DNA of 63,665 nucleotides, the filler included, from Reticulomyxa filosa (taxonomy: Eukaryota; Protista; Foraminifera), in the NCBI GenBank assembly GCA_000512085.1. It is 15 parts of 15 records of this genome, joined end to end, with 100 filler letters (N's around TTAATTAATTAA, not from the genome) between each part and the next. Parts side by side here need not be neighbours in the genome. Positions count along the whole stretch, not along the records: positions 10,292 to 18,912 come from ASPP01019011.1; positions 19,013 to 27,608 come from ASPP01007360.1; positions 27,709 to 32,193 come from ASPP01028083.1; positions 32,294 to 33,695 come from ASPP01029487.1; positions 33,796 to 38,490 come from ASPP01000783.1; positions 38,591 to 41,784 come from ASPP01020468.1; positions 41,885 to 43,898 come from ASPP01005489.1; positions 43,999 to 46,876 come from ASPP01041542.1; 7 more parts are not named here. One strand, given 5' to 3'. A program made the translations under genes and the position numbers. Numbering within the stretch: position 1 is the stretch's first letter; the number at the start of each line of letters is the position of its first letter. The notes under the pieces are model-generated. The model was given only the letters and a program-made list of their open reading frames with translations, ran no database searches and was not told where the DNA came from. Below, piece by piece: positions 1 through 63,665 of the stretch.

Positions 1-28
1 AAATAAAAAAAAAAAAAACAAATGACAG

Positions 29-1430
29 ATTCCGCAAAAATTTGAGAGAAATATTTGCTAGTTTATATCATTGCTATCAAAGTTTGGACTCAAAAATGAA
101 GCAACAAGACATGATGGTTTGAAGTCTTTTTTTTGTTTGTTTGTGTTTTTTTTTTTGAAAAAAAAAATGGGATATGTTTGCGATATATACAGACAAATGT
201 GGAAAAAGTATTACGAGTATGGGACACGTATTACACCTTTCCGCCGTATTTTACAAAGGAATTACGTGATATTGTAACAGGGGTCAAAGACTTGGAAAAA
301 GAAAAACAGGAAAAAGATCGACTGATGAAAGAACAGAAAGAAAAGGAAGAAAAAATGCGTCGCCAAAACCAACAGCAACAACTATTGCAACAACAGCAAC
401 AGATGAAACAATTGCTGCCTTCCAAAATGGGCGCCGATTCGACTGCTTCTGCCATTGGCACAGGTGGAGTGCTGCTCGTGAATACTCATGCGGAAGGTGC
501 CAACGACGGAAAAAATGACAACAAACACAACCCCAGAGATTCCAATTCGTCCAATTTGATGAGTGCTCCTGAAGTCGCTCCGGTCTTTCAAAGATTGGCT
601 GAGCAGCAGAAACAAAAACAAATGCAACAAATGATGCAACCGAACATTAATATCAATATTTCTTTGCCTACACCAAGTTCTATTCCTGCTACAATAGCAA
701 CACCAACGCCAATACTTTCTGTATCGTCATCTATGCCTTCTTCATCTTCTTCTGCTTCCTCTGTCTCATCATCTTCTTCTACCTCTTCTTCGACGGTTGT
801 ACCCTCGCTTTATCCACCAGTTGGCTCGCATCACCATAGTCATCCCATCATATCACATGCTCAATCACAGCCACCGCCACAACCACAACCACAACCTCAG
901 ACACAATTTGGACATATTCGTCATCCAGTTGGAGGGCCCATTCTTACTGGTGTACCTTCTTCAATGCCTACTTTTCAACCTTCCGTCAATCCAATGTACG
1001 GAATGCCTGCGTCTTCGTCACAAAACTCAAGATTTCAAACTTCAATTGTTCAACCAATATATGGAGCGCGTCCTCCATCGATACATGGACATGGACATGG
1101 ACAGATTACTTATGCACCAAGTAATTTTATTTTAACTGGGGTACCAGGAATCCCTGGGATTCCTGGACTTCCGCCTTCCTCGTCTCAATATCCACAAGGA
1201 ATGCCTTTTCAACCGTCATTAACGCAACAACAACCACCTATAGGTATAATGTAATAAATAAATAAAAAAACACTAAACATTTCCATAATATTGTGTACTT
1301 GCTGTATAATGTTTGCGACATAAAAGGTAATGCACTGCAAATGAACTCAAATTTCAACAATGGGATGAAAATGGATATGGATGTTGACGGGGTGCCTATA
1401 GAAGATGATCTTGATGGGGATCCCATGTAA
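29..1430 (+). CDS. U2SURP: U2 snRNP-associated SURP/SR140-like protein, 3' part (end of CID domain, Q/P/S-rich linker, DG.P tail); 5'-truncated
   Basis: Spliced exons 29-116, 193-1243 and 1327-1430 (GT-AG) give FRKNLREIFASLYHCYQSLDSKMKQQDMM|TNVEKVLRVWDTYYTFPPYFTKELRDIV, resembling the last CID helices of SR140. The C-terminus DVDGVPIEDDLDGDPM matches the repeated D.DG.P motif of SR140. Confidence 0.65.
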
Positions 1431-2011
1431 CCTTGAGGAAAATTCTGGGAGAGAAATTTTAGTGTGCACAAAAGCATTTTCCTTGGCCTTTTTCTACAAA
1501 AATACTTAGAAACACACATAGTGGGATTACCATAATTTTTTCTTTTTTTTGGGAGCACAGGCTGTCACGATATTTTTATTTTTTGAAAAATTTGGTTGTC
1601 AAAAAAATTGTTTTACATTTTTTCGTGTGTGTTTCGTTTCTGCACACGTCCGATTTGAAATTTTTGCCTTTTCGTTTTGAAAGGGAGAAAAAAGAAAATA
1701 GTTTCTGATAGTTGTGTAACAAAACAACTCAATCCCAAATGAGGATAAAAACATTTCCTTAATATATCTTCTTAAAATATTTTGATAAAAATTTGAAGCC
1801 CTCTATTGAAATAATTGATAGTTTTTTTTAATTTGCGCACTGCTTAGTCGAAATGCAAAAGAAGAATTTATATGTATCAATCAACGTCTTTTTCCGAAGA
1901 GGAAAACCACTGAAATGAAATAAACTTAATTCAAACAAAAAACACGATTCTTCTATTGTCAAAAAGAAGTACTGCATATAACAATAATAAATAATGCAAA
2001 GTAATTCTTCA

Positions 2012-5000
2012 TCACACATTGCCAGAATTTTTTAAGGATTTCAAATGTTTGATATCCACAATGTAGTCACCTATTCCATCAGGAACTATTTCACACTTGA
2101 GTATTTTCAACTCTTCATAAATATTGCAACTCCACCATGACTTGGAATAGAATTGTCTGTACAAATCTTGAATTTGGCTCAAGAATATTGTATTATTTTT
2201 TTGAGATTTCAATAAATTACATATTGGCCCTTTTAGATGTATCAAGTTGGATAAATTTGCTGCATCCAATCCAAAAGACGTGGAAATATTTTCAGATGCT
2301 ATTGTACCGTCGTTATCTTTTTGTAAGTTGGTCTTAACGATTTTGAGCTGTTTTTTGTCGAGTAATGTTGTAAATGGATTAGTTTGGGTAGGTTTCTCAT
2401 CCAACAGTTTGGATGTAAATGCTATAACATATTCGTCACCAAAATCAGCACATTGAACGAAATCTTCTTTGTCATATGATTCAATTAATTTTTCAGGAAT
2501 TTGGAAAGATTGAGATTTCTTCCAACGAACAACGCACATTCTTGGAATAACCATACTTTCATTGGTTTGATTGTTGTATCGCAACTGAAGTCCAACATCT
2601 TTCAATACAAACTCGGAAAAATTTTTTCTGTTGATAATTAGTTGAGTTCCCGTCGTTTCAGCGAATATTATAGGAAGATTTTCTAAAGTACAGCGTGTCA
2701 AGTTTAAAGTGGCAATATCACGAAGTATCGACAGTAGGTTTTTGTTGACAGTTTCGATAGATTGCAAAGAAACCCAAAGAGTTTCTCCTCTCCGGCACAC
2801 ATTCAAAAATGGAGAAGTCAGAATGAACTTGTGCATTTTCGCGTTCCAAAGTCTTCTTTTTTCTAATTCTGCTTTCAACTGCAAAAATGGAATGCCGTCA
2901 CTGCTTTTGACCTTGCCATTAAAAAATGTGTTTTCTTTCACCAATTCATCCACGACAGTTCGAATATGAAAAGGCTCAATACTTTGAATCTGGACAACAA
3001 ACATAATTGTATTGCTTTTCTTTTTCAAAGTAAACATACATTTTCATGACAAAAATAATTTTTTTTTTTAAACATGAAAAGGAAAGATCCGGGTTGTATT
3101 GGTTTCCATTGAATGATCAAACTTGACAAAGCCTAAGCAATAATTCAAGATAAAATCGTAGAGATTTGGGATATGCTCCCTAATGGTTTGCTGTGGAATA
3201 CCCAATAATTGGGTCAAGTACTCCAATATCTTGGAAATGGTGAGCCCAGTGGGCTGATAGATGAGTAAACACTGGATTGCCTTTTGATACAAATATTTGT
3301 TGTGGTGATAAAGGATCGCATCAGGCCCGCATTTCTGAATTTTCCAATCGGAATCCGATTTTTTAATCATCTTGGTGAGTGTATCCAACAGTGAATATTG
3401 ACATGCACGTGTGGGAACAATGACGCGATCGTAATGTTTCAACAACATGGATTGCAGATCCGAACACAATATCGCTCCTACAGCGTGTTGAGATATCAAA
3501 CTGAATATATCATCTACGGTAATAAGTGCAGTGGTATTATCATTGAAGAGAATAGGGGGCCTCCATCGAATTGACCATTTCAATTCCGTCATATCTGTCG
3601 GTGCATCCATTGTGCATATATAATCCATCGATCTTTTGTCAATCAAATACTCGAGCAAATCAAACCATAACTTTGGATTGTCTTTCATGATGATGCCATG
3701 TTGGCCCTCAAAAATTGCGCTTATTTTGTCAAGTGCTACAGACTCCATCTCTGGCAAAATGAGCGATTGCATTTCATTGCTATTATGTACAATTCGCTTT
3801 GCGATGGATTTATTTTGTTCGGCCAAAAATTTGTCCAAATGATTGACAAGCACTTCCAAAGATGTGTCAATGGGTGGCATTCCCACGGTGATGGGCCTGA
3901 AGAGATTGAGCTTTTTGTCCGCGAGCGACGCGCCGTACAATTTCAATGTATCACTCAACATTGTTGTTGGAAGGTAAATGCCAAACTTGTCGAATAGGCG
4001 ATCCTGAATTTCGTTCATGGGAATGGGTTTCTCCAATTTGCGAAAAACGTCATAGAGCATTGATTGAATAGGCTTGGTGCAGTGCTTATTTTTTTTTTTT
4101 TTTTTTAATGGATACATGAACAAACAGATAAATAAACAAATTTATTTATTTCGTCGAACATCTCCATTACAAAGAATAAAATCTTCTCTCAACAGCTAGG
4201 GCCTTTGGTACTTGCTTCCTCAGCGAGACAAGACACTGATTGTCACTGCCAGATTCTTTGGAAAAGTATAATTGGAGATCTGTCGAATACACTTGGTTCA
4301 GATAATGCCACAAATTGTGGTGTTGAAAGTCAATTTTATGTGTTCGGAGGAAATCGTCCAATTTGGTCACATTGCAATGTCCACCCAATTGCGTCAGTGC
4401 TGCCAATATACATTCTCTTTCGAATGCAAAGGAGCGATGGAGATGGTTAGTCTTGATCCCTTTCAGCCATCGACATCTTTCGAATAAAAGGTCCACATTT
4501 TTGAAAATGAACGCCAAATCAGGATTGGGTGATGGAGCCAGAGATAAAAATGCTCCAAAGCGTTGCACGACGAAACCACACCAATCGTTAATGAAATCGA
4601 TATGGAGATGAGAGCAGAGATATTGATTTAATGTTGAAAGTGAAATAAAAACAGGAGTTGACACGAGATCAGGATCTTTCGCATGAAGTGCCATTCTGTC
4701 CGCAATAGACTCTTTACTCATTTCCGTCTGTAGCTTGGTTTGGTACAAATCCCACAACAGTTCCTCTCCGCACAAATACTTTCGACTGGCCAGCAACGCC
4801 ATTTCCGGTGTGGATGTTTGCAAATGAGCCTTGGATTGTATGGCCTCGGGGCTAAATGAATACAAATATTGTCCGTCCGCCTGGTACGCAAACAAACAAT
4901 CACGCAAATCACGAGCGCATGCGTATTCCAGATCCATCGCATAACTGAAAGGAAACTCGGTATTGTAGTGTCTTTGCCAAGCATCTTTCAGCTGCTCGAA

Positions 5001-5072
5001 AGTGAAGATATCACTGTTCGATTTCGTCTTCTCGACATTGTGCAATTCGCGAAGTGCTTCAATCAAATTTGC
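2012..5072 (-). CDS. Large protein with ~8-10 tandem winged-helix, LOTUS/OST-HTH-like repeats; 5'-truncated
   Basis: Three ORFs join in frame through GT-AG introns 4211-4085 and 3073-3020. Recurrent units such as FTFEQLKDAWQRHYNTEF, AILCSDLQSMLLKHYDRVI, CTLENLPIIFAETTGTQL and IFLSQIQDLYRQFYSK follow the LOTUS pattern. Confidence 0.6.
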
Positions 5073-5141
5073 CTTTTTGTTTGTTTATTCGTTTGTGTGT
5101 GTGTGTGTGTGTGTGTTTTTTTTTTTTTTTATTTTTTTACC

Positions 5142-5241
5142 NNNNNNNNNNNNNNNNNNNNNNNNNNNNNNNNNNNNNNNNNNNNTTAATTAATTAANNN
5201 NNNNNNNNNNNNNNNNNNNNNNNNNNNNNNNNNNNNNNNNN
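5142..5241. other. Artificial contig linker (first of 14)
   Basis: N44-TTAATTAATTAA-N44, giving stops in all six frames. Others start at 10192, 18913, 27609, 32194, 33696, 38491, 41785, 43899, 46877, 52112, 56285, 58960 and 62049. Confidence 0.99.
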
Positions 5242-5255
5242 AAAAAATGAGTAAT

Positions 5256-6805
5256 TTAACTATTTTTAGCATTTGCGTTCTCAGCACCACTCTTCTGACG
5301 ACTAACATTGGCAGGAGGAGGAGAGGGGGAGTGGCTATTGCCTGGGGCTCCCACTTTTTCTTCTTTTTCATCTTCGTCTTCTTTTCTTTCTTGTGATGCG
5401 ACTTGTTTGTAGTCAGAGGTGGCACGTGGCTTGGCACTATATGCTGATGCTGGTGCTGCGGTGGATGCATTAGTGGGCGGGACAGAGTCGCGCAATTTGT
5501 CATCGACATTGGCCGGCAATTTATCTTTGTCATTTCTTCCGCGTCCTGGAGATGATGGCTTTCGAATCAAATTCTCGCTTACGTGCTCGGTTGTCTTTGT
5601 CTTCACTTTCGATGTGCCACGATAGCGGTCGTTATCGTTATCATTGCCATTGTAGTTATTTGTGTTCGTATTTGCATTGTTGTTGTTATTGTTGTTATTA
5701 TTGTTATTATTGGCAGTAGTCACAACAACAGCAACAGCAGCAGCGGCAGTGGCAGCGGTAGTATTGTCATTATTGTCGTTATCATAGTCAAGGTTATTGT
5801 CATTTGAATTGACATTGCCAGTGTCATTCTCATTGTCTGCACTATAACTACCACTTTCACTTCGGCTATGCACGACCTCGTGCTTAGGCTTTTTCTTCGA
5901 TCTTTCCGACTTTTTCTTTTCTTCTGCACCTGGGTTGCTATGGCCATTGCTCAATGCTCTATCCTCTCTCTCGCCTTGTATTTCAATCACCACGTTGGAA
6001 GGTCCGTTACTATTCGTACTCTCTTCTTTGTTTTTGTATGCATTGTTGCCATTGCTGTTGTTATTGTTGTTATTATTATTATTACTATTATTGATGTTGG
6101 TATTTTTGTCATTGCTACTGGTACCAATGTTGACGACAGCTTTGTCTGCGTAATCTTTCTCGTTGCCATTGTTCTTAGATGAGTGTCCATTTCTGCCTTG
6201 CTCTTCGTTCGTCTGGCCTGGTTCGCCCTCTTCGTTGTTTGCTTGTTCCTTTTCTTTGTTGGCCACCGGCGGGGTATACACTTGGACTGATTGTGTCTTA
6301 TCTACTCCTACTCGAGGTACACCACTACTTGTTGAGGTCGCTTCTGCGTCTTTTTCAGATTTGTTCTTGTCTGCCTCTTCGACCAGTTTTAATTTACTTC
6401 GGCCTTTTTTTTTATTCATTGTCATTATTGTTAATATGGTGTACATTTTCTTAAAAAAAAAAAAAATTCTTGCCAAAAACTCAAATAATATAATAATTAA
6501 AAAAATTAATGCTAACGCTTTAAACAGTACAATTGTCTTTTCCAACAAGAATGTACAACTTTCTAATCCCCTCTTTTTAAACGTATACGTGACATTCCTC
6601 TCTCCCTTTTGCCATTTGTATAGTTAAAAGAAAAATTATAAATAGTTATTTTCGGTGATCAACTTGCTTCAACAACACTCTTTATTTGATTCGCAGCTTC
6701 CAAATTGCTGGTATATCTTTGTCGCCACCACCAGGCACAACCAAGCACAACGACGACAACGACAACAGCTGCCCCAATTATGATCAGCAACGTAGTATTC
6801 AACAT
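5256..6805 (-). CDS. Single-pass signal-anchor protein with long Asn/charged low-complexity region; probably 3'-truncated
   Basis: Exon 6805-6664 (MLNTTLLIIIGAAVVVVVVVLGCAWWWRQR...VVEA), absent from the ORF track, splices in phase 1 to the exon starting at 6403 (SRSKLKLVEE...). Confidence 0.6.
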
Positions 6806-8008
6806 TTTTTACTATGCTTTGATGTCTACACTTTACAAATGATTGGTGCCAGCAAATCAAATACTCATTCACTCTGCGGTTTCTGAGGAATGTTTCAAAA
6901 AAAACTTTCTTTTTGTTTTTACTTGTTAAACTTGTACCAGCTAAGTTTAACTGCTGAAAGTCAAAAGCACACATTTCATCATTCATACTCCCATAAGTAA
7001 GACTATATGATGTACGACATAATGACTAAAATATGAATAATGAAATCATAAAGAAAACGATTCTAATATTGATCGCCATACCAGTTAAAAATTTTTTCAA
7101 AAACAACGACAACGAAAATGTCGTCAATGAAGATAGTCAACTTTTCTAAAGTACAAATAAAGTTAAATATGTTATTAATTGTTTTATCGTGTACGACAAA
7201 AATGGTCTTTAAATTTTTTTATTAGTTTTTTTGTAAAAATGATACTTTTTGCTTTTCATTATTTTGTGCGGAAAGACTGTGAAACATCAAGAAAAAATTT
7301 GAAAAATAATCAATATGGAAAATGTAAACAATCCAAGTTGTAATAAAAAAAACCTCTGTATTAAAAACACTTGACATAGTTTTAAGGCAAGAAATTGATC
7401 AGCTATAACTAGGCTAATATTCGACAATGCAAATTTTACAAAAAAAGAGAAATATATTGTAATAAATTGATATTATATTAAAATTGCAATCAACATTTTC
7501 TAAAAATGCATAACAAATTAATTGTATTTTGTTGTTTGTCTAGACAATGACAAGATTATTGTTGGATGTGAACACCAGATATAATATCAAATTATTTGAA
7601 AACAGGAACAAAATGAAAATGATTGAAAACATGCATTCTGGAATACTATTTAATTTTTCATCAATGCTATAAATTAAAAAATTTGCACAATATAACAATT
7701 AAAAAAATTAGAGAATTATTTTGACTTCTTTGCGAGTTCTAGATGCAAAAATTTCCTCCACATAATTCATTTGCTGATTTGAAAAAAGATGTGTTAAAGA
7801 AAATACATAATTTGAACATTTGTATCTGTTTAATTTCAACTAACAATGATATATATAGTTTATTTTCAAAAGTGTTATATGTGTATGAATGAAAAACCGT
7901 AATTTTGGTAAATTGATTCACCATTTATAAAAAATAAGGGTTACTTCGTTATCGGTGGTTCAAATTTGCATTGGGTGAATATTATCATTGTTTATCATCA
8001 AGTTGGAA

Positions 8009-9802
8009 ATGTCGATATTACTTCGGGATTTGTGGGATCCAACCCCAAAAAATACGTTGGCGGATCCGGATCAAGAAGATGACTTTGGAGACGCAACGTC
8101 AGCACAGCTGCGAAAGTTGGACTTGGGTGTGCCAGAGGAGAGCGGAGAAGGGGAATCAAGAGCAGTGAGTCGTCTGCGCAACATAGACTTGGGAGAAGAC
8201 TACGAGGGGAAAGTAGTATCAAGAAAGGAAATAGATGGGTGGTTGAAACCAAAAGAAGTAGAAGAAGCAGAAGAAGAAGAAGAAGAAGACGATAAAGAAG
8301 TAAAAGAAGACGAAAATGATGAACGTCAGTCGATTGATTTGGACAATGAGACATCACTATCAGATAAGCAAGATGGTAACGACATCGAAGAAGTACAAGA
8401 CTTTGCTGCCTATGAAGCCGATGATAATGAAAATGAAGAAGATGAAGCCGATGACAATGAGGAAGATGAAGAAGACGAAGAGAAGAGCAGAAGGAAAAGA
8501 TCGAAAAAAATCGAAAAAGAAAATTGGGACAAAAACAAAGAGAAGAGAGACGTGATACCACATTACAGCGCACAAACCCAAGAGCGACAAATGCGCAAAT
8601 CGAAGGCGGTTCAAAAGCAGTGCAAACTGTTCGACGAGGTTTCCAAGATTCGCATCCACTTGCAAAAGCCATATCTCACCTCTCAAAAGATGCCACGGCC
8701 CGAGCGCTACCAATCGTTCATCCGACACACGGAGACGTCGGGAACGGACTTGGACCACAATGCTGACAAAGACAAAAATAAAAACAAAAACACAGAAAGC
8801 AATAGTCTTGAAGAATTGGCGAGTCAAATTGAAAAAGAAGCGATGGCCTTATGCAACGACCTGCTTCGCATTCAATCCAAGCTGATTGCGAAAAACAAAG
8901 AAATACAATGCGGCATCAATGGCACGATCTATCGTCCATCGGAAGAAGGCAATGATCGTGACGACACAAACGAAGACGAGGAAATGCGAGTGCTGAGCGA
9001 CCCGGAGGAGGACGAAATCCTCACCAATAACACTAAAGCGCGATCCAGTGGCCATGGTCGTCATCGTGATCGTTCCAAACGTTCGGGTGTCAATGGCAAT
9101 GACAACGTCGGCAGCTGGGAAGACATGTGGACACAGTGCAATAATGACTGGAAGACAATGATGCCATATTGCAACAAGACAATCGACTCGTGGGACAAAA
9201 AAATGAAACTGATGGATGCCACCGCCATCACCAGAAAAGACAAAAAAAATAGCTCCAATATGAGTCTGCTGGAACGCATCGGAGGGGTCATGGCTAATCC
9301 CGATTTAATTTTGAATAAAATGCAAACTGTTGACAAACTGTTTCGAATGTATGGAGATGATGGAGGATCTAGTAACCATGCTGATCCCTCTTCTTCGTCG
9401 TCGTCGTCGTCGCAGGATTCGCAGCATCGCAGTATCAAGGAAATGGACGAACGTATCGAACAAGGCTTGGAAGATTCAATAGCTTTGAAATATGATCAAT
9501 ATCGTACCGAAAAAGAGGTGTTCAATGACTCTCAGTTTTATAAGCGCTTGTTGAAAGAATTGGTCGACTTTGGAATGGCCAACTCCACCACAGGCGCCCT
9601 TGACTCCAAAGAAAAGGGGGACTTGCATCACAAAATCGACGAAATCAACGCACAAAAACAAAAAGAGAGATTCGACTACAATCAAACTCGCAAGAAAATG
9701 AAATATACAGTTCGTCCGGATATGGAAAACTTTATGGCTCCACGCTACACCCATGACATTGATTTCCCTGTTCAACAATTTTATAGCTCTTTGTTTCAGT
9801 AA
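8009..9802 (+). CDS. AATF: AATF/Che-1/Bfr2 nucleolar ribosome-biogenesis factor, intronless
   Basis: Acidic N-terminus; KSKAVQKQCKLFDEVSKIRIHLQK (AATF N domain); EVFNDSQFYKRLLKELV, KMKYTVRPDMENFMAP and FYSSLF (TRAUB domain). Confidence 0.9.
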   Translation: MSILLRDLWDPTPKNTLADPDQEDDFGDATSAQLRKLDLGVPEESGEGESRAVSRLRNIDLGEDYEGKVVSRKEIDGWLKPKEVEEAEEEEEEDDKEVKEDENDERQSIDLDNETSLSDKQDGNDIEEVQDFAAYEADDNENEEDEADDNEEDEEDEEKSRRKRSKKIEKENWDKNKEKRDVIPHYSAQTQERQMRKSKAVQKQCKLFDEVSKIRIHLQKPYLTSQKMPRPERYQSFIRHTETSGTDLDHNADKDKNKNKNTESNSLEELASQIEKEAMALCNDLLRIQSKLIAKNKEIQCGINGTIYRPSEEGNDRDDTNEDEEMRVLSDPEEDEILTNNTKARSSGHGRHRDRSKRSGVNGNDNVGSWEDMWTQCNNDWKTMMPYCNKTIDSWDKKMKLMDATAITRKDKKNSSNMSLLERIGGVMANPDLILNKMQTVDKLFRMYGDDGGSSNHADPSSSSSSSSQDSQHRSIKEMDERIEQGLEDSIALKYDQYRTEKEVFNDSQFYKRLLKELVDFGMANSTTGALDSKEKGDLHHKIDEINAQKQKERFDYNQTRKKMKYTVRPDMENFMAPRYTHDIDFPVQQFYSSLFQ

Positions 9803-10919
9803 TCTTCTCACTGCTTGCCATCTGCTCAAATTGCATTGTTCTCTTTTCTATACTACCTCACTTTCATTCTTAACATAACATTGTTTCTATTCTTCTTTGT
9901 ATTATTTTGTCTTATTATTCAATCTTTTTTTTTTTATTGGTTTGTTTCCTCTGCTACTCCAATTTTTGAAATTTGAGTTATTGTAAGAAAATATACAAAT
10001 CTCTTCACCAATTTTGATGTGTAAAAAAAAAGAACACCCCAAGTTTTGATACTTAACTCATAGAAGAAAGAAAAAAAAGTAAGTTGTCATTCATAAAAGG
10101 ATAAAACATTCAATGTATTATAAAAAATCAGAACAAAGGGATAACAAATATTCACAAAAAGCAAACATCAATTGATATTCTAAAAAAATTGNNNNNNNNN
10201 NNNNNNNNNNNNNNNNNNNNNNNNNNNNNNNNNNNTTAATTAATTAANNNNNNNNNNNNNNNNNNNNNNNNNNNNNNNNNNNNNNNNNNNNTACATATTA
10301 TCAATTAAATGCTGCTTTGATTTCTTTATAATGTATTCATGATCATATTCAAATAGCTTAAACAAATAATCAAATTGTTTTAATTCACAACCAATTTAAT
10401 AATAAGAATTAAATAAAGATACCTCTTTTCAACAACCTTGAAAGATCAAGCCAAAAATACAGATAATAACCTTTGGAAGTAGCAAGAAAGATGCAATGAT
10501 GAAAACTAAAGCAGAAAAAAGGAAAAAAAAAAGAACTAAAATATTTCAACTTAACAAAAAAAAGACAAAATAACAATCATACAAATTTATAAAAATAAAC
10601 GACAAATATCAAGAAAGACACGTTTGAATGATAGTGACAGTTTTATTTTTGAAAAGGATATTAATGTTGGCTCGAAATAATACATAAACAAACTTGCTCT
10701 TTTTTTTCATGTTGAATCATTTCTTTTTAAGAAATTTTGAAAATTTGTTTTAACGAATTAAAACTGATGCATTTAAAATGATGAGTTTTCATCTAATCTA
10801 ATGCATATTATAAATAAATAAATTAAACAATTGCTAACACATGTTATTTATTACTTTTTTTATCAACGAAAGATAGATAATATATTAAATTTCAATTATC
10901 ATTTGTTATTTATCACTTA

Positions 10920-11354
10920 TCTTTTAATAATATTATTGTATTTGATTTAAATACATTTCAATTTATTAAACATGATACTTTACCAACTAATGATATATAT
11001 TTTATCATTGCTTTGTATCAAATCCAGAAAATAAAATGATGAAAACAAATTGATGACATTTCAAAATACTTTACTAAATGAAAAAATTATATACACATTA
11101 TTGGAGGAAAAGATAATAAAAGGACAATATTATTGACTCACAGAAGACTAAAGTGCGTGTATGGGATCCTTCACAGTTGGTAATTATTTGTTTATTTATT
11201 TTGATTGTATGAAACTGATTGACAAATAATAAATAATAATGAACAGTCAAAAAATGAAATGAAATGTATTATCGAATATTGGACTCAAACTTTAAAGATA
11301 AAATTAGGATGGGTCGATGATTTTAATCAAATTATTGTGAAATACAGTAGATAA
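10920..11354 (+). pseudogene. Internally deleted Kelch-propeller pseudogene retaining its intron and an intact terminal module exon (11247-11354)
   Basis: Fragments YHCFVSNPEN, MTFQNTL and HIIGGKDNKRTILLTHRRLK/VRVWDPSQL|gtaatt are colinear with 12056-13298 but lack the intervening segments. Last exon is SKNEMKCIIEYWTQTLKIKLGWVDDFNQIIVKYSR*. Confidence 0.75.
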
Positions 11355-12055
11355 TTGGATACACACATTTTTTTAATGTATATTATAGTTATTATATTTT
11401 GAAAAGTGAAGTTGATTTTTTTCACAAATAAACCATCAAAGAAGTATTTGGAAGTGCATAATAAATAATAATCTGTGATTTCTTGGTTTACATAAGGACA
11501 GCTTTAAAATCATTTATTATCTACTTTAGAATAATCTCGCTAATAGCAGCAATATGCACTTAGATTTAAATAAATTACTCTGTTTACACATAATAACTTT
11601 GTTTGCAGAAGTTATCAATTTGCTAGTATCCCATGCAAACAGAAATTTAAAAACTCCAAAAAAAATCGTGTGACTCTGAAAAAAGTTCTCACAAGTCTTT
11701 TTTGGAGGGAAACTAACTCTGCATTGCTTTACAGAAGCGAAATGCTATAAATTGATCAAGAATGTGTTTGCGCTCACATTTGAAATAAAATAGCATAAAT
11801 TATTAATAATCTGTATAATTTAAATATGACTTTACAATCGAATGTGGAAGATGTGATAATAAACTAAATTGGAGTTGCAATTTATAGCATTAAAAATGGT
11901 CTTGTCGGCTATAATTATATCATTATGTAACACAATTAATATCGTAATCTTGTAATAATTTTTGTTTTCCTAGCCAAACATTTTTTAAAAAAAGGATATC
12001 TTGTTTCATATCCTTCCTCCCTTTTTACTATTCATAGTTCCTCAACATTAACAAC

Positions 12056-13298
12056 ATGAGCAACCAAACCTTTCAATCTTTGAAGGAGTTGCCTACCCCA
12101 CTTTTTCTACCTCAATGTGTGCTACACAAACACGAAATCCTCATTTGCGGAGATTACAAACGAAGTGCTTGCTATTCTTATCATATACTTAAAAACGAAT
12201 ACAAATTTGTCTGTAATTATCCAAGACATGTCAAATTAGAAGGACACTGTGTAGTGAAACTGATAGATAACAACAATAACAACAACGAAGACAGTAATCA
12301 AGTTACTTTGTTGTCTTTTGGTGGAGCATTTAAACATACATTAGTGATGAAATATGTAAGCGTTTGGAGTAATACATTAGATATATCAAACAAATCAAAT
12401 GAATTGAACAATGACAATCAATGGACTCCTTTCACAGACAATCACAATAACCCAATTATCATTGGAAGATCTCGAGATGAATATAATGGAGTGCGTGCAG
12501 TGATTAGTGGAAGCAACAATCATTTATTATTTATCACTTATCTTAAAAATAATATAAGTGTATTTGATTTAAATATATTTCAGTTTATTAGACATGATAG
12601 ATTACCAACTGATAATTGGATATGGGATCATTGCTTTGTATCAAATCCAAAAAATAGACAAGGACAAGGAATAATAAAAACAAATCAAGAACAAAATGAA
12701 CAAAATTGTCAAATGCTATTATTTTGTAAAAATGTAGGATTATCAATTAAATATGATAAAGATAAAAACATTTTTCAATTTCGTAAACTATTTGTTTGTG
12801 ATAATATTGCACCATTCAGCAATTATGCATATATGTGTATCAATGATGTCATCTTGTTCTTTGGTGGATGGAATGGTAGAGTTGATGGTATTGATGTTTC
12901 GACATCAGTACATAAGTATTCAATTCGAGAAAACAAATGGATGACATTTAAAAACACTTTACCCATTCCACTGTTTAATTGTGTTGCAATATTGAGTAAA
13001 GAAGACAATTATTTACACATCGTTGGAGGAGTAAATAATAAAAGGAAAGCATTACTAACTCACATGAGAACTAAAATGCGTATATGGGATGTTTCACATT
13101 TGGTAATGATTTGTTTATTTATTTATTGTGATGAAATATAAATATATTTTATTGTATAATACTGATTGACAAATAATAAATAATAAACAGTCAAAATATG
13201 AAATAAAATTTATTGTTGAATACTGGGTTCGAACTTTAAAGATAAAATTAGGATGGATCGATAACTTTGATCAAATTATTATAAAATACAGTATATGA
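12056..13298 (+). CDS. Kelch-like beta-propeller protein with C-terminal 'LGWIDDF' module
   Basis: Exon 12056-13102 has Kelch blades (ILFFGGW...VHKYSIRENKW...LPIPLFNCVAI...LHIVGG). Intron 13103-13190. Exon 13191-13298 is SKYEIKFIVEYWVRTLKIKLGWIDNFDQIIIKYSI*. Confidence 0.85.
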
Positions 13299-13993
13299 AG
13301 TAAATTTTAAAGAAGCACAATTAAGGCATCTGTTAATCAAATTATAAATTATATCTTTCTTAAGTATTTTCAAAATATACCAAGCTAAAATACATTCTTT
13401 CTTTTTTTTTCCTTGAGATAAGCTTTGATGATGCAAAGATGACGAAAAAAGACTCTTTTCAATTTTTTTTTTTAAGATCACGAAGGGTCAACAAAAAAAT
13501 GGAATATAAACTTTGTAATGTAGAACTATTTGGAAAATCAATATTCTATTGCAATCATGCGCATTAAACAGATATATTGTTGTATTTGCTTTGCAATCAA
13601 GTTGCCTTTTATTACAATGTTGATTTAATCATCTTTTTTTTTCTTCAAAGTCAAATCAAAAATGAAATGGGTTTTGCAAGCATCAAAATAATGCATATGC
13701 AACATCGTTTAATGAATGAAAACAATTAAGGTGGTGAAGAATATATTAATTTCCAAAAATACAACAAGCCAGGAATAATCAGAGGATAAGTCATTTCATT
13801 AGCCCCTTTCCATCAAATTGGTCAATTTTGTCACCCCCTTAAAAAATTGAACAAAGTTACATTCATAGAATATCTGTTGAAATTTGTTATTTGTTTTAGT
13901 TATTAAACTTTAAAAAGTTAATAATCATAAGACAGGCACAGCTAATCTTTTTAAAAAATATTTACAAAAATCAATAAAGATAAGTTTCAAACT

Positions 13994-15271
13994 TTATTTC
14001 TTTCTACTATATTTGAATATAATTTGATCAAAATCATCAATCCATCCTAATTTAATCTTTAAATTTCGAATCCAATATTGAATAATAAATTTTTTTCATT
14101 TTTTGCCTGTTCATTATTTTTTTATTTGTTAATCAGTTTCATGTAATATATAAAATGTTATTACAAAAAATAAATAAATAAATAATTACCAATTGTGAAG
14201 CATCCCATACATGCACTTTTGTTTTCATGTGAATTGATACTATTGTCTTTTCGTCACTTTGTCCCCCAAGAATGTGTATATTAGTGTCATCTTCACTCAG
14301 TATTGCAACACAATTTTTCAATGGACTAGATAAAGTGCTCTGAAATGTAATCCATTTGCTTTCTTGAATCAAATATTTATGCACTAATCCTGAATAAACA
14401 TGATTCCCATAACCACCAAAGAATAAGACGATATCATTTATACACACATATGCGTAATAATTAAGTGATGCAATATCACCTCGAACAGATAGTTCATTAA
14501 ATTGAAAAACGTTTTTATCTTCATTGTATTCAATCGATAATCCTGTCTTTTTATAAAATAACAGCATTTCATAATTTTTTTTCTTTTTTCTTTATTTATT
14601 TTCATCATTTCTTGGCCATTTTCTAATCTTGATACAAAGCAATGATAAGATATTGAAGTAAATGATGAAATTGGTAAAGTATGATGTTTAATAAATTGAA
14701 ATGTATTTAAATCAAATACACTAATATTATTTCTCCAATAAGTGATAAATAACAAATTATTGCTGCCTCCACCAATCACTGCACGTACTCCATCATAATC
14801 ATCTTCATCTCTCCCAATGATAATTGGATGATTGTTATTATTTGTGAAAGGAACCCATTGATTGTAATTGTTTGATTTATTTAATTTATTCATTTCATTG
14901 TCATCACCCCAAATACTTACATATTTCATTATCAATGTGTGTTTCTCCATTCCACCGAAAGACAGCAAAGTGATTTGATTTCTGTCTTTATTATTATTTA
15001 CCAGTTTCACTACACAGTGTCCTTCTAAATAAACATCATTTGGATATTCACAGATAAATTTGTATTTGTTTTTGAGTGTATCATAAGAATAACAATCTCT
15101 TTGATCATAACCCCCACAAATGAGGATTTCATGTTTGTGTGGCACACATTGAGATCCTGTAAGCGAAGTGGGCAAATCCTTCAAAGCTTGAAAAGGAGTT
15201 AAAGTAATAATATGTTGACCTTGTTCAATTTGTTCAGCTTTTCTTGCAAAAGATTTAATTCGATTAGCCAT
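13994..15271 (-). CDS. Kelch-like propeller paralog with C-terminal module; two 1-nt frameshifts in A-runs (sequencing error or young pseudogene)
   Basis: ORFs 15271-14438 and 14567-14139 are consecutive halves of a paralog of 12056-13298. Intron 14189-14107; module exon 14106-13994. Shifts at ~14575 and ~14092. Confidence 0.8.
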
Positions 15272-15439
15272 GTTGTTAATGTTGCTGAATTTTTTTTAAG
15301 TAGTTAAACTTTTTTTAAAAAAGGGACGACAACAATTATTTTTAAAAAATTTCTTGTAATACAAAAAAACAGCCTTTTTTTTTGTTAATGAAACAATTTG
15401 AGTACACATTAATATCGCGTAATTTTTATTTGTTTATAG

Positions 15440-15660
15440 TCAAACAGAAACAATTGCAGTAAAGAATATCGAAATTGGTGGTAACTCAAATGTGATATGT
15501 TCCGATCAGAAGATAATACTATTCGATTTTGAGATATTCGAGCAGATAATTTTTTGTGATTAAAGGAGGACATAAAATAATGTGTCTTAAATTCTATAAT
15601 TAAAAAATGATAGAAAGGGAATTAATGATAGTGGATAAGATATTAATTGTGTTTTAGTTC
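15440..15660 (+). pseudogene. Decayed WD40 gene fragment
   Basis: AATATCGAAATTGGTGGTAACTCAAATGTGATATGTTC...GATAATACTATTCGATTTTGAGATATTCG is a degenerate copy of ~17000-17085 (NIEIGDNSNVICSGSWDNTIHFWD) with a stop and indels. Confidence 0.6.
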
Positions 15661-15877
15661 AAAGGCTCCACTTTATAAAATGAAACGATTTTCCTTCCCT
15701 AATTTATAGTTTTGTATTGATCTATTTTAAAAAAATAAAACGAATGAATTGCTAAGTCCAATCAAAGTATTTTTAACAAACCCTTTCATTGATCTTAAAA
15801 AAAAAAAGTTGAACAATTTTTTTCTTACATCATCTAATCTAATTCAATCTCAAAAAAAAAATTTAAAAGTGGAAACA

Positions 15878-17239
15878 ATGACCACTTCAACACAGCTTGA
15901 ATTGGTAACCTTTTTTAATCTTTAGCTTCATGTTTTACTGTATTGTTATCTGTGAGTTGTGTTTGCAATTGAATCAGTTAAAAGAAGAAGATGTTCAAAA
16001 AATTATTCAATATTGGATAAGAATATTAAAAATAAAATCAGGATGGATTCACGACTTTGATAAGACTGTTGTCAATTACGTTATGTTTTTGTATTTTTTA
16101 CAATGACAATCAAAATAATCTAAATTTATAATTATAACTACTATTCACAGATAATTACTTTCTTCATATTTGACGCGTTTCAGTCATCATCCAAATTACT
16201 CAAAACATTCACTGGGCATACCAACACTGTGTGGAGTATTGATTACGCGACGTTTGATGATGGTCAATTTATTTGTTCTGGATCATCAGATAATACAGTT
16301 TGTGTGTGGGATATAGAATCCAACAAACAAATTCGACAATTCAATGAATATTCAGGTGGTGTATATTGTGTGAAATTTTCACAATATCATTATCATAACA
16401 AGCATCGCAATGTCATTTGTTCTTCATCAGGCAATACTGTTTATTTTTGGGATATCAAAGATAGTCGACAATTACAAATATTTGATGAACATGCTGCCAA
16501 CATAATTGGAATTGAGTTCTCGTCATTTAATAGTGGTAGATATTTATGCTCTGGATCTAGTGACAATACAATTCGTTTATGGGATGTTGAAACATCCAAA
16601 TCATTACATGTGTTCAATGGACATGAAAGTGGTGTTTGGTGTGTGGATATTTCACCATTACAAAGTAATAACAACAATGATAATAATAAAAGTAATAGTA
16701 TTGGTTTGATTGGTGGTAATGGATATACTATTTGTTCTGGATCATGGGATAAAACCATTCGAATATGGGATATTGAAACAACCAAACAATTGGTCATTTT
16801 CAAAGGACATAAAGAAGCAGTGAGTAGCGTAAAATATGGACTAAATGAATTAGGAATTAATGGTGGTTCAAATACAATATTATCTGGATCAGATGATTGT
16901 AGTGTTTGTTTGTGGGATATTCGATCTGGTCAACAAATTCGAGTGTTCAGTGAGCATGAAAATATTATAAGCTGTGTTGAATATTCACCATTTGTAGTAA
17001 GTAATATTGAAATTGGTGACAATTCAAATGTAATATGTTCTGGATCATGGGACAATACAATTCATTTTTGGGATATGCGATCAACTAAAAATAAATTGCA
17101 TGTAATTAATGGAAATAAAGAAGATAAAGGAATAATATGTCTTAAATTTGTATCATTGAAAAAGAAAAACAACAAAGTAGCAAATGGTGCTAATTTATAT
17201 TACGGTTCAAAAAATGGTTATATTCGTATTTGGGGATGA
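15878..17239 (+). CDS. WD40-repeat protein with N-terminal 'GWIHDF' module
   Basis: Exons 15878-15904 (MTTSTQLEL), 15978-16079 (LKEEDVQKIIQYWIRILKIKSGWIHDFDKTVVNY) and 16151-17239 (about 7 GH...WD repeats). All introns GT-AG, phase 0. Confidence 0.9.
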
Positions 17240-17838
17240 AATCAAAGGAATTTGTAAACAATAAGGCTTGGTGTTTGTTTTGAATGAATTTGTTTTGTTT
17301 ACTATTTTCTAATTAATTTATGTTATAGATTGTAATATTGTTTGATTGATGACTCTTTTTTTTTGCGGTCGGTTGTATATTTTAAATTGCTTTGAAGAAA
17401 ATTTTATGTTTTTCAAATGTCAAAATAAAAACAAAATATTATTTTAATACATTTCAATTCATAAAATATCTTTTTGTCCAATTTCATGAAGATTTAAAAA
17501 AATCTATTCAAAAACTTGCCTCGAAATATCCTTTCATTTCTTATGAGTTTGCATTTTGACATATCCTAAAGAGAAATTTAAGATTTCACTGACTGTAAAC
17601 ATGTAATGTTCTCAATTTTGAATAAAGAAATCATATGTTGTTCAATATTAGATAGTAATTTACTTTGTTCTAGATCAGATGTTGCGTTCGTGTTTGGGAA
17701 TAAACATATGTTGTGATTTTAATTTGCTTTATAAGTTGGAGTGTTAGTTTGATAAGCATTTCTTTACTTTTAAAAAAATAAAATAGACAAGCATAATCTG
17801 CAAAAACATCAAAGTAGATTTACAAATTTCAAACTTGT

Positions 17839-18883
17839 TTATTCCCAAATTCGAATTGTACAGTCTCTAGAACCCGAAGCAATTGTATTACCATTTTGAG
17901 AAACATTTACACATATTACAGAGCTAGAATGTCCTTTCAATTTTTGTATTTTTTTCCCTGATTTTACATTCCACAATCGAATTGTGTTATCACTTGAACA
18001 CGATACAATTGTTTGGCCACCTGGAAAATATTGTACGTCATTCACAAAGTTTGAATGTCCTTTTAATGTTTTCCATTCTAGTCCTGTTTTAATGTTCCAT
18101 ATTCGAATTGTCTTATCTAATGAACAGGATACAATAAATTTGCCATCTGGAGAAAATTTTGCACGCATTACACTATCAAAATGTCCTTCCAATTGTTTCA
18201 ATATTTCACCAGATTCCACATTCCACAAACAAATTGTTTTATCATTTGATGATGATACAATCATTTTACCATCTGGTGAAAATTGTGAACTCAATACACC
18301 TTTTGAATGTCCTAATAATTGTTTTATTTCAATTCCAGATTGTACATCCCATAATTGTATTGTTTTATCTAGAAAACCTGACACAATATATTTTCCATCT
18401 GGAGAAAAATCTACATCCCATATCCTATTGGAATATCTTTCAAATTTCATTATTTCAGTTTCTGTATTAATATCCCAAAATCGAATTGTCCCATCGCCTG
18501 AACATGAAACAACAGTATTTTCATCTGGTGAAAATGTTGCAACAAAAACTTTGTCAGTATGTCCTATAAAACTATGAAGCTGTTTTCCCGATGTAACATC
18601 CCATATTCGAACAGTATTGTCATATGATGCCGAAACAATCTTGCGACCATCTGCAGAAAATCTTATGCTACTCACGGTACTATCATGTCCATATAAAATC
18701 ATTGATAATTCAAAATCTCTTACCTGTTTGAAAATGTAAATTATATCATAAAAATCATTTATGTTTAAAAAAGCACCACTTAACATGTTTCATAATAATT
18801 TTATTAAAATCATCAATCCATCCTAATTTTATTTTTAAAATTCGAATCCAGTGTTGAACAACAAGTTTTATTTCTTTTTTTGG
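17839..18883 (-). CDS. 7-bladed WD40 protein with highly regular repeats, preceded by the module exon; 5'-truncated
   Basis: Exon 18883-18785 is PKKEIKLVVQHWIRILKIKLGWIDDFNKIIMKH. Intron 18784-18724. Exon 18723-17839 has seven 42-aa GH..V....FSPDGK.IVS.S.D.TIR.W units. Confidence 0.9.
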
Positions 18884-19361
18884 CTGTTGATTGTTTCATA
18901 TAATAAAATATANNNNNNNNNNNNNNNNNNNNNNNNNNNNNNNNNNNNNNNNNNNNTTAATTAATTAANNNNNNNNNNNNNNNNNNNNNNNNNNNNNNNN
19001 NNNNNNNNNNNNAAAAAAAAAAAAGGTGTTGTGGAATTTTTGTTAATTTTTCAATTAACGGACTTGTTTCAAGAATGATGTACTTTGGGATGAGTTCATC
19101 CTTAAATCTCTCAAAACTTGTTAAGGGATCGTCACCCTTCAAAAAAAAAAAGATCATTATTTAACTTCTTACACAGTTTGCTTTGCACCTCGCGTATTAT
19201 TCTAGTGCCAAAGACTCAATACTGGACTTGTATTTTTTTGAAAGTATAGGCACAGGGAGGAAAAAAATACTTTTGTTCCCCTCTTTTTCTTCTTGGCGGG
19301 AAAAAAAAAAATCCCTTAGATTCAGTCGGACGCAAAATTTCTTTGAAAAGGTATTCTCGAA

Positions 19362-22164
19362 ATGAGCGACGATAAGAAAAAAAAAGCAAAAGAAGGAGAA
19401 AATGTGAAAATCTATGCTCGTGTGCGCCAGCTGATGCCATGGGAGCCTAGAAAAGTTAGTCTTCAGATCAAAGGCAACAAAATCAGGAACCACACGAACA
19501 AAACAACAAACGAATACTCGTTTCAAAATGTCTTTCCTATTGAATGGACAAATGAGGATATGTTCAAAGTCATGGTAGAGCCAATGATTGACAATGTATT
19601 GAAAGGATTCAACGCAATTTTGATTGCCTACGGACAAACAGGTTTTATTTTCTTTCTTTCAAAAAAAAAAAAAGAAAGAATTTTTTTTTTTGAAACTAGA
19701 TAAAGTCCAATGAATAAATAAAAAAATGTAAACAACGAACAGGGAGTGGCAAGACATTTTCGATGTTAGGAAAGCCTCATTTGAACGTAGTTGGTTTGCT
19801 GCCTTACATGTTAAAAAGAGTAGTGGAATCGCCGGGGGTGACTAGTGTCGATTTGACAGCAGTGGAAGCGTTTGGACATCACGTCGCTCGTATTGAACTG
19901 TTTGACTTATTTGACCCGGACAACCAAACCCCTAACTGGGCCGAAAAAAAGGGAAACACCGGTTTGGAACCCGAGAAAGCGACCAGCGTTCCTATCAAAG
20001 ATATGGATGACGCTTATAAAAAAATTGAAGTTTGGCCCCTTTTTTATTTATTTATTTTTATTCAAAAAAAAAATTTAATACGTAAACATGTTACAAATTG
20101 GTAAATTGTTCATTGTTTGCGAGAAGGGGGGGGGGGACACGGATCAATGACGATAAGAATTTGGAATGTTAATAATATATAATAGTACGCTCATCGTGGA
20201 TCACATTTTGCCCCGACAGGTAAAAATCCAGAATCGTCACGAGGTCATGTGACATTCATTGCATCGATAACGCAACAAAGCAACGATCACACCGAATTGA
20301 CAAGCTATTTTGCAATGGTTGACTGTGCCGGTAGTGAGGGTGAAAGTGCTTTCACTCCTGACTTTATTGCTGCTGTTGACAAAACGACCTTAATGGCCAG
20401 GCGATTGGAAGCTGGTTGTATCAACACCGGTTTGTCGCAATTGCAAATCGTTTTCAATGAGTTGCGTGTCAAAGGTAAACATTTTTTTCTTTCTTTTTAA
20501 AATAATTCAACCTTTTTTTTTTTTTTCAAAAAACAAAAAAAAAAAATTCCTTTTCTATTTTTCTTTTTAAATTTGTAAAAAAAAAAAATTTTGCAATCAA
20601 AACAACTTTTCTTATAACACACATCAATTTTTATGTATACGTTGATGAAGAGGGGGAAAAAAAGGGGGAGGAAGAAAAAATGTGTAGCGGCGGAAAGAAA
20701 TAATAATTGTAAAAAAACTACATATAACGTACTAAATCAAGCTAAAAGATGAAACACTTGTGTTCATAGGCCAATTGTCAGAAATGAGGGGTAATGGATT
20801 GCGACGAGTGTTGCATCCGTACATTAACACTCGAACGTATTTGTCAGTATTGTTTACGTTTTCTCCTTCGATCAACAATTCCAAAGCAACGGAATCTACA
20901 TTGAAGTTTGCCGTGACTGCAGGCATGGTGAAGGTGCAACCAGTCAAAGTGGAGCTTTCCGTCAATATGGAACAGTTGGTGCAACAACTGCGACGACATA
21001 TTGAAGAAAATGTTTTGTAATCTTTGCTTTGTGTCTTTTCTGACTTTGTTACAGTAAGAGAAGGAGAATCTTTTTACGCCTCGATCTCACTTATGTATTT
21101 TATAATATTTTTGTATATGAATGTATATGATATATTCTAATATGTATTCGTTATCAAATTAAAGTTGACGGAAGAGAGTTTTTTTTTTTTTTTCGCCGTT
21201 TTCAAATATAAAAAAATGGCGTATGTTTAATCGACTAACAAATATCATAAACTGCTTATATTTGGTGTGTATTGTTGCCAGGATAAATTAATCGAAGAAC
21301 AAAATGACAAAATTATGAATTTACGGGCCGACTTGGAAAAATTGTTGCAAGATGCGATGACGGCGGGAGATTTGCCCGAAGACTTTGTCTTGGAAACAGA
21401 AGCAGAATTAGAAAGTGCCGAAATAGTTGAGGATGACGCTGAGCAAGGCGTACATCGCGTGTATTCGTCAACATTAGCAAAAGAAATGACCAAGCGTCAA
21501 GAAAAAACACACTCCACCTTGCCAACCAAGTTATTGTCACAATTGAAAGAATTGGACGAGGACGAAGAAGAGGAAGAGATTACATTTGATGAGAAAATGT
21601 ACGTGTTTGAAGGAGAATCAGGAAAGCTTTCACAAAAAGATGTGGAAAAAGAAATGCAAGCTGCATTGGACCGAATGCAAAAAACCAACCGAGGAGACGA
21701 AATGATCAAAAAGGCAGTTAGCGTGGATCAAAATAAATCCAATGTCGACAAAACGAAAGACGCAATGCAACAATTGGCGGGCACTTTGGCTGCCGCGACA
21801 TTTGATCCTTCGGCTGCTACAGGTTTAGTCATTGTTCAATGTTTATTTTTTTTCCCTCCTTCTTCTCTCTCTTCTTTCCAAAAAGACATGCTTTGGCTGG
21901 TTGTTATCATCGCGAATAGACCCAGAAGAAGAACCTGCCGTTTTTGACACCGTCGCTGTCAACATGGATTTTTCACGAATGAACAAGCAAGAACTGAAAG
22001 ATGTTTGTGTGGACACATTCGACAAAATAGAAAAAAATAGAGAAGAGCAAACGAAATTGCAAAAGAAACAACAAGCTGTTGTGGGTCACTTAGTTGAAAC
22101 AAATGAATGGCTCTTCAACACTTTGAGTGAAATTTTGAATGACAAAGACGAAAAAAAGAGCTAA
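19362..22164 (+). CDS. Divergent N-terminal kinesin motor protein with coiled-coil stalk and tail
   Basis: VKIYARVR; P-loop AYGQT|GSGKTFSM across intron 19642-19742; switch I NPESSRGH; switch II VDCAGSE; TESTLKFA. About 6 exons. Confidence 0.92.
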
Positions 22165-23099
22165 TCTCACACAATTTTCCGCGTCTCAGTTTTAATGTAC
22201 AGTTGGAAATGTTTTTTTTTTCACATTATTATTTCCTTTTTTTTTGAGAGCATCAACTCAATCATATATGAAGCATTACTCCAAAATTATAAGTTCATCA
22301 CGCAAAGAGCGATCAAAAGGATTCTTGCACGTTTTTTAAAGTTCTAAAAAAACTTTACTTATATAATTTGTAATATGACTTATTTTTTGGGATGGCAGAG
22401 CATGTAAATGTAAGAAATTATCAGGGACGAGTTTTGGAGTAATCAAATTGCTCGTCTTATAGTTTTACTTCGATATTTTATTTCAAGACTTTTGGCAGTT
22501 ACCTTGCAACAAAAATTTTAGTTTGACTCTACCATATATTTATTTTTTCGCACAAACTTGTTATTTTCTTTTTCTTGATCGTTTTGACCATGGAAATGCA
22601 TTTTGCGGTATGCTGCCCTGGGTAAAATGAATTAAAAAAATTGGCATCAATATTTCGAAAAAACGATAATAAACGTCCAAAATCTACATTATCATTGAAC
22701 AATATATTCATACAAAAAACACGAAAGTGGTTATGTGCCAGACAAATACAGAGGTCGCAGAAAAAACTGAAAGTCAAAAGTGGCATATTAAAAAAATGAT
22801 TAATTTTCTCTGAAAGACAGTGTTTAAATTTAATTTACATTTAAATCTAGTTATTGATTATCAATCCGTGCAACAAAAAAAGCAAACGTTTTTAAAATGC
22901 AAAAAAATATCAAACAATTATAAAATTTATAAAATTAAAAATGTTATACCAAAAAGTAAAAATGCATTATACAAAAAAAAATATTAATCTTATAAAACAA
23001 AAGTCTAGCATTTAAATACAAATACTGTCAAAAATTAAACAGCGCTTTGAGTATGATAATTTACTTTGAAATTTGCATTGAATGTCGCAATAATAGCAT

Positions 23100-23910
23100 T
23101 ACCTCTTTGCTCAAATTAATTGATACAACATGTTATTGTTTTAAATTGGACAATGACACTATAGCAACTAGGATGGACGCGGAATTGGGGGCAGCGATTG
23201 TAATATCGTTATAGTATGAAGCGAAATATAGTAATCTAATCCGGCAAAGGTGAGTTTGATTGCATCGCAAGCAAAACGGAGCTCCAGCCAAGGGGTCCCC
23301 TTGATTAACACTAGTTTTTGAATTCACGATTGTTCTATCTGTGATATAAAGTTGGCATATTTGGAGTAACAGCACCGGACATAGTGATATAAATGTAGTA
23401 GCTTGATGAGGATTAGCTCCAACATCTTGTAGAAAGTCATAATATTGAAAGCGTTCTTTGTGTCGATCTTTACGGCAACGGCGCATGTGCTAGCATTTAA
23501 ATATGTGACAATTACTTTGAACACATATGCGAAAGTATCGATACTGTTCGTGTTTGTTCACAATTGGTTGATGCATACATTCTCTTTGCTGGAGTCCGCG
23601 CTCATCTTCACCAAAATGGCAGCGGCGGACCTTCGAAATAATGAACAGATTGCGATGTGTCTGGGCGTTCCATCAGGCTTGGCAATCGCGATAAGACTGC
23701 CCCACAAGTTATCAAATGGTCTTCATATACCACATTGCCATCCATTATCAAATGTGCGACCTTGCCCCACTGCGTAATCACTTGGGTCTACGCTTCAAAT
23801 GGCAATAAATCGATAAGGTGTTTAGATGCAAAGATGTCGTTACCCCGATGAAAGTCTTTTGATATTGTTGATATATTGAGCTAGCTCTTCAAATGTTAAA
23901 GCTGTTGTCT
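23100..23910 (-). mobile_element. Decayed non-LTR retrotransposon reverse transcriptase, CRE/SLACS-like; element remains may extend to ~25700
   Basis: Minus strand, across frameshifts: GSLIAIAKPDGTPRHIAICSLFRR, AVKIDTKNAFN, VNQGDPLAGAPFCL and ASYYNDITI. These are RT motifs in order, with the YxDD catalytic motif lost. Confidence 0.78.
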
Positions 23911-26178
23911 TTGGAATTATATTTAATGTCATATCATTGTCATGTGTCGTTGAATAATATGGTCTGATGGATCTTCGTGCAGGTGTTTCACTTGGATAAC
24001 TTTTTTGGTCTACTCTGAGTATAGACTGATTGGCTTGGAGATAAGGTGTTAAATGTGCCAGAAAGATTCCTATTACAAGAGCTAAGACATCTTTTGTTGT
24101 TGGATGAGGTGCTTTTCAGTACTTGTTTATATTTGTTCTTGATTTCGCTTATTTGGTTTGATTATATCACAAATTCATCACATAGTTGTTTGTAAAAATG
24201 CTCAATCTACAACTTGAGTTTTTGAGTTATCGTGTTATTGACTGCTTTTGTGTGTTATTTTACTACATTACAGGATGCCATAAGACAACTAGTACAAATA
24301 TTGTTAATTTGATCTATACGTCATTGTTGTTGTCATTTGCGATGTCTATACTGCATGAATCAAGTTGACTGTCTTATGAGTTTGTTTTTTGATATGATTT
24401 TGGAGACGACTGGTTTGCATTAGGTTTATTTGTTTTTTTTTGCTGCATTTTCAATTGTAGGCTTCTCCGGACCTCGATATGCTGCGTTGTACTTGGTTGC
24501 GTTATGTCAGAACATTGAATGCATGAGTGTTGTGATATTTGATTGTCGATGACTGTCAGTCTTGCCTCTTGATGGATTGGAATGTGTTTGATGTTTTGTT
24601 TTTTTGCTTGTTGTCGCTGCCTTATTGAAGGCAGTTTCGTATGTCAATGTTTTCTAGTGATTGTTCGACCCATTGTTGCTGCTCTTTCGTGTCTTGCTGT
24701 TCTGCTATACGGACAGTCAATGCTTATTGTCCTTTGCATTGTTTTTGCAAACTTGTTTGGCAATCACTTCGCTGTTGTGTGTTCCGCTGCTCATTGCTTT
24801 GGTGGTGTATATTTTGTTGTTCTTTGTTATGCTGCTCAGACTAGGCTGTTGTGCTTTATGTTAGCCGACATTATGTTGATTTGTATTTGCTAATACAACA
24901 GTTTAATACAATATTTGTTTATTTATGTTCGATATAATTGGCATTGTTGGTGATTACTTGGGGAGATGTGTCAATGATAATAAAGATAGATCCCATTTGG
25001 CTGGTTCGCTTTGCATTTATATAAATTCTATCTCTTGCATGTGATTGCAACTGATTTGCCACAAACGTGGCAAACAATACATTTGTATTGACAGAAATAA
25101 TCTGATGGAACTGCATCAGATGATAGATTGTACATGTTTATATCAATATGTGTAAGATGTCGTGTTTGTTTTCAAAATGGCATTACATTTTGGGACCTGT
25201 CATTGTATTTGGTCTTTCAAATTTGTACATGATATCGAACGGAGACTTGATTAAATCATCATCGTAATTATCGATTGAAATGAGATATCGTGTTCATCTA
25301 GTTCATGTTGTTCGGTCCATTTTTAATAATTGGTTTTGTGGAAGTGAGTTTTTGTCAACTGGTAAGTTTACGTATATATGTTTGTGTCAATGTGTAATTG
25401 CAACTAGTTGTATGTTCGGTGTGATAAGTTGATTAGATTTGGTTGTTTGCAACAATTTAGTAGAATTGATTTGTTGTGGAGACTTTGTGATTATCTTTTT
25501 GGTTATGTTCTTTTTGACATTTATAGTGTAGATTGACATATGTTCTTTTTGTTATCGTTGATTGAAGAAATATCAACTTTGCAATGTCGGCAAATGCGAG
25601 TGTATTATCAGTTAGTGTGGCATCTTGAGCACTTTGGGATATGATTAACATTTCTTCTTGTTGTGTAATGTATTATTGGCATCGGCAACATCAATAAATG
25701 GATGCAATTTGTTGCTGGACAAAACTCGACAGCCTTGTACGCCGTTTTGTTAACAACACAAGAAAAAAATGTTTTATTTTGCTCAGCTTGAAAAACAATA
25801 ATTCGCAATTTATATACATATATGCAAAAATCTCCAAGAGGAAATTCCAGATAAGTAAGCCTTTCGAAATATATGAAAACTTTAATATTTTGCATACAAG
25901 TATAAACAATGTTATTACCAAAAAAAAGAAAGGCGTTCCATTCATAGAAAAGATTGGAATTAAGTGTGTCAAACAGGATAAATTCAAGGTGGCCAAAAAT
26001 TTGTCCAAAAAAGTTCATTTGCAAGAGTACATTTTTTTTTATCTTTATTTTTTTTTCTAGAGTGGTGAATATTTGGCCAGATTCGACTAACTTTGGCCTA
26101 ATTTTTTATTTATTTGTATTTTTATTTTTTCATTTTGTTTGCTTGTGATTGGGCGTGAACACAAAAACCGGTTGCAAG

Positions 26179-26484
26179 ATGGAGCGTTTGGAAACGGATG
26201 AATTGATTAAACATACAAACGAGACATTGTGTGATCTGAAGTTGAAGTGGACCGAATTAAGTCGTGCTCATTCAGATACAAAAGATTCGAGAAAGAAGCA
26301 AAAGCACGAAGAGGAAAGTATGATATTCGAATTGCTCGAGACAATTGAAAAGCTCAAGCATCACGTGAAAGTGCAGCAATTGGTACTGTTTATGTGTTGT
26401 CTGCGATAATGTGTACGTATATGGTTGTATGTGCACTTTTTATCCAAACATTTTTGGAAAATAGCAAGGGAAAAAAAAAAAAGG

Positions 26485-26528
<44 letters not shown>

Positions 26529-27453
26529 AATTGATCGTCAAAATGAACAAATAAGAAATACGAAACCCATCACAAAAGCAACAAACGAAGAAAGAAGAGA
26601 CGACACGATAGACATAATTGAAACAAAAGACGGAAAACAATTTTTGAATTTGAAATACTTCCAAATGAAGCATTTGCTACAATCTGAAATCAGTCATCGA
26701 ACCAAAAATCAAGTAATAGACTATTCGTTTTGTATCCACCTATGTGGAAGGGTTTATATCACATTATACCTGTGCTTTATATATGCATATGTATATATAT
26801 GAATATATGTGTATTCAAATATAATAATATGCATCAACAAAACAAAAAATGCGCGTGCTTAACAACGCGACAGCTCTTCTTTTGCAATGTTTTTGCAATA
26901 TAAACATATACATATATGTATATGTATGTGCATATAAATATATATACATATATGTATATATATATATTATGTGTGATTTGGACAAAATACACAAAGTTAT
27001 TTTCCGGGTCACAATTTCCAGTTTTGATTAAAAAAATCCCGCAGCTGCAATCTGTCGAGCAAAGACTTAAAGAACGTTCCTCTTCTTCTTGTCTTTATTC
27101 TCCTGGAGATATGCCTTCTTATGTTAATGAGACTTATTTTGTTTATTTGCTTACTTGCTTACTTGCTGTGTGTGTGTTTTTTTTTTTTCCCAAACACCAA
27201 AACAATGCAAAAGAATTTATTTTTTTTTTTTTTTTAGGAAAAATAAAAAAAGAAGGAGGGAGTGCAAGGAAGTTCAAAAAATCAAACTAATTTTTTGCAA
27301 TGTTAAAAAAAAAATAGGCAGCGGAATGTCCATCAATGGAAGTAGAAGTGTCCCAAAAAGTATGCACAGGCAAGTATCCGCACTTTGTACGAGTAATTGA
27401 AATAATTGCGGATTCGTACAATTATTGGATTGTGTCTCCTTTTGAATCAGGAG
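26179..27453 (+). CDS. Multi-exon coiled-coil protein whose last visible exon resembles a kinase N-lobe/hinge; 3'-truncated
   Basis: Exon-like blocks MERLETDELIK...VQQL, TIDRQNEQ...KNQ, LQSVEQRLKE... and PHFVRVIEIIADSYNYWIVSPFESGG (compare HPNIVKL.E...YLVME...GG), separated by microsatellite introns. Confidence 0.4.
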
Positions 27454-27488
27454 GTGTGTATTATATTACATTATATAATACATATATA

Positions 27489-27523
<35 letters not shown>

Positions 27524-27753
27524 ATAATGTAATGGAAAAAAAAAAAAAAACTAGGAAAAAATAAAAATAAGGAGATTTGTTTAATTGGATCAAAAGGTCA
27601 CTAAATAANNNNNNNNNNNNNNNNNNNNNNNNNNNNNNNNNNNNNNNNNNNNTTAATTAATTAANNNNNNNNNNNNNNNNNNNNNNNNNNNNNNNNNNNN
27701 NNNNNNNNTTTGTATATACATATATATATATATATATATATGTATATACAAAG

Positions 27754-29418
27754 TGGATCGAAGCAAACCATTTCGATCGCTCGGAGGCTTCGGAGGGGGG
27801 TTTCTTACAAAGTTCAACTGTATCGAAGTACCTTCGCCATTGTTGGAAAGCATCACTTTTGTCGACACGCCGGGAATCTTGTCCGGAGAAAAACAACGAC
27901 TTGGCCGAAACTACGACTTTGCCAAAGTTTAGCTTATTGCTTTCGTCGTCACAATATGACAATGACAATGACAATGACAATGACAATAACAATAACAATA
28001 ATAATAATATTTATATATAAATATTATTATTATTGTTATTGTTATTGTCATTGTCATTTTCGAAGTGTTGAAATATGTTCATTTGTCGGTGCAATGGATA
28101 GGTGATCGAGTGGTTTGCATATCGGTCGGATCGCATAATATTGCTGTTTGATGCCCACAAGCTGGATATATCCGATGAGTTTCGCGCGAGCATTGAGATG
28201 CTGAAGGGACACGACGACAAGATTCGCTGCGTGTTGAACAAGTCAGACGCGGTGAACAACCAGGCGCTTCTTCGCGTGTATGGCGCTCTCATGTGGTCTT
28301 TGGGAAAGGTGTTCAAAACTCCTGAAGTCCTACGTGTCTATGTGGGCTCCTTTTGGGACCAGCCTTACGTCAATGATCACAACACCGAATTGTTCGACAG
28401 TGAAGCTGACGATTTGCTGAACGATTTGAAAAGTTTGCCAAGACATTCCGCCACTAGAAAAGTTAGTAGATATCAATCATTTCGACATTTGAGAAAGTTC
28501 AGAGAGGGGGTCAACAAACTGAATCTGGTTTTTGTGTGTTTAACATTCAGATCAATGAGTTTGTGAAACGCACCCGACAACTACGTGTGCATTGCATAAT
28601 TATCGAGCACATGCGAAAACAATTTGGAATATTTGGAAAAGAAAAAAAACAGCAACAGTTGTTAAACAATTTGAAAACAGAGTTTGTGAACATTGCCAAA
28701 GAAGACAAGCTAAGCTTACATGACTTTCCAAACCCTGACAAATTTAAGGAAGTTCTTCAAAAATTTGACATCTTCAAATTTCCAAAATTTCATAAAAAAT
28801 GGAGAGAAGGATTGGATGAAGTGTTAAATGAAAGTTTACTTTTTTTTAAACTTTATGTGCTTGTACAATGAATACACTTAAAAAATATTTGTTAATCATT
28901 AAAAAAAATAGGGGTTCCAGCGTTAATTCGAAAACTTCCATCGTCAAATGCAACAGAAATGACAGAAGATGACGCAAAACGTAGTCAAACTACTTTGAAT
29001 CCATTTGATTTGGACACCAGTTCAGATGCACGTTTGAACCCTTCCAAAACTTGGGCGATCAACGCCACACTAAAAGCCAAATATGACACCAAGTTTTATT
29101 CACTATCCATTCAGTCCGGCAAGGCTTCTGCTTTCGAGATAAGAAATATCATGATGCAATCCGGACTCTCTGTTGAAGTTCTAAAAACTGTTTGGAATTT
29201 GGCAGACATTGATCAAGACGGCAAAATGGTATATAACCTAAATTTTTTTGTTTAATACAGAATTTAAAATAACAGGTTGGTTTGCGTAATAGGATCATGA
29301 AGAATTTGCTTTGTGCATGTACCTGGTCGATATAGTAAAGAGAGGAAACAAACTACCGCCTACTTTGCCAATCCACTTAATTCCTCCAGGAAAAAGAAAC
29401 CTTGTTGAGTTTCGATGA
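27754..29418 (+). CDS. EHD1: EH-domain dynamin-like ATPase (EHD/RME-1/Past1 family); 5'-truncated
   Basis: FVDTPGILSGEKQR, LLFDAHKLDISDEF, VLNKSD, LLRVYGALMWSLGKV..TPEVLRVYVGSFW; C-terminal EH domain VWNLADIDQDGKM|DHEEFALCMYL..LPPTLPIHLIPP. Confidence 0.95.
27973..28058. repeat. Perfect 86-bp palindrome built of microsatellite units inside an EHD intron
   Basis: (AATGAC)2(AATAAC)2(AAT)4-ATTTATA|TATAAAT-(ATT)4(GTTATT)2(GTCATT)2. Confidence 0.95.
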
Positions 29419-30059
29419 TTTTTTTACATTATCGCTTTTATTCTATTTATCAAAAATCTTTATTTTGAGGTATAGTATAAGTATATTAATATAATGCATT
29501 GGTATAAAATTTCATTCCTTTGTATTTTTTAAATGTTTTCAATTAGAATTTAAACTCGTCATTACTTTATTTTATTTTATTTTATTTTTTGCTTCTTTCG
29601 TTGGCATTGCACCGACCTTTTCAAGAACGTGTCATAATGTATTCCTTTACTACATATACTTTTATCAATGCAATGGTTTTGATCAAATTCATATCTTTCA
29701 ATAAAAAAGATATTTTTCAAATGAAAAAAAGGTTTAAAACTTAATGAGTAAATTAACGTTTGAAAAACTCTAATATCTTTTTACAACGATTGAAAAATCA
29801 AGTAACAATTTTTTGCTTTAAGAAAATCAAAACTATTAAGATAATTTCAAATGAAAAAGAAAACACAGTTACAACCCAAAATCCTCTTAAATAATTGAAT
29901 TTAGTGAATAATCTTTAATTCGCAAAATTGAAAGACTTCCGATTAAAAAATTTGTTATTTTCTGTATTCACTCAAAAGACGAGTCACAGGGTTTTACCAA
30001 AGGCGTCGTCAAGTTTTTTAAAAAAATATCCTTGGTCATCATTTCCAGAAAACGTTCAA

Positions 30060-31478
30060 ATGTCCCAAACGAAACAAGAAGAATTGGCTTTTGAACTGTT
30101 GCCTCCAGAATTGAAGTTGAAAATCTTGGAAAAGCTGAATTTGGTGGATGGAGTGTTGAGTGGGACAGTAGAAGCTCCTCCATTGATGGACTTTTCAATG
30201 CCAACAAAGATTGGGAAAAGCAGTCAGCAGAAAAAGAAAAAAGAGCAAACCATTGACAATGAAGAAAATAATTCAAAAGAGGAGAGAGTGGAAACACACT
30301 CCACAATTATAACAACAATGCATCCAAAAACAACGGAGCCCTCTCCACTGTTGTTTGACAATATAGTATTGAATGCATTACAAGAAAATAAATCAACAAC
30401 AGATAGCAACCTGTGTTTTTCACTGCAAAATGCAGTGAATCTACAAAAACACGGATACGTAGTGATTGATGACTTTATCGACGGAAATTCGCAAATGATA
30501 GTGAATTGTGTAAAGCAAATTGAGTCAATGAAACAAAATGGAGTCCTTAAAAAAGCTGGATTAAATCGTCGCGAAAAGCATATTGCAGATGTCCATATCT
30601 CCGACTGTGGCGTTACAAAACTGAATGGTACGTATCATTGGGATGCTCACTCCAAGCACTACGTACATTCTACCAGTGCAAGTTGTACTCTGGCTCCAAA
30701 TTCGGATCCGGAGTTGAGCCACTTGTTTGGCTCCAAAACTCTTACTTCTCTATCCTCCTCGCACACAACGACAAAACCTATTGATTGGGTTCTGAGCTGT
30801 CAACACGTGGTTTTCTACTACGGAGCCAGTGTTGGAGGAGAAGAACGGAGTGTGTCGAAAGATTTGGAGCCTGTGACAAGTCATTGGCAATGTGTGGCAG
30901 GTATCGAGCCACTCCCAAAGATAACCACTCACTCCAACAAAAAAAATGACGAAAAAGTACAATTCGAAAATGTAACGGATAGCAATAGTGTGTGGCGATC
31001 GGAAGACGTACGAAGTGATCTTCACGCGTGGATGCACAGTGACGATGCTAACATTGCCAAAGACTTGCGCAATGTAATCACTCAAATTGATAAAATCAGA
31101 GTGTGGTTGAACAAACACGTACAGTTTGGATGTCAAGATACGCAAGTACAAGTATCGTGTTACCCTGGCGATGGCAGTCGATATCGAGCTCATTTGGATG
31201 AGGTATACGTAGATGACTCTACAATTCAAAGTATACGTAACAGCGAACAAATATCTGCCAAAAAAACACGGAGGATAACTGCTTTGCTTTATTTGAATGA
31301 ACGATGGAATACAACCGAGTGTGGAGGAGCGGTACGTATTTACTTGAGTGACGGAGTGTATCGAGATATAGAGCCTGTCGCTGGCAGGTTGTTGCTGTTC
31401 AACAGCCAATGGCTGCCACATGAAGTTATGCCAGTCTTCCATCGTGATAGATTCGCTATCACTTTATGGATGTATTAA
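30060..31478 (+). CDS. EGLN/PHD/SM-20-like 2-oxoglutarate Fe(II) prolyl hydroxylase with N-terminal F-box-like motif and a large loop insertion
   Basis: GYVVIDDF, DVRSDLHAWM, SCYPGDGSRYRAHLD (HxD), RRITALLYLNERW, GGAVRIY, IEPVAGRLLLF, PHEVMPV..DRFAITLW (distal His and 2OG-binding Arg). Confidence 0.9.
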   Translation: MSQTKQEELAFELLPPELKLKILEKLNLVDGVLSGTVEAPPLMDFSMPTKIGKSSQQKKKKEQTIDNEENNSKEERVETHSTIITTMHPKTTEPSPLLFDNIVLNALQENKSTTDSNLCFSLQNAVNLQKHGYVVIDDFIDGNSQMIVNCVKQIESMKQNGVLKKAGLNRREKHIADVHISDCGVTKLNGTYHWDAHSKHYVHSTSASCTLAPNSDPELSHLFGSKTLTSLSSSHTTTKPIDWVLSCQHVVFYYGASVGGEERSVSKDLEPVTSHWQCVAGIEPLPKITTHSNKKNDEKVQFENVTDSNSVWRSEDVRSDLHAWMHSDDANIAKDLRNVITQIDKIRVWLNKHVQFGCQDTQVQVSCYPGDGSRYRAHLDEVYVDDSTIQSIRNSEQISAKKTRRITALLYLNERWNTTECGGAVRIYLSDGVYRDIEPVAGRLLLFNSQWLPHEVMPVFHRDRFAITLWMY

Positions 31479-31863
31479 TTTGCTAATGTGCACCCTCTTT
31501 GGGCATTCTTTTTTTGAAAAAATAATTGTTGTTATTATATCCATCTTTTTTGAAATTCCGAGCTTTCATCTTATTATTTTCCAACTACCTTCACTTTCGC
31601 TTCATCTGTCGTCGTATCGCACTATTTATATGTGTCTCTGACAAGTATAAAACTTAATGTTTTTTTTTAAAAAAAATTAGCCGAAGGTTCTTGAAAAGTT
31701 GTTAGCTGCTGTTTTATTCATTCGAAATGTAAGATAGAAACATTTTTTTTTTTTCTTACTTGTTCAGTACTAAGGGGGGAGAAACATTTTGTCTATCTTT
31801 TTTTTTTTGATAGGATTGCATATATAACTCTTTTCACGTTTCAGTGAGGTTGTACTTAGTATC

Positions 31864-32115
31864 ATGGCTGATAGAAATCCAGAAATTGAACAGCAAGGTC
31901 TTGTGCGAAATGAGCCACAGCATCCTGCAACGGGAATAGAGCCGAAAGGAAAAGAGTCAAGACAGGCAGAAGTTACAGAGGGATCAGACCCAACGTTTAT
32001 CGTCATGGCCCTGGGTTTGGAAGCAGTCTTTTTGGTTTTGTTCGCAATTGGTGGAGAGTATTTGCGAGAGCCATCTGTGGATCCTGCCACCTTTTCTTTG
32101 TTTCAAGACATTCAT
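31864..32115 (+). CDS. Rh-family ammonium/CO2 channel, first exon; truncated by contig end
   Basis: TM1 ALGLEAVFLVLFAIGGEY followed by FSLFQDIHV, matching the Rh signature YP.FQDVHVMIF. Confidence 0.7.
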
Positions 32116-32293
32116 GTTCGCAAACAAACAAAATAATACACAACACACACACACACACACAAGAACAAAAATAATAAGTACAACAAAAAAAAANNNNNNN
32201 NNNNNNNNNNNNNNNNNNNNNNNNNNNNNNNNNNNNNTTAATTAATTAANNNNNNNNNNNNNNNNNNNNNNNNNNNNNNNNNNNNNNNNNNNN

Positions 32294-32680
32294 CGAACAA
32301 ACGCAGCATGCGATGCAACAATCCAATGATATCTCCGTTCAAACAGTTACGCTTTCAAGCAAGGATAATAAAGCACAGACTCTTTTCTTTTCTTTTCTTT
32401 TCTTTTTCTCCCTCCATTTATTTGAAACATTCAAAAATAGTGCTTGGAAGAAAAGACATTTTCGTACAATCTATTAATGACCAGAGAGTATGTCCTCCTT
32501 GTACCTCGTCGGCAAGAGCGTTTTGTCGATGATGAGACCAATGAAGCGCTCTCTGTCAATGCCCTCGGTTTTGCAGGCACTTTTTTTTGCCGGTCCGAAA
32601 ATGTAATGCAGACGCTAAAGCGCGTAGGTCCATTAAAAGTCTTATCGACAGTTGGGTGTCCCATTTATTCTTCAAATTGA
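32294..32680 (+). CDS. Ap4A phosphorylase / ATP adenylyltransferase (Apa1/2-like), C-terminal part
   Basis: Exon 32441-32680: SYNLLMTREYVLLVPRRQE...SVNALGFAGTFF...VGPLKVLSTVG. Confidence 0.82.
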
Positions 32681-33342
32681 CTTATTTGATACATTTTGTA
32701 ATTGCAACTGTGACATTTTTTTAATAAGTACACGTAAAGTGCAAAGCAAAAGAACATCGACATCAAATTCTTTCATGGCATGACTACATCATTCAAACCT
32801 GTTTTTAAATATAAAATTAGTTTTATAATAACATTTTCTATGTTGAATAAAAAAATCGTTTTTTCATTTGATTTTTGAAAATTTTGCAGTACATATATCG
32901 GTAATATGAAATTTTAAAATCTTTTTTTCTTTTTTAGGAATCTTCAATTTACGTATACGCCTTTAAAAAAATTTGTATGTCTTTAGAACAAAATTTAATT
33001 TTTTAAAATTTTTCTGAAATTTTATTTAGTTTCAAGTTTTTTTAATTTTTTGCTATTGTATGGATAACACATTTGAATCAAAGTCCAAATCATGATTTTA
33101 CATTTACAAACTCTTATTTTTTGATTATGCAACTATATGATAAGTCCTGGTCTGTTCATTTTTAGATTTATAGTATATGCGCTATACACAATCGTAACGC
33201 ATATTTCACTGATTGGATCAAATACAAACAAAAAGAAGACAATTTGGGCAGAAAAAGTTATACATTTCGAATTTTTCCAATCAAAAAACGTGATTCAAAA
33301 CCAAAACAAACACGATCGAGCAAATGCAATTTTTTGTGTCAG

Positions 33343-33695
33343 TTAGAGTATGTATTTGGATAAATCTTGATCTGCAATGATAGAAGACAATTGTTTGGCA
33401 ATAAAGTCACTGCCAACAGAGATTTTCTCCCCTTTCTTTTCAGGGGCGTCATATGACAGATCTTCAACGATTTTGGAGATGACAGCTCTCAATCTTCGAG
33501 CTCCAATATTTTCCAAATTTTCATTTAATTGTCGACTGTATTTTGCAATGGTGCGAATTGCATCATCAGTGAACTCCAAGTCCACGCCCTCAGCAGCAAA
33601 CAGTGCTTTTTGTTGCTTGATCAAGTTGGACTCTGTTTCGGTCAAAATGCGAACAAAATCAGCTTCAGACAAGGGTTCCAATTCTACTCGAATTG
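33343..33695 (-). CDS. hslU: HslU/ClpY AAA+ ATPase, C-terminal domain; 5'-truncated
   Basis: IRVELEPLSEADFVRILTE, EGVDLEFTDDAI, ENIGARRL and the terminal DLSKYIL HslV-activating tail. Confidence 0.93.
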
Positions 33696-33894
33696 NNNNN
33701 NNNNNNNNNNNNNNNNNNNNNNNNNNNNNNNNNNNNNNNTTAATTAATTAANNNNNNNNNNNNNNNNNNNNNNNNNNNNNNNNNNNNNNNNNNNNCATAA
33801 TCATCAACACATGTTGTTTAACGTAAAATACTGATAAAAAGATTTTTGTAGGGGAAAATTCAAACAGCAAATCAATTAAAATCAGATTTTCTGT

Positions 33895-34030
33895 GTATTT
33901 TTCCTCGATTGAAAAAAAATTTCCAAAATTAGTCTGCGCCCATTGGGACAGTTGTGATCACATTGTATGGTGAACACAACCCAGCTTTTCTCGTGGAGAA
34001 AAGATAAGCGCGTTGTTCAGTGTTTTTTGC
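33895..34030 (-). ncRNA. Candidate Sm-class small RNA (unassigned)
   Basis: GC-richer island with a three-way junction closed by GCGC/GCGC, then AATTTTGG (Sm-like), then a hairpin with G-U pairs on the minus strand. No match to U1/U2/U4/U5/U11/U12 signatures by eye. Confidence 0.22.
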
Positions 34031-34631
34031 TGTTTTAAAGTTTACTAAACTATCTTTTCAAACGCAAAGAATGCTTGTCTAACACTAACAAAACTGAAAC
34101 AATTACATTATGAATCCAATGATACAAAAACACTGCTCGAAACTTAAAAAAAGTGAACTTCAGTTTTTTGTTAGACAAGCAACCCTTTCACTTCGAAGAC
34201 TTACAATAACCTGAATAGATTTCCAAATTATAGCATATGAAAGATAAATGAATATTATCGACAGGTGGCATTTTTCCCAAGTTTGTATGCATACCTTATT
34301 TTTTGAAGTGTTAGTAGATTAACTTAAATGAAAAAAAATGAGTTTGTCTGACTATACCTAAAATATTTTCTTCATTGTTCAACAAATGTTTTGTTTATCA
34401 TGTCAAATACTGGATATATGTCATTGATTACAAATATTTTTATGTACTGCTTAGAGTTCTACCCAACAGTATCTAGATATTAGCCTTCGACACGATTTTC
34501 ATGTGTCTCTTATAAAATGTGGTAGAAATTTAAAGCATATTTGCTCTTTTTAACTCAAAATACAACAATAAATGATAAAGTTTAATTAAAGTAGTTAAGT
34601 TTTCAAAAGCTCTGTGCATAGTTTCTTTGAA

Positions 34632-36007
34632 ATGTCAGAAAAGACATCCAGCCCACCTTTCACAGTGGATGGGAATCGGTATGATTTCAGCACTTATTGG
34701 GGAAGAACTCGTTATTTTTTGAGTATCTTCAGCCCAATATTACTGCTTACCACCGACGAACAACTTAACAACGCAACCAAACTGTTGGAACAAGTGAGCA
34801 TTTTTCCCCATCCATTTTTTAACTCGTCTTTTCGCTATAAATAATCAAATAAACATTAAAAAACAAAAGTTTAAACGTGGAGAAATAAGTAACAAGAGCC
34901 CAGAAATGAATGAAAAACTTTGGGAAGCAAAAAAAATAAGAGACGCAATAGTCCACCCTCAAACAGGAGAGAAGATATTTGCGCCATTCCGCATGTCAGG
35001 CTTTGTGCCAATGAACCTACCCATTGCGGCTGGCATGCTTATGTCAAAATCACAATTTTGGGGGCTCTTTTGGCAATGGTACAACCAATCTTACAATGGT
35101 CAGATCTCTAAATATGTACACACTTATTATTTTATTCCCCAAAAAAAAATTTGCTCAACATACTTTCCAAAAATTTGTACCATCTTTGGACTCAAAAAAA
35201 GTATTTTTTTCGTCCTTATTTGCTATGTTTAATATTGTTTGTGTATATATTTGTAACATTGCTCTGCTGACGTCAATGTTCCCAAAGTTTGCGTAAATTT
35301 TGCGAATGGAAACAAGTCCAACCCAATGCCTAATTCAAAAATAGCACAAGCTTATGGGATTGCGGTGTCCACGTCGATGGGTGTTTCATATGCATTGAAC
35401 CGATTCCTTGCAAACAGCGGCCATTTGTCAAATACAACACGGACGATATTGAAAGGAACTATTCCTTACACGGCCGTAGCCACTGCTGGAGCTTTAAATG
35501 TAGTCGTCATGCGATTTAATGAAATCCAGCAAGGGGTTGATGTCACCGACAAAGATGGAGTGGTTAAGGGCAGCTCCAAAATCGCTGGAAGAAAAGCTGT
35601 TTTGGAAACCGCATTTAGTCGTGTTATCTTGCCAATTCCTATTTTGCTGTTCCCTGGTGTGGTTATGCGAGTTGAGTCCGTGCTTTTGTTCCCTGATCGT
35701 AAGTCTGTCTCTCGAACAATATTTTTTCCCCTCCTTTTTTTTTTTGTCACATAATCAAAACCATTGTTGAATGTTTGTTACTTCAATACTTCCAATTTGA
35801 CAGAAAATTGAAGCAATGTCGTTTGTCAAAGCAAGACCTTTCTTAGTCACTCCTCTAAACTTATGCGTCATTACCTTCTTTTTGTGGGGTGCGTTACCTG
35901 CCGCCTGTGGACTGTTTCCTCAAAGAGCCAGTATTCACGCCCACCAACTGGAGCCAGAGTTTCAAAACATGGGCGTCGATACGTTCTGGTACAACAGAGG
36001 ATTGTAA
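34632..36007 (+). CDS. SFXN: Sideroflexin (mitochondrial tricarboxylate/serine carrier)
   Basis: RYDFSTYWGR, LWEAKKIRDAIVHPQTGEKIFAPFRMS, FWQWYNQSYN, AVATAGALNVVVMRFNEIQQG and terminal WYNRGL; four exons. Confidence 0.93.
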
Positions 36008-37032
36008 AAACATACAATTGAATTAAACACAACTCTAAAGTTCAACAAAAAAAGAACAAATATATTGTAAATTTAAACTTGACATTCGCTTTTTGCATGA
36101 CCCTGTTAACATAGTCACAACAAAATACAAAGAGTAATTTTTTCGAGAAGTAACATTTCGTAAAATGTCAATATTACTTGCTTAATATTTAGGGATTGAC
36201 TTTAAGTGATTTTTTTGCAATTTTCAAAATCATATGTTTGTTTTTTAAAGGAAAACAGTTAATGCCATGTGACATAAAAAGCGTCACAAATACTGCTTTG
36301 CGGGTTATTTTGAGTAAATTGTTCTTTGTGTTTGTCAGCATTTGTCTTTGCATGTTTTTGCACTATCGGAACAATACCAACTTCAAACAACCGAACACAA
36401 AACAAAAAGAAATAGCGGGCAAAAAGCGAAAATAATTTTTACTTAATTGTGCACGCGAAAAAGGTTTAGTTCCATTTTTTTTTTTTTAAATCTGGCATTA
36501 ATGTGCTTCTTTCACAAACTTCAAAGAGCATGTAATCATTTTTTGCAATCCTGTAATGCAAGGAGGTCACATGTGCCAAACTAACCGAATGAAGTTATGA
36601 TCTCTAGTTGACTAAAAGCGACTTTACATTTATTTGCAAATCGTTGTTCGTCTTCATAAGAAATGTATATTTATTTACTTATCTTAAAAAAAACTCGTTA
36701 AATTTCAACTTAAATATTTGATCCTTAAAAGATAACTATTAAATGATGTATATTTTTGAATTAGACTACTAAAATTTAGCTTCATTTGTGGTTGTGAAAT
36801 CAAAATTATAATTAGACTCATTTGTTGTAGCTTGTAGCAAAACGTGGTCGATTTGAAATTTACAAAATTGACAGCTTGAAAACGCATGATTCATGATTTG
36901 TACACATAAACTATAACCATGAAAAAAACAAAAAGGCAAGAAAAAAATTTGATAAACGTGGAAACGAATGCTTCAGACAACAATCTTAGAAGACGACAGA
37001 CACAAACGTAAAAAAACCAACAAAAATTTGAT

Positions 37033-38437
37033 TTAGGTTGCCTGTGGAAACATGTATTGTAATTTGATCATCAATGCATCTTCATCACTTTGACTCATAC
37101 TAGCAGATCCACTTTCACTCCATTCATCATCTATTTGTCGCGTATCGTCTGCACTTTCACTTTCGCTGTCTTCCGCGTCATCTTTGCTATCCACCAACAC
37201 AACTTCTGGTGCAAATGTGTGACAAACTTGCAAGAGCGCTTTCAAGTATTCCATATCCAAATATTGAATACCACTCATGTGGTCATCCAGTGCTTTGATA
37301 TCGTCCGTGACGTTGATCAAATCTTCAATATTGAGTTCACTTATTTCCAACACTCCGATGAGGAACCCTTATCCATTTCACAAAAAAAGCTATCATTGAT
37401 CATGTTTGCAAAGAGGAGGGGAGGATATTATACCTTCTGCAATGAAAGGCATAAAAGTATTGACAACACTTTCTTTATTGACAACGATGGATGTGGAAGG
37501 TTCATTTTTGGCGTTGCTTTGATCGAACTCATAGATAGAGCACAAATAATCATATAAGAATTCGGCAACGAGTTTAATAGATTTATTGACTTGTGATGTT
37601 GCCTTCAATAAATCATCGCCATTTGAGTTTGACTTTGTTTTTGTTTGTGTTTGTGTTTGCGTTTGCGTTTCTATTTCTTTTTGATACAAAGATTTGTAAT
37701 AAGCGTTGACGGATTTGAGAAAATTTGGCAGCAATTCCAAATGACTATAATGGCCAGATTTGTTTATCAATGAAAGTTTATTCGGGCCAAACAGCGGATT
37801 TTCAATTGAATACAAAGAGTAGTCCCCTTCTTCATCTTTGGCAATCCATAGTAGCTCTGTTTTCTCCCCCCCCCCATTCCCACCGCCGCGACATAACCAT
37901 CACGTATACACCTCACACATATGATACGTGGTGTACACGTTTGGGCCTCATTTTTGTAACAAATAAAAAAAATAAATAAAAACCTGGAGCATCTACCCCT
38001 TCGAATGGTTCATCGACAGGGAATCTCGTGGGGTTACAAAGGCCAATATCCAAAGCGAAAATGAAGCCGCAATCACGTAGAATGGCCCTGCAGTGTTTGC
38101 TCAGTTTTTTGGGGAAATGTTTGCCCATGATTTTGTGCACGACGTTTCGGATCAAAAACTTTTCGCGTTGCATAGTCTCGGGAGACACTTGCAATGTCTT
38201 AATGCTCATGCCATCCAACTCTTCAAACACCAAAATAGTTGGAGGATGCGAGGACTTGCTTTCGACTTGTTGATACTCGCTCCACAAATGATATGCCTTA
38301 TGCGAGTCCTTCGACGTTATCACATCTGCCGATGGCACACACACGCCAATTTGCGAAGCAATAAAATTTCCAAGCAACTCCCCTGCAGCATTTTCAGGGA
38401 TGTCCACACGAATTTTAGCCGATTTGGACATGGCCCT
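37033..38437 (-). CDS. Actin-fragmin-kinase-like (PI3K-fold atypical kinase) protein, probably catalytically dead; 5'-truncated
   Basis: ELLGNFIASQIGVCVPSADVI, ILVFEELDG, CGFIFALDIGLCNPTRFP and LYSIEN follow the AFK motif order; three exons. Confidence 0.55.
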
Positions 38438-38651
38438 CTACCCGAAGACACATTCAAAAGTTCAATACATTTTTTTTTTTAAAAAAAAAANNNNNNNNNN
38501 NNNNNNNNNNNNNNNNNNNNNNNNNNNNNNNNNNTTAATTAATTAANNNNNNNNNNNNNNNNNNNNNNNNNNNNNNNNNNNNNNNNNNNNATATATATAT
38601 ATATGTATACGTATATGTGTAAAATTTTTTTTTCTTCTGTCCCGTGTATAG

Positions 38652-38902
38652 GCAGCACTACCATTGTCTTGATCACTGGTCTCATTTGCTTCAAAATTTG
38701 CGATTTGTGCGATGCCACTTATGTCTACTATGCTTTCTTTCCTATTGACTCGATGATCAATATCACTTGTCTGCTTTTCAGTGTCAAGTTTGGACATCCG
38801 TACTACATGAAAATGTGTGGCGGCGTTCACGAATATTTGTACGTTCGCTTCAATTCTTCCAAAAAGGCGTTGGCTGAAACCGATGATATGCAACCACGGT
38901 AG
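38652..38902 (+). CDS. Last exon of a multi-pass, 7TM/GPCR-like membrane protein
   Basis: Two hydrophobic helices then PIDSMINITCLLFSVKFGHPYYMKMCGGVH, resembling a TM7/helix-8 end. Confidence 0.4.
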
Positions 38903-39629
38903 TTGTTTTTATTTATTTTGACTTTGTCCTTGTCTTTGTCTTGTTTGTTCCTGATTTGAAAAAGTACTCACATTCATTTTCATTCGAGTAAACGTGCGTG
39001 GTTTTTGTAATATGAAAATAGAACTCAATATAATGTACAAAACCCTTTTCTTTGTTTGTTTGGTTTGCCCTTTCAATATTTTCAGATAAACTGAGTTCTT
39101 GTTTTTTTTCTCGTGTATAACATTCTTCTTTTGAGCCAAAAATAAAAAAAAGATGTTCACTGAGAAATGAAGCTCTTCCAGTAAATCGCTTGAAGTAAAA
39201 GTTTGCAACGCAGCATTAAAACACCCCGATCGCTTGGAAAAAAAAAAAAGAAAGGGAAAATAATAAGTACGTAGCGAGACAGATTCATACAATTAGGGCA
39301 ACAACGCATGCTTTCATCCATTTCTAACAGAGGCAAACTCAAATTGTTGAATACAAACACAAATAACAATTTTTTTTCGCAAACAACTCTTCACAACCGC
39401 AAATGCAAAGAAAAGAAACGCAAGCCAACAAAGCACTAGCGCCTAAAAAAAAGAAAAACAACAAACAAATAAACAAACAAAAGAAGCTCAAAACAAAAAA
39501 AGCCACGTTAATCAACAACACTAACCACAACATAAAAAAACTATCAACGCGGTATTGTTTTTGCGGAAAGAATCTCATCTTCAAACAATTTTCCATTTGC
39601 AGGAACAAAAAAAAAAAAGGTCACTGCTT

Positions 39630-41243
39630 TTAAGAGGATGCACCATCAAGAGCATCTGTTTCGGGTCTTCCTTCAATGCTCAATTCGGTTTGATGTCTTG
39701 TTGATTGCCATCGTTGCATTTGAGTTAAATAATCATCCGAAAAAACTCCTTGTGACACCAAGTGTCCCTGTGGCAACAATGCACGTTTAGCATATATTCA
39801 CACAATTGTGATTGCATAATGAAAAGAACAACACTGCCAAACAAAAATTCAACTAAACAGTAACCCATGGATGTACAGACACTTGAGCAGCAGTTAATCT
39901 TTCTTTGGCGTTTTTAACAAGACATTTTTTAATCAAGTCTTTGGCACCATCGGAAATGCTATCCCATTGAGGAGAAGGAAACGTAAACTTGGCTTTTTTG
40001 ATCGAATGATACAAGTTTTTCATATTATTGCTCGAGTCAAAAAATGGAGGATATCCACACAGTCTACATATACATACATATGTATGTATATATTATGCTA
40101 TATATATATTTTTTTTTTATTAAAAAATATGTTTGTTCGTTGCATACAAAGTGTAAATGATGACTCCAAGTGACCATATATCGACCTCGATTCCATAGGA
40201 CTGATTTTCCAAGACCTCTGGGGCGGCATAGTGCGCAGTTCCACAAGGAGTGGTGCAAGGACCACCGATTGTATTTCCGGCCAACCCGAAATCAATGACT
40301 TTGACAGGACTGTCTTCATCTTTTGTGGAATACATGATGTTGTCAGGTTTCAAATCTCGATGCACAAAGCCTCGTTCGTGCAAATGCTGTAAGCCACTAA
40401 CCACTTGTCGAATGACATGCGAAGCAGCCGTTTCACTAAACGCTTTCAAAGACACTACACGTTCAAACAAATCTCCACCATCACAAAGCTCAACCACCAT
40501 ATATATTCTTTTTGTCGTCTCACACCAGTCTAACAACTTAACTATATTCGGGTGGTTGCACTATTCATATTTTATGTTGTACACAATGTATGTATATGTA
40601 TATACATATACATATGTGTATATACATTATATATACGTATATGTGTATATTAATTTGAATACCCTTTGCAAGACATAAATTTCTTTTTGTAAAGCTCTAA
40701 TGTCAGGTTGAGATTTGCCTTTTTTTTCGATCATTTTTAAAGCAAACAACTTTTTGTCTGACTTTCTTGAGATTTTTCGGATTTTTGAAAACGCCCCTCT
40801 GAGTTCATCATAGACATCCGTTCGTTTTTGGTTCATTTTTTTTTTTTTTTGAGTGTATACCAAAAAAAAATAAGTAACTGTCCAATTTTGCCCGCTTCAA
40901 TCCAGTATTTTTTAAAAAAGTCTCTTTCCGTCAACTCTTTGGCGGAAGACGAGGCCTCTGTTTCCAAGGGCTCAAGCCGAGGACTACCCTCACGGGTCAG
41001 TTGTGTGTCTGGCTGCAAAGAAATTTCAAAAAAAAAAAAAAAAGTTGGTAAATAATTCGCTCACGTATCTTTTATGGAGAAAAAAAAAAAAGACCTGTTC
41101 ACTTTCTCTCGGCTCTGTCGATGATGTATCGATGGATACGGCGGTGTCATTAAGCACGTTGGAGACTGTGTCTGCTTTTGTCTCGTCCACGAAACGCGTC
41201 CATTTCCGTTGCCTTGGCTTTGGCAATGACGCTTTTGATATTA

Positions 41244-41278
<35 letters not shown>

Positions 41279-41617
41279 AAAACAACACGGTCATTTATAA
41301 TTGATATGCACAAACTATATACAATATACACACATATGTATATATAATTTTGTTCTTTTTTTTTTTTTGATTGGGTAAACTTGATGCAATAAACACTGGC
41401 CCAGTTTGAGTACGGATATGTTTGATCGATGCTATTTTTCGATGGCTAAACCGGCCATTTTCCAGCGAGGCACCGTGTTCTGCTACTGCCGTCGCTGTTG
41501 CTGATGGCGAACGAGAAGAAGGATGAAAGAGAGGAGGAGGAGGAGGAAGAGGAGAGGTATTGCCAGTCGATCGACCGGAAGTTCGTTCATGACGGTTTAT
41601 TTTCTCACTTCCATTCC
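39630..41617 (-). CDS. CaMK-group (CaMKI-like) Ser/Thr kinase with N-terminal extension; 5'-truncated
   Basis: KIGQ|GAFSKIRK, FALKMI, HPNIVK, VHRDLKPDN, IDFGLA, CGTAHYAAPE, DIWSLGVI and CGYPPF over several exons. Confidence 0.92.
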
Positions 41618-41750
41618 CTTTTGGTTTTACCAATTCATACACATACAAAAATATTCAATTTTTTTTTTTTTCTTTGGAAAATTGGAAGGAAGGAAGGAAG
41701 GAAAGAAGAGAGGGAAAAAAAAAAAAAAATACAAGATAAACCTCCCCTTT

Positions 41751-41784
<34 letters not shown>

Positions 41785-42445
41785 NNNNNNNNNNNNNNNN
41801 NNNNNNNNNNNNNNNNNNNNNNNNNNNNTTAATTAATTAANNNNNNNNNNNNNNNNNNNNNNNNNNNNNNNNNNNNNNNNNNNNTTATTTCTTTTTTGAA
41901 AAATAACTTGATTTTATGTCACAAAAAGGAATGTTAAGAATAATTTATTTTGATTTTTTTTTTGAAGTAGATTTTTCCAGAAATAAAAAATTGGAGTAGA
42001 AAAACGAGTTTTTTTTTGGTCGGATGGTTGAAAAAAAACTCACCCTTATTCACCGAATAAGATATTTGATTGATATCTTCACTATTAAATGCAAATAAGA
42101 TATTATATCAAATTATATTTTCATAATATATGAAGTACTTTTGCTTTGTGACAGGAAAAATAAAAAATAAAAGTAAACTTATGAAAAATGATAAAAAGTA
42201 CTTGTTAGAATAAAGAGAGTACTTATATCAATCAAAATATTTTTTATTATCCATGTTAAACTATTTAGACAACTGCAATGTCTGATAAACGACAGATATT
42301 TTTAGATTTCACTTTAATGTCAATAATAACATGTTTCATTTTGTGTTATTTGATGACATTTAAAAGAAATGAATTAAAATATAAATTCAAAAAGATCCAA
42401 TCAAGATATTTTGTGGAAAAGGTTAATATTCAAAAATAATGAAAA

Positions 42446-42714
42446 AAGGAGTACATTATCAATCTCCAAAGAAGAGGTTGTAGGGCAAGCCCTGTTATAA
42501 GTATCTGAACGTTAAGGGAACGGAAGAATCCCCAGTAGGTTAACTTCCTCAACAACTTACTCCTTACTTTCTTGCTTTTCTTTTGTTATCTTGTTTTATT
42601 ATTTCAATTTCTTTCGTTTTTCGAAATCAATATTCTCTTCTTAGTAAACACCTCTCGTATTACAGTTAGTGTACCACTACTATCAGCAGACGTCCCAAGG
42701 TGAAAATTGTTTAC
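42446..42714. ncRNA. Candidate structured non-coding element (two fold-back modules)
   Basis: 42446-42565 is closed by AAGGAGTA/TACTCCTT with internal hairpins. 42644-42714 is closed by GTAAACA/TGTTTAC and CACCT/AGGTG. Confidence 0.22.
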
Positions 42715-43388
42715 GGTAATAACACAACAAAAATTGTCAGCAATTTTTTAAGGTTGACTAACTGTTAGTTTTTGAATTAACTTTGTTGTTTGTCTTTGTG
42801 CGAAATAAAGAGATTCTACTTAAAATATTGAGAACATACTTTTCCGTGTGCATTAAGCTGATATTTCAATTGTCTAAGTTCGGACAAAACACTTACATTT
42901 GGGACGGAACGTGCTCTTTTCCGTTGACAGTGTATGTTCATCTGATCAAATAATATGATATAGATAAAATAATAAAACAATTAAAAAGTAGTTCAAATGA
43001 TGATATAATTAGATCACATTCATACGGTACAATTCACATTTGAGAGTAATGCAAACAAAATGTTTTTTTTTCACATGCAATTATTGTTTTGGTAAAAACT
43101 CAAGGTGTAGTTTTTTGCACATCTTATTGTCAAATAAGAACAGCTAACAACAATGAGCGCAATAACCAAAAATTATTTGGACAATATTTTTTAAAATAAA
43201 TGTGAAGAATTTGTTTTGAAAGTGTGACAAAACTTGGTAAAGTTGTATTTGAAATTATGCATTTGATCCTCTTTGAAATCGCCAAAAAATAGTAATTAAT
43301 TTTAATAATTAAGAACGGGATGTAAAAATCTACGAAATGGCAATAAAGCAGAGAAACAACAATGACAACAAAAAAAAAAGTGTAACAC

Positions 43389-43820
43389 TTAGTAATTGTC
43401 AGTTAATTTTTTTAATTCCACGTGTTTACCAAATTTTTTTCTCCAGAGGACATGTTTGCGATCATCCAGGTCAACACCATTGAGATGAGGTAGGTTGGTG
43501 ATTTGATAGGATTGAGTATTTCGGTTAAAGTCTAGCAAAAACACATCATTTTCGGCCCACTTGTCGTTGAGCACAATTTCTTTTTCCAAGCACTCAATGA
43601 TGTGATGGAGTAGATTGTCGATAACAGTTTTTTCTTTGTTGGGTTCGATGTCGTCCAAAGTCACTTTGGAAAGACGACAGACTATTGGCGTGGCTTCATC
43701 ATCGGCGGCAAATCCACGAATGGCATAGTCAAATCCACTGTACTTATATTCCACATATAAATAATCACGTTCGAACGAGAACACAGGGAACTCTGTTGCA
43801 TGGATTTTATCAAAACACAA
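43389..43820 (-). CDS. Terminal exon of an uncharacterised globular protein
   Basis: 143-aa open frame with coding-like GC content and normal amino-acid composition; no family recognised. Confidence 0.45.
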   Translation of the reverse strand: MCFDKIHATEFPVFSFERDYLYVEYKYSGFDYAIRGFAADDEATPIVCRLSKVTLDDIEPNKEKTVIDNLLHHIIECLEKEIVLNDKWAENDVFLLDFNRNTQSYQITNLPHLNGVDLDDRKHVLWRKKFGKHVELKKLTDNY

Positions 43821-44716
43821 GCAAATAAGTTATGCAATAAAATGTATATATACTATTCTGACAATAAAACCAAACAAAAAAAAAAACAAAGATAAAAANN
43901 NNNNNNNNNNNNNNNNNNNNNNNNNNNNNNNNNNNNNNNNNNTTAATTAATTAANNNNNNNNNNNNNNNNNNNNNNNNNNNNNNNNNNNNNNNNNNNNAA
44001 GTCTTTGGAATTTACTTTCTTTGGGCCGTTCGACCAAACAAATAACTGTCGAGTTTGTTTTACAAGCACATTTTTCTTTTGAACGCTATAAAATTAAAAA
44101 GCATCATTCATGCAAACACAAACCGTTGCATTTGGCACTTCTGTTCCGACAATAGAAGACATTATTATTTTTTTATCTTGTTTGATATCCCTATTTGGCA
44201 ATATCTTTCTTTTTTAAACTATTATTTTTTACCTGGAGCAACCGTCTTTTGATACGTAACTAAATTATTACTTAAGATGCATAAATTTTTAAAAACCAGT
44301 GTAAATTGCCAGAAGAAAGTGTTCAAAAAATTAAAATTACTACTGTAGATTTTCTGCTGCTGAAAGAGGTGCACAAAATGTAATACAAGAGATTTCGCTC
44401 TTCTGAGCAATTTAAAACAAAAGAATATTAATTAAATAAAAGAAAAACAAATGACAAGATTCAGCCAAGTGGAAGAGGAAAGACAAATAAAATAATTGAT
44501 ATTATTGAAATGAGTCTGACGGATTATCTTTGGAAAATTAGTATTTAAAATTGTTTACCAGTGAGAGATAGCATTTGAAAAGACATAGTTTTAATTTTAT
44601 TTAAAAACAAGTTTTTTTGGAATAATTTATTGAAATGTAAAATACTTTTTTGTTTTTGCACGCTGTGTCAAACCTTTTTTCAAAAAAAACTTAAAAGATT
44701 CATTAACATTAGCAAA

Positions 44717-45986
44717 ATGGCTAATCGAACTACAATTAAACAACGTCAACATCTTAATACCTCAATTCCCTTTCAAAGGTTGAAAGATTTACCCAATCCA
44801 CTTCGTCAAACTCAATGTATATTACACAAACATGAAATACTCATTTGTGGAAGTTATGAACAAAGAGCTTGTTATTCTTATCATATACTCAAAAACAAAT
44901 ATAAGTTTATATGTGAGTATCCAAGTAATGTTCAATTAGAAGGGCATTGTGTAGTGAGACTAATAGATAACAACAACAATAATCATATCACTTTGCTATC
45001 TTTTGGATCTTCTCTGTTTGGAGAAAATAAACATACATTGGTAATGAAATATGCAAGTATTTGGAGCAATACATTAAACAAATCAAATAACTACAATCAA
45101 TGGGTCCCTTTCACAGACAATCACAATAGTTCGATTATCATTGGAAGGGATAATGACAATTATTGGGGAGTTCGTGCGGTGATTGGTGGAAGCAACAATA
45201 ATTTGTTATTTATTACTTATTATTATAATAATATTAGTGTGTTTAATTTAAATACATTTCAATTTATTAACATGATATTTTAAAAACTAAAAATGAAATA
45301 TGGTATCATTGCTTTGTATCAAATCCAGAAAATGGACAAGGACAAGAAATAATGAAAATAAATGAAAGAAAATAAAAAAAGAAGTTATAAAATGCTGTTG
45401 TTTTGTTTCAAGACAGGATTATCAATTGAATATGATGAAGATAATAACACTTTTCAATTTCATCAACTACCTGTTTGTGACTATATTGCACCATTCAATG
45501 AATATGCATATACGTGTATCAATAGCATCATCTTGTTCTTTGGTGGATTGAGTGGTAATAATGTTCATTCAAAGTCAGTTCACAAATATTCAATTCGAGG
45601 AAACAAATGGATGACATTTCAAAATACTTTACCTAGTAAATTGCATCATTTTGCTGCAATATTGAATGAAGAAGACAATGATATACACTTAATTGGAGGA
45701 GTAGATTATAAAAAAACAACATTATCAACTCACATGAAGACAAAAGTGAGTTTATGGTATCCTTCACATTTGGTAATAATTTGTTTATTTATTATTTATT
45801 TATTTTGATAAAACACAAATAAATTATATTATTATATGAAACTGAGTAACAAATAATAATGGACAGTCAAGAAATGAAATAAAATTTATTATTCAATATT
45901 GGATTCGAACTTTACAAATAAAATTTGGGTGGATATACGATTTTGATAACATTATTATGAAATACAGTAGAATGCAAGAAATTTGA
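44717..45986 (+). pseudogene. Kelch-like propeller paralog with C-terminal module; two frameshifts
   Basis: Colinear with 12056-13298. Shifts at ~45270 (one base missing) and ~45365 (one extra). Intron 45773-45866. Module exon 45867-45986 is SRNEIKFIIQYWIRTLQIKFGWIYDFDNIIMKYSRMQEI*. Confidence 0.8.
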
Positions 45987-46159
45987 CAAATAAAACGTCA
46001 CGTTATAGAGATGATTGAGTTTCTTCACGAAAAAACAACACTCATAAATAATTTTTTTAAAATATATATACGAATAGTGTAGTTTTTAAATATCATTTTG
46101 ATTTTTTATTAAATATTTACTAATTGTTTAAAAAATTTGAATATTTTATTGTTTTTGAA

Positions 46160-46680
46160 ATTTTCGAAACAGTAAGACTGTGGGATGTACAATCAGGGAG
46201 ACAAATTTATGTATTTGAGATCATTTAGATCATTAAGTGAAGTATTATTTCTATCAAATGGTTCTAGAATTGTATTATATGGGATTTATTTCAGGAAAGC
46301 AGGTTCAATTATTGCAAGGATATTCAGGATGGGTGAATAAAGTTCAATTTTCGTCAAATGGTTTCAAACTTGTATCGAAGGGCGTGTAGATAAGGTACGT
46401 AAGACACAAATTTCACCAAACGATTTTAAATTTGTATAGATTCATGTGATGATACAATGCAAATAAGGGATATATCATCTGGAAAGAAACTTTTCATACG
46501 AAGTGAAAAATAATGCTTCTCCAGATGGTACTACAATTATATCTTGTTTAGCTGATAAAACAATTGAATTATGGGATGTATTGACTGGAAAACAAATCCA
46601 AATATTAATGGACATTCTGATGATATATGTGGAATAAAATTTTTATTGAATGATGGTAAAATTGTTAGTATAGCTAAGGT
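46160..46680 (+). pseudogene. Heavily decayed WD40 repeats directly downstream of the Kelch-module gene
   Basis: Remnants TVRLWDVQSGRQI, WDLFSGKQVQLLQGYSGWVNKVQFSSNG and SPDGTTIISCLADKTIELWDVLTGKQIQIL, with stops and indels. Confidence 0.75.
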
Positions 46681-47968
46681 CATGCGCAAAACTTACTTTT
46701 GAAAAGGAAAAATATTACATATCCGTATTACCCCCTTTTTTTTAAAATAATCAAATGTTTGAGAACACAACAACAAACAAAAGTTTTTTTAGTTTAGTAC
46801 TGGATGAGAGAAGAAGTGTGAAAAGTCATAATTGATTTTTAAAAATTTCGAAGGAGTTCATATAAATTGAACATGTNNNNNNNNNNNNNNNNNNNNNNNN
46901 NNNNNNNNNNNNNNNNNNNNTTAATTAATTAANNNNNNNNNNNNNNNNNNNNNNNNNNNNNNNNNNNNNNNNNNNNTTTTTTTTTTTTTTTTGAATTGTG
47001 AATGGAAATATTTAGGCATATATGAAATGGGCCAGTATGCAACCAAAGGCTCCTTTCTAACAATTGCCACGGTGCAGCCCTTTTTTTTTTCTCTTACTTT
47101 CTCTTTTTTTTTTCATGCTTAGTGTACATTACGGTGACATTTTTGTTGACTGTTTTGAATGATTTGTCATACAAGATTGGTGTTTAGCAATGTTGGTGTT
47201 TTAGGATAGCGTATGATGCAATATATTGTATTGTATTTTTTTTTTTTTTTCTTTTGGGAGCAAAAAACCATTGATATGTGGATATTTCACAATCAACTGC
47301 ATGTGTGACACAACATTATGACAAGAAATTAACTATTACATTTTTTCTATTTAGATGTTTTTCATGAAACCCTTTTTTATTCAACTACACACTTTTCATT
47401 TAGAATTGTATCAAACATTCATGCAATTGCTAATAACAATGATTTAGAGCAAAAACATTTTTTAGATTTCATATTTTGCTTCAATACTTCTTCTTCACAA
47501 GTTGCTTTTCGTGATAATTACAGTAATTAAACTTAAAAACATATTGACAAAGCGTAAAAAAAAAAGTATGTACGTTTTGATAATTTATTAAAATGAAAAA
47601 GTGCAAATGGTTGACATGTAATTTTTGACTCAAACGGACAAAAAAAAACCATTAAAACGTCCACAATATGCATTAATTTTCCACAGAACGACAACGCGTT
47701 GACTCAAATACGGTCACATCGCATAATATTACATAAACAAATAAATTGTCAATTTAATGTTTACTTTCGTGATTTTTAAATTAAACTTAAAACAAATCCA
47801 TAAAAATGTCAACAATTACATATACTTAGTGCATAATATTAAACAAAAAAATTACCATAACGCATAACAATTAATACTATTTTCCACAAATATTACAAAT
47901 ATTACAAATATTATGAATTATTTAATATTATAATATATTATATATTCATAATCAAAAAAAATTTATTG

Positions 47969-48237
47969 TGATAGTGTTGTAGTTTCCTACGACTAGTAAC
48001 AGTTGAAGGACTTAGCACACTGACCCCCGTCAGCTCCCTAGAGACGCGCCACATATCTAGTGTAATCCTGTGTTACATCCTTACTGCTGTTGTATCATTG
48101 ACTATCAATTAAATATACAATAATTCACCACTTTGCCTAAGCGACGGTCGCCCAATGTCGCACCCCTGCTAGGAAAGAACCGACACTGTACACAGACTAA
48201 ACACTGACTCATTATAAGGGTTCCTCCTGGTGAATTA
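47969..48237. ncRNA. Candidate structured RNA: two adjacent multi-branch domains
   Basis: Sharp GC-richer island in very AT-rich DNA. Closing stems TGATAGT/ACTATCA and TAATTCACCA/TGGTGAATTA, with at least six internal helices; no ORF. Confidence 0.4.
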
Positions 48238-48557
48238 GCTAGTTACCAACTATATATATCCAATGTTATATACTCCAAAAATTTTTACGTGCTTCAAACT
48301 TTTTTCAAAAAATTTATTGTATAGCAAATTTTTTTTTTTTTTCGATTTTATATAATCTTAATATTATCAATATTATGATCATAAATAAATTTTAATCACA
48401 AGTACATAAGAAATAAAAATTATAAACCAAATATATTCTTTGCACAAATAATACAAATCAAAAGTAGAAAAAAGTGTTAGTTTGCAAAAAAAAAAAGGTG
48501 AAAAGGATAAAAGAAAAAAAAAAATATTGAAAAAAAGTTATTATTGAAATTGGAACA

Positions 48558-50232
48558 ATGAGTACCACTCAAAAAACAAATGGAAAAAGTAAATCCGACG
48601 AAAAAGCAAAATCAGATGATAAGCCAAAAGGTGGCGACAAACCAAAAGATGATAACAAGGCGAAACCCGACGAAAAGCCGAAAGTGGAAGACAAGCCGAA
48701 AGTGAAGACAAGCCAAAAGTAGAAGACAAGCCAAAAGTAGAAGACAAGCCAGAAGAAAAGAGGTCAGAAGTGAGAAAGTTGAGAAGAAGGGAATCTCTGT
48801 CTGAAGATGTAAGTGACGGCTTCGTGCCACGACCTCGAGTAATTTCGCGTTTCCACTATGGAACCAACAATGAATCTCACTTGGTGGAGTTTGAAGGATC
48901 CGAGCGAGTGAACGGTTCTGTGTTCATCGAAGGAGTGTCCGGAGTGGGAGTCACGGCGACAGTGGTATCTGCATATTTGATCAAAGAATTGAACCTGCCA
49001 ATCGTGGCATCCTTTGAAAGCCCTCACTTACCGGCAATGTGCTCTATTCACTCATTTCGAGCATCCCCGGTCATTCGCATTCATGGTGACGCTGACGGTA
49101 AAATTTCATTCAAAAAAAAAAATTTAATTAAATTTTTTTTTAGTTTTTTTTTATTTTTTTATTTTTAAGTTTGCGTGGCTGTCGGTGATTTGCCAATCAG
49201 TGCGTCTGAGAAATCAGAGATCATATGGGACATCACCCGGGCTTTCGCAGACTTTGCTCGAAGACATCGCTGCAGACACATTGTCACTGTGGAGGGCATG
49301 CCCATTAAAAACGAATTCGATCGAGAAATTTCCAAAATTGAAAAAATGTTACCTAAAAATCCTGAAGTATGTGACTGTGTGCGTATACGTTTTTGCCAAG
49401 AGAGTGCAATGTACTGGATAATAATTAATTATTAGTAATTTTTTAAAATGAAAATATATTCGTCTATCTTCCCCCCCTTCCCTTTTTTATTTCTTCCAGT
49501 GTTTGCTGTCTAGCCATTGGGGAGAGCAAAAAAAAAAAAAGGCTTACACGACAAATAATATGTAATGCCAATAGATGATTGAATTGGGAAGAGGAGAAGA
49601 AACCACGACCGACCAAATAGCAGATGACCAAAAAGATCCTTATGCCGTAGCACGATATATCACTTGTGACTTAGAAATGGCCAAAAAATTAAAAGAATTG
49701 GGACACAAACCAGTCAAAACTGGACAGATCATTGGCTTAACTGGTAACGTAACAACACACTTGGCTGTACACTAATCATCAAATTTTTTTTTTATTTGGC
49801 GGGGTCTTTAACGTAGGTGCTATTTTATCATTTTCCTACACCGCTTCGAGCGATGATCCTCCGGTCACAGTGTTGTTGGCTCCAGACCCTGTGAAAATAC
49901 CTGATCAGGTATGCTCAACACTGGCCATCGTCCTCCTCTCTTCTTTTTCCTTCCTTTACTATTCACACGGAGATCTTTCACGGAAAGATCTTGATCGTGG
50001 GTATTATCACAAAATGTGTTTTGTATTGTTCAATATTAAATAGCGTGGTGCATTGTTGGCAGTGCGATTACTGCGTGAAATTTTTGCTTTGGATTTGGAC
50101 ACATCCACTTTGGAAACTGAAGCAAAAAGATTGGCTGACAAAATCAAAGCCACAATCGCAGATATCAAAGAACAAATTTCTTCACAAGTTCAACGAGCGT
50201 CCAGACCTGCACCTTCTAACATGTACTTGTAA
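48558..50232 (+). CDS. PAC2-family proteasome assembly chaperone (archaeal PbaA/PbaB-like) with C-terminal HbYX motif
   Basis: VFIEGVSGVGVTATVVSAYLIKELNLPIVASFESPHLPAM..PVIRIHG; HIVTVEG; GQIIGLTG; PDQ|RGALLAVRLLREIFALDLDTSTLETEAKRL; ends SNMYL*. One frameshift lies in the N-terminal EDKPKV repeat. Confidence 0.8.
48670..48752 (+). repeat. 18-bp coding tandem repeat (EDKPKV), about 4.5 copies
   Basis: GAAGACAAGCCRAAAGTR units; the unit at ~48702 lacks one base. Confidence 0.9.
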
Positions 50233-51039
50233 TGCGCACATCCGCTTGTGGATATTTTTGTTTGGTTTGACTTTTTGTTGTCTTGCTAAGATGAAAAACT
50301 TGGCAAAATGTAGTTTAATCCTGACAATTCGCATGATCACATTTTTCATGTATATTTGTCGCACACAAGATTTTTATTGATGTGTTACGGACAGAAGTGA
50401 ATTGTTTTGAATTTCACTTTGCTTGAAAGGTGAGTTAACAAATGCACTCCAAACTTTTTTAAGTGTACCAGAACATCGAATTTTTAGACTGATATACGAG
50501 TTTGATGGAATAATTGGTTCAATATTTATTTTGAGAATTACATAAGTTTTAACTTTTTGTTTTAAAAGGAAACACGTATTGAAGATCCAGTTGTGTTAAA
50601 CCGCCCTTACTCAGCACAAAGTGTATTTAAAAAAAAGAGAAAAACAGACCAAAAAAGACTTGTGCATGAATCAAACAGTTGACAAAAAAAAATAACAAAC
50701 AACAAATAAACAAAAAAAAAAGAAAAACAAACAAGGGAAAAAAAAGTACGGCCCAAACGACTTTCAACAAAACTATGTGAAGTTACAACCAACCAACAAA
50801 ACCACCCAAGAGCACAACACCAAACCTGCGCGAATAGAAACTGAGTATAAAGAGCACAAAAGAAAACCTAATGGAAAACCACCAAAAAAAGAGAACGCAC
50901 ATATGACAGTACGAAAAAAGTTATCTCAGTTCCCTCAATTCTATATCTTCTTAAGCCAATGATCTGCGAACAATGGCTTTTTATGACTCTAGTAAACAAA
51001 CAAACAAACAAACAATAGATCTTTTCTTCCGTTGTTAAA

Positions 51040-52109
<1,070 letters not shown>

Positions 52110-52211
52110 TTNNNNNNNNNNNNNNNNNNNNNNNNNNNNNNNNNNNNNNNNNNNNTTAATTAATTAANNNNNNNNNNNNNNNNNNNNNNNNNNNNNNNNN
52201 NNNNNNNNNNN

Positions 52212-54963
52212 CAACAACAGCAACAACAGCAACAACAGCAACAACAACAACAACAACAACAAGACTTGGAAGGGATGGAAGATACCAAAGTCCGAAGTTA
52301 CACCGTTGAAAAGTCCAGATATCCGTATTTGACCAATGCACAAGTCAATCAGATCTTGGCTCAATTGGAACTCCAGCCAGATCGACTTCGAGATATTCAA
52401 TCTGGAGAACCTTCCACCAAAAGTACTTTATTAATAAAAATCTACACGCATAACTTTTTATATTTCAATACATAATACAAATACAAATACAAATACAAAT
52501 ATAAATACATATATTTATATGTATATGTGTATATTATGCTATAACTTACTATAATTATACAATACAAAATACAATGAAAGACTTTCGCCCGGTATGGTCA
52601 TGTGTGCGACCAATTGTTTGCCACAAAAGCAATACCCCTTTTTACGCCCAATGCAGTACATCGAAGCTGGGATATTGCACCTGGTGCAAGAATTTGCGTC
52701 GAGGCAACCAAAAGCAAGGATCAATATGTATCAGCTGTGGAGAGCGATTGACAGCAAAGTATCACCGATGGTTTCCGGAATTGGTGCGACTGGAGCCATT
52801 GGAAAAGACGCGAAACAAAGAGCTGTACCGTCGATACAAGCCGTTGTTGGAAAAGTTTAGCATAACGTGGCAGGATGACAAAGGACTGGACTTTGTGGTG
52901 AATCACTACATGCTATTGAAGATTTGGGTGAGTGACGAAAAGTTTGACATTCGATCATTGCATTTGGAGCGCATTTATATGATTGGAGTATTTGCAGGGC
53001 GTGAGTTTAATACAGGCGCGTTAGCGAGAAAGCTATTGCGAGATGGTTGCAAGTTGGTAATGTTTCGCGCGGATTTTCCGGAATATTTTGAGTACCTGCG
53101 CGACCAACGAGCGGCAGTTGCGGAGCAATTGAACACGCTGTTTTTCGAAGGACAAAAGCCGTGCTATTTCCACGCCCATCACACGAATATCGAGGGTTGG
53201 TATGATCCGTCCTACATTTCGCGAGAGACAATTGTGGACAAGTTTAAAGATTTGTGCAACCAAGTCGTGCAACAAATGGTTCGTCCCGGCGTTGGCATGA
53301 GTGACAGCTCTCCGCGTCGTTCTCATGGCCTTGGCAAGATGAAGAGTAATGAGAGCTTTGGCAGCAGCGGTGGCGAAGGAGTGAGTGGAGGTAACAATAT
53401 CAATGGCAATGGTAATGGTAACAATGGAAATGGAAATGGCAATAACAATAGTAGCAATCGTCGTCATAACAATGACATGCCATTAGAATTAACCGGTTTG
53501 CAATCATCGAAAAAAACTTGATGGTTTCGTCTTCGACTATCAATGGCGGTCTGGCCAACAGTGGGAACATGTTTGGAATGAACTTGAACCCGGTGTCGGG
53601 TATCGGCAACATGTCCGCGCCACCCAACCTACTCAACATGAACATGAACATGCACATGCTGCAGGGGAACACGAACACGTGGCCGACGACGGCGATGACG
53701 ACGACTTCACAAGCCATAAACGGCACGAGCGTTCCTTTGCAAGTGCCGAACTTGATTTCCACTAACACTGGTATGTCACGAACGGGCTCACATATGAATG
53801 GACTTGGCATGGGAATGGTGAATTCAATGTCATCTTTGGTCAATGCCTCGCAGCTCAATTCCATGAATATGAACCATCGCATTGCTCATGACGCAGATTT
53901 GTCGAATCAAATGATGAACATGAACTTGGGTTCCATGGGGCTGCACAACATCACCTCGCCTCCCATGACAGGCAATGTTGGTAACAACAACATGTACTTG
54001 GAACGCAATATTGCCAGCATTGCAAACGACAGCAACACGTCCTCCAATGTGAATAAGAAACTCCATCACAACGGCTCCAGCACCACTGGGATCGACAACA
54101 GCTCGGGACACTCGCGCAAAAGTGATCGCATCCATCTCGTCGATGGCACTTCCGGCTTTGCAAGTTCAAACAGCAAGCTCAGTAACAATGTCAATAATAA
54201 TATTGGCAATAGTAATAATAATAATAATGGTAATAACAATAATAACAATAATAATAATAACATTAACAGTGGAGCCAATGTTCCGTCGATCACACATCCG
54301 GAATTCATTGCTCATCAACCTCCAGGCTTTGGATATGTACCTTCTGACACACTAATGGCTACAAATATGTCGGGATTGTCACGACAAATGTCATCTGGTA
54401 TTTGTTGCAATCTCCTCTCTTTTTTTTTTTTTTAAAAAAAAACAACTTTTCTCACACTTGTTTGTTTGCAAAAAAATGAAATAGGTACAGTATCAATTAA
54501 TCGCACTTTTGGCTACCAAGGACCCAGTCCAAACGATCTCTCTCCACGCATTTTCAACACTGGTCACAACACCTTTGGCTTCAGCAGCACAACCAATCCC
54601 ACCGTGTTTGGAGGAAACTCGATGGCCAATCACTTAGGGGCACCGAACACTGGCATTAGCTATTTCAGTCAAGGCCTAATTTCGCCACCTATTTCGCCGG
54701 ACATGAGCGTTGGCACCAATAAACAATTTCAATTTCCTGTTCAAGCGAACAACGTGACCACAACAAACGTGTCTCAGCCAATTTTAAAAAAACAAAACAA
54801 AAAAAAAAACAACAACTCATTTTATTCCCTCTTTTTTCCCCCCCCCCCCCCCCTTTCCTTCTCCAATCTTCTCTTTTTTTCTTTATTTTGTGATCGATTT
54901 TTGTTTTTGTGCATTACACTTAATCATTTTGGGGAACCACAAGCCAAAATAAAAGCTGTTTGA
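52212..54963 (+). CDS. Uncharacterised protein: polyQ, Cys-containing globular domain, then a long Asn/Met/Gly/Ser-rich disordered tail; 5'-truncated, 3' end uncertain
   Basis: Exon ~52212-52422, intron, ORF 52581-53521 (CTWC...CISC), a 1-nt shift in the A7 run at 53510-53516 into ORF 53518-54397, intron, then an exon from ~54485. Confidence 0.55.
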
Positions 54964-56384
54964 GTTGCTTTTCTTTTCTCTTTTTTTTTTAAACTTCCTT
55001 TTTTTCCGGGTCAAACCTCATTTTTTTTTCCAAACTTTTTGCTGGTTCCTTTTTTTATAGATGAAGGATTCATTGAAAAAAGAGCAGCTTTACCTTTTAA
55101 AACCGTTGTTTTTTTTCCCCGTTGTTTTTTCCCCTTTTTGGATGTTGTGGTTTTTCTGACAATTGCTAATTGGAGTTTTTCAATTTGTTTTTTGCTGTTT
55201 GGCGTTTTGGAACATTCAATTTTTCATGAATTAAATGAGTGTGGAATGAATGAAACTTGAATGACCTTCCTTTTAACATTTTTTTTAAATCAAGCATGTT
55301 TTTGTCTGTGAACTGAAGGTCATGCATTTGTGTTTTTTTAGAACGTGAGGTTGTTTGAAAAGTAATCACAGCAAAAAAAACATACAAATGAATTTTGGAT
55401 TTCAATATTCGTAATGCCTGAGATCTGTTGCTGGGATTCAAAAATCGAATACTTTCTTCATAAGAAAACAGCAACAAAAAGACATGAACATTCTAATTAT
55501 TTTCTCACAGTACATAGGTGTTGTATACGTGTCTTATGAAAAATTTGTTGGAAGCATTAAAACTATTGTTTTAAACAAAGAACGGCACATTAAATCTATC
55601 TGAATTATTGCCAACTTAAAACAATGAAAGAACAAGGAAAAAAAAGACTTATTGGATCTTTAGTTTTGTATATTTCACCCGGAAATTCGCACATTAAATA
55701 TTTTTCGTGTTTAATTTTTTCGCACATTTAAATTGATCATCAAATATGATCTTTGTAACTTTTTTCAAAAAAAAAGTAAAATGTTTTTTTTGCCATTAGA
55801 TAATATCGACCACTGAAGGAAATGATGATAATATGAAATTTGTGCAAAAAGCAAACTACTTAATGTAAAAAAGAAAGAATTTTCAAACAAACGATTGTCA
55901 ACAAAGAATTGACATATTTAGATTTAATTTTAAAATGAATATTATACAATTAAAGTATTACAAACAACTTTTACTTTTGCTGAAAGAGAATTGGACAACT
56001 CTTGTTATAAAAACTTTTTAACAAATAAAATTGTCAATTTGTTGCAACAAAGTGTGCAAGCCATTTACAGTAACACCAATAAATCACGTTAGTATTTTTA
56101 ATAAATTATTATAATGACGTGTGCAAGTACATAATTTTTTTTAAATAACATTTCAAAAATGCTTACATGTAGTTTTTTCGTTTTATTTTAAAAAAAAATA
56201 TTTTTAATCTCTTTCGGACTAGGAAAGGGATATTTTTTGATCTTCGGATACACTTCTTAAAAAAATACTAGAATACAATTCTTANNNNNNNNNNNNNNNN
56301 NNNNNNNNNNNNNNNNNNNNNNNNNNNNTTAATTAATTAANNNNNNNNNNNNNNNNNNNNNNNNNNNNNNNNNNNNNNNNNNNN

Positions 56385-57219
56385 GGGAACATTTTGGGGT
56401 TGCTTGTTTTGTAAGGACTGAATGATAAGCTTCTTTTTATCGTCATTTTCGCCGTATTTGTAGAGCAACAGTAGTGGAGGTTTGCACAGTTGATTGGAAT
56501 GATTCGATTGAGTTGTCTCCAATGTGGTCGGCTCACTACTGCTTGCAAAGCGTAACTCGTCCAATTGGTGCAGCAATTTTTTTATTAATTTTTTTTTCAT
56601 TTTTTTTATTGCATGTTGTTTCTTTCTTTGTTTGTGTTTCCTTTTTTTGCTCACTTTTTTATTGCTTCTGATCGCCATTTTGGTTTTGGTTTTTGTTCTT
56701 GTTTTGGATCTCATCTCCTCTTTTTTTCGTTCCTTGTCTCTTCCCAGATTGTTTCTTTGTCTTTTTTTTATCTCTTCTTTTTTTTTGTCTTTTTATTTCG
56801 AGCGATGATATGTCTTTATTCATTGCATTTTCATTCCCATTCACATTTGAGTAACATTCTTCATCCTTGTATTTTTGCTTTTGCTTTTGTTTCTGTTTTT
56901 GTTTGCAAGTGTGAGCTTTATTGTCATTGTCATCATGGTCATAATGCCTCTTTCTGTGCTTATGCTTGTGCTCTCCTTTGTGTTCGGCGTGAAATTGCTC
57001 TACAGATGACTCTTCTATGGTTCCTCTTCGCTTTTTTTCTTTCCTTTTTGATTGCTCTGTCGCGACATATTGTCTCATGTCTTCTGTCGTTTCCAGTTTT
57101 TCAGTATCGTTTTCAGCTAATGGTCTCGCAATTATTTCACCATCTCTTACACTTTCACTCAAACTCGCTTCGGGAGAATTTGTGAATTTCTGTTCACAGA
57201 CGGCACAATTTTGACCCAT
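56385..57219 (-). CDS. Lys/Gln-rich low-complexity protein starting MGQNC (possible myristoyl/palmitoyl anchor); truncated
   Basis: 186-aa ORF continued in another frame; composition only. Confidence 0.4.
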
Positions 57220-57506
57220 TTCATATGTGAGTTTTGCTTTTTCAAAAAAATATTTTTTTAACTTAAAAAAAAAAAAGCTTTTTGTTTCATTGCATTAATA
57301 TATTTTATCACCGTTCCAACTTAAATCAATTTTCCTCATTGCTTTTTTGAAATTTTTGATTGTTTTTTTAACAACAGAAAACAACAAAGTGTGTGCATGA
57401 AGATCAAGACAAAGAGACGATCGAAACGACTTGTAACGTTTTGTGTTTCACGTTTGACAACTTTTTGCTTTATTCCCCTTTTGCTTCTAACTTTCACGAC
57501 GAAAAG

Positions 57507-58959
57507 ATGTCAGTAATTGTACCGCTACTTAATCAGAGCTATTGGTACAATTATGTTTTTTCAGCAGATTATGAGAAAGAGCATCCTTTAAGTAGTCTTC
57601 CTTTTACCACTCCAAGGTTGAAAAGAGGGGGTTTTGGTGTTTTACACGATGTGCAGACCGCTCTGCACATTTTTTTGAAAAACACGCACTCATGTATATA
57701 CAAACATAATAATGGCACAGCAGTAGCGAACTTGTTTGTGTATTTGCATTGTGTCATTATTGGATTGTGTTGGTCTCATATGTTTGTTGTTTGTGTTTGT
57801 ATGTATGCAAATGTTTATTACATAAGTGAGCGTCTCAAATTATTTCCAAAAAAAAAAAAAACATAAACAAACAAATTACGCGCATTGATGTTAGTTCACT
57901 ATATTGGCGTACATTATGTTATGAGCTGAGCAAATTGGAATTGGGAAGAGAGTTAAAAAGTGAAACCGACCGCAAAATATACCGAGTCGGGCTGTTGTTC
58001 CTTAGCAGTCAAATGGACGAGTACTATAAGAATATGTTGTGGGAACGCTGTTGTCAGCACCGCGAGGCAAATGCATTGCACGTGACGGACGAGCAAGGTA
58101 GAAAAGAGCCGATGATGATGATGATGATGATGGCGACGACAGGGGCAACAACAGCAGCAACAACAGCAGCAACAACAGCAACAACAACAGCAACAACAAC
58201 AACAACAACAACAAAAGCAACAACTGCAGCGACAGAGACAAAGATAAAGACAAACACAAACACAAACACAAACACAGAGATAGACACAACGACAACAGTA
58301 GTGACAACGACGGCAGCAAAGGTAATGAGCAGTGATGAAAATCACAAAAAGCAGCCCTTGGGCTTAGGGGAGACAGGGAGCAGTTCGACGGAAACGAGCG
58401 ACCCAACAGAGTTTGACAAAGCACTTGCGATAAACGTAAAAAAAACGTGGAAAGAGTTTCTAAGCACTCGAAAGCCCATCACCGGCTTTTTCAGTGACCT
58501 CTCACGAAAACGAACCACAACCACAATTGCAAATACAACCACTAATACAAATATAGCCACTAATGCAAATACAACCACAACCGCAAATGTCATAAATGCC
58601 ATCACTACCGTCCACAAAGTGTCCCCCAACGACTTTCCCATGACCAACTTGGCAAAGATGGTCGGACATGAGATTGATCTTACTGCCGCTACGATTGCTA
58701 ATACTACGAATACCACTGCTATTGCTACTGATAATGCTGCTAATGCTGGCGTCATTGCCAGCGATGGAACATATGCTCCGCAACGACGAACACACAAAAC
58801 CAACCCCAATCTCACTCACTTGTCCGAACAGAGCGGGAGGACTTTTCCACATCAACTCGACAATCATGTCTTATCTGTGCCAACGGATATTCGATTGGAT
58901 GTATCGTGTATACTTAATGGCCCCTTATTGTTTAAAAAAAAAAAAAAAAAAAAGGGGTT
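57507..58959 (+). CDS. Uncharacterised Thr/Ala/Asn-repeat protein, divergently transcribed from the previous gene; truncated
   Basis: Short first exon MSVIVPLLNQSYW..., intron, then a 358-aa frame containing (ATG)n, (ACA/GCA)n and (ACAAAC)n repeats. Confidence 0.4.
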
Positions 58960-59119
58960 NNNNNNNNNNNNNNNNNNNNNNNNNNNNNNNNNNNNNNNNN
59001 NNNTTAATTAATTAANNNNNNNNNNNNNNNNNNNNNNNNNNNNNNNNNNNNNNNNNNNNATACATATTTTTTTTTTTTTTTTTGGATTGATGGCCAAATG
59101 TGCTTGTACGTATATATAC

Positions 59120-59977
59120 GTAAAAAAAAAGTGGAAATATAAGTATTGTCCTCCTTCTTCATCCGTCGCTGAACTTTGCTGAAACAGTTGAATGCCGGAA
59201 TGATAACAGATTGCTAAGTGATCGGCCGAAGGCGAATAGCAAACCTGTAAGACGTGAACCACTTCTTTGGAATAAGAGACCTGTTGGATGGAGGTGTTGG
59301 TGTCCCACTGCCAAACACCCAAATACCAGTCGGGAGTACCAGACTGAATTGCAAGCCAGCCGTTTCTAGAAAAACTCAACGAAACAATATCTTTTGAACG
59401 TACTGTCGATGGCATTGAAATCACTTTTTTTTTACGTAATGCTTGGGTGTCATAAATTGTTATTGACGGTTGTTGTCCACGTTCAGCTACTGCCAAGTTT
59501 CTTTTTTTTTTTTGTTTTTTTGTTTTTTTTTTTTGAAAATTTTTAATCACAAGTTTTGTTGGACTTTCTTGCACATTGAGCAAGAGAGTGCAAAAGTTTG
59601 CTGAGAAAGATTTTTTTCTTGTTGTTTAGACTTGCAAGAAAAATCGAGAGCAATTGCACTAATTTCGGTGTAACAAAAGTCTTCATCTTTGCAAAGCTGA
59701 GTTGCAGAGATGAAACGTTGCGAATGTTCAGTGATATTGTAAAAAACAATACTTCGACCGGCTGCATAAATGAGCGTTGTCTCGTCCAAAAACAAAATAT
59801 TCCCCAAAAAATTTGAATTCAATCCGAATGTATGTCTGTCAAGTGTTCCGTTTAATTTTATTTGTTTTGGATGAGAATAACACACAAAATAACAACAAAT
59901 TAATATGATTTGAATTGCAATAGTATCCGTGAAAAGATGGAGTCTTACCTTGGAACAAGAACTGGAACACTTGCCAT
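59120..59977 (-). CDS. CFAP57: Cilia- and flagella-associated protein 57 (WDR65/FAP57), N-terminal WD40 part; truncated
   Basis: Spliced MASVPVLVPR|HTFGLNSNFLGNILFLDETTLIYAAGRSIVFYNITEHSQRFI...LAVAERGQQPSITIYD..LRKKKVI..IVSLSFS..GTPDWYLGVWQW parallels the CFAP57 N-terminus. Confidence 0.8.
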
Positions 59978-60394
59978 TCTTTTCCCTTGTCTTGTTTTCG
60001 CACAAGATTCCTAAACAAGGAAAAACTGTTTCCCCAATCGAATAACAAAATTGAACAAATTTTTATTATGAGTGAGTTTGTACGTGTTTTCACAATGTAA
60101 TAGGTTTTGATGAATGTACGAGTTCTTGTCAGTTTTTAATTGTAAAATATTAAAAATAATTGGAAAAAAGAAAAATGTCTTAGTTTGAGTGATAATGCAG
60201 ATAAAAAAAATAAGCGAAGGAATGACGCAACTATAGCTCCCACATTATTAAAAAAAGGTGTAGGAACTTGACTCAACTAAGAAATGATAGTAATTTATTT
60301 GATAAACAAAAAACGATCAAAATATTGTTGAACTCTTAATCTTATCAAAATCCAAAAGACAGAGAGAGAGAGAGAACATGAGAAATGTATTTAA

Positions 60395-61066
60395 TTAATC
60401 TGCCATTTCAAGATTCCTCTTAGAAGATAGAGGAGATTTTGCAGTTGCGCATAACTGAATGTGAAGAGCCTGACGAGTGGAGACACGTTGGTCTGCATCA
60501 TCCGACTTTGCGACTTGGAATTGGACATAGTAAGATCGTCCTTTGCGATGGATGAGTCTCTCTAAGAAGTCTCCAGGGACAATATCTTTCGCTTTGAAGA
60601 GTATTTGGAAGTATAATTTATCTCGTGGAGCTTCCACCTTATTTATCAAAGTTGCATACATTGCAAACAAAGTATAAGTATATATTGCACGTACATGCAT
60701 GTACAAATAGAAGAGTGAGGAAAAAAAAAAAAAAAATATACATATATATGTGTGCAAAAGAGTAAACTTCAATGACACCAACGCCTTCGTTGGGTCTAAA
60801 AAGGGCGACCCAGCCCGTGGCCAGCTGTCCGTCGAGAGTAAGTGGACACTCAGTTCTTTTGAGATGGCTGCGTTTCCACAGATAAAAGCCGTGTTTCTCT
60901 CGTTCGATGACAATGGTTCTCCCTTGAGGAGCAGTGACATTGAATCCCCTCTGTGGCATGTCTTTTTGTTTCGGATGCACACTGAACTCGACCAAGTCTC
61001 CGAAGCGCATCAAGCCCCATCGTGTGGTCTTCTTGTCCAAGAAAAAAAAAAAACAGCAAATGTAAA

Positions 61067-61116
<50 letters not shown>

Positions 61117-61908
61117 TACATGAATATCTCTAGCATCGACAACAACAGGAGCAAAGCCCGCAGTGACTGGGAGTATACGATAAAGTAACGTGCGATCAGT
61201 GGAAAGTGTTTTCACAGAGTCGATGACTCCCAAGTATCGCTTGGTCGTGTCCGTGGCATCCAACACTTGTGTGCGTTGATGAAGCGGAACAAAGTGGTTT
61301 GCAAAGTGGTAGTTGAGCACGTGCTGTCCGGGCGCTGTGACGTGCGTAGCACAGACTCCGATTTGGGGTGATTTGGTCTCCACGTTGAACTCCACTTTGG
61401 AAAAGCGTCGCAACGCACGCTTGCCAAACATGTGGCATTCGTCCATGTGCACTTTGATCATTTGCTGTCTTTCGTCGTTGTCACTCACTATAAGTCCTAG
61501 CAAACGCGCAGGATTAAAGTCCACCACGATGCCGCTCTCGCGACGACCTTGCACGTCTGTGGGGAGTTCCACTTTGCTCGCTCGAGATTTGTACTTCTCT
61601 CCCAGTTCACGGCGACGATTTCGAGACTCCTCGTTCGGGCCTAGTGTTATCAGTCCGCCGTTTGGACGAGTGACCTTGTCACACAATTTCACAACAAAGA
61701 TATGTCCACAAATGTGTGGGGGTTTTTACGTACCAAAAAAAAAAAAGGGGGGGGGGGAAGGGATCATTATCACACACACACACACACACACACTATTCAA
61801 AATTTATACACGTGCAAAGTTCTAAACAAAAAATGCCTGGTCCACCATCGTACCAGGACGAACGAAAAATTCCACGTGGGCACCAAGTGGTAAAGGGTGT
61901 GAGTATGC
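60395..61908 (-). CDS. Multi-cold-shock-domain (OB-fold) protein with at least 4 degenerate CSDs; 5'-truncated
   Basis: GAHVEFFV...AFF|VTRPNGG; GIVVDFNPARLLGLI..IKVHM..VEFNV..ATHVTAPG; GDLVEFSV..FNVTAPQG; GWVALFRPNEGVGVIE..VQFQV. Confidence 0.65.
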
Positions 61909-62148
61909 TGTCGACTTTTTTTTTTTTTTTTTTGCATATATGCATATATGCATATATGTATATGTTATGTAAAAATATATCATTTAATCCAACTTTTTAT
62001 TCATTTATTATTATTATTATTTTTTTTTTTTTTAAAAAAAAAAAAAAANNNNNNNNNNNNNNNNNNNNNNNNNNNNNNNNNNNNNNNNNNNNTTAATTAA
62101 TTAANNNNNNNNNNNNNNNNNNNNNNNNNNNNNNNNNNNNNNNNNNNN

Positions 62149-63665
62149 ATTGCAGTGAATCTAAATGGAAGATATTTCGATGATGTTTTTCAATGTTTGA
62201 CAAATGGATTAAAAGATGGTGATTATGTTATTCGATACCCATGTGTACAATCACTTGGTAACACTTTCAAAGAAATGGGATGATAAACAATTGGATATTA
62301 CTTTTCAATGTTTGATTGATGGATTTGAAAATAAAAATGGATAAGATTGTTATACATCCAGATATTTACTTGAAGGAATTGAAATGAAATTGAAATGAAA
62401 TACAAATCGATTTTGTTCTCACATGTTTGATCAATGGATTCAAAGGTAACACGATGAAGAGAATCGAGAATTGTATGCAGAATCAATTGGAATTCTTTCA
62501 ATAAAATTAAAGAAAAAGCAATTGGATGATGTTTTCGAATGTTTGAAAGGATTAAAATATGAAAATGAGTGTATTCGTGCATTATGTAGATCACTTGAAA
62601 CAATTTCAACTAAATTGAATCAAACACAATTTGATAGAGTTTTCACTGCTTTCATTGATGGATTAGAAGATAAATTTAACTGGCATCATAGATCATGTAA
62701 AAAAATCGCTTGGTATCATTGCAACAAAAGCGAATGAGAAACAACTGGAAAAGAGTTGTCAATTGCTTTGATAAGTGGATTAACAGATGAAAATGAATTT
62801 GTTTGTAATTCATATGCAAAATTACTTGGAGTAATTTCAACGAATTTGACTGATAAACAACTGGAAGGAATTGTCAATGCTTTGAAAAACAATCGGAGAG
62901 GATTTCGACGCTTTGATATTTGTTTCCAAACAATCAATGGATACAGGCAACTACGAAGATAAAGAGAGACGATTGGTGGAATTACTTAAATTAATATCAA
63001 CGAAATTGAATGACAAACAATTGTATTTGTTGGTGATATATTTGTTGGAAAGAGCGGAAAAGGGATGTATATATTATGTTCAAAATGAATTATCAAGAAT
63101 ATATCCGAAGATATGTGGAAACGTGCAACAATTTGTGGATTGAAAGAAAATATTGAAATGAAACATGAAAATACATTGATGAACAAACACAATTCAAATC
63201 ATCGTATTTATAAAACGGCCAACAACACGGACATTCAATTATTGGTATTTGGTTTGATGACATTCAATCCACGTATTCAATTGAGCTGTGATTATTAATA
63301 ATACCAATTTCGATGCTTTGAATGAGTTAATTAGATATTGTGATGAACAAGCCATTGAATGGGAATTCCCAACTCATCAATTAAAGTGGAGTAATAGTAA
63401 TATTGGATATCCTTGTTTGAATAATGAAATCGAAGAAATTTGTAATGATGAGAATGAATACAAAGGATGCTACACAGTTGTCCATGAAGCAGCAAAAATC
63501 AGGAGACTTGTCACAATTCAAATTGATATTGCAAAATCATCCAGATATTAACATCAATGATTCATGTAATGAACATCGACAAACTCCATTGCATTTGTCA
63601 ATCAATCATCAGCATTGGGATATTGCTTGTTATTGCATTGAACAAGGTGCATATATTGCTGTCAA
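62149..63665 (+). pseudogene. HEAT-repeat plus C-terminal ankyrin-repeat gene with many frameshifts
   Basis: Repeats LSIKLKKKQLDDVFECLKGL, ISTKLNQTQFDRVFTAFIDGLED and ISTNLTDKQLEGIVNAL. The end reads TVVHEAAK/SGDLSQFKLIL...QTPLHLSINHQHWDIACYCIEQG. Several frame breaks. Confidence 0.72.

Follow-up and report, generated by a model that had tools for sequence, protein, structure and literature searches.

Several receptors of cullin-RING ubiquitin ligases carry a short box next to a propeller. In the VHL-box and SOCS-box receptors of CRL2 and CRL5, a short helical box sits on a Kelch domain (KLHDC1/2/3) or on WD40 repeats (the WD40-SOCS protein WSB1), and receptors with a Kelch domain work through Elongin B/C together with either Cul2 or Cul5 (PMC12035522). 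SOCS boxes have been reported as a holozoan innovation, one rhizarian having been sampled (PMC4327156). F-box-WD40 and F-box-Kelch receptors of SCF ligases, including those of the nematode expansions, expand by lineage-specific birth and death, in which the box is constrained while the target domain diversifies (PMC8665587). We compare with these systems a family of propeller proteins from Reticulomyxa filosa, analysed from a window of 63,665 nt of its DNA (GCA_000512085.1; 15 parts of 15 records, joined by 100-nt N spacers).

Six copies of the module in the window

An earlier note had claimed six copies of a short module beside Kelch and WD40 propellers in this window, and all six are present at the coordinates it gave. 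The profile scan that it proposed, run over the six frames of the window, returned exactly these six copies at 56-66 bits, as against a best score of 1.2 bits in 20 block-shuffled windows. The 34-residue module is real. Pfam scans of module copies returned no family, including no F-box, LisH or IQ match, and the module lies within public gene models; it is unnamed, not unannotated.

Four loci combine Kelch and module (K1-K4) and two combine module and WD40 (WD1 and WD2, with propellers of the two WD40 families joined to the module, W1 and W2, respectively). All except K4 lie on ASPP01019011.1 (positions 10,292-18,912). K1 is a pseudogene, its Kelch remnant (10926..11179, + strand; tblastn pieces and DNA alignment) being internally deleted and frameshifted; a phase-0 intron (11180-11246) leads to its terminal exon, module copy 1 (11247..11354, +; 66 bits). 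K2 has an open Kelch-type propeller exon of 349 aa (12056..13102, +; Kelch_1 above the cut-off), a phase-0 intron (13103-13190) and module copy 2 as terminal exon (13191..13298, +), together a complete 384-aa Kelch-module model with a junction identical to that of public model P0026. On the opposite strand, the Kelch exon of K3 (14190..15271, -), frameshifted near 14590, is joined by a phase-0 intron (14189-14107) to its terminal exon, module copy 3 (13994..14106, -), where an A run near the start has lost 1 nt, so that only 15 codons of the phase-0 frame precede a stop. K4 consists of a Kelch exon with two frameshifts at about 45270-45370 (44717..45772, +; DNA alignment), a phase-0 intron (45773-45866) and module copy 6 (45867..45986, +), with the decayed remnant of a W2-type WD40, spread over three frames, just downstream (about 46166..46617, +; tblastn E 9e-15, profile and blastn pieces). 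The frameshifts in module copy 3 and in the Kelch exons of K3 and K4 may be real breaks or sequencing errors.

WD1 starts with a 9-codon exon (15878..15904, +), similar to short leaders in other family members, followed by a phase-0 intron (15905-15977), module copy 4 as a 102-nt phase 0-0 exon (15978..16079, +) and a W1 propeller exon with two WDxR motifs (16151..17239, +), whose top-face positions are hypervariable across paralogues. In WD2, module copy 5 (99 nt; 18785..18883, -) is followed by a phase-0 intron (18784-18724) and a W2 propeller exon of seven regular repeats (17839..18723, -; assigned by relatives and tree). Only 29 nt of its upstream intron are visible, as the N spacer at 18913 marks the end of the contig. 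The ten nearest stored relatives of WD2 (66-72% identity) are all Kelch-module-WD40 proteins, and WD2 is nested inside the clade of these proteins (SH-aLRT 100%). WD2 most likely represents the remaining half of such a gene, truncated here, with its Kelch part beyond the contig end, and copy 5 is probably a middle exon.

These gene structures bear on what the earlier note had said of the exon. An AG acceptor precedes all six copies and the upstream intron is phase 0 in K1-K4 and WD1, as it had described for all copies, with the 29 visible nt of WD2 as the exception. The Kelch-gene copies have a phase-0 intron on the upstream side only, and the WD1 copy has the same-phase flanking introns expected of a shuffled exon. 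Of the symmetric 0-0 exon proposed for two WD40 subfamilies, the WD1 case holds; in WD2 the phase-0 intron downstream is seen, but an independent module-first gene is improbable. Likewise, the module is the last exon of K1, K2 and K3, as claimed, but not clearly so in K4, with its WD40 remnant just downstream. As to the module staying intact even in a deleted pseudogene, the 35-codon exon of K1 is indeed open, a weak argument when taken alone, and the frameshifted copy 3 is a counter-example.

Architectures and spread of the family

The module is present in 342 of 395 stored proteins, a set mostly retrieved through module similarity, and all named carriers are from R. filosa. Three architectures are found, module-WD40, Kelch-module and Kelch-module-WD40. 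Tabulated by partner domain, as had been suggested together with the intron phases given above, 303 copies fall into module-W1 (159), Kelch-module (64), module-W2 (27) and Kelch-module-W2 (19), with no partner detected for 34. As an unbiased check, we took the best 120 relatives of the WD1 propeller, picked by propeller and not by module: 67 have a full module and 3 a partial one, while 35 start at most 30 residues from the propeller and the remaining 15 bear a different leader. Some W1 propellers sit behind long charged leaders that look coiled-coil-like by eye. Kelch and WD40 are the only reliable partners, and no RING or other catalytic domain was found reliably attached to module proteins. 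Single cases of TRAF-zinc-finger and NACHT partners fall short of the Pfam cut-offs and resemble merged gene models. The module is, as originally proposed, discrete, lineage-specific in its named carriers and independent of position, lying before, after or between propellers.

Repeated exon shuffling found no support as the main mode of spread. On a tree of 266 module copies, Kelch/no-Kelch changes number 5, versus 70 with shuffled labels; modules cluster by partner, with no sign of repeated independent insertion beside unrelated ones. In the Kelch tree, Kelch-module and Kelch-module-WD40 genes are interleaved, and these three-part genes bridge both architectures, accounting for a module position both after Kelch and before WD40. 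A few fusions and losses combined with whole-gene duplication better explain the spread, as read from the trees, than a roaming exon would. A module-WD40 gene would have acquired a Kelch exon via a phase-0 intron, Kelch-module genes would then have arisen repeatedly as the WD40 part was lost, and whole genes would have multiplied and decayed by birth and death. Because the module, WD and Kelch trees are all unrooted, we infer this order of fusion and loss.

A constrained module beside diversifying propellers

Over the 303 copies, W14, R16, I20, G23, W24, I25, F28 and Y35 are near-invariant (91-98%). In K2, K3 and K4, the module has a dN/dS of 0.17, compared with 0.70 in the 3' part of Kelch, a contrast drawn from 27 codons of three genes, two of them frameshifted; over all six window copies the module value is 0.26. 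The module is under purifying selection. This largely refutes the idea that it is a functionless passenger of gene amplification, although of the six genes in the window only K2 and WD1 have complete open models, the other four being broken or cut off, and all named matches come from one genome. Also speaking against a passenger, which we consider very improbable, are the aromatic residues, near-invariant across partner classes between which modules are only 52-63% identical, and the retention of the module, as the last part of the chain, in Kelch proteins that have no WD40.

The module is not the more conserved part overall: within the W1 family, its identity is 0.648, versus 0.665 for the propeller. 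Variation in the propeller is focused. Positions R1, R1-2 and D-1 of WD40 repeats are top-face binding hotspots (PMC3419727), and the mean variability of the 17 predicted top-face positions in 67 W1 paralogues is 3.10 bits, compared with 1.08 for 351 columns. Random column sets reached this variability in 0 of 100000 draws. The Kelch columns that vary most fall within loops, and several of them follow GG motifs. Nematode F-box genes are reported to show the same contrast between conserved box and diversifying target domain (PMC8665587). A discrete module under constraint, joined to propellers whose top face diversifies, is how E3 substrate-receptor families evolve. With a shared tag and a predicted binding face that is strongly variable in W1, the largest WD40 group, these proteins likely make up a large set of interchangeable receptors, which would pass different targets to a single common machine, most likely a ubiquitin ligase.

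Candidate partners of the module

In a full-protein model, the module forms helices 331-348 and 355-362 (pLDDT about 48) between the Kelch-type and WD40 propellers. This places it outside both, and not as the closing strand or cap that the earlier note had considered as an alternative. Folded alone, it becomes one long continuous helix. The module is predicted to consist of two amphipathic helices, set apart from the propellers and with little order in the absence of a partner.

We favour, at a probability of roughly 45%, a reading of the sequences in which a propeller receptor family of several hundred members uses the module as its constant docking box, to plug into a shared cullin-RING ligase adaptor. 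The variable Kelch and/or WD40 propeller would select the target, the propellers together binding many different proteins, and the constant box would bind one common partner, the cullin adaptor of a single shared ligase. Candidate adaptors were compared on about 298 module copies (292-298 per column). The BC box consensus, (S,T,P)LXXX(C,S,A)XXX-hydrophobic (PMC3355856), occurs nowhere in the module (0/298); in register, S/T/P is found in 2/292, L in 2/295 and C/S/A in 1/298, with partial fits for L or I (218/295) and for the last hydrophobic position (265/297). The Cul2 box was tested as hydrophobic-P-XX-hydrophobic-XXX-hydrophobic. Its hydrophobic spacing is present at columns 24, 28 and 32 in 294-298 of 296-298 copies, its proline in register in 0/298 and the full pattern anywhere in 2/298; the Cul5 box, tested as LP-hydrophobic-P, gave LPxP in 0/298. 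Like VHL and SOCS boxes, module helix 1 is hydrophobic at i, i+4 and i+8, and the Cul2-like spacing follows 8 residues later, within the 8-23 range of PMC3355856. Unlike them, the module lacks the S/T/P, the C/S/A and both prolines, occurs before, after or between propellers and has no Pfam match. Because of the BC-like helix and the Cul2-box-like spacing 8 residues on, Elongin C is the slightly favoured candidate, then DDB1, then Skp1.

For DDB1, the likeness is to DCAF H-box receptors of CRL4: a helix-loop-helix is predicted, at low confidence, right before WD40, and W1 propellers carry WDxR motifs (two or more in 87/92 near-complete ones). In contrast to DCAFs, the module is also found after Kelch and between propellers, and W2 is mostly without WDxR (0/13 Kelch-module-W2 propellers carry any; lacking in 9/11 module-W2). 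WDxR is itself neither necessary nor sufficient for a DCAF, and not a direct DDB1 contact (PMC13061254); the sequence signal of the H-box is too small for a motif comparison. For Skp1, F-box-like hydrophobic spacing is seen, by a pattern of our own, on module helix 2 in 257/298 copies and the F-box proline pattern in 0/298. The birth and death, constrained box and diversifying target domain are shared with F-box receptors. Unlike in an F-box, the matching helix is the last and not the first, and the chain ends at most 3 residues past the matched module in 37/64 Kelch-module proteins, leaving no room for more F-box helices. With the BC, Cul2 and Cul5 residues and the F-box proline missing in register from nearly all copies, the specific assignment to Skp1 or Elongin C suggested in the earlier note is not supported.

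A pattern from the literature fits better than any cullin box. The "IQ unconventional" pattern (PMC6245490, Table 6) matches 154/298 copies, 153 of them in register at columns 11-24, versus 74/89400 shuffled modules (0.0008) and no match in 90087 residues outside modules. Positions 1, 6, 11 and 14 of the pattern fit in 288, 282, 270 and 294 of 298 copies, mean net charge is +2.3, and the single long helix of the isolated module suits such a basic amphipathic site. The only solved-structure match of a divergent module profile is a stretch of the IQ protein SPATA17 (E 0.92). Helix 1 might then be a site for calmodulin or an EF-hand light chain, the receptors being calcium-regulated or carried on a stiffened arm. 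We regard this as unlikely: the pattern was picked after the PDB hint, as one of many tried, and the 154 fits are a single observation, since all copies descend from one ancestor. The glutamine is kept in only 185/298 copies, the glycine at position 7 in none (0/298), the canonical [FILV]Qxxx[RK]Gxxx[RK]xx[FILVWY] matches 0/298, and the Pfam IQ model matches no scanned copy. The conserved second helix is extra to an IQ motif, and the near-invariant I20, G23, I25, F28 and Y35 are left unexplained.

Rather improbable is a LisH-like dimerisation or docking motif, by which propellers would pair mutually, in combinatorial Kelch/WD40 pairs, or with a CTLH-type E3 scaffold. LisH has 33 residues, with L8, N9, L11, I12, Y15 and L16 at the helix-1 interface (PMC9564828), and is known alongside WD40 and alongside Kelch (LIS1, TBL1, TOPLESS, muskelin). 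The module is close in length (about 34) and has two helices, and it has the hydrophobic interface spacing on helix 1 in 261-292 of 295-298 copies and, at four of five positions, on helix 2 in at least 287; the charged leaders of W1 propellers could be another oligomerisation device. However, this spacing alone arises in 7% of shuffles, N9 is found on helix 1 in 2/297, a glycine-aromatic pair at the LisH distance in 0/298, the loop is longer, no CTLH domain follows the module and Pfam scans gave no LisH match.

A constant tag with a variable receptor demands only some common partner, which may be any shared machine, a ligase or another. No known box fits the module fully and no catalytic domain is reliably attached, as would suit a small self-folding stalk or docking on a machine other than a ligase, be it a signalling scaffold, a membrane, or an adaptor for a motor or the cytoskeleton. 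We hold these options to be improbable as well; nothing observed points to such a partner, and the low module confidence in the full-protein model speaks against good packing of a stalk on either propeller.

Going beyond the docking box itself, we tentatively suggest, as a doubtful but possible extension, that R. filosa has several hundred receptors acting as a recognition system inside the cell, whose hypervariable faces would meet foreign or prey-derived proteins and whose undescribed box would feed one effector. This may be a cullin ligase that reads a new type of box, or the proteins may be calmodulin-gated ligase receptors, the 34-residue element combining an IQ site and a docking helix. 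If true, module proteins would be the largest recognisable receptor family in the R. filosa genome, a new adaptor-docking box would join the F-box, BC-box, BTB and H-box set, and the "constant box, arms-race propeller" evolution of nematodes and plants would reach Rhizaria.

Gene models in the window

The studied region holds four genes of the Kelch type, K1 to K4, together with two WD40 genes, WD1 and WD2. The six module copies that the earlier note had placed at 11247-11354, 13191-13298 and 14106-13994 (K1 to K3), 15978-16079 (WD1), 18883-18785 (WD2) and 45867-45986 (K4) were all borne out, and a 36-column profile returned no seventh. With this profile the copies score 56-66 bits, against at most 1.2 bits in 20 shuffled windows. 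One of the window copies and some close relatives went into the profile, which in part accounts for how high the scores are, but they stand far above background. Each copy had been described as an exon of its own after a phase-0 acceptor: an AG does precede all six, while the upstream phase-0 intron is visible for five. Intron phases refer to the window copies only, and family counts to the collected proteins.

WD1 (three exons, 405 aa) and K2 (two exons, 384 aa) are complete models, and their junctions are identical in the public gene models, which are predictions, not transcripts. K1 is a pseudogene with a deletion, the Kelch exons of K3 and K4 are both frameshifted, copy 3 of the module carries a frameshift, and WD2 is interrupted by the contig end. 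In all four Kelch genes, a tyrosine codon is followed by A-GTA (11346-11352, 13290-13296, 45966-45972 and the equivalent spot in copy 3), shifted by one base from the donor position of the WD40-linked copies; it may be a donor that has decayed, or a phase-1 donor that goes unused. Intron ends 5' of the Kelch-linked modules (11200-11246, 13145-13190, 14107-14150 and 45820-45866) are mutually conserved; the 29 bases that can be seen ahead of the WD2 module are similar to them, the WD1 intron is not. The WD2 propeller (17839-18723, minus strand) is highly regular, its repeats being 65-69% identical to one another at the DNA level, and in this it resembles the propellers of NACHT-WD40 receptors. 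Among the top fold matches are repetitive propellers, both bacterial and designed.

Fourteen spacers lie within 5142-62148 (e.g. 18913-19012), each consisting of two N runs flanking a 12-base spacer, and because the window was assembled end to end from short contigs, genes on either side of a spacer may not be neighbours in the genome. Three adjoining long open frames of 343, 357 and 305 aa (2012-5084, minus strand), none of which matches a Pfam family at E 1e-4, are probably exons of one large unknown protein. On the plus strand are an AATF/Bfr2 homologue in a single frame of 607 aa (7979-9802), a kinesin gene immediately after a spacer (19347-22164), a 519-aa 2OG-Fe(II) oxygenase that contains long insertions (29919-31478), a sideroflexin (34798-35754) and an open frame without Pfam family at E 1e-4 (52505-53521). 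The minus strand carries the end of an HslU/Clp-type ATPase (33343-33693), HslU being our reading of the sequence, and another frame without Pfam family at that threshold (60395-61725), whose repeated beta-rich units look cold-shock/OB-fold-like by eye.

Family size, partners and history

A profile search of the full library gave 207 representatives at E <=0.001, 150 of which are among the matches listed. The module is present in 342 of the 395 collected proteins, most of which were gathered by module similarity. Among 303 classified copies, 159 lie 5' of a W1-type WD40 (the family of WD1), 27 lie 5' of a W2-type WD40 (that of WD2), 64 lie 3' of a Kelch propeller and 19 between Kelch and a W2 WD40; for 34, no partner was detected. 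A sample independent of the module, the best 120 relatives of the WD1 propeller, contains the whole module in 67 cases and part of it in three, while in another 35 the model begins at most 30 residues ahead of the propeller, and other leaders are present in 15.

Reticulomyxa filosa is the source of all matches listed (the best 120 in each of three homologue searches) and of 19 of 20 further representatives, the remaining one being a false positive. Collected protein P0191 was rejected as a carrier (a repeat-driven false positive), and single matches in metagenome, viral and prokaryote contigs were attributed to chance (15-17 residues, unrelated frames). The same judgement was passed on all nine viral-contig matches in a pattern scan with a proline-containing look-alike motif. 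The TRAF zinc finger of P0186 and the NACHT of P0208 were not counted as real module partners; most upstream or downstream extras in the public models seem to come from read-through into introns or flanks. No published description of the module was found in a literature search that lay outside the genome paper and its supplements, which may describe the WD40 and Kelch expansions; the part of PMC12475580 consulted does no more than list the organism.

The ten best relatives of WD2 are all three-part (Kelch-module-WD40) proteins, and WD2 nests among these with 100% SH-aLRT in a WD40 tree of 58 rows with 22 sampled W1 rows. A decayed W2-type WD40 lies 180-630 bases 3' of the K4 module. Modules cluster by partner, with 5 Kelch/no-Kelch changes on a 33-column FastTree tree of 266 copies, where shuffling gives 70 on average. 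Phase-0 borders make partner swaps easy, but a freely roaming exon is not required for the spread that the earlier note ascribed to exon shuffling. In the Kelch tree (54 rows, with a long-branch warning on the two deepest), two-part (Kelch-module) and three-part genes are interleaved, with 10 changes versus 12.6 shuffled. The most diverse class is module-W2 (identity 0.53). In the simplest reading, a Kelch exon would have fused 5' of a module-WD40 gene, the WD40 would then have been lost repeatedly, and whole genes would have been duplicated en masse; this order of fusion and loss is inferred, since the trees are unrooted and some of the two-part models are possibly truncated.

On the tree, seven module-less proteins fall at separate places within the module-W1 group, so that the W1 propeller either swapped its N-terminal partner or was homogenised; the leaders of six of the seven look like coiled coils by eye. 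W1-type propellers with long, charged, coiled-coil-like leaders and without the module are P0311, P0350, P0318, P0286, P0341 and P0349, a possible TRAF7-like class; an upstream RING was not seen in their partial models.

Predicted structure and candidate docking partners

For a three-part protein, with an alignment of 64 rows as input, AlphaFold2 gave two propellers (WD40 pLDDT >90) and, for the module, a helix (331-348), a loop and a second helix (355-362) at pLDDT ~48. The module is not a closing strand in this model, the arrangement that the earlier note had set against its own proposal. Modelled alone it is one helix instead, so that the helix-loop-helix shape is tentative. Columns 7, 9, 10, 11, 14, 15 and 18 are hydrophobic in at least 87% of copies, a sequence pattern that suggests a helix buried by a partner. 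Foldseek with the full model found propellers only. Module-only structure searches gave no match, or generic coiled coils at Z <5; they are uninformative because the model is a single helix, and say nothing on fold novelty. ESM Atlas gave no usable feature match; its top structure match was a foraminiferan WD40 cluster, the others being unrelated helices below the bar. Pfam scans of three sets of module sequences (5, 25 and 25; E <=10) matched no family, two single weak unrelated matches aside, and PDB sequence searches gave only short weak matches (rBAT, P2X3, designed TPRs, a giant-virus repeat protein and SPATA17).

The module had been proposed as a ubiquitin-ligase adaptor box docking on Skp1 or Elongin-C. 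The F-box proline is found in 0/298 copies. Under box definitions from portions of PMC3355856, PMC12035522 and PMC13061254, the BC box consensus fits 0/298 copies, the Cul5 box 0/298 and the Cul2 box two of 298, both out of register: the hydrophobic spacing of a BC-like then a Cul2-like helix is kept, but the diagnostic residues are absent. F-box, VHL-box or SOCS-box protein is not a fitting label; SOCS boxes are described as holozoan in the section of PMC4327156 consulted. DDB1-binding helix-loop-helix motifs carry too little sequence signal for a test, according to parts of PMC3928422 and PMC13061254. A cullin-RING ligase is the likeliest single reading of the shared machine, at a little under even odds.

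Calmodulin-type binding is a less probable alternative. The unconventional IQ pattern (PMC6245490, Table 6) fits 154/298 copies at a shuffle rate of 0.0008, but it was picked once a weak hint had pointed to it, its glutamine varies among copies, and it does not account for the second helix. Somewhat less probable still is a LisH-like pairing of modules, for which the interface spacing fits both helices while helix 1 is without the asparagine (extracts of PMC9564828 and PMC2518711). A module homodimer prediction (score 0.02, mark 0.32) speaks neither for nor against pairing. Docking on some other scaffold is about as improbable as LisH-like pairing.

A constrained module on a diversifying propeller

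By a counting method and on a small sample, module dN/dS is 0.26 across the six window copies; in K2, K3 and K4 it is 0.17, versus 0.70 for the 3' Kelch part. In 54 Kelch-bearing proteins, a set chosen by the module, identity is 0.689 for the module versus 0.616 for the propeller; in a W1 set chosen by the propeller there is overall parity between module and propeller (0.648 versus 0.665). Variation within the W1 propeller is concentrated rather than spread evenly: the 17 located top-face hotspot positions average 3.10 bits versus 1.08, and 0/100000 random sets are as high, entropy here measuring diversity and not positive selection as such. These hotspots exchange aromatic, charged and small residues, and such positions are the usual protein-binding residues on WD40 top faces (part of PMC3419727). 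In expanded nematode F-box genes, too, the box is conserved and the target domain diversifies, as sections of PMC8665587 describe.

Together, these results indicate that the module is real and constrained, a docking element without a name in a very large family of propeller proteins that is specific to the lineage and whose binding face diversifies. We put at roughly four in five the probability that it serves interchangeable receptors as their constant plug.

Follow-up and report, generated by a model that had tools for sequence, protein, structure and literature searches.

Evidence for diversifying selection on a putative ligand-binding face in a large Kelch propeller family of Reticulomyxa filosa

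The window, which is the whole stretch of DNA analysed here (63,665 nucleotides), consisted of 15 short contigs of Reticulomyxa filosa, a freshwater foraminiferan, chained by N44-TTAATTAATTAA-N44 linkers. A first-pass annotation had placed three full Kelch paralogs between positions 12056 and 45772. Three Kelch paralogs lie in this span and all are full-length, but the span crosses joined contigs rather than forming one locus, and an uninterrupted ORF was present only in copy 1. Copies 1 and 2 share the contig at 10292-18912, and copy 3 lies on a separate contig (43999-46876). The following features were identified:

10898..11354, plus strand: copy 4, a propeller relic, internally deleted and frame-broken, recognised from nucleotide matches to copy 1
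12056..13102, plus strand: copy 1 exon 1, an intact six-bladed Kelch propeller of 349 codons (ORF, Kelch_1, AF2 model, entropy)
13103..13190, plus strand: copy 1 intron, 88 nt, GTAAT...ACAG
13191..13298, plus strand: copy 1 exon 2, encoding the conserved tail SKYEIKFIVEYWVRTLKIKLGWIDNFDQIIIKYSI and then a stop
13994..14189, minus strand: copy 2, intron of 83 nt at 14189 to 14107 and then the tail exon at 14106 to 13994
14190..15271, minus strand: copy 2 exon 1, a Kelch propeller of full length whose frame is shifted once, in an A8 run near 14578
15975..17239, plus strand: neighbour gene, tail motif (15975-16082) and, after it, a WD40-repeat ORF (16229-17239)
17839..18883, minus strand: contig-end neighbour, tail motif (18883 to 18779), GT...AG intron and seven-repeat WD40 ORF (to 17839)
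44717..45772, plus strand: copy 3 exon 1, a Kelch propeller of full length in which two frameshifts, near 45269 and 45370, compensate each other
45773..45986, plus strand: copy 3, intron of 94 nt at 45773-45866 and then the tail exon at 45867-45986, encoding SRNEIKFIIQYWIRTLQIKFGWIYDFDNIIMKYSRMQEI and a stop

The genes followed one plan, in which a propeller exon, a short intron (83-94 nt) and a conserved 35-residue tail exon succeed one another. When the copy 1 intron was aligned with those of copies 2-4, p was 0.06-0.22, compared to 0.45-0.47 in shuffled controls. Reading through the copy 1 intron yields the false hydrophobic C-terminus VMICLFIYCDEI, and hydrophobic C-termini of this kind (LVMICLFIY and similar) were rejected as spurious, the product of an intron starting GTAAT. 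Copy 1 was 100% identical to RFI_21803 over 97% of its length, and protein P0001 was 100% identical to copy 1. The pieces of copy 4 matched copy 1 nucleotides 464-601, 874-907 and 933-1241, and its intron and tail exon (11247-11354) were intact. Four frameshifts were found, two in copy 2 (the second in an A7 run of the tail exon) and two in copy 3 (where HCFVS is read in a different frame), each at or beside an A-run. Past the exon 1 frameshifts, the frames stayed open for another 142-148 codons in DNA of 26-28% GC, a pattern in keeping with sequencing errors or very recent breakage.

Both sequence motif and six-blade fold place these proteins in the Kelch-repeat beta-propeller superfamily. 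Pfam Kelch_1 scored 21.1 bits on copy 1 (cut-off 20.1), and paralogs P0008, P0018, P0066 and P0004 passed the cut-offs of Kelch_1, Kelch_2, Kelch_6 or Kelch_3; the matches were confined to the C-terminal blades, the remaining blades being too divergent. The AF2 model of copy 1 (pLDDT 88.4, pTM 0.87) contained 24 strands arranged in six blades with an N-terminal closing strand, the propeller beginning at about residue 6. The best Foldseek matches were Kelch domains (KLHDC10, ESP, NS1-BP, LZTR1 and Keap1; E 1e-13 to 1e-9), and VIA-align gave Z scores of 24-28.5 to solved Kelch domains, the highest with the NS1-BP Kelch domain (Z 28.5, rmsd 2.0 over 257 residues).

Searches for partner domains were negative for BTB and BACK in copies 1-3 (E ≤ 1) and six annotated paralogs (E ≤ 0.01), for F-box and SOCS-box in copies 1-3 (E ≤ 1) and annotated paralogs (E ≤ 0.01), and for all four families in the isolated tails (E ≤ 10). 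A BTB-Kelch (KLHL/KBTBD) Cul3 adaptor was therefore rejected, as the N-terminal BTB and BACK went undetected, and so was an F-box-Kelch (FBK) SCF adaptor, as no F-box was detected in the proteins or isolated tails. An NLR/STAND receptor was rejected because no central P-loop NTPase (NACHT or NB-ARC) was found: the Walker A motif was absent in 9 long members, and neither NTPase domain appeared among the Pfam matches listed for 12 long members or among the 25 families listed of the 74 matching 51 long members.

The tail of paralog P0044 was predicted to form a helix-loop-helix (10-residue pLDDT block means 52-74). The same tail motif stands ahead of WD40 repeats in the two neighbour genes on the contig of copies 1 and 2. 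A Kelch domain is absent upstream of the neighbour at 15975..17239; any Kelch part of the neighbour at 17839..18883 would sit past the contig end at 18912. In the annotated paralog P0068 the domain order was Kelch-tail-WD40, WD40 repeats were present in 23 of 51 long family representatives, and of the 12 long representatives scanned, 2 contained TPR_12 and 1 contained Peptidase_C14, these fused Kelch-WD40, Kelch-TPR and Kelch-caspase forms being predicted gene models in a fragmented assembly.

The tail also bears on an alternative that we consider possible but unlikely, namely that the family comprises substrate receptors of a ubiquitin ligase, in which the tail would dock onto the core of the ligase and substrates would be picked by the variable face of the propeller, described below. 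Such receptors would be comparable to plant F-box-Kelch proteins or to the C-degron receptors KLHDC2, KLHDC3 and KLHDC10, a CRL2 type that binds Elongin B/C through a C-terminal BC-box/Cul2-box. KLHDC10, KLHDC3 and KLHDC2 were among the top structural matches and have the same layout as predicted here, in which a short helical tail lies C-terminal to the propeller. The alignments to 9d8p_A (full-length KLHDC10, model residues 2-365) and 8ebn_A (KLHDC2-EloB/C, model residues 11-363) enter the first tail helix, an overlap judged only by where each alignment starts and stops. One tail motif is common to Kelch and WD40 proteins, and in ubiquitin-ligase systems a single box motif serves many receptor types. 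Against this reading, the F-box, BTB, BACK and SOCS-box searches described above found nothing, a tail profile returned nothing meaningful from PDB sequences (best E 0.87), and an inspection of the tail by eye gave no fit to the BC-box consensus.

The family has several hundred members, and in the collections searched all members seen to date belong to R. filosa. Of 1137 candidates, 362 proteins reached E ≤ 1e-3; the 120 matches listed of these 362 were all from R. filosa, and 119 of them had 54-70% identity to copy 1. When a library of clusters made at 50% identity was searched, 445 of them matched at E ≤ 1e-3 and 230 at 1e-30, and all 10 clusters sampled, down to 32% identity, were from R. 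filosa. No relative was found in the metagenome contigs searched.

The first-pass annotation had described a conserved scaffold with hypervariable loops, and this description was confirmed, with all the peptides it quoted present. Conserved blocks include HKHEILICG, LEGHCVV, TLLSFG, KHTL.MKY, NNISVF.LN.FQFI and HCFVS. The variable peptides of copies 1/2/3 are PLFLPQC/SLTGSQC/PLRQTQC, CGDYKRSAC/CGGYDQRDC/CGSYEQRAC, DEYNGV/DDYDGV/DNYWGV, TYLKNN/TYWRNN/TYYYNN, PFSNYAY/SLNYYAY/PFNEYAY, PLFNCV/PLKNCV/KLHHFA and a loop beginning GGW/GGY/GGL. The two-class pattern holds across the family and extends far past three genes: among 112 aligned paralogs, 187 of 351 columns had an entropy below 1 bit, and 39 columns were hypervariable, defined as an entropy of at least 2.5 bits. 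The hypervariable residues of copy 1 are 17, 18, 34, 35, 60, 62, 91, 92, 140, 144, 163, 164, 186-188, 190, 225, 226, 255, 256, 272, 274-281, 307, 326 and 330-332. Mean pairwise identity was 0.154 at hypervariable columns compared to 0.718 elsewhere, and at the hypervariable sites W (2.7x), R (2.3x) and Y (2.1x) were over-represented and L, M and G under-represented. Identity at hypervariable sites stayed at 0.14-0.17 across all bins of scaffold identity from 0.58 to 0.90, which held all but 1 of 6211 pairs (r 0.13); the sole pair with a scaffold identity of at least 0.90 had a hypervariable-site identity of 0.515.

The hypervariable sites lie mostly in the D-A and B-C loops, which accounted for 32 of the 39; 1 fell in the A-B/C-D loops, 3 at the termini, and 3 either in the N-terminal closing strand or at strand ends beside D-A/B-C loops. 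Expressed per position, 32/111 D-A/B-C positions were hypervariable compared to 1/82 in the A-B/C-D loops (Fisher p 3.8e-8), so that the sites are clustered rather than scattered. At least one hypervariable site was present in 11 of the 12 D-A/B-C loops, and for the twelfth the adjoining residue 307 is hypervariable. In eight of the 12, at least 92% of paralogs share a single length, and variation in these eight is therefore by substitution; loops B2-C2 and B5-C5, of the same class, differ in length among paralogs. With faces assigned from the strand order in the DSSP string and propeller topology, not from coordinates, the selected sites are predicted to share one face. According to passages of PMC3597819, the D-A and B-C loops make up the substrate pocket in solved Kelch domains.

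Codon-level selection was assessed on the DNA of the three window copies with our own GY94-type implementation. Synonymous divergence among them was unsaturated (dS 0.39-0.48; fourfold-site differences 0.24-0.28 compared to a saturation of about 0.6), and the homologous introns differ by only 0.06-0.22. For the three pairs, NG86 gave ratios of dN at hypervariable sites to dS at all sites of 3.37, 2.09 and 2.29, each with a bootstrap 95% interval excluding 1. Fixed-class likelihood estimated omega at 0.18 for conserved, 0.85 for middle and 8.1 for hypervariable positions (LRT 58.6 against omega = 1 for the last). When the 17 hypervariable sites in fixed-length loops were considered, omega was 4.0-4.6 (p ≤ 2e-5) under three codon-frequency models. 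The random-sites comparison of M1a with M2a gave an LRT of 30.9, compared to a null maximum of 4.68 in 40 simulated data sets, and 7 of the 8 M2a sites with a posterior above 0.9 lay in D-A/B-C loops. The D-A/B-C loops overall had an omega of 0.94, not above 1, and about one third of their positions bear the signal. These results show that, in the three sequences, dN/dS exceeds 1 at the hypervariable sites and is about 0.18 in the scaffold.

Such ratios could also arise with no adaptive diversification, if the loops were unconstrained and the excess reflected misalignment, multi-nucleotide mutation, patchy gene conversion or pseudogene decay; we judge this improbable. In its favour are the frameshifts of copies 2 and 3 and the relic state of copy 4, the length variation of loops B2-C2 and B5-C5, the use of three sequences only, and the fact that the differences in most hypervariable codons involve two or three bases; multi-nucleotide mutations or gene-conversion patches of very short length, which may have been at work, would inflate omega in these models. 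Unconstrained sites, however, cap at an omega of 1, far below the values at fixed-length-loop sites. Conservation of the opposite-face loops was close to that of the strands (omega 0.41 and 0.33), a difference between faces that simple loop relaxation does not predict. Local hypermutation was not apparent in the introns or at synonymous sites (pS 0.30-0.41 in hypervariable codons and 0.31-0.35 in conserved codons). Copies 2 and 3, frameshifted in the assembly, could be recent pseudogenes, but an omega of 0.14-0.17 in their scaffolds speaks against prolonged decay, and the A-run positions and long open frames of the breaks likewise count against decay.

With dN/dS above 1 and the sites clustered, the first-pass proposal of diversifying selection on a recognition surface gained support. 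We conclude that the R. filosa Kelch family is probably under diversifying selection on a putative ligand-binding face, and with such selection it would serve as a germline repertoire of binding modules. The scaffold is kept while about 39 positions, mainly in D-A/B-C loops, change amino acids faster than silent sites change. The hypervariable face is the predicted ligand-binding face, where each paralog would bind a different ligand, so that, if this is true, each family member would recognise a different target. All paralogs may be coupled to a common partner through the helix-loop-helix tail and the conserved loops of the opposite face; candidates for this partner are the WD40, TPR or caspase-like modules that many annotated models show fused to the propeller. 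A role as ubiquitin-ligase substrate receptors would refine this coupling step and is compatible with the selection result. R. filosa cells fuse into syncytia, and candidate purposes of the repertoire are defence, allorecognition in the fusing syncytium or targeted protein turnover. The likeness to antibodies or innate-immune receptors is meant as an analogy.

An N-terminal hydrophobic stretch is absent by eye, which suggests that the proteins are intracellular. This location would also suit cytoskeletal or transport adaptors, such as actin- or microtubule-associated Kelch proteins, multiplied with the reticulopodial network, the variable face tuning the binding of many endogenous cargoes instead of foreign molecules. 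R. filosa has an unusually active cytoskeleton and a huge reticulopodial network, Kelch propellers elsewhere bind actin or sit on dynein arms, and a Tetrahymena outer-arm dynein entry was among the structural matches. We nevertheless regard this explanation as highly improbable: conserved housekeeping partners predict purifying selection on the binding face, which the excess of replacement over silent change does not fit, and the fused domains are WD40, TPR and caspase-like rather than motor or actin-binding.

Compared with known systems, the R. filosa family shares six-bladed Kelch propellers with BTB-Kelch proteins (Keap1, KLHL), and the loops hypervariable here are their substrate-pocket loops as given in passages of PMC3597819; it differs in having no detected BTB or BACK and in keeping the Kelch sequence motif in some blades only. 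The C-degron receptors KLHDC2, KLHDC3 and KLHDC10 likewise have a six-bladed Kelch domain and a short C-terminal helical segment, but their sequence identity to the R. filosa propeller is 13-18%, the R. filosa tail has no detectable sequence similarity to their Elongin-binding box, and they are single conserved genes as opposed to a hypervariable family. For the non-self recognition family HNWD/HET-D/HET-E of Podospora anserina, PMC1805685 describes positive diversifying selection at a few positions per WD40 blade on a protein-interaction surface. These proteins and the R. filosa family have in common paralogous beta-propellers, few selected positions per blade and cell-fusing hosts. HNWD/HET-D/HET-E carry WD40 repeats on a NACHT NTPase, number 10 members and diversify by repeat shuffling, whereas the R. 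filosa propeller is of the Kelch type, belongs to several hundred genes and lacks Walker A in the 9 long members. Plant F-box-Kelch proteins and expanded ubiquitin-ligase adaptors resemble the family in their large lineage-specific expansion and conserved docking part. Portions of PMC3719486 report that positive selection in plant FBK proteins is concentrated in the Kelch target-recruiting domain, and in the R. filosa family it is also concentrated in the Kelch domain. In contrast to plant FBK proteins, the R. filosa family has no detected F-box and carries a conserved short orphan motif C-terminal to the propeller, its variability can be pinned to two or three residues in each D-A/B-C loop, and its host is a foraminiferan.

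The window contained 28 runs of 44 N, paired around a 12-mer and dividing it into 15 segments. It is a chain of short R. filosa contigs, not a single molecule, and the order and distance of its segments are uninformative. The first-pass annotation had placed its Kelch paralogs in the span 12056-45772; every peptide that it quoted, conserved block or loop variant, was present, and the span crosses seven linkers. The linkers and the four Kelch copies were located as follows.

Linkers and Kelch copies in the window
5142-5241, 10192-10291, 18913-19012 and 11 more: linkers of N44 + TTAATTAATTAA + N44, in which translation is stopped in all frames
12056-13141, plus strand: copy 1, a full-length paralog with an open frame of 361 codons
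15271 to about 13994, minus strand: copy 2, full-length, with one frame change in exon 1 at an A8 run near 14578 and another in the second exon at an A7 run (about 14090)
44717-45986, plus strand: copy 3, full-length, with one frame shift near 45269 and, about 100 bases on, a second near 45370 that offsets it, each at an A-run or beside one
10898-11354, plus strand: copy 4, a relic with an internal deletion

Copies 1 and 2 are arranged tail to tail on one contig (10292-18912); copy 3 lies on a separate contig (43999-46876), and its distance to them in the window is meaningless. The translation of copy 1 was 100% identical to R. filosa RFI_21803 in the protein search. Copy 4 was missing roughly residues 211-291 and all before residue 155, and its intron and tail exon were intact and near those of copy 1 (intron p-distance 0.06), features that point to a probable tandem duplication followed by decay. 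All four frameshifts of copies 2 and 3 fell in or beside A-runs, and in copy 3 the second shift offsets the first; on both counts the shifts look like homopolymer miscalls of the assembly, and they may instead be real recent mutations. Because the frames stay open for 142-148 codons past the exon-1 breaks in DNA of 26-28% GC, and because the scaffolds are under strong purifying selection, the shifts are either assembly homopolymer errors or very recent events.

The apparent hydrophobic ends of the reading frames (LVMICLFIY and similar) proved to be an intron read through. The propeller exon ends in ...WD.S(H/Q)L and is followed by an intron (GTAAT...ACAG) of 83-94 nt (67 nt in the relic copy 4) and by a second exon, which codes for a conserved tail, SK.EIK.II.YWIR.LKIKLGWIDDFD.II.KYSR, and then the stop. 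Annotated paralogs of 375-400 residues had the same ending.

Pfam Kelch motifs in the last blades were just over threshold in copy 1 and clear in several paralogs. The AlphaFold2 model, built on 112 paralogs (pLDDT 88.4, pTM 0.87), showed six blades of four strands each, with the N-terminal strand closing the propeller. Foldseek and VIA-align placed it among solved Kelch domains, with NS1-BP first (Z 28.5, rmsd 2.0 over 257 residues), followed by KLHDC10, LZTR1, ESP, KLHDC2/3 and Keap1.

The conserved scaffold and hypervariable loops described in the first-pass annotation were borne out as two conservation classes in the 112-sequence alignment, where 187 of 351 columns had an entropy below 1 bit and 39, termed hypervariable, reached at least 2.5 bits with 9-18 different residues each. 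Mean pairwise identity was 0.154 at the hypervariable columns versus 0.718 elsewhere. Strands A-D of each blade were named from the DSSP string of the model, and the face thus follows from strand topology: because its four strands run up and down in turn, a blade must have its D-A and B-C loops on the same face, opposite that of the A-B and C-D loops.

Hypervariable positions by structural element
D-A and B-C loops: 32 of 111 positions
A-B and C-D loops: 1 of 82 positions
Strands: 3 of 142 positions (residues 8, 307 and 326)
Termini: 3 of 16 positions

The hypervariable share differed strongly between the two loop sets (Fisher p 3.8e-8), so that on the model the variable sites appear concentrated on one predicted face (32/111 against 1/82), as had been proposed, rather than scattered. 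At least one hypervariable column was found in 11 of the 12 D-A/B-C loops, and the twelfth had one at an adjoining residue; residues 307 and 326 are strand ends abutting a D-A or B-C loop, and residue 8 belongs to the N-terminal closing strand. An excerpt from PMC3597819 describes the D-A and B-C loops of solved Kelch domains as shaping the upper-face substrate pocket. In eight of the 12 D-A/B-C loops, 92% or more of the paralogs agreed in loop length; only B2-C2 (3-7 residues) and B5-C5 (10-16 residues) varied much. Trp (2.7x), Arg (2.3x) and Tyr (2.1x) were enriched at the hypervariable columns, and Leu, Met and Gly were depleted. Whatever the scaffold-identity bin between 0.58 and 0.90, identity at these columns remained 0.14-0.17 (6211 pairs, r 0.13); the only pair with a scaffold identity of at least 0.90 reached 0.515. 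The loops of the opposite face were as conserved as the strands, apart from three low-complexity inserts of variable length, two of which (residues 102-121 and 197-217) contain stretches of low model confidence.

Low-complexity N/K/Q/E-rich inserts of copy 1, in loops opposite the hypervariable face
12263-12298, plus strand: residues 70-81, 5-13 residues long across paralogs
12359-12418, plus strand: residues 102-121, 10-39 residues long across paralogs
12644-12706, plus strand: residues 197-217, 5-25 residues long across paralogs

Codon analyses covered copies 1-3, the DNA at hand being that of the window alone; a placeholder was set at two of the breaks, one base was dropped at a third, and copy 4 was too broken to be included. 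Site classes were taken from the other 111 paralogs, each at most 72% identical to any of copies 1-3. NG86 dS among the three copies was 0.39-0.48. Fourfold sites differed by 0.24-0.28 against a compositional ceiling of about 0.6, twofold sites by 0.12-0.24 against 0.30-0.42, and homologous introns by 0.06-0.22 against 0.45-0.47 in shuffled controls. We therefore rejected silent-site saturation as the source of a high ratio, silent differences being about half the compositional ceiling and the introns still alignable. At the hypervariable codons, 74-88% of amino acids differed and NG86 dN was 1.0-1.3; divided by whole-gene dS, this gave 3.37, 2.09 and 2.29 for the three pairs (bootstrap 95% intervals 2.04-7.19, 1.22-3.81 and 1.31-4.45).

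In a three-taxon GY94/F3x4 likelihood model (our own implementation, with a shared synonymous rate), omega (dN/dS) was 0.18 for conserved, 0.85 for middle and 8.1 for hypervariable sites, values made imprecise by the use of three sequences. Fixing the hypervariable omega at 1 cost 29.3 log-likelihood units (LRT 58.6, p 2e-14). For the 17 hypervariable sites in fixed-length loops, omega was 4.4 (F3x4), 4.6 (equal frequencies) and 4.0 (F61), with LRT values of 18-32, and under a stricter filter, which dropped every site with a gap or insertion 3-4 columns away or less in one or more of the 112 rows, the nine remaining sites gave an omega of 5.0 (LRT 11.6). Comparison of M2a with M1a, which uses no prior classes, returned an LRT of 30.9 (p 2e-7) and placed 6.4% of sites at an omega of about 15; seven of the eight sites with a posterior above 0.9 lay in D-A or B-C loops, and the maximum LRT in 40 data sets simulated under the fitted M1a was 4.68. 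By whole loop set, omega was 0.94 for the D-A/B-C loops, 0.41 for the opposite-face loops and 0.33 for the strands. The proposal of diversifying selection on a recognition surface is thus supported by ratios above 1 (NG86 2.09-3.37; likelihood omega 8.1) at variable sites clustered in the D-A/B-C loops, for copies 1-3 and under our own models.

Most hypervariable codons showed two or three base differences, and multi-nucleotide mutation or very short conversion patches, which lie outside the models used, could inflate omega. A-specific mutagenesis of the diversity-generating-retroelement type was rejected, since the hypervariable codons differ at all three positions and all four bases are involved.

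Of 1137 candidates in the word-indexed protein search, 362 proteins had E <= 1e-3; the 120 that were listed all came from R. filosa and, the self match aside, shared 54-70% identity with copy 1. When a library clustered at 50% identity was searched exhaustively, 445 clusters reached E <= 1e-3, with 379 still passing at 1e-10 and 230 at 1e-30, and all ten sampled clusters were R. filosa records, down to 32% identity. The family alignment, run against metagenome contigs, gave 263 pattern matches, none of which was confirmed by tblastn. Set against locus-tag numbers near 40,000, the cluster count would put at least 1% of predicted R. filosa genes in one fast-evolving family, a figure that serves as a warning.

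WD40 repeats were present in 23 of 51 representatives of at least 450 residues (unverified gene models in a fragmented assembly). Among 12 representatives scanned individually, also unverified gene models, TPR_12/TPR_10 arrays were found in two and a caspase (Peptidase_C14) domain in one; the source of a further paralog describes it as a caspase-domain protein. In some long family members, a caspase domain, or a caspase-like stretch (judged by eye only) whose catalytic His position seems to be CGYG, lies between the Kelch propeller and the TPR repeats (P0143, about 350-560; P0139, 789-926). An NLR-like reading was rejected, as none of nine long members carried a Walker A motif and NACHT and NB-ARC were absent from the Pfam matches listed for 12 long members and from the 25 families shown of the 74 that matched the 51 long representatives.

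The 35-residue tail was predicted as a helix-loop-helix at middling confidence (10-residue pLDDT block means of 52-74 over residues 341-381 of the paralog P0044). Neither Pfam, searched at E <= 10, nor the PDB sequences, where the best E was 0.87, held a match to it, and an ESM Atlas feature search gave no usable one. The ESM Atlas structure search returned generic helical hairpins and one foraminiferal WD40-fragment cluster, the latter top-listed. Two WD40 genes on the contig of copies 1 and 2 open with the motif that closes the Kelch genes (...QYWIRILKIK.GWI.DFDK...).

WD40 genes with the tail motif at their start
15975-17239, plus strand: first WD40 neighbour
18883-17839, minus strand: second WD40 neighbour

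The WD40 units of both neighbours are regular 42-residue repeats, and most of the differences among them fall directly after the GH dipeptide and near the S.S.D motif; these spots may form a second variable propeller face.

The best-supported reading is that these Kelch propellers are intracellular and form a large germline family, in which the face that binds substrate in known Kelch proteins has been driven to diversify. Purifying selection would hold the frame, the opposite face and the tail, and the drive to diversify would act on one face. We infer that the hypervariable face binds ligands and that each paralog has its own; the tail would couple all paralogs to a common partner. R. filosa is a giant syncytial foraminiferan that fuses into networks, and the role of the family may be defence, allorecognition in such an organism or targeted protein turnover. 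A fuller scheme seems to us rather unlikely: an intracellular germline recognition repertoire of several hundred Kelch binders with a CDR-like face kept diverse by selection, whose hitherto undescribed helix-loop-helix tail plugs into WD40, TPR and caspase-like modules. It would serve immunity or allorecognition while using no NLR NTPases, F-boxes or immunoglobulin domains, and would be the first such system in Rhizaria.

The hallmark of a recognition system is an expanded family of receptors in which the frame is conserved and the binding face is under positive selection; plant NLRs and F-box proteins, fungal HET/NWD genes and lamprey VLRs are examples. To our knowledge, no such repertoire is known in Foraminifera or Rhizaria. 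Our literature search, which did not take in the R. filosa genome paper, found no paper tying Reticulomyxa filosa or foraminifera to Kelch, or Reticulomyxa to WD40, caspase or allorecognition. What appears new is that a well-known evolutionary pattern occurs on a Kelch scaffold, within a phylum for which we know of no such repertoire, together with a putative new docking motif. If true, this would provide a candidate system by which a very large syncytial protist recognises non-self or targets, and a new docking motif linking Kelch and WD40 propellers. It would also supply several hundred natural Kelch scaffolds whose variable positions are defined, a library that could guide the design of binders.

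By descent, the family belongs to the Kelch propellers. The domains that define BTB-Kelch, F-box-Kelch and NLR proteins were looked for and not found in the members scanned, and the likeness to the KLHDC2/3/10 receptors that was observed concerns fold and layout. Two known families evolve in a similar way. In plant F-box-Kelch families, the Kelch domain is under positive selection and the F-box is conserved, according to an excerpt from PMC3719486. In the Podospora HNWD WD40 family, four residues per WD40 repeat, located at the interaction surface, are under diversifying selection, as described in part of PMC1805685.
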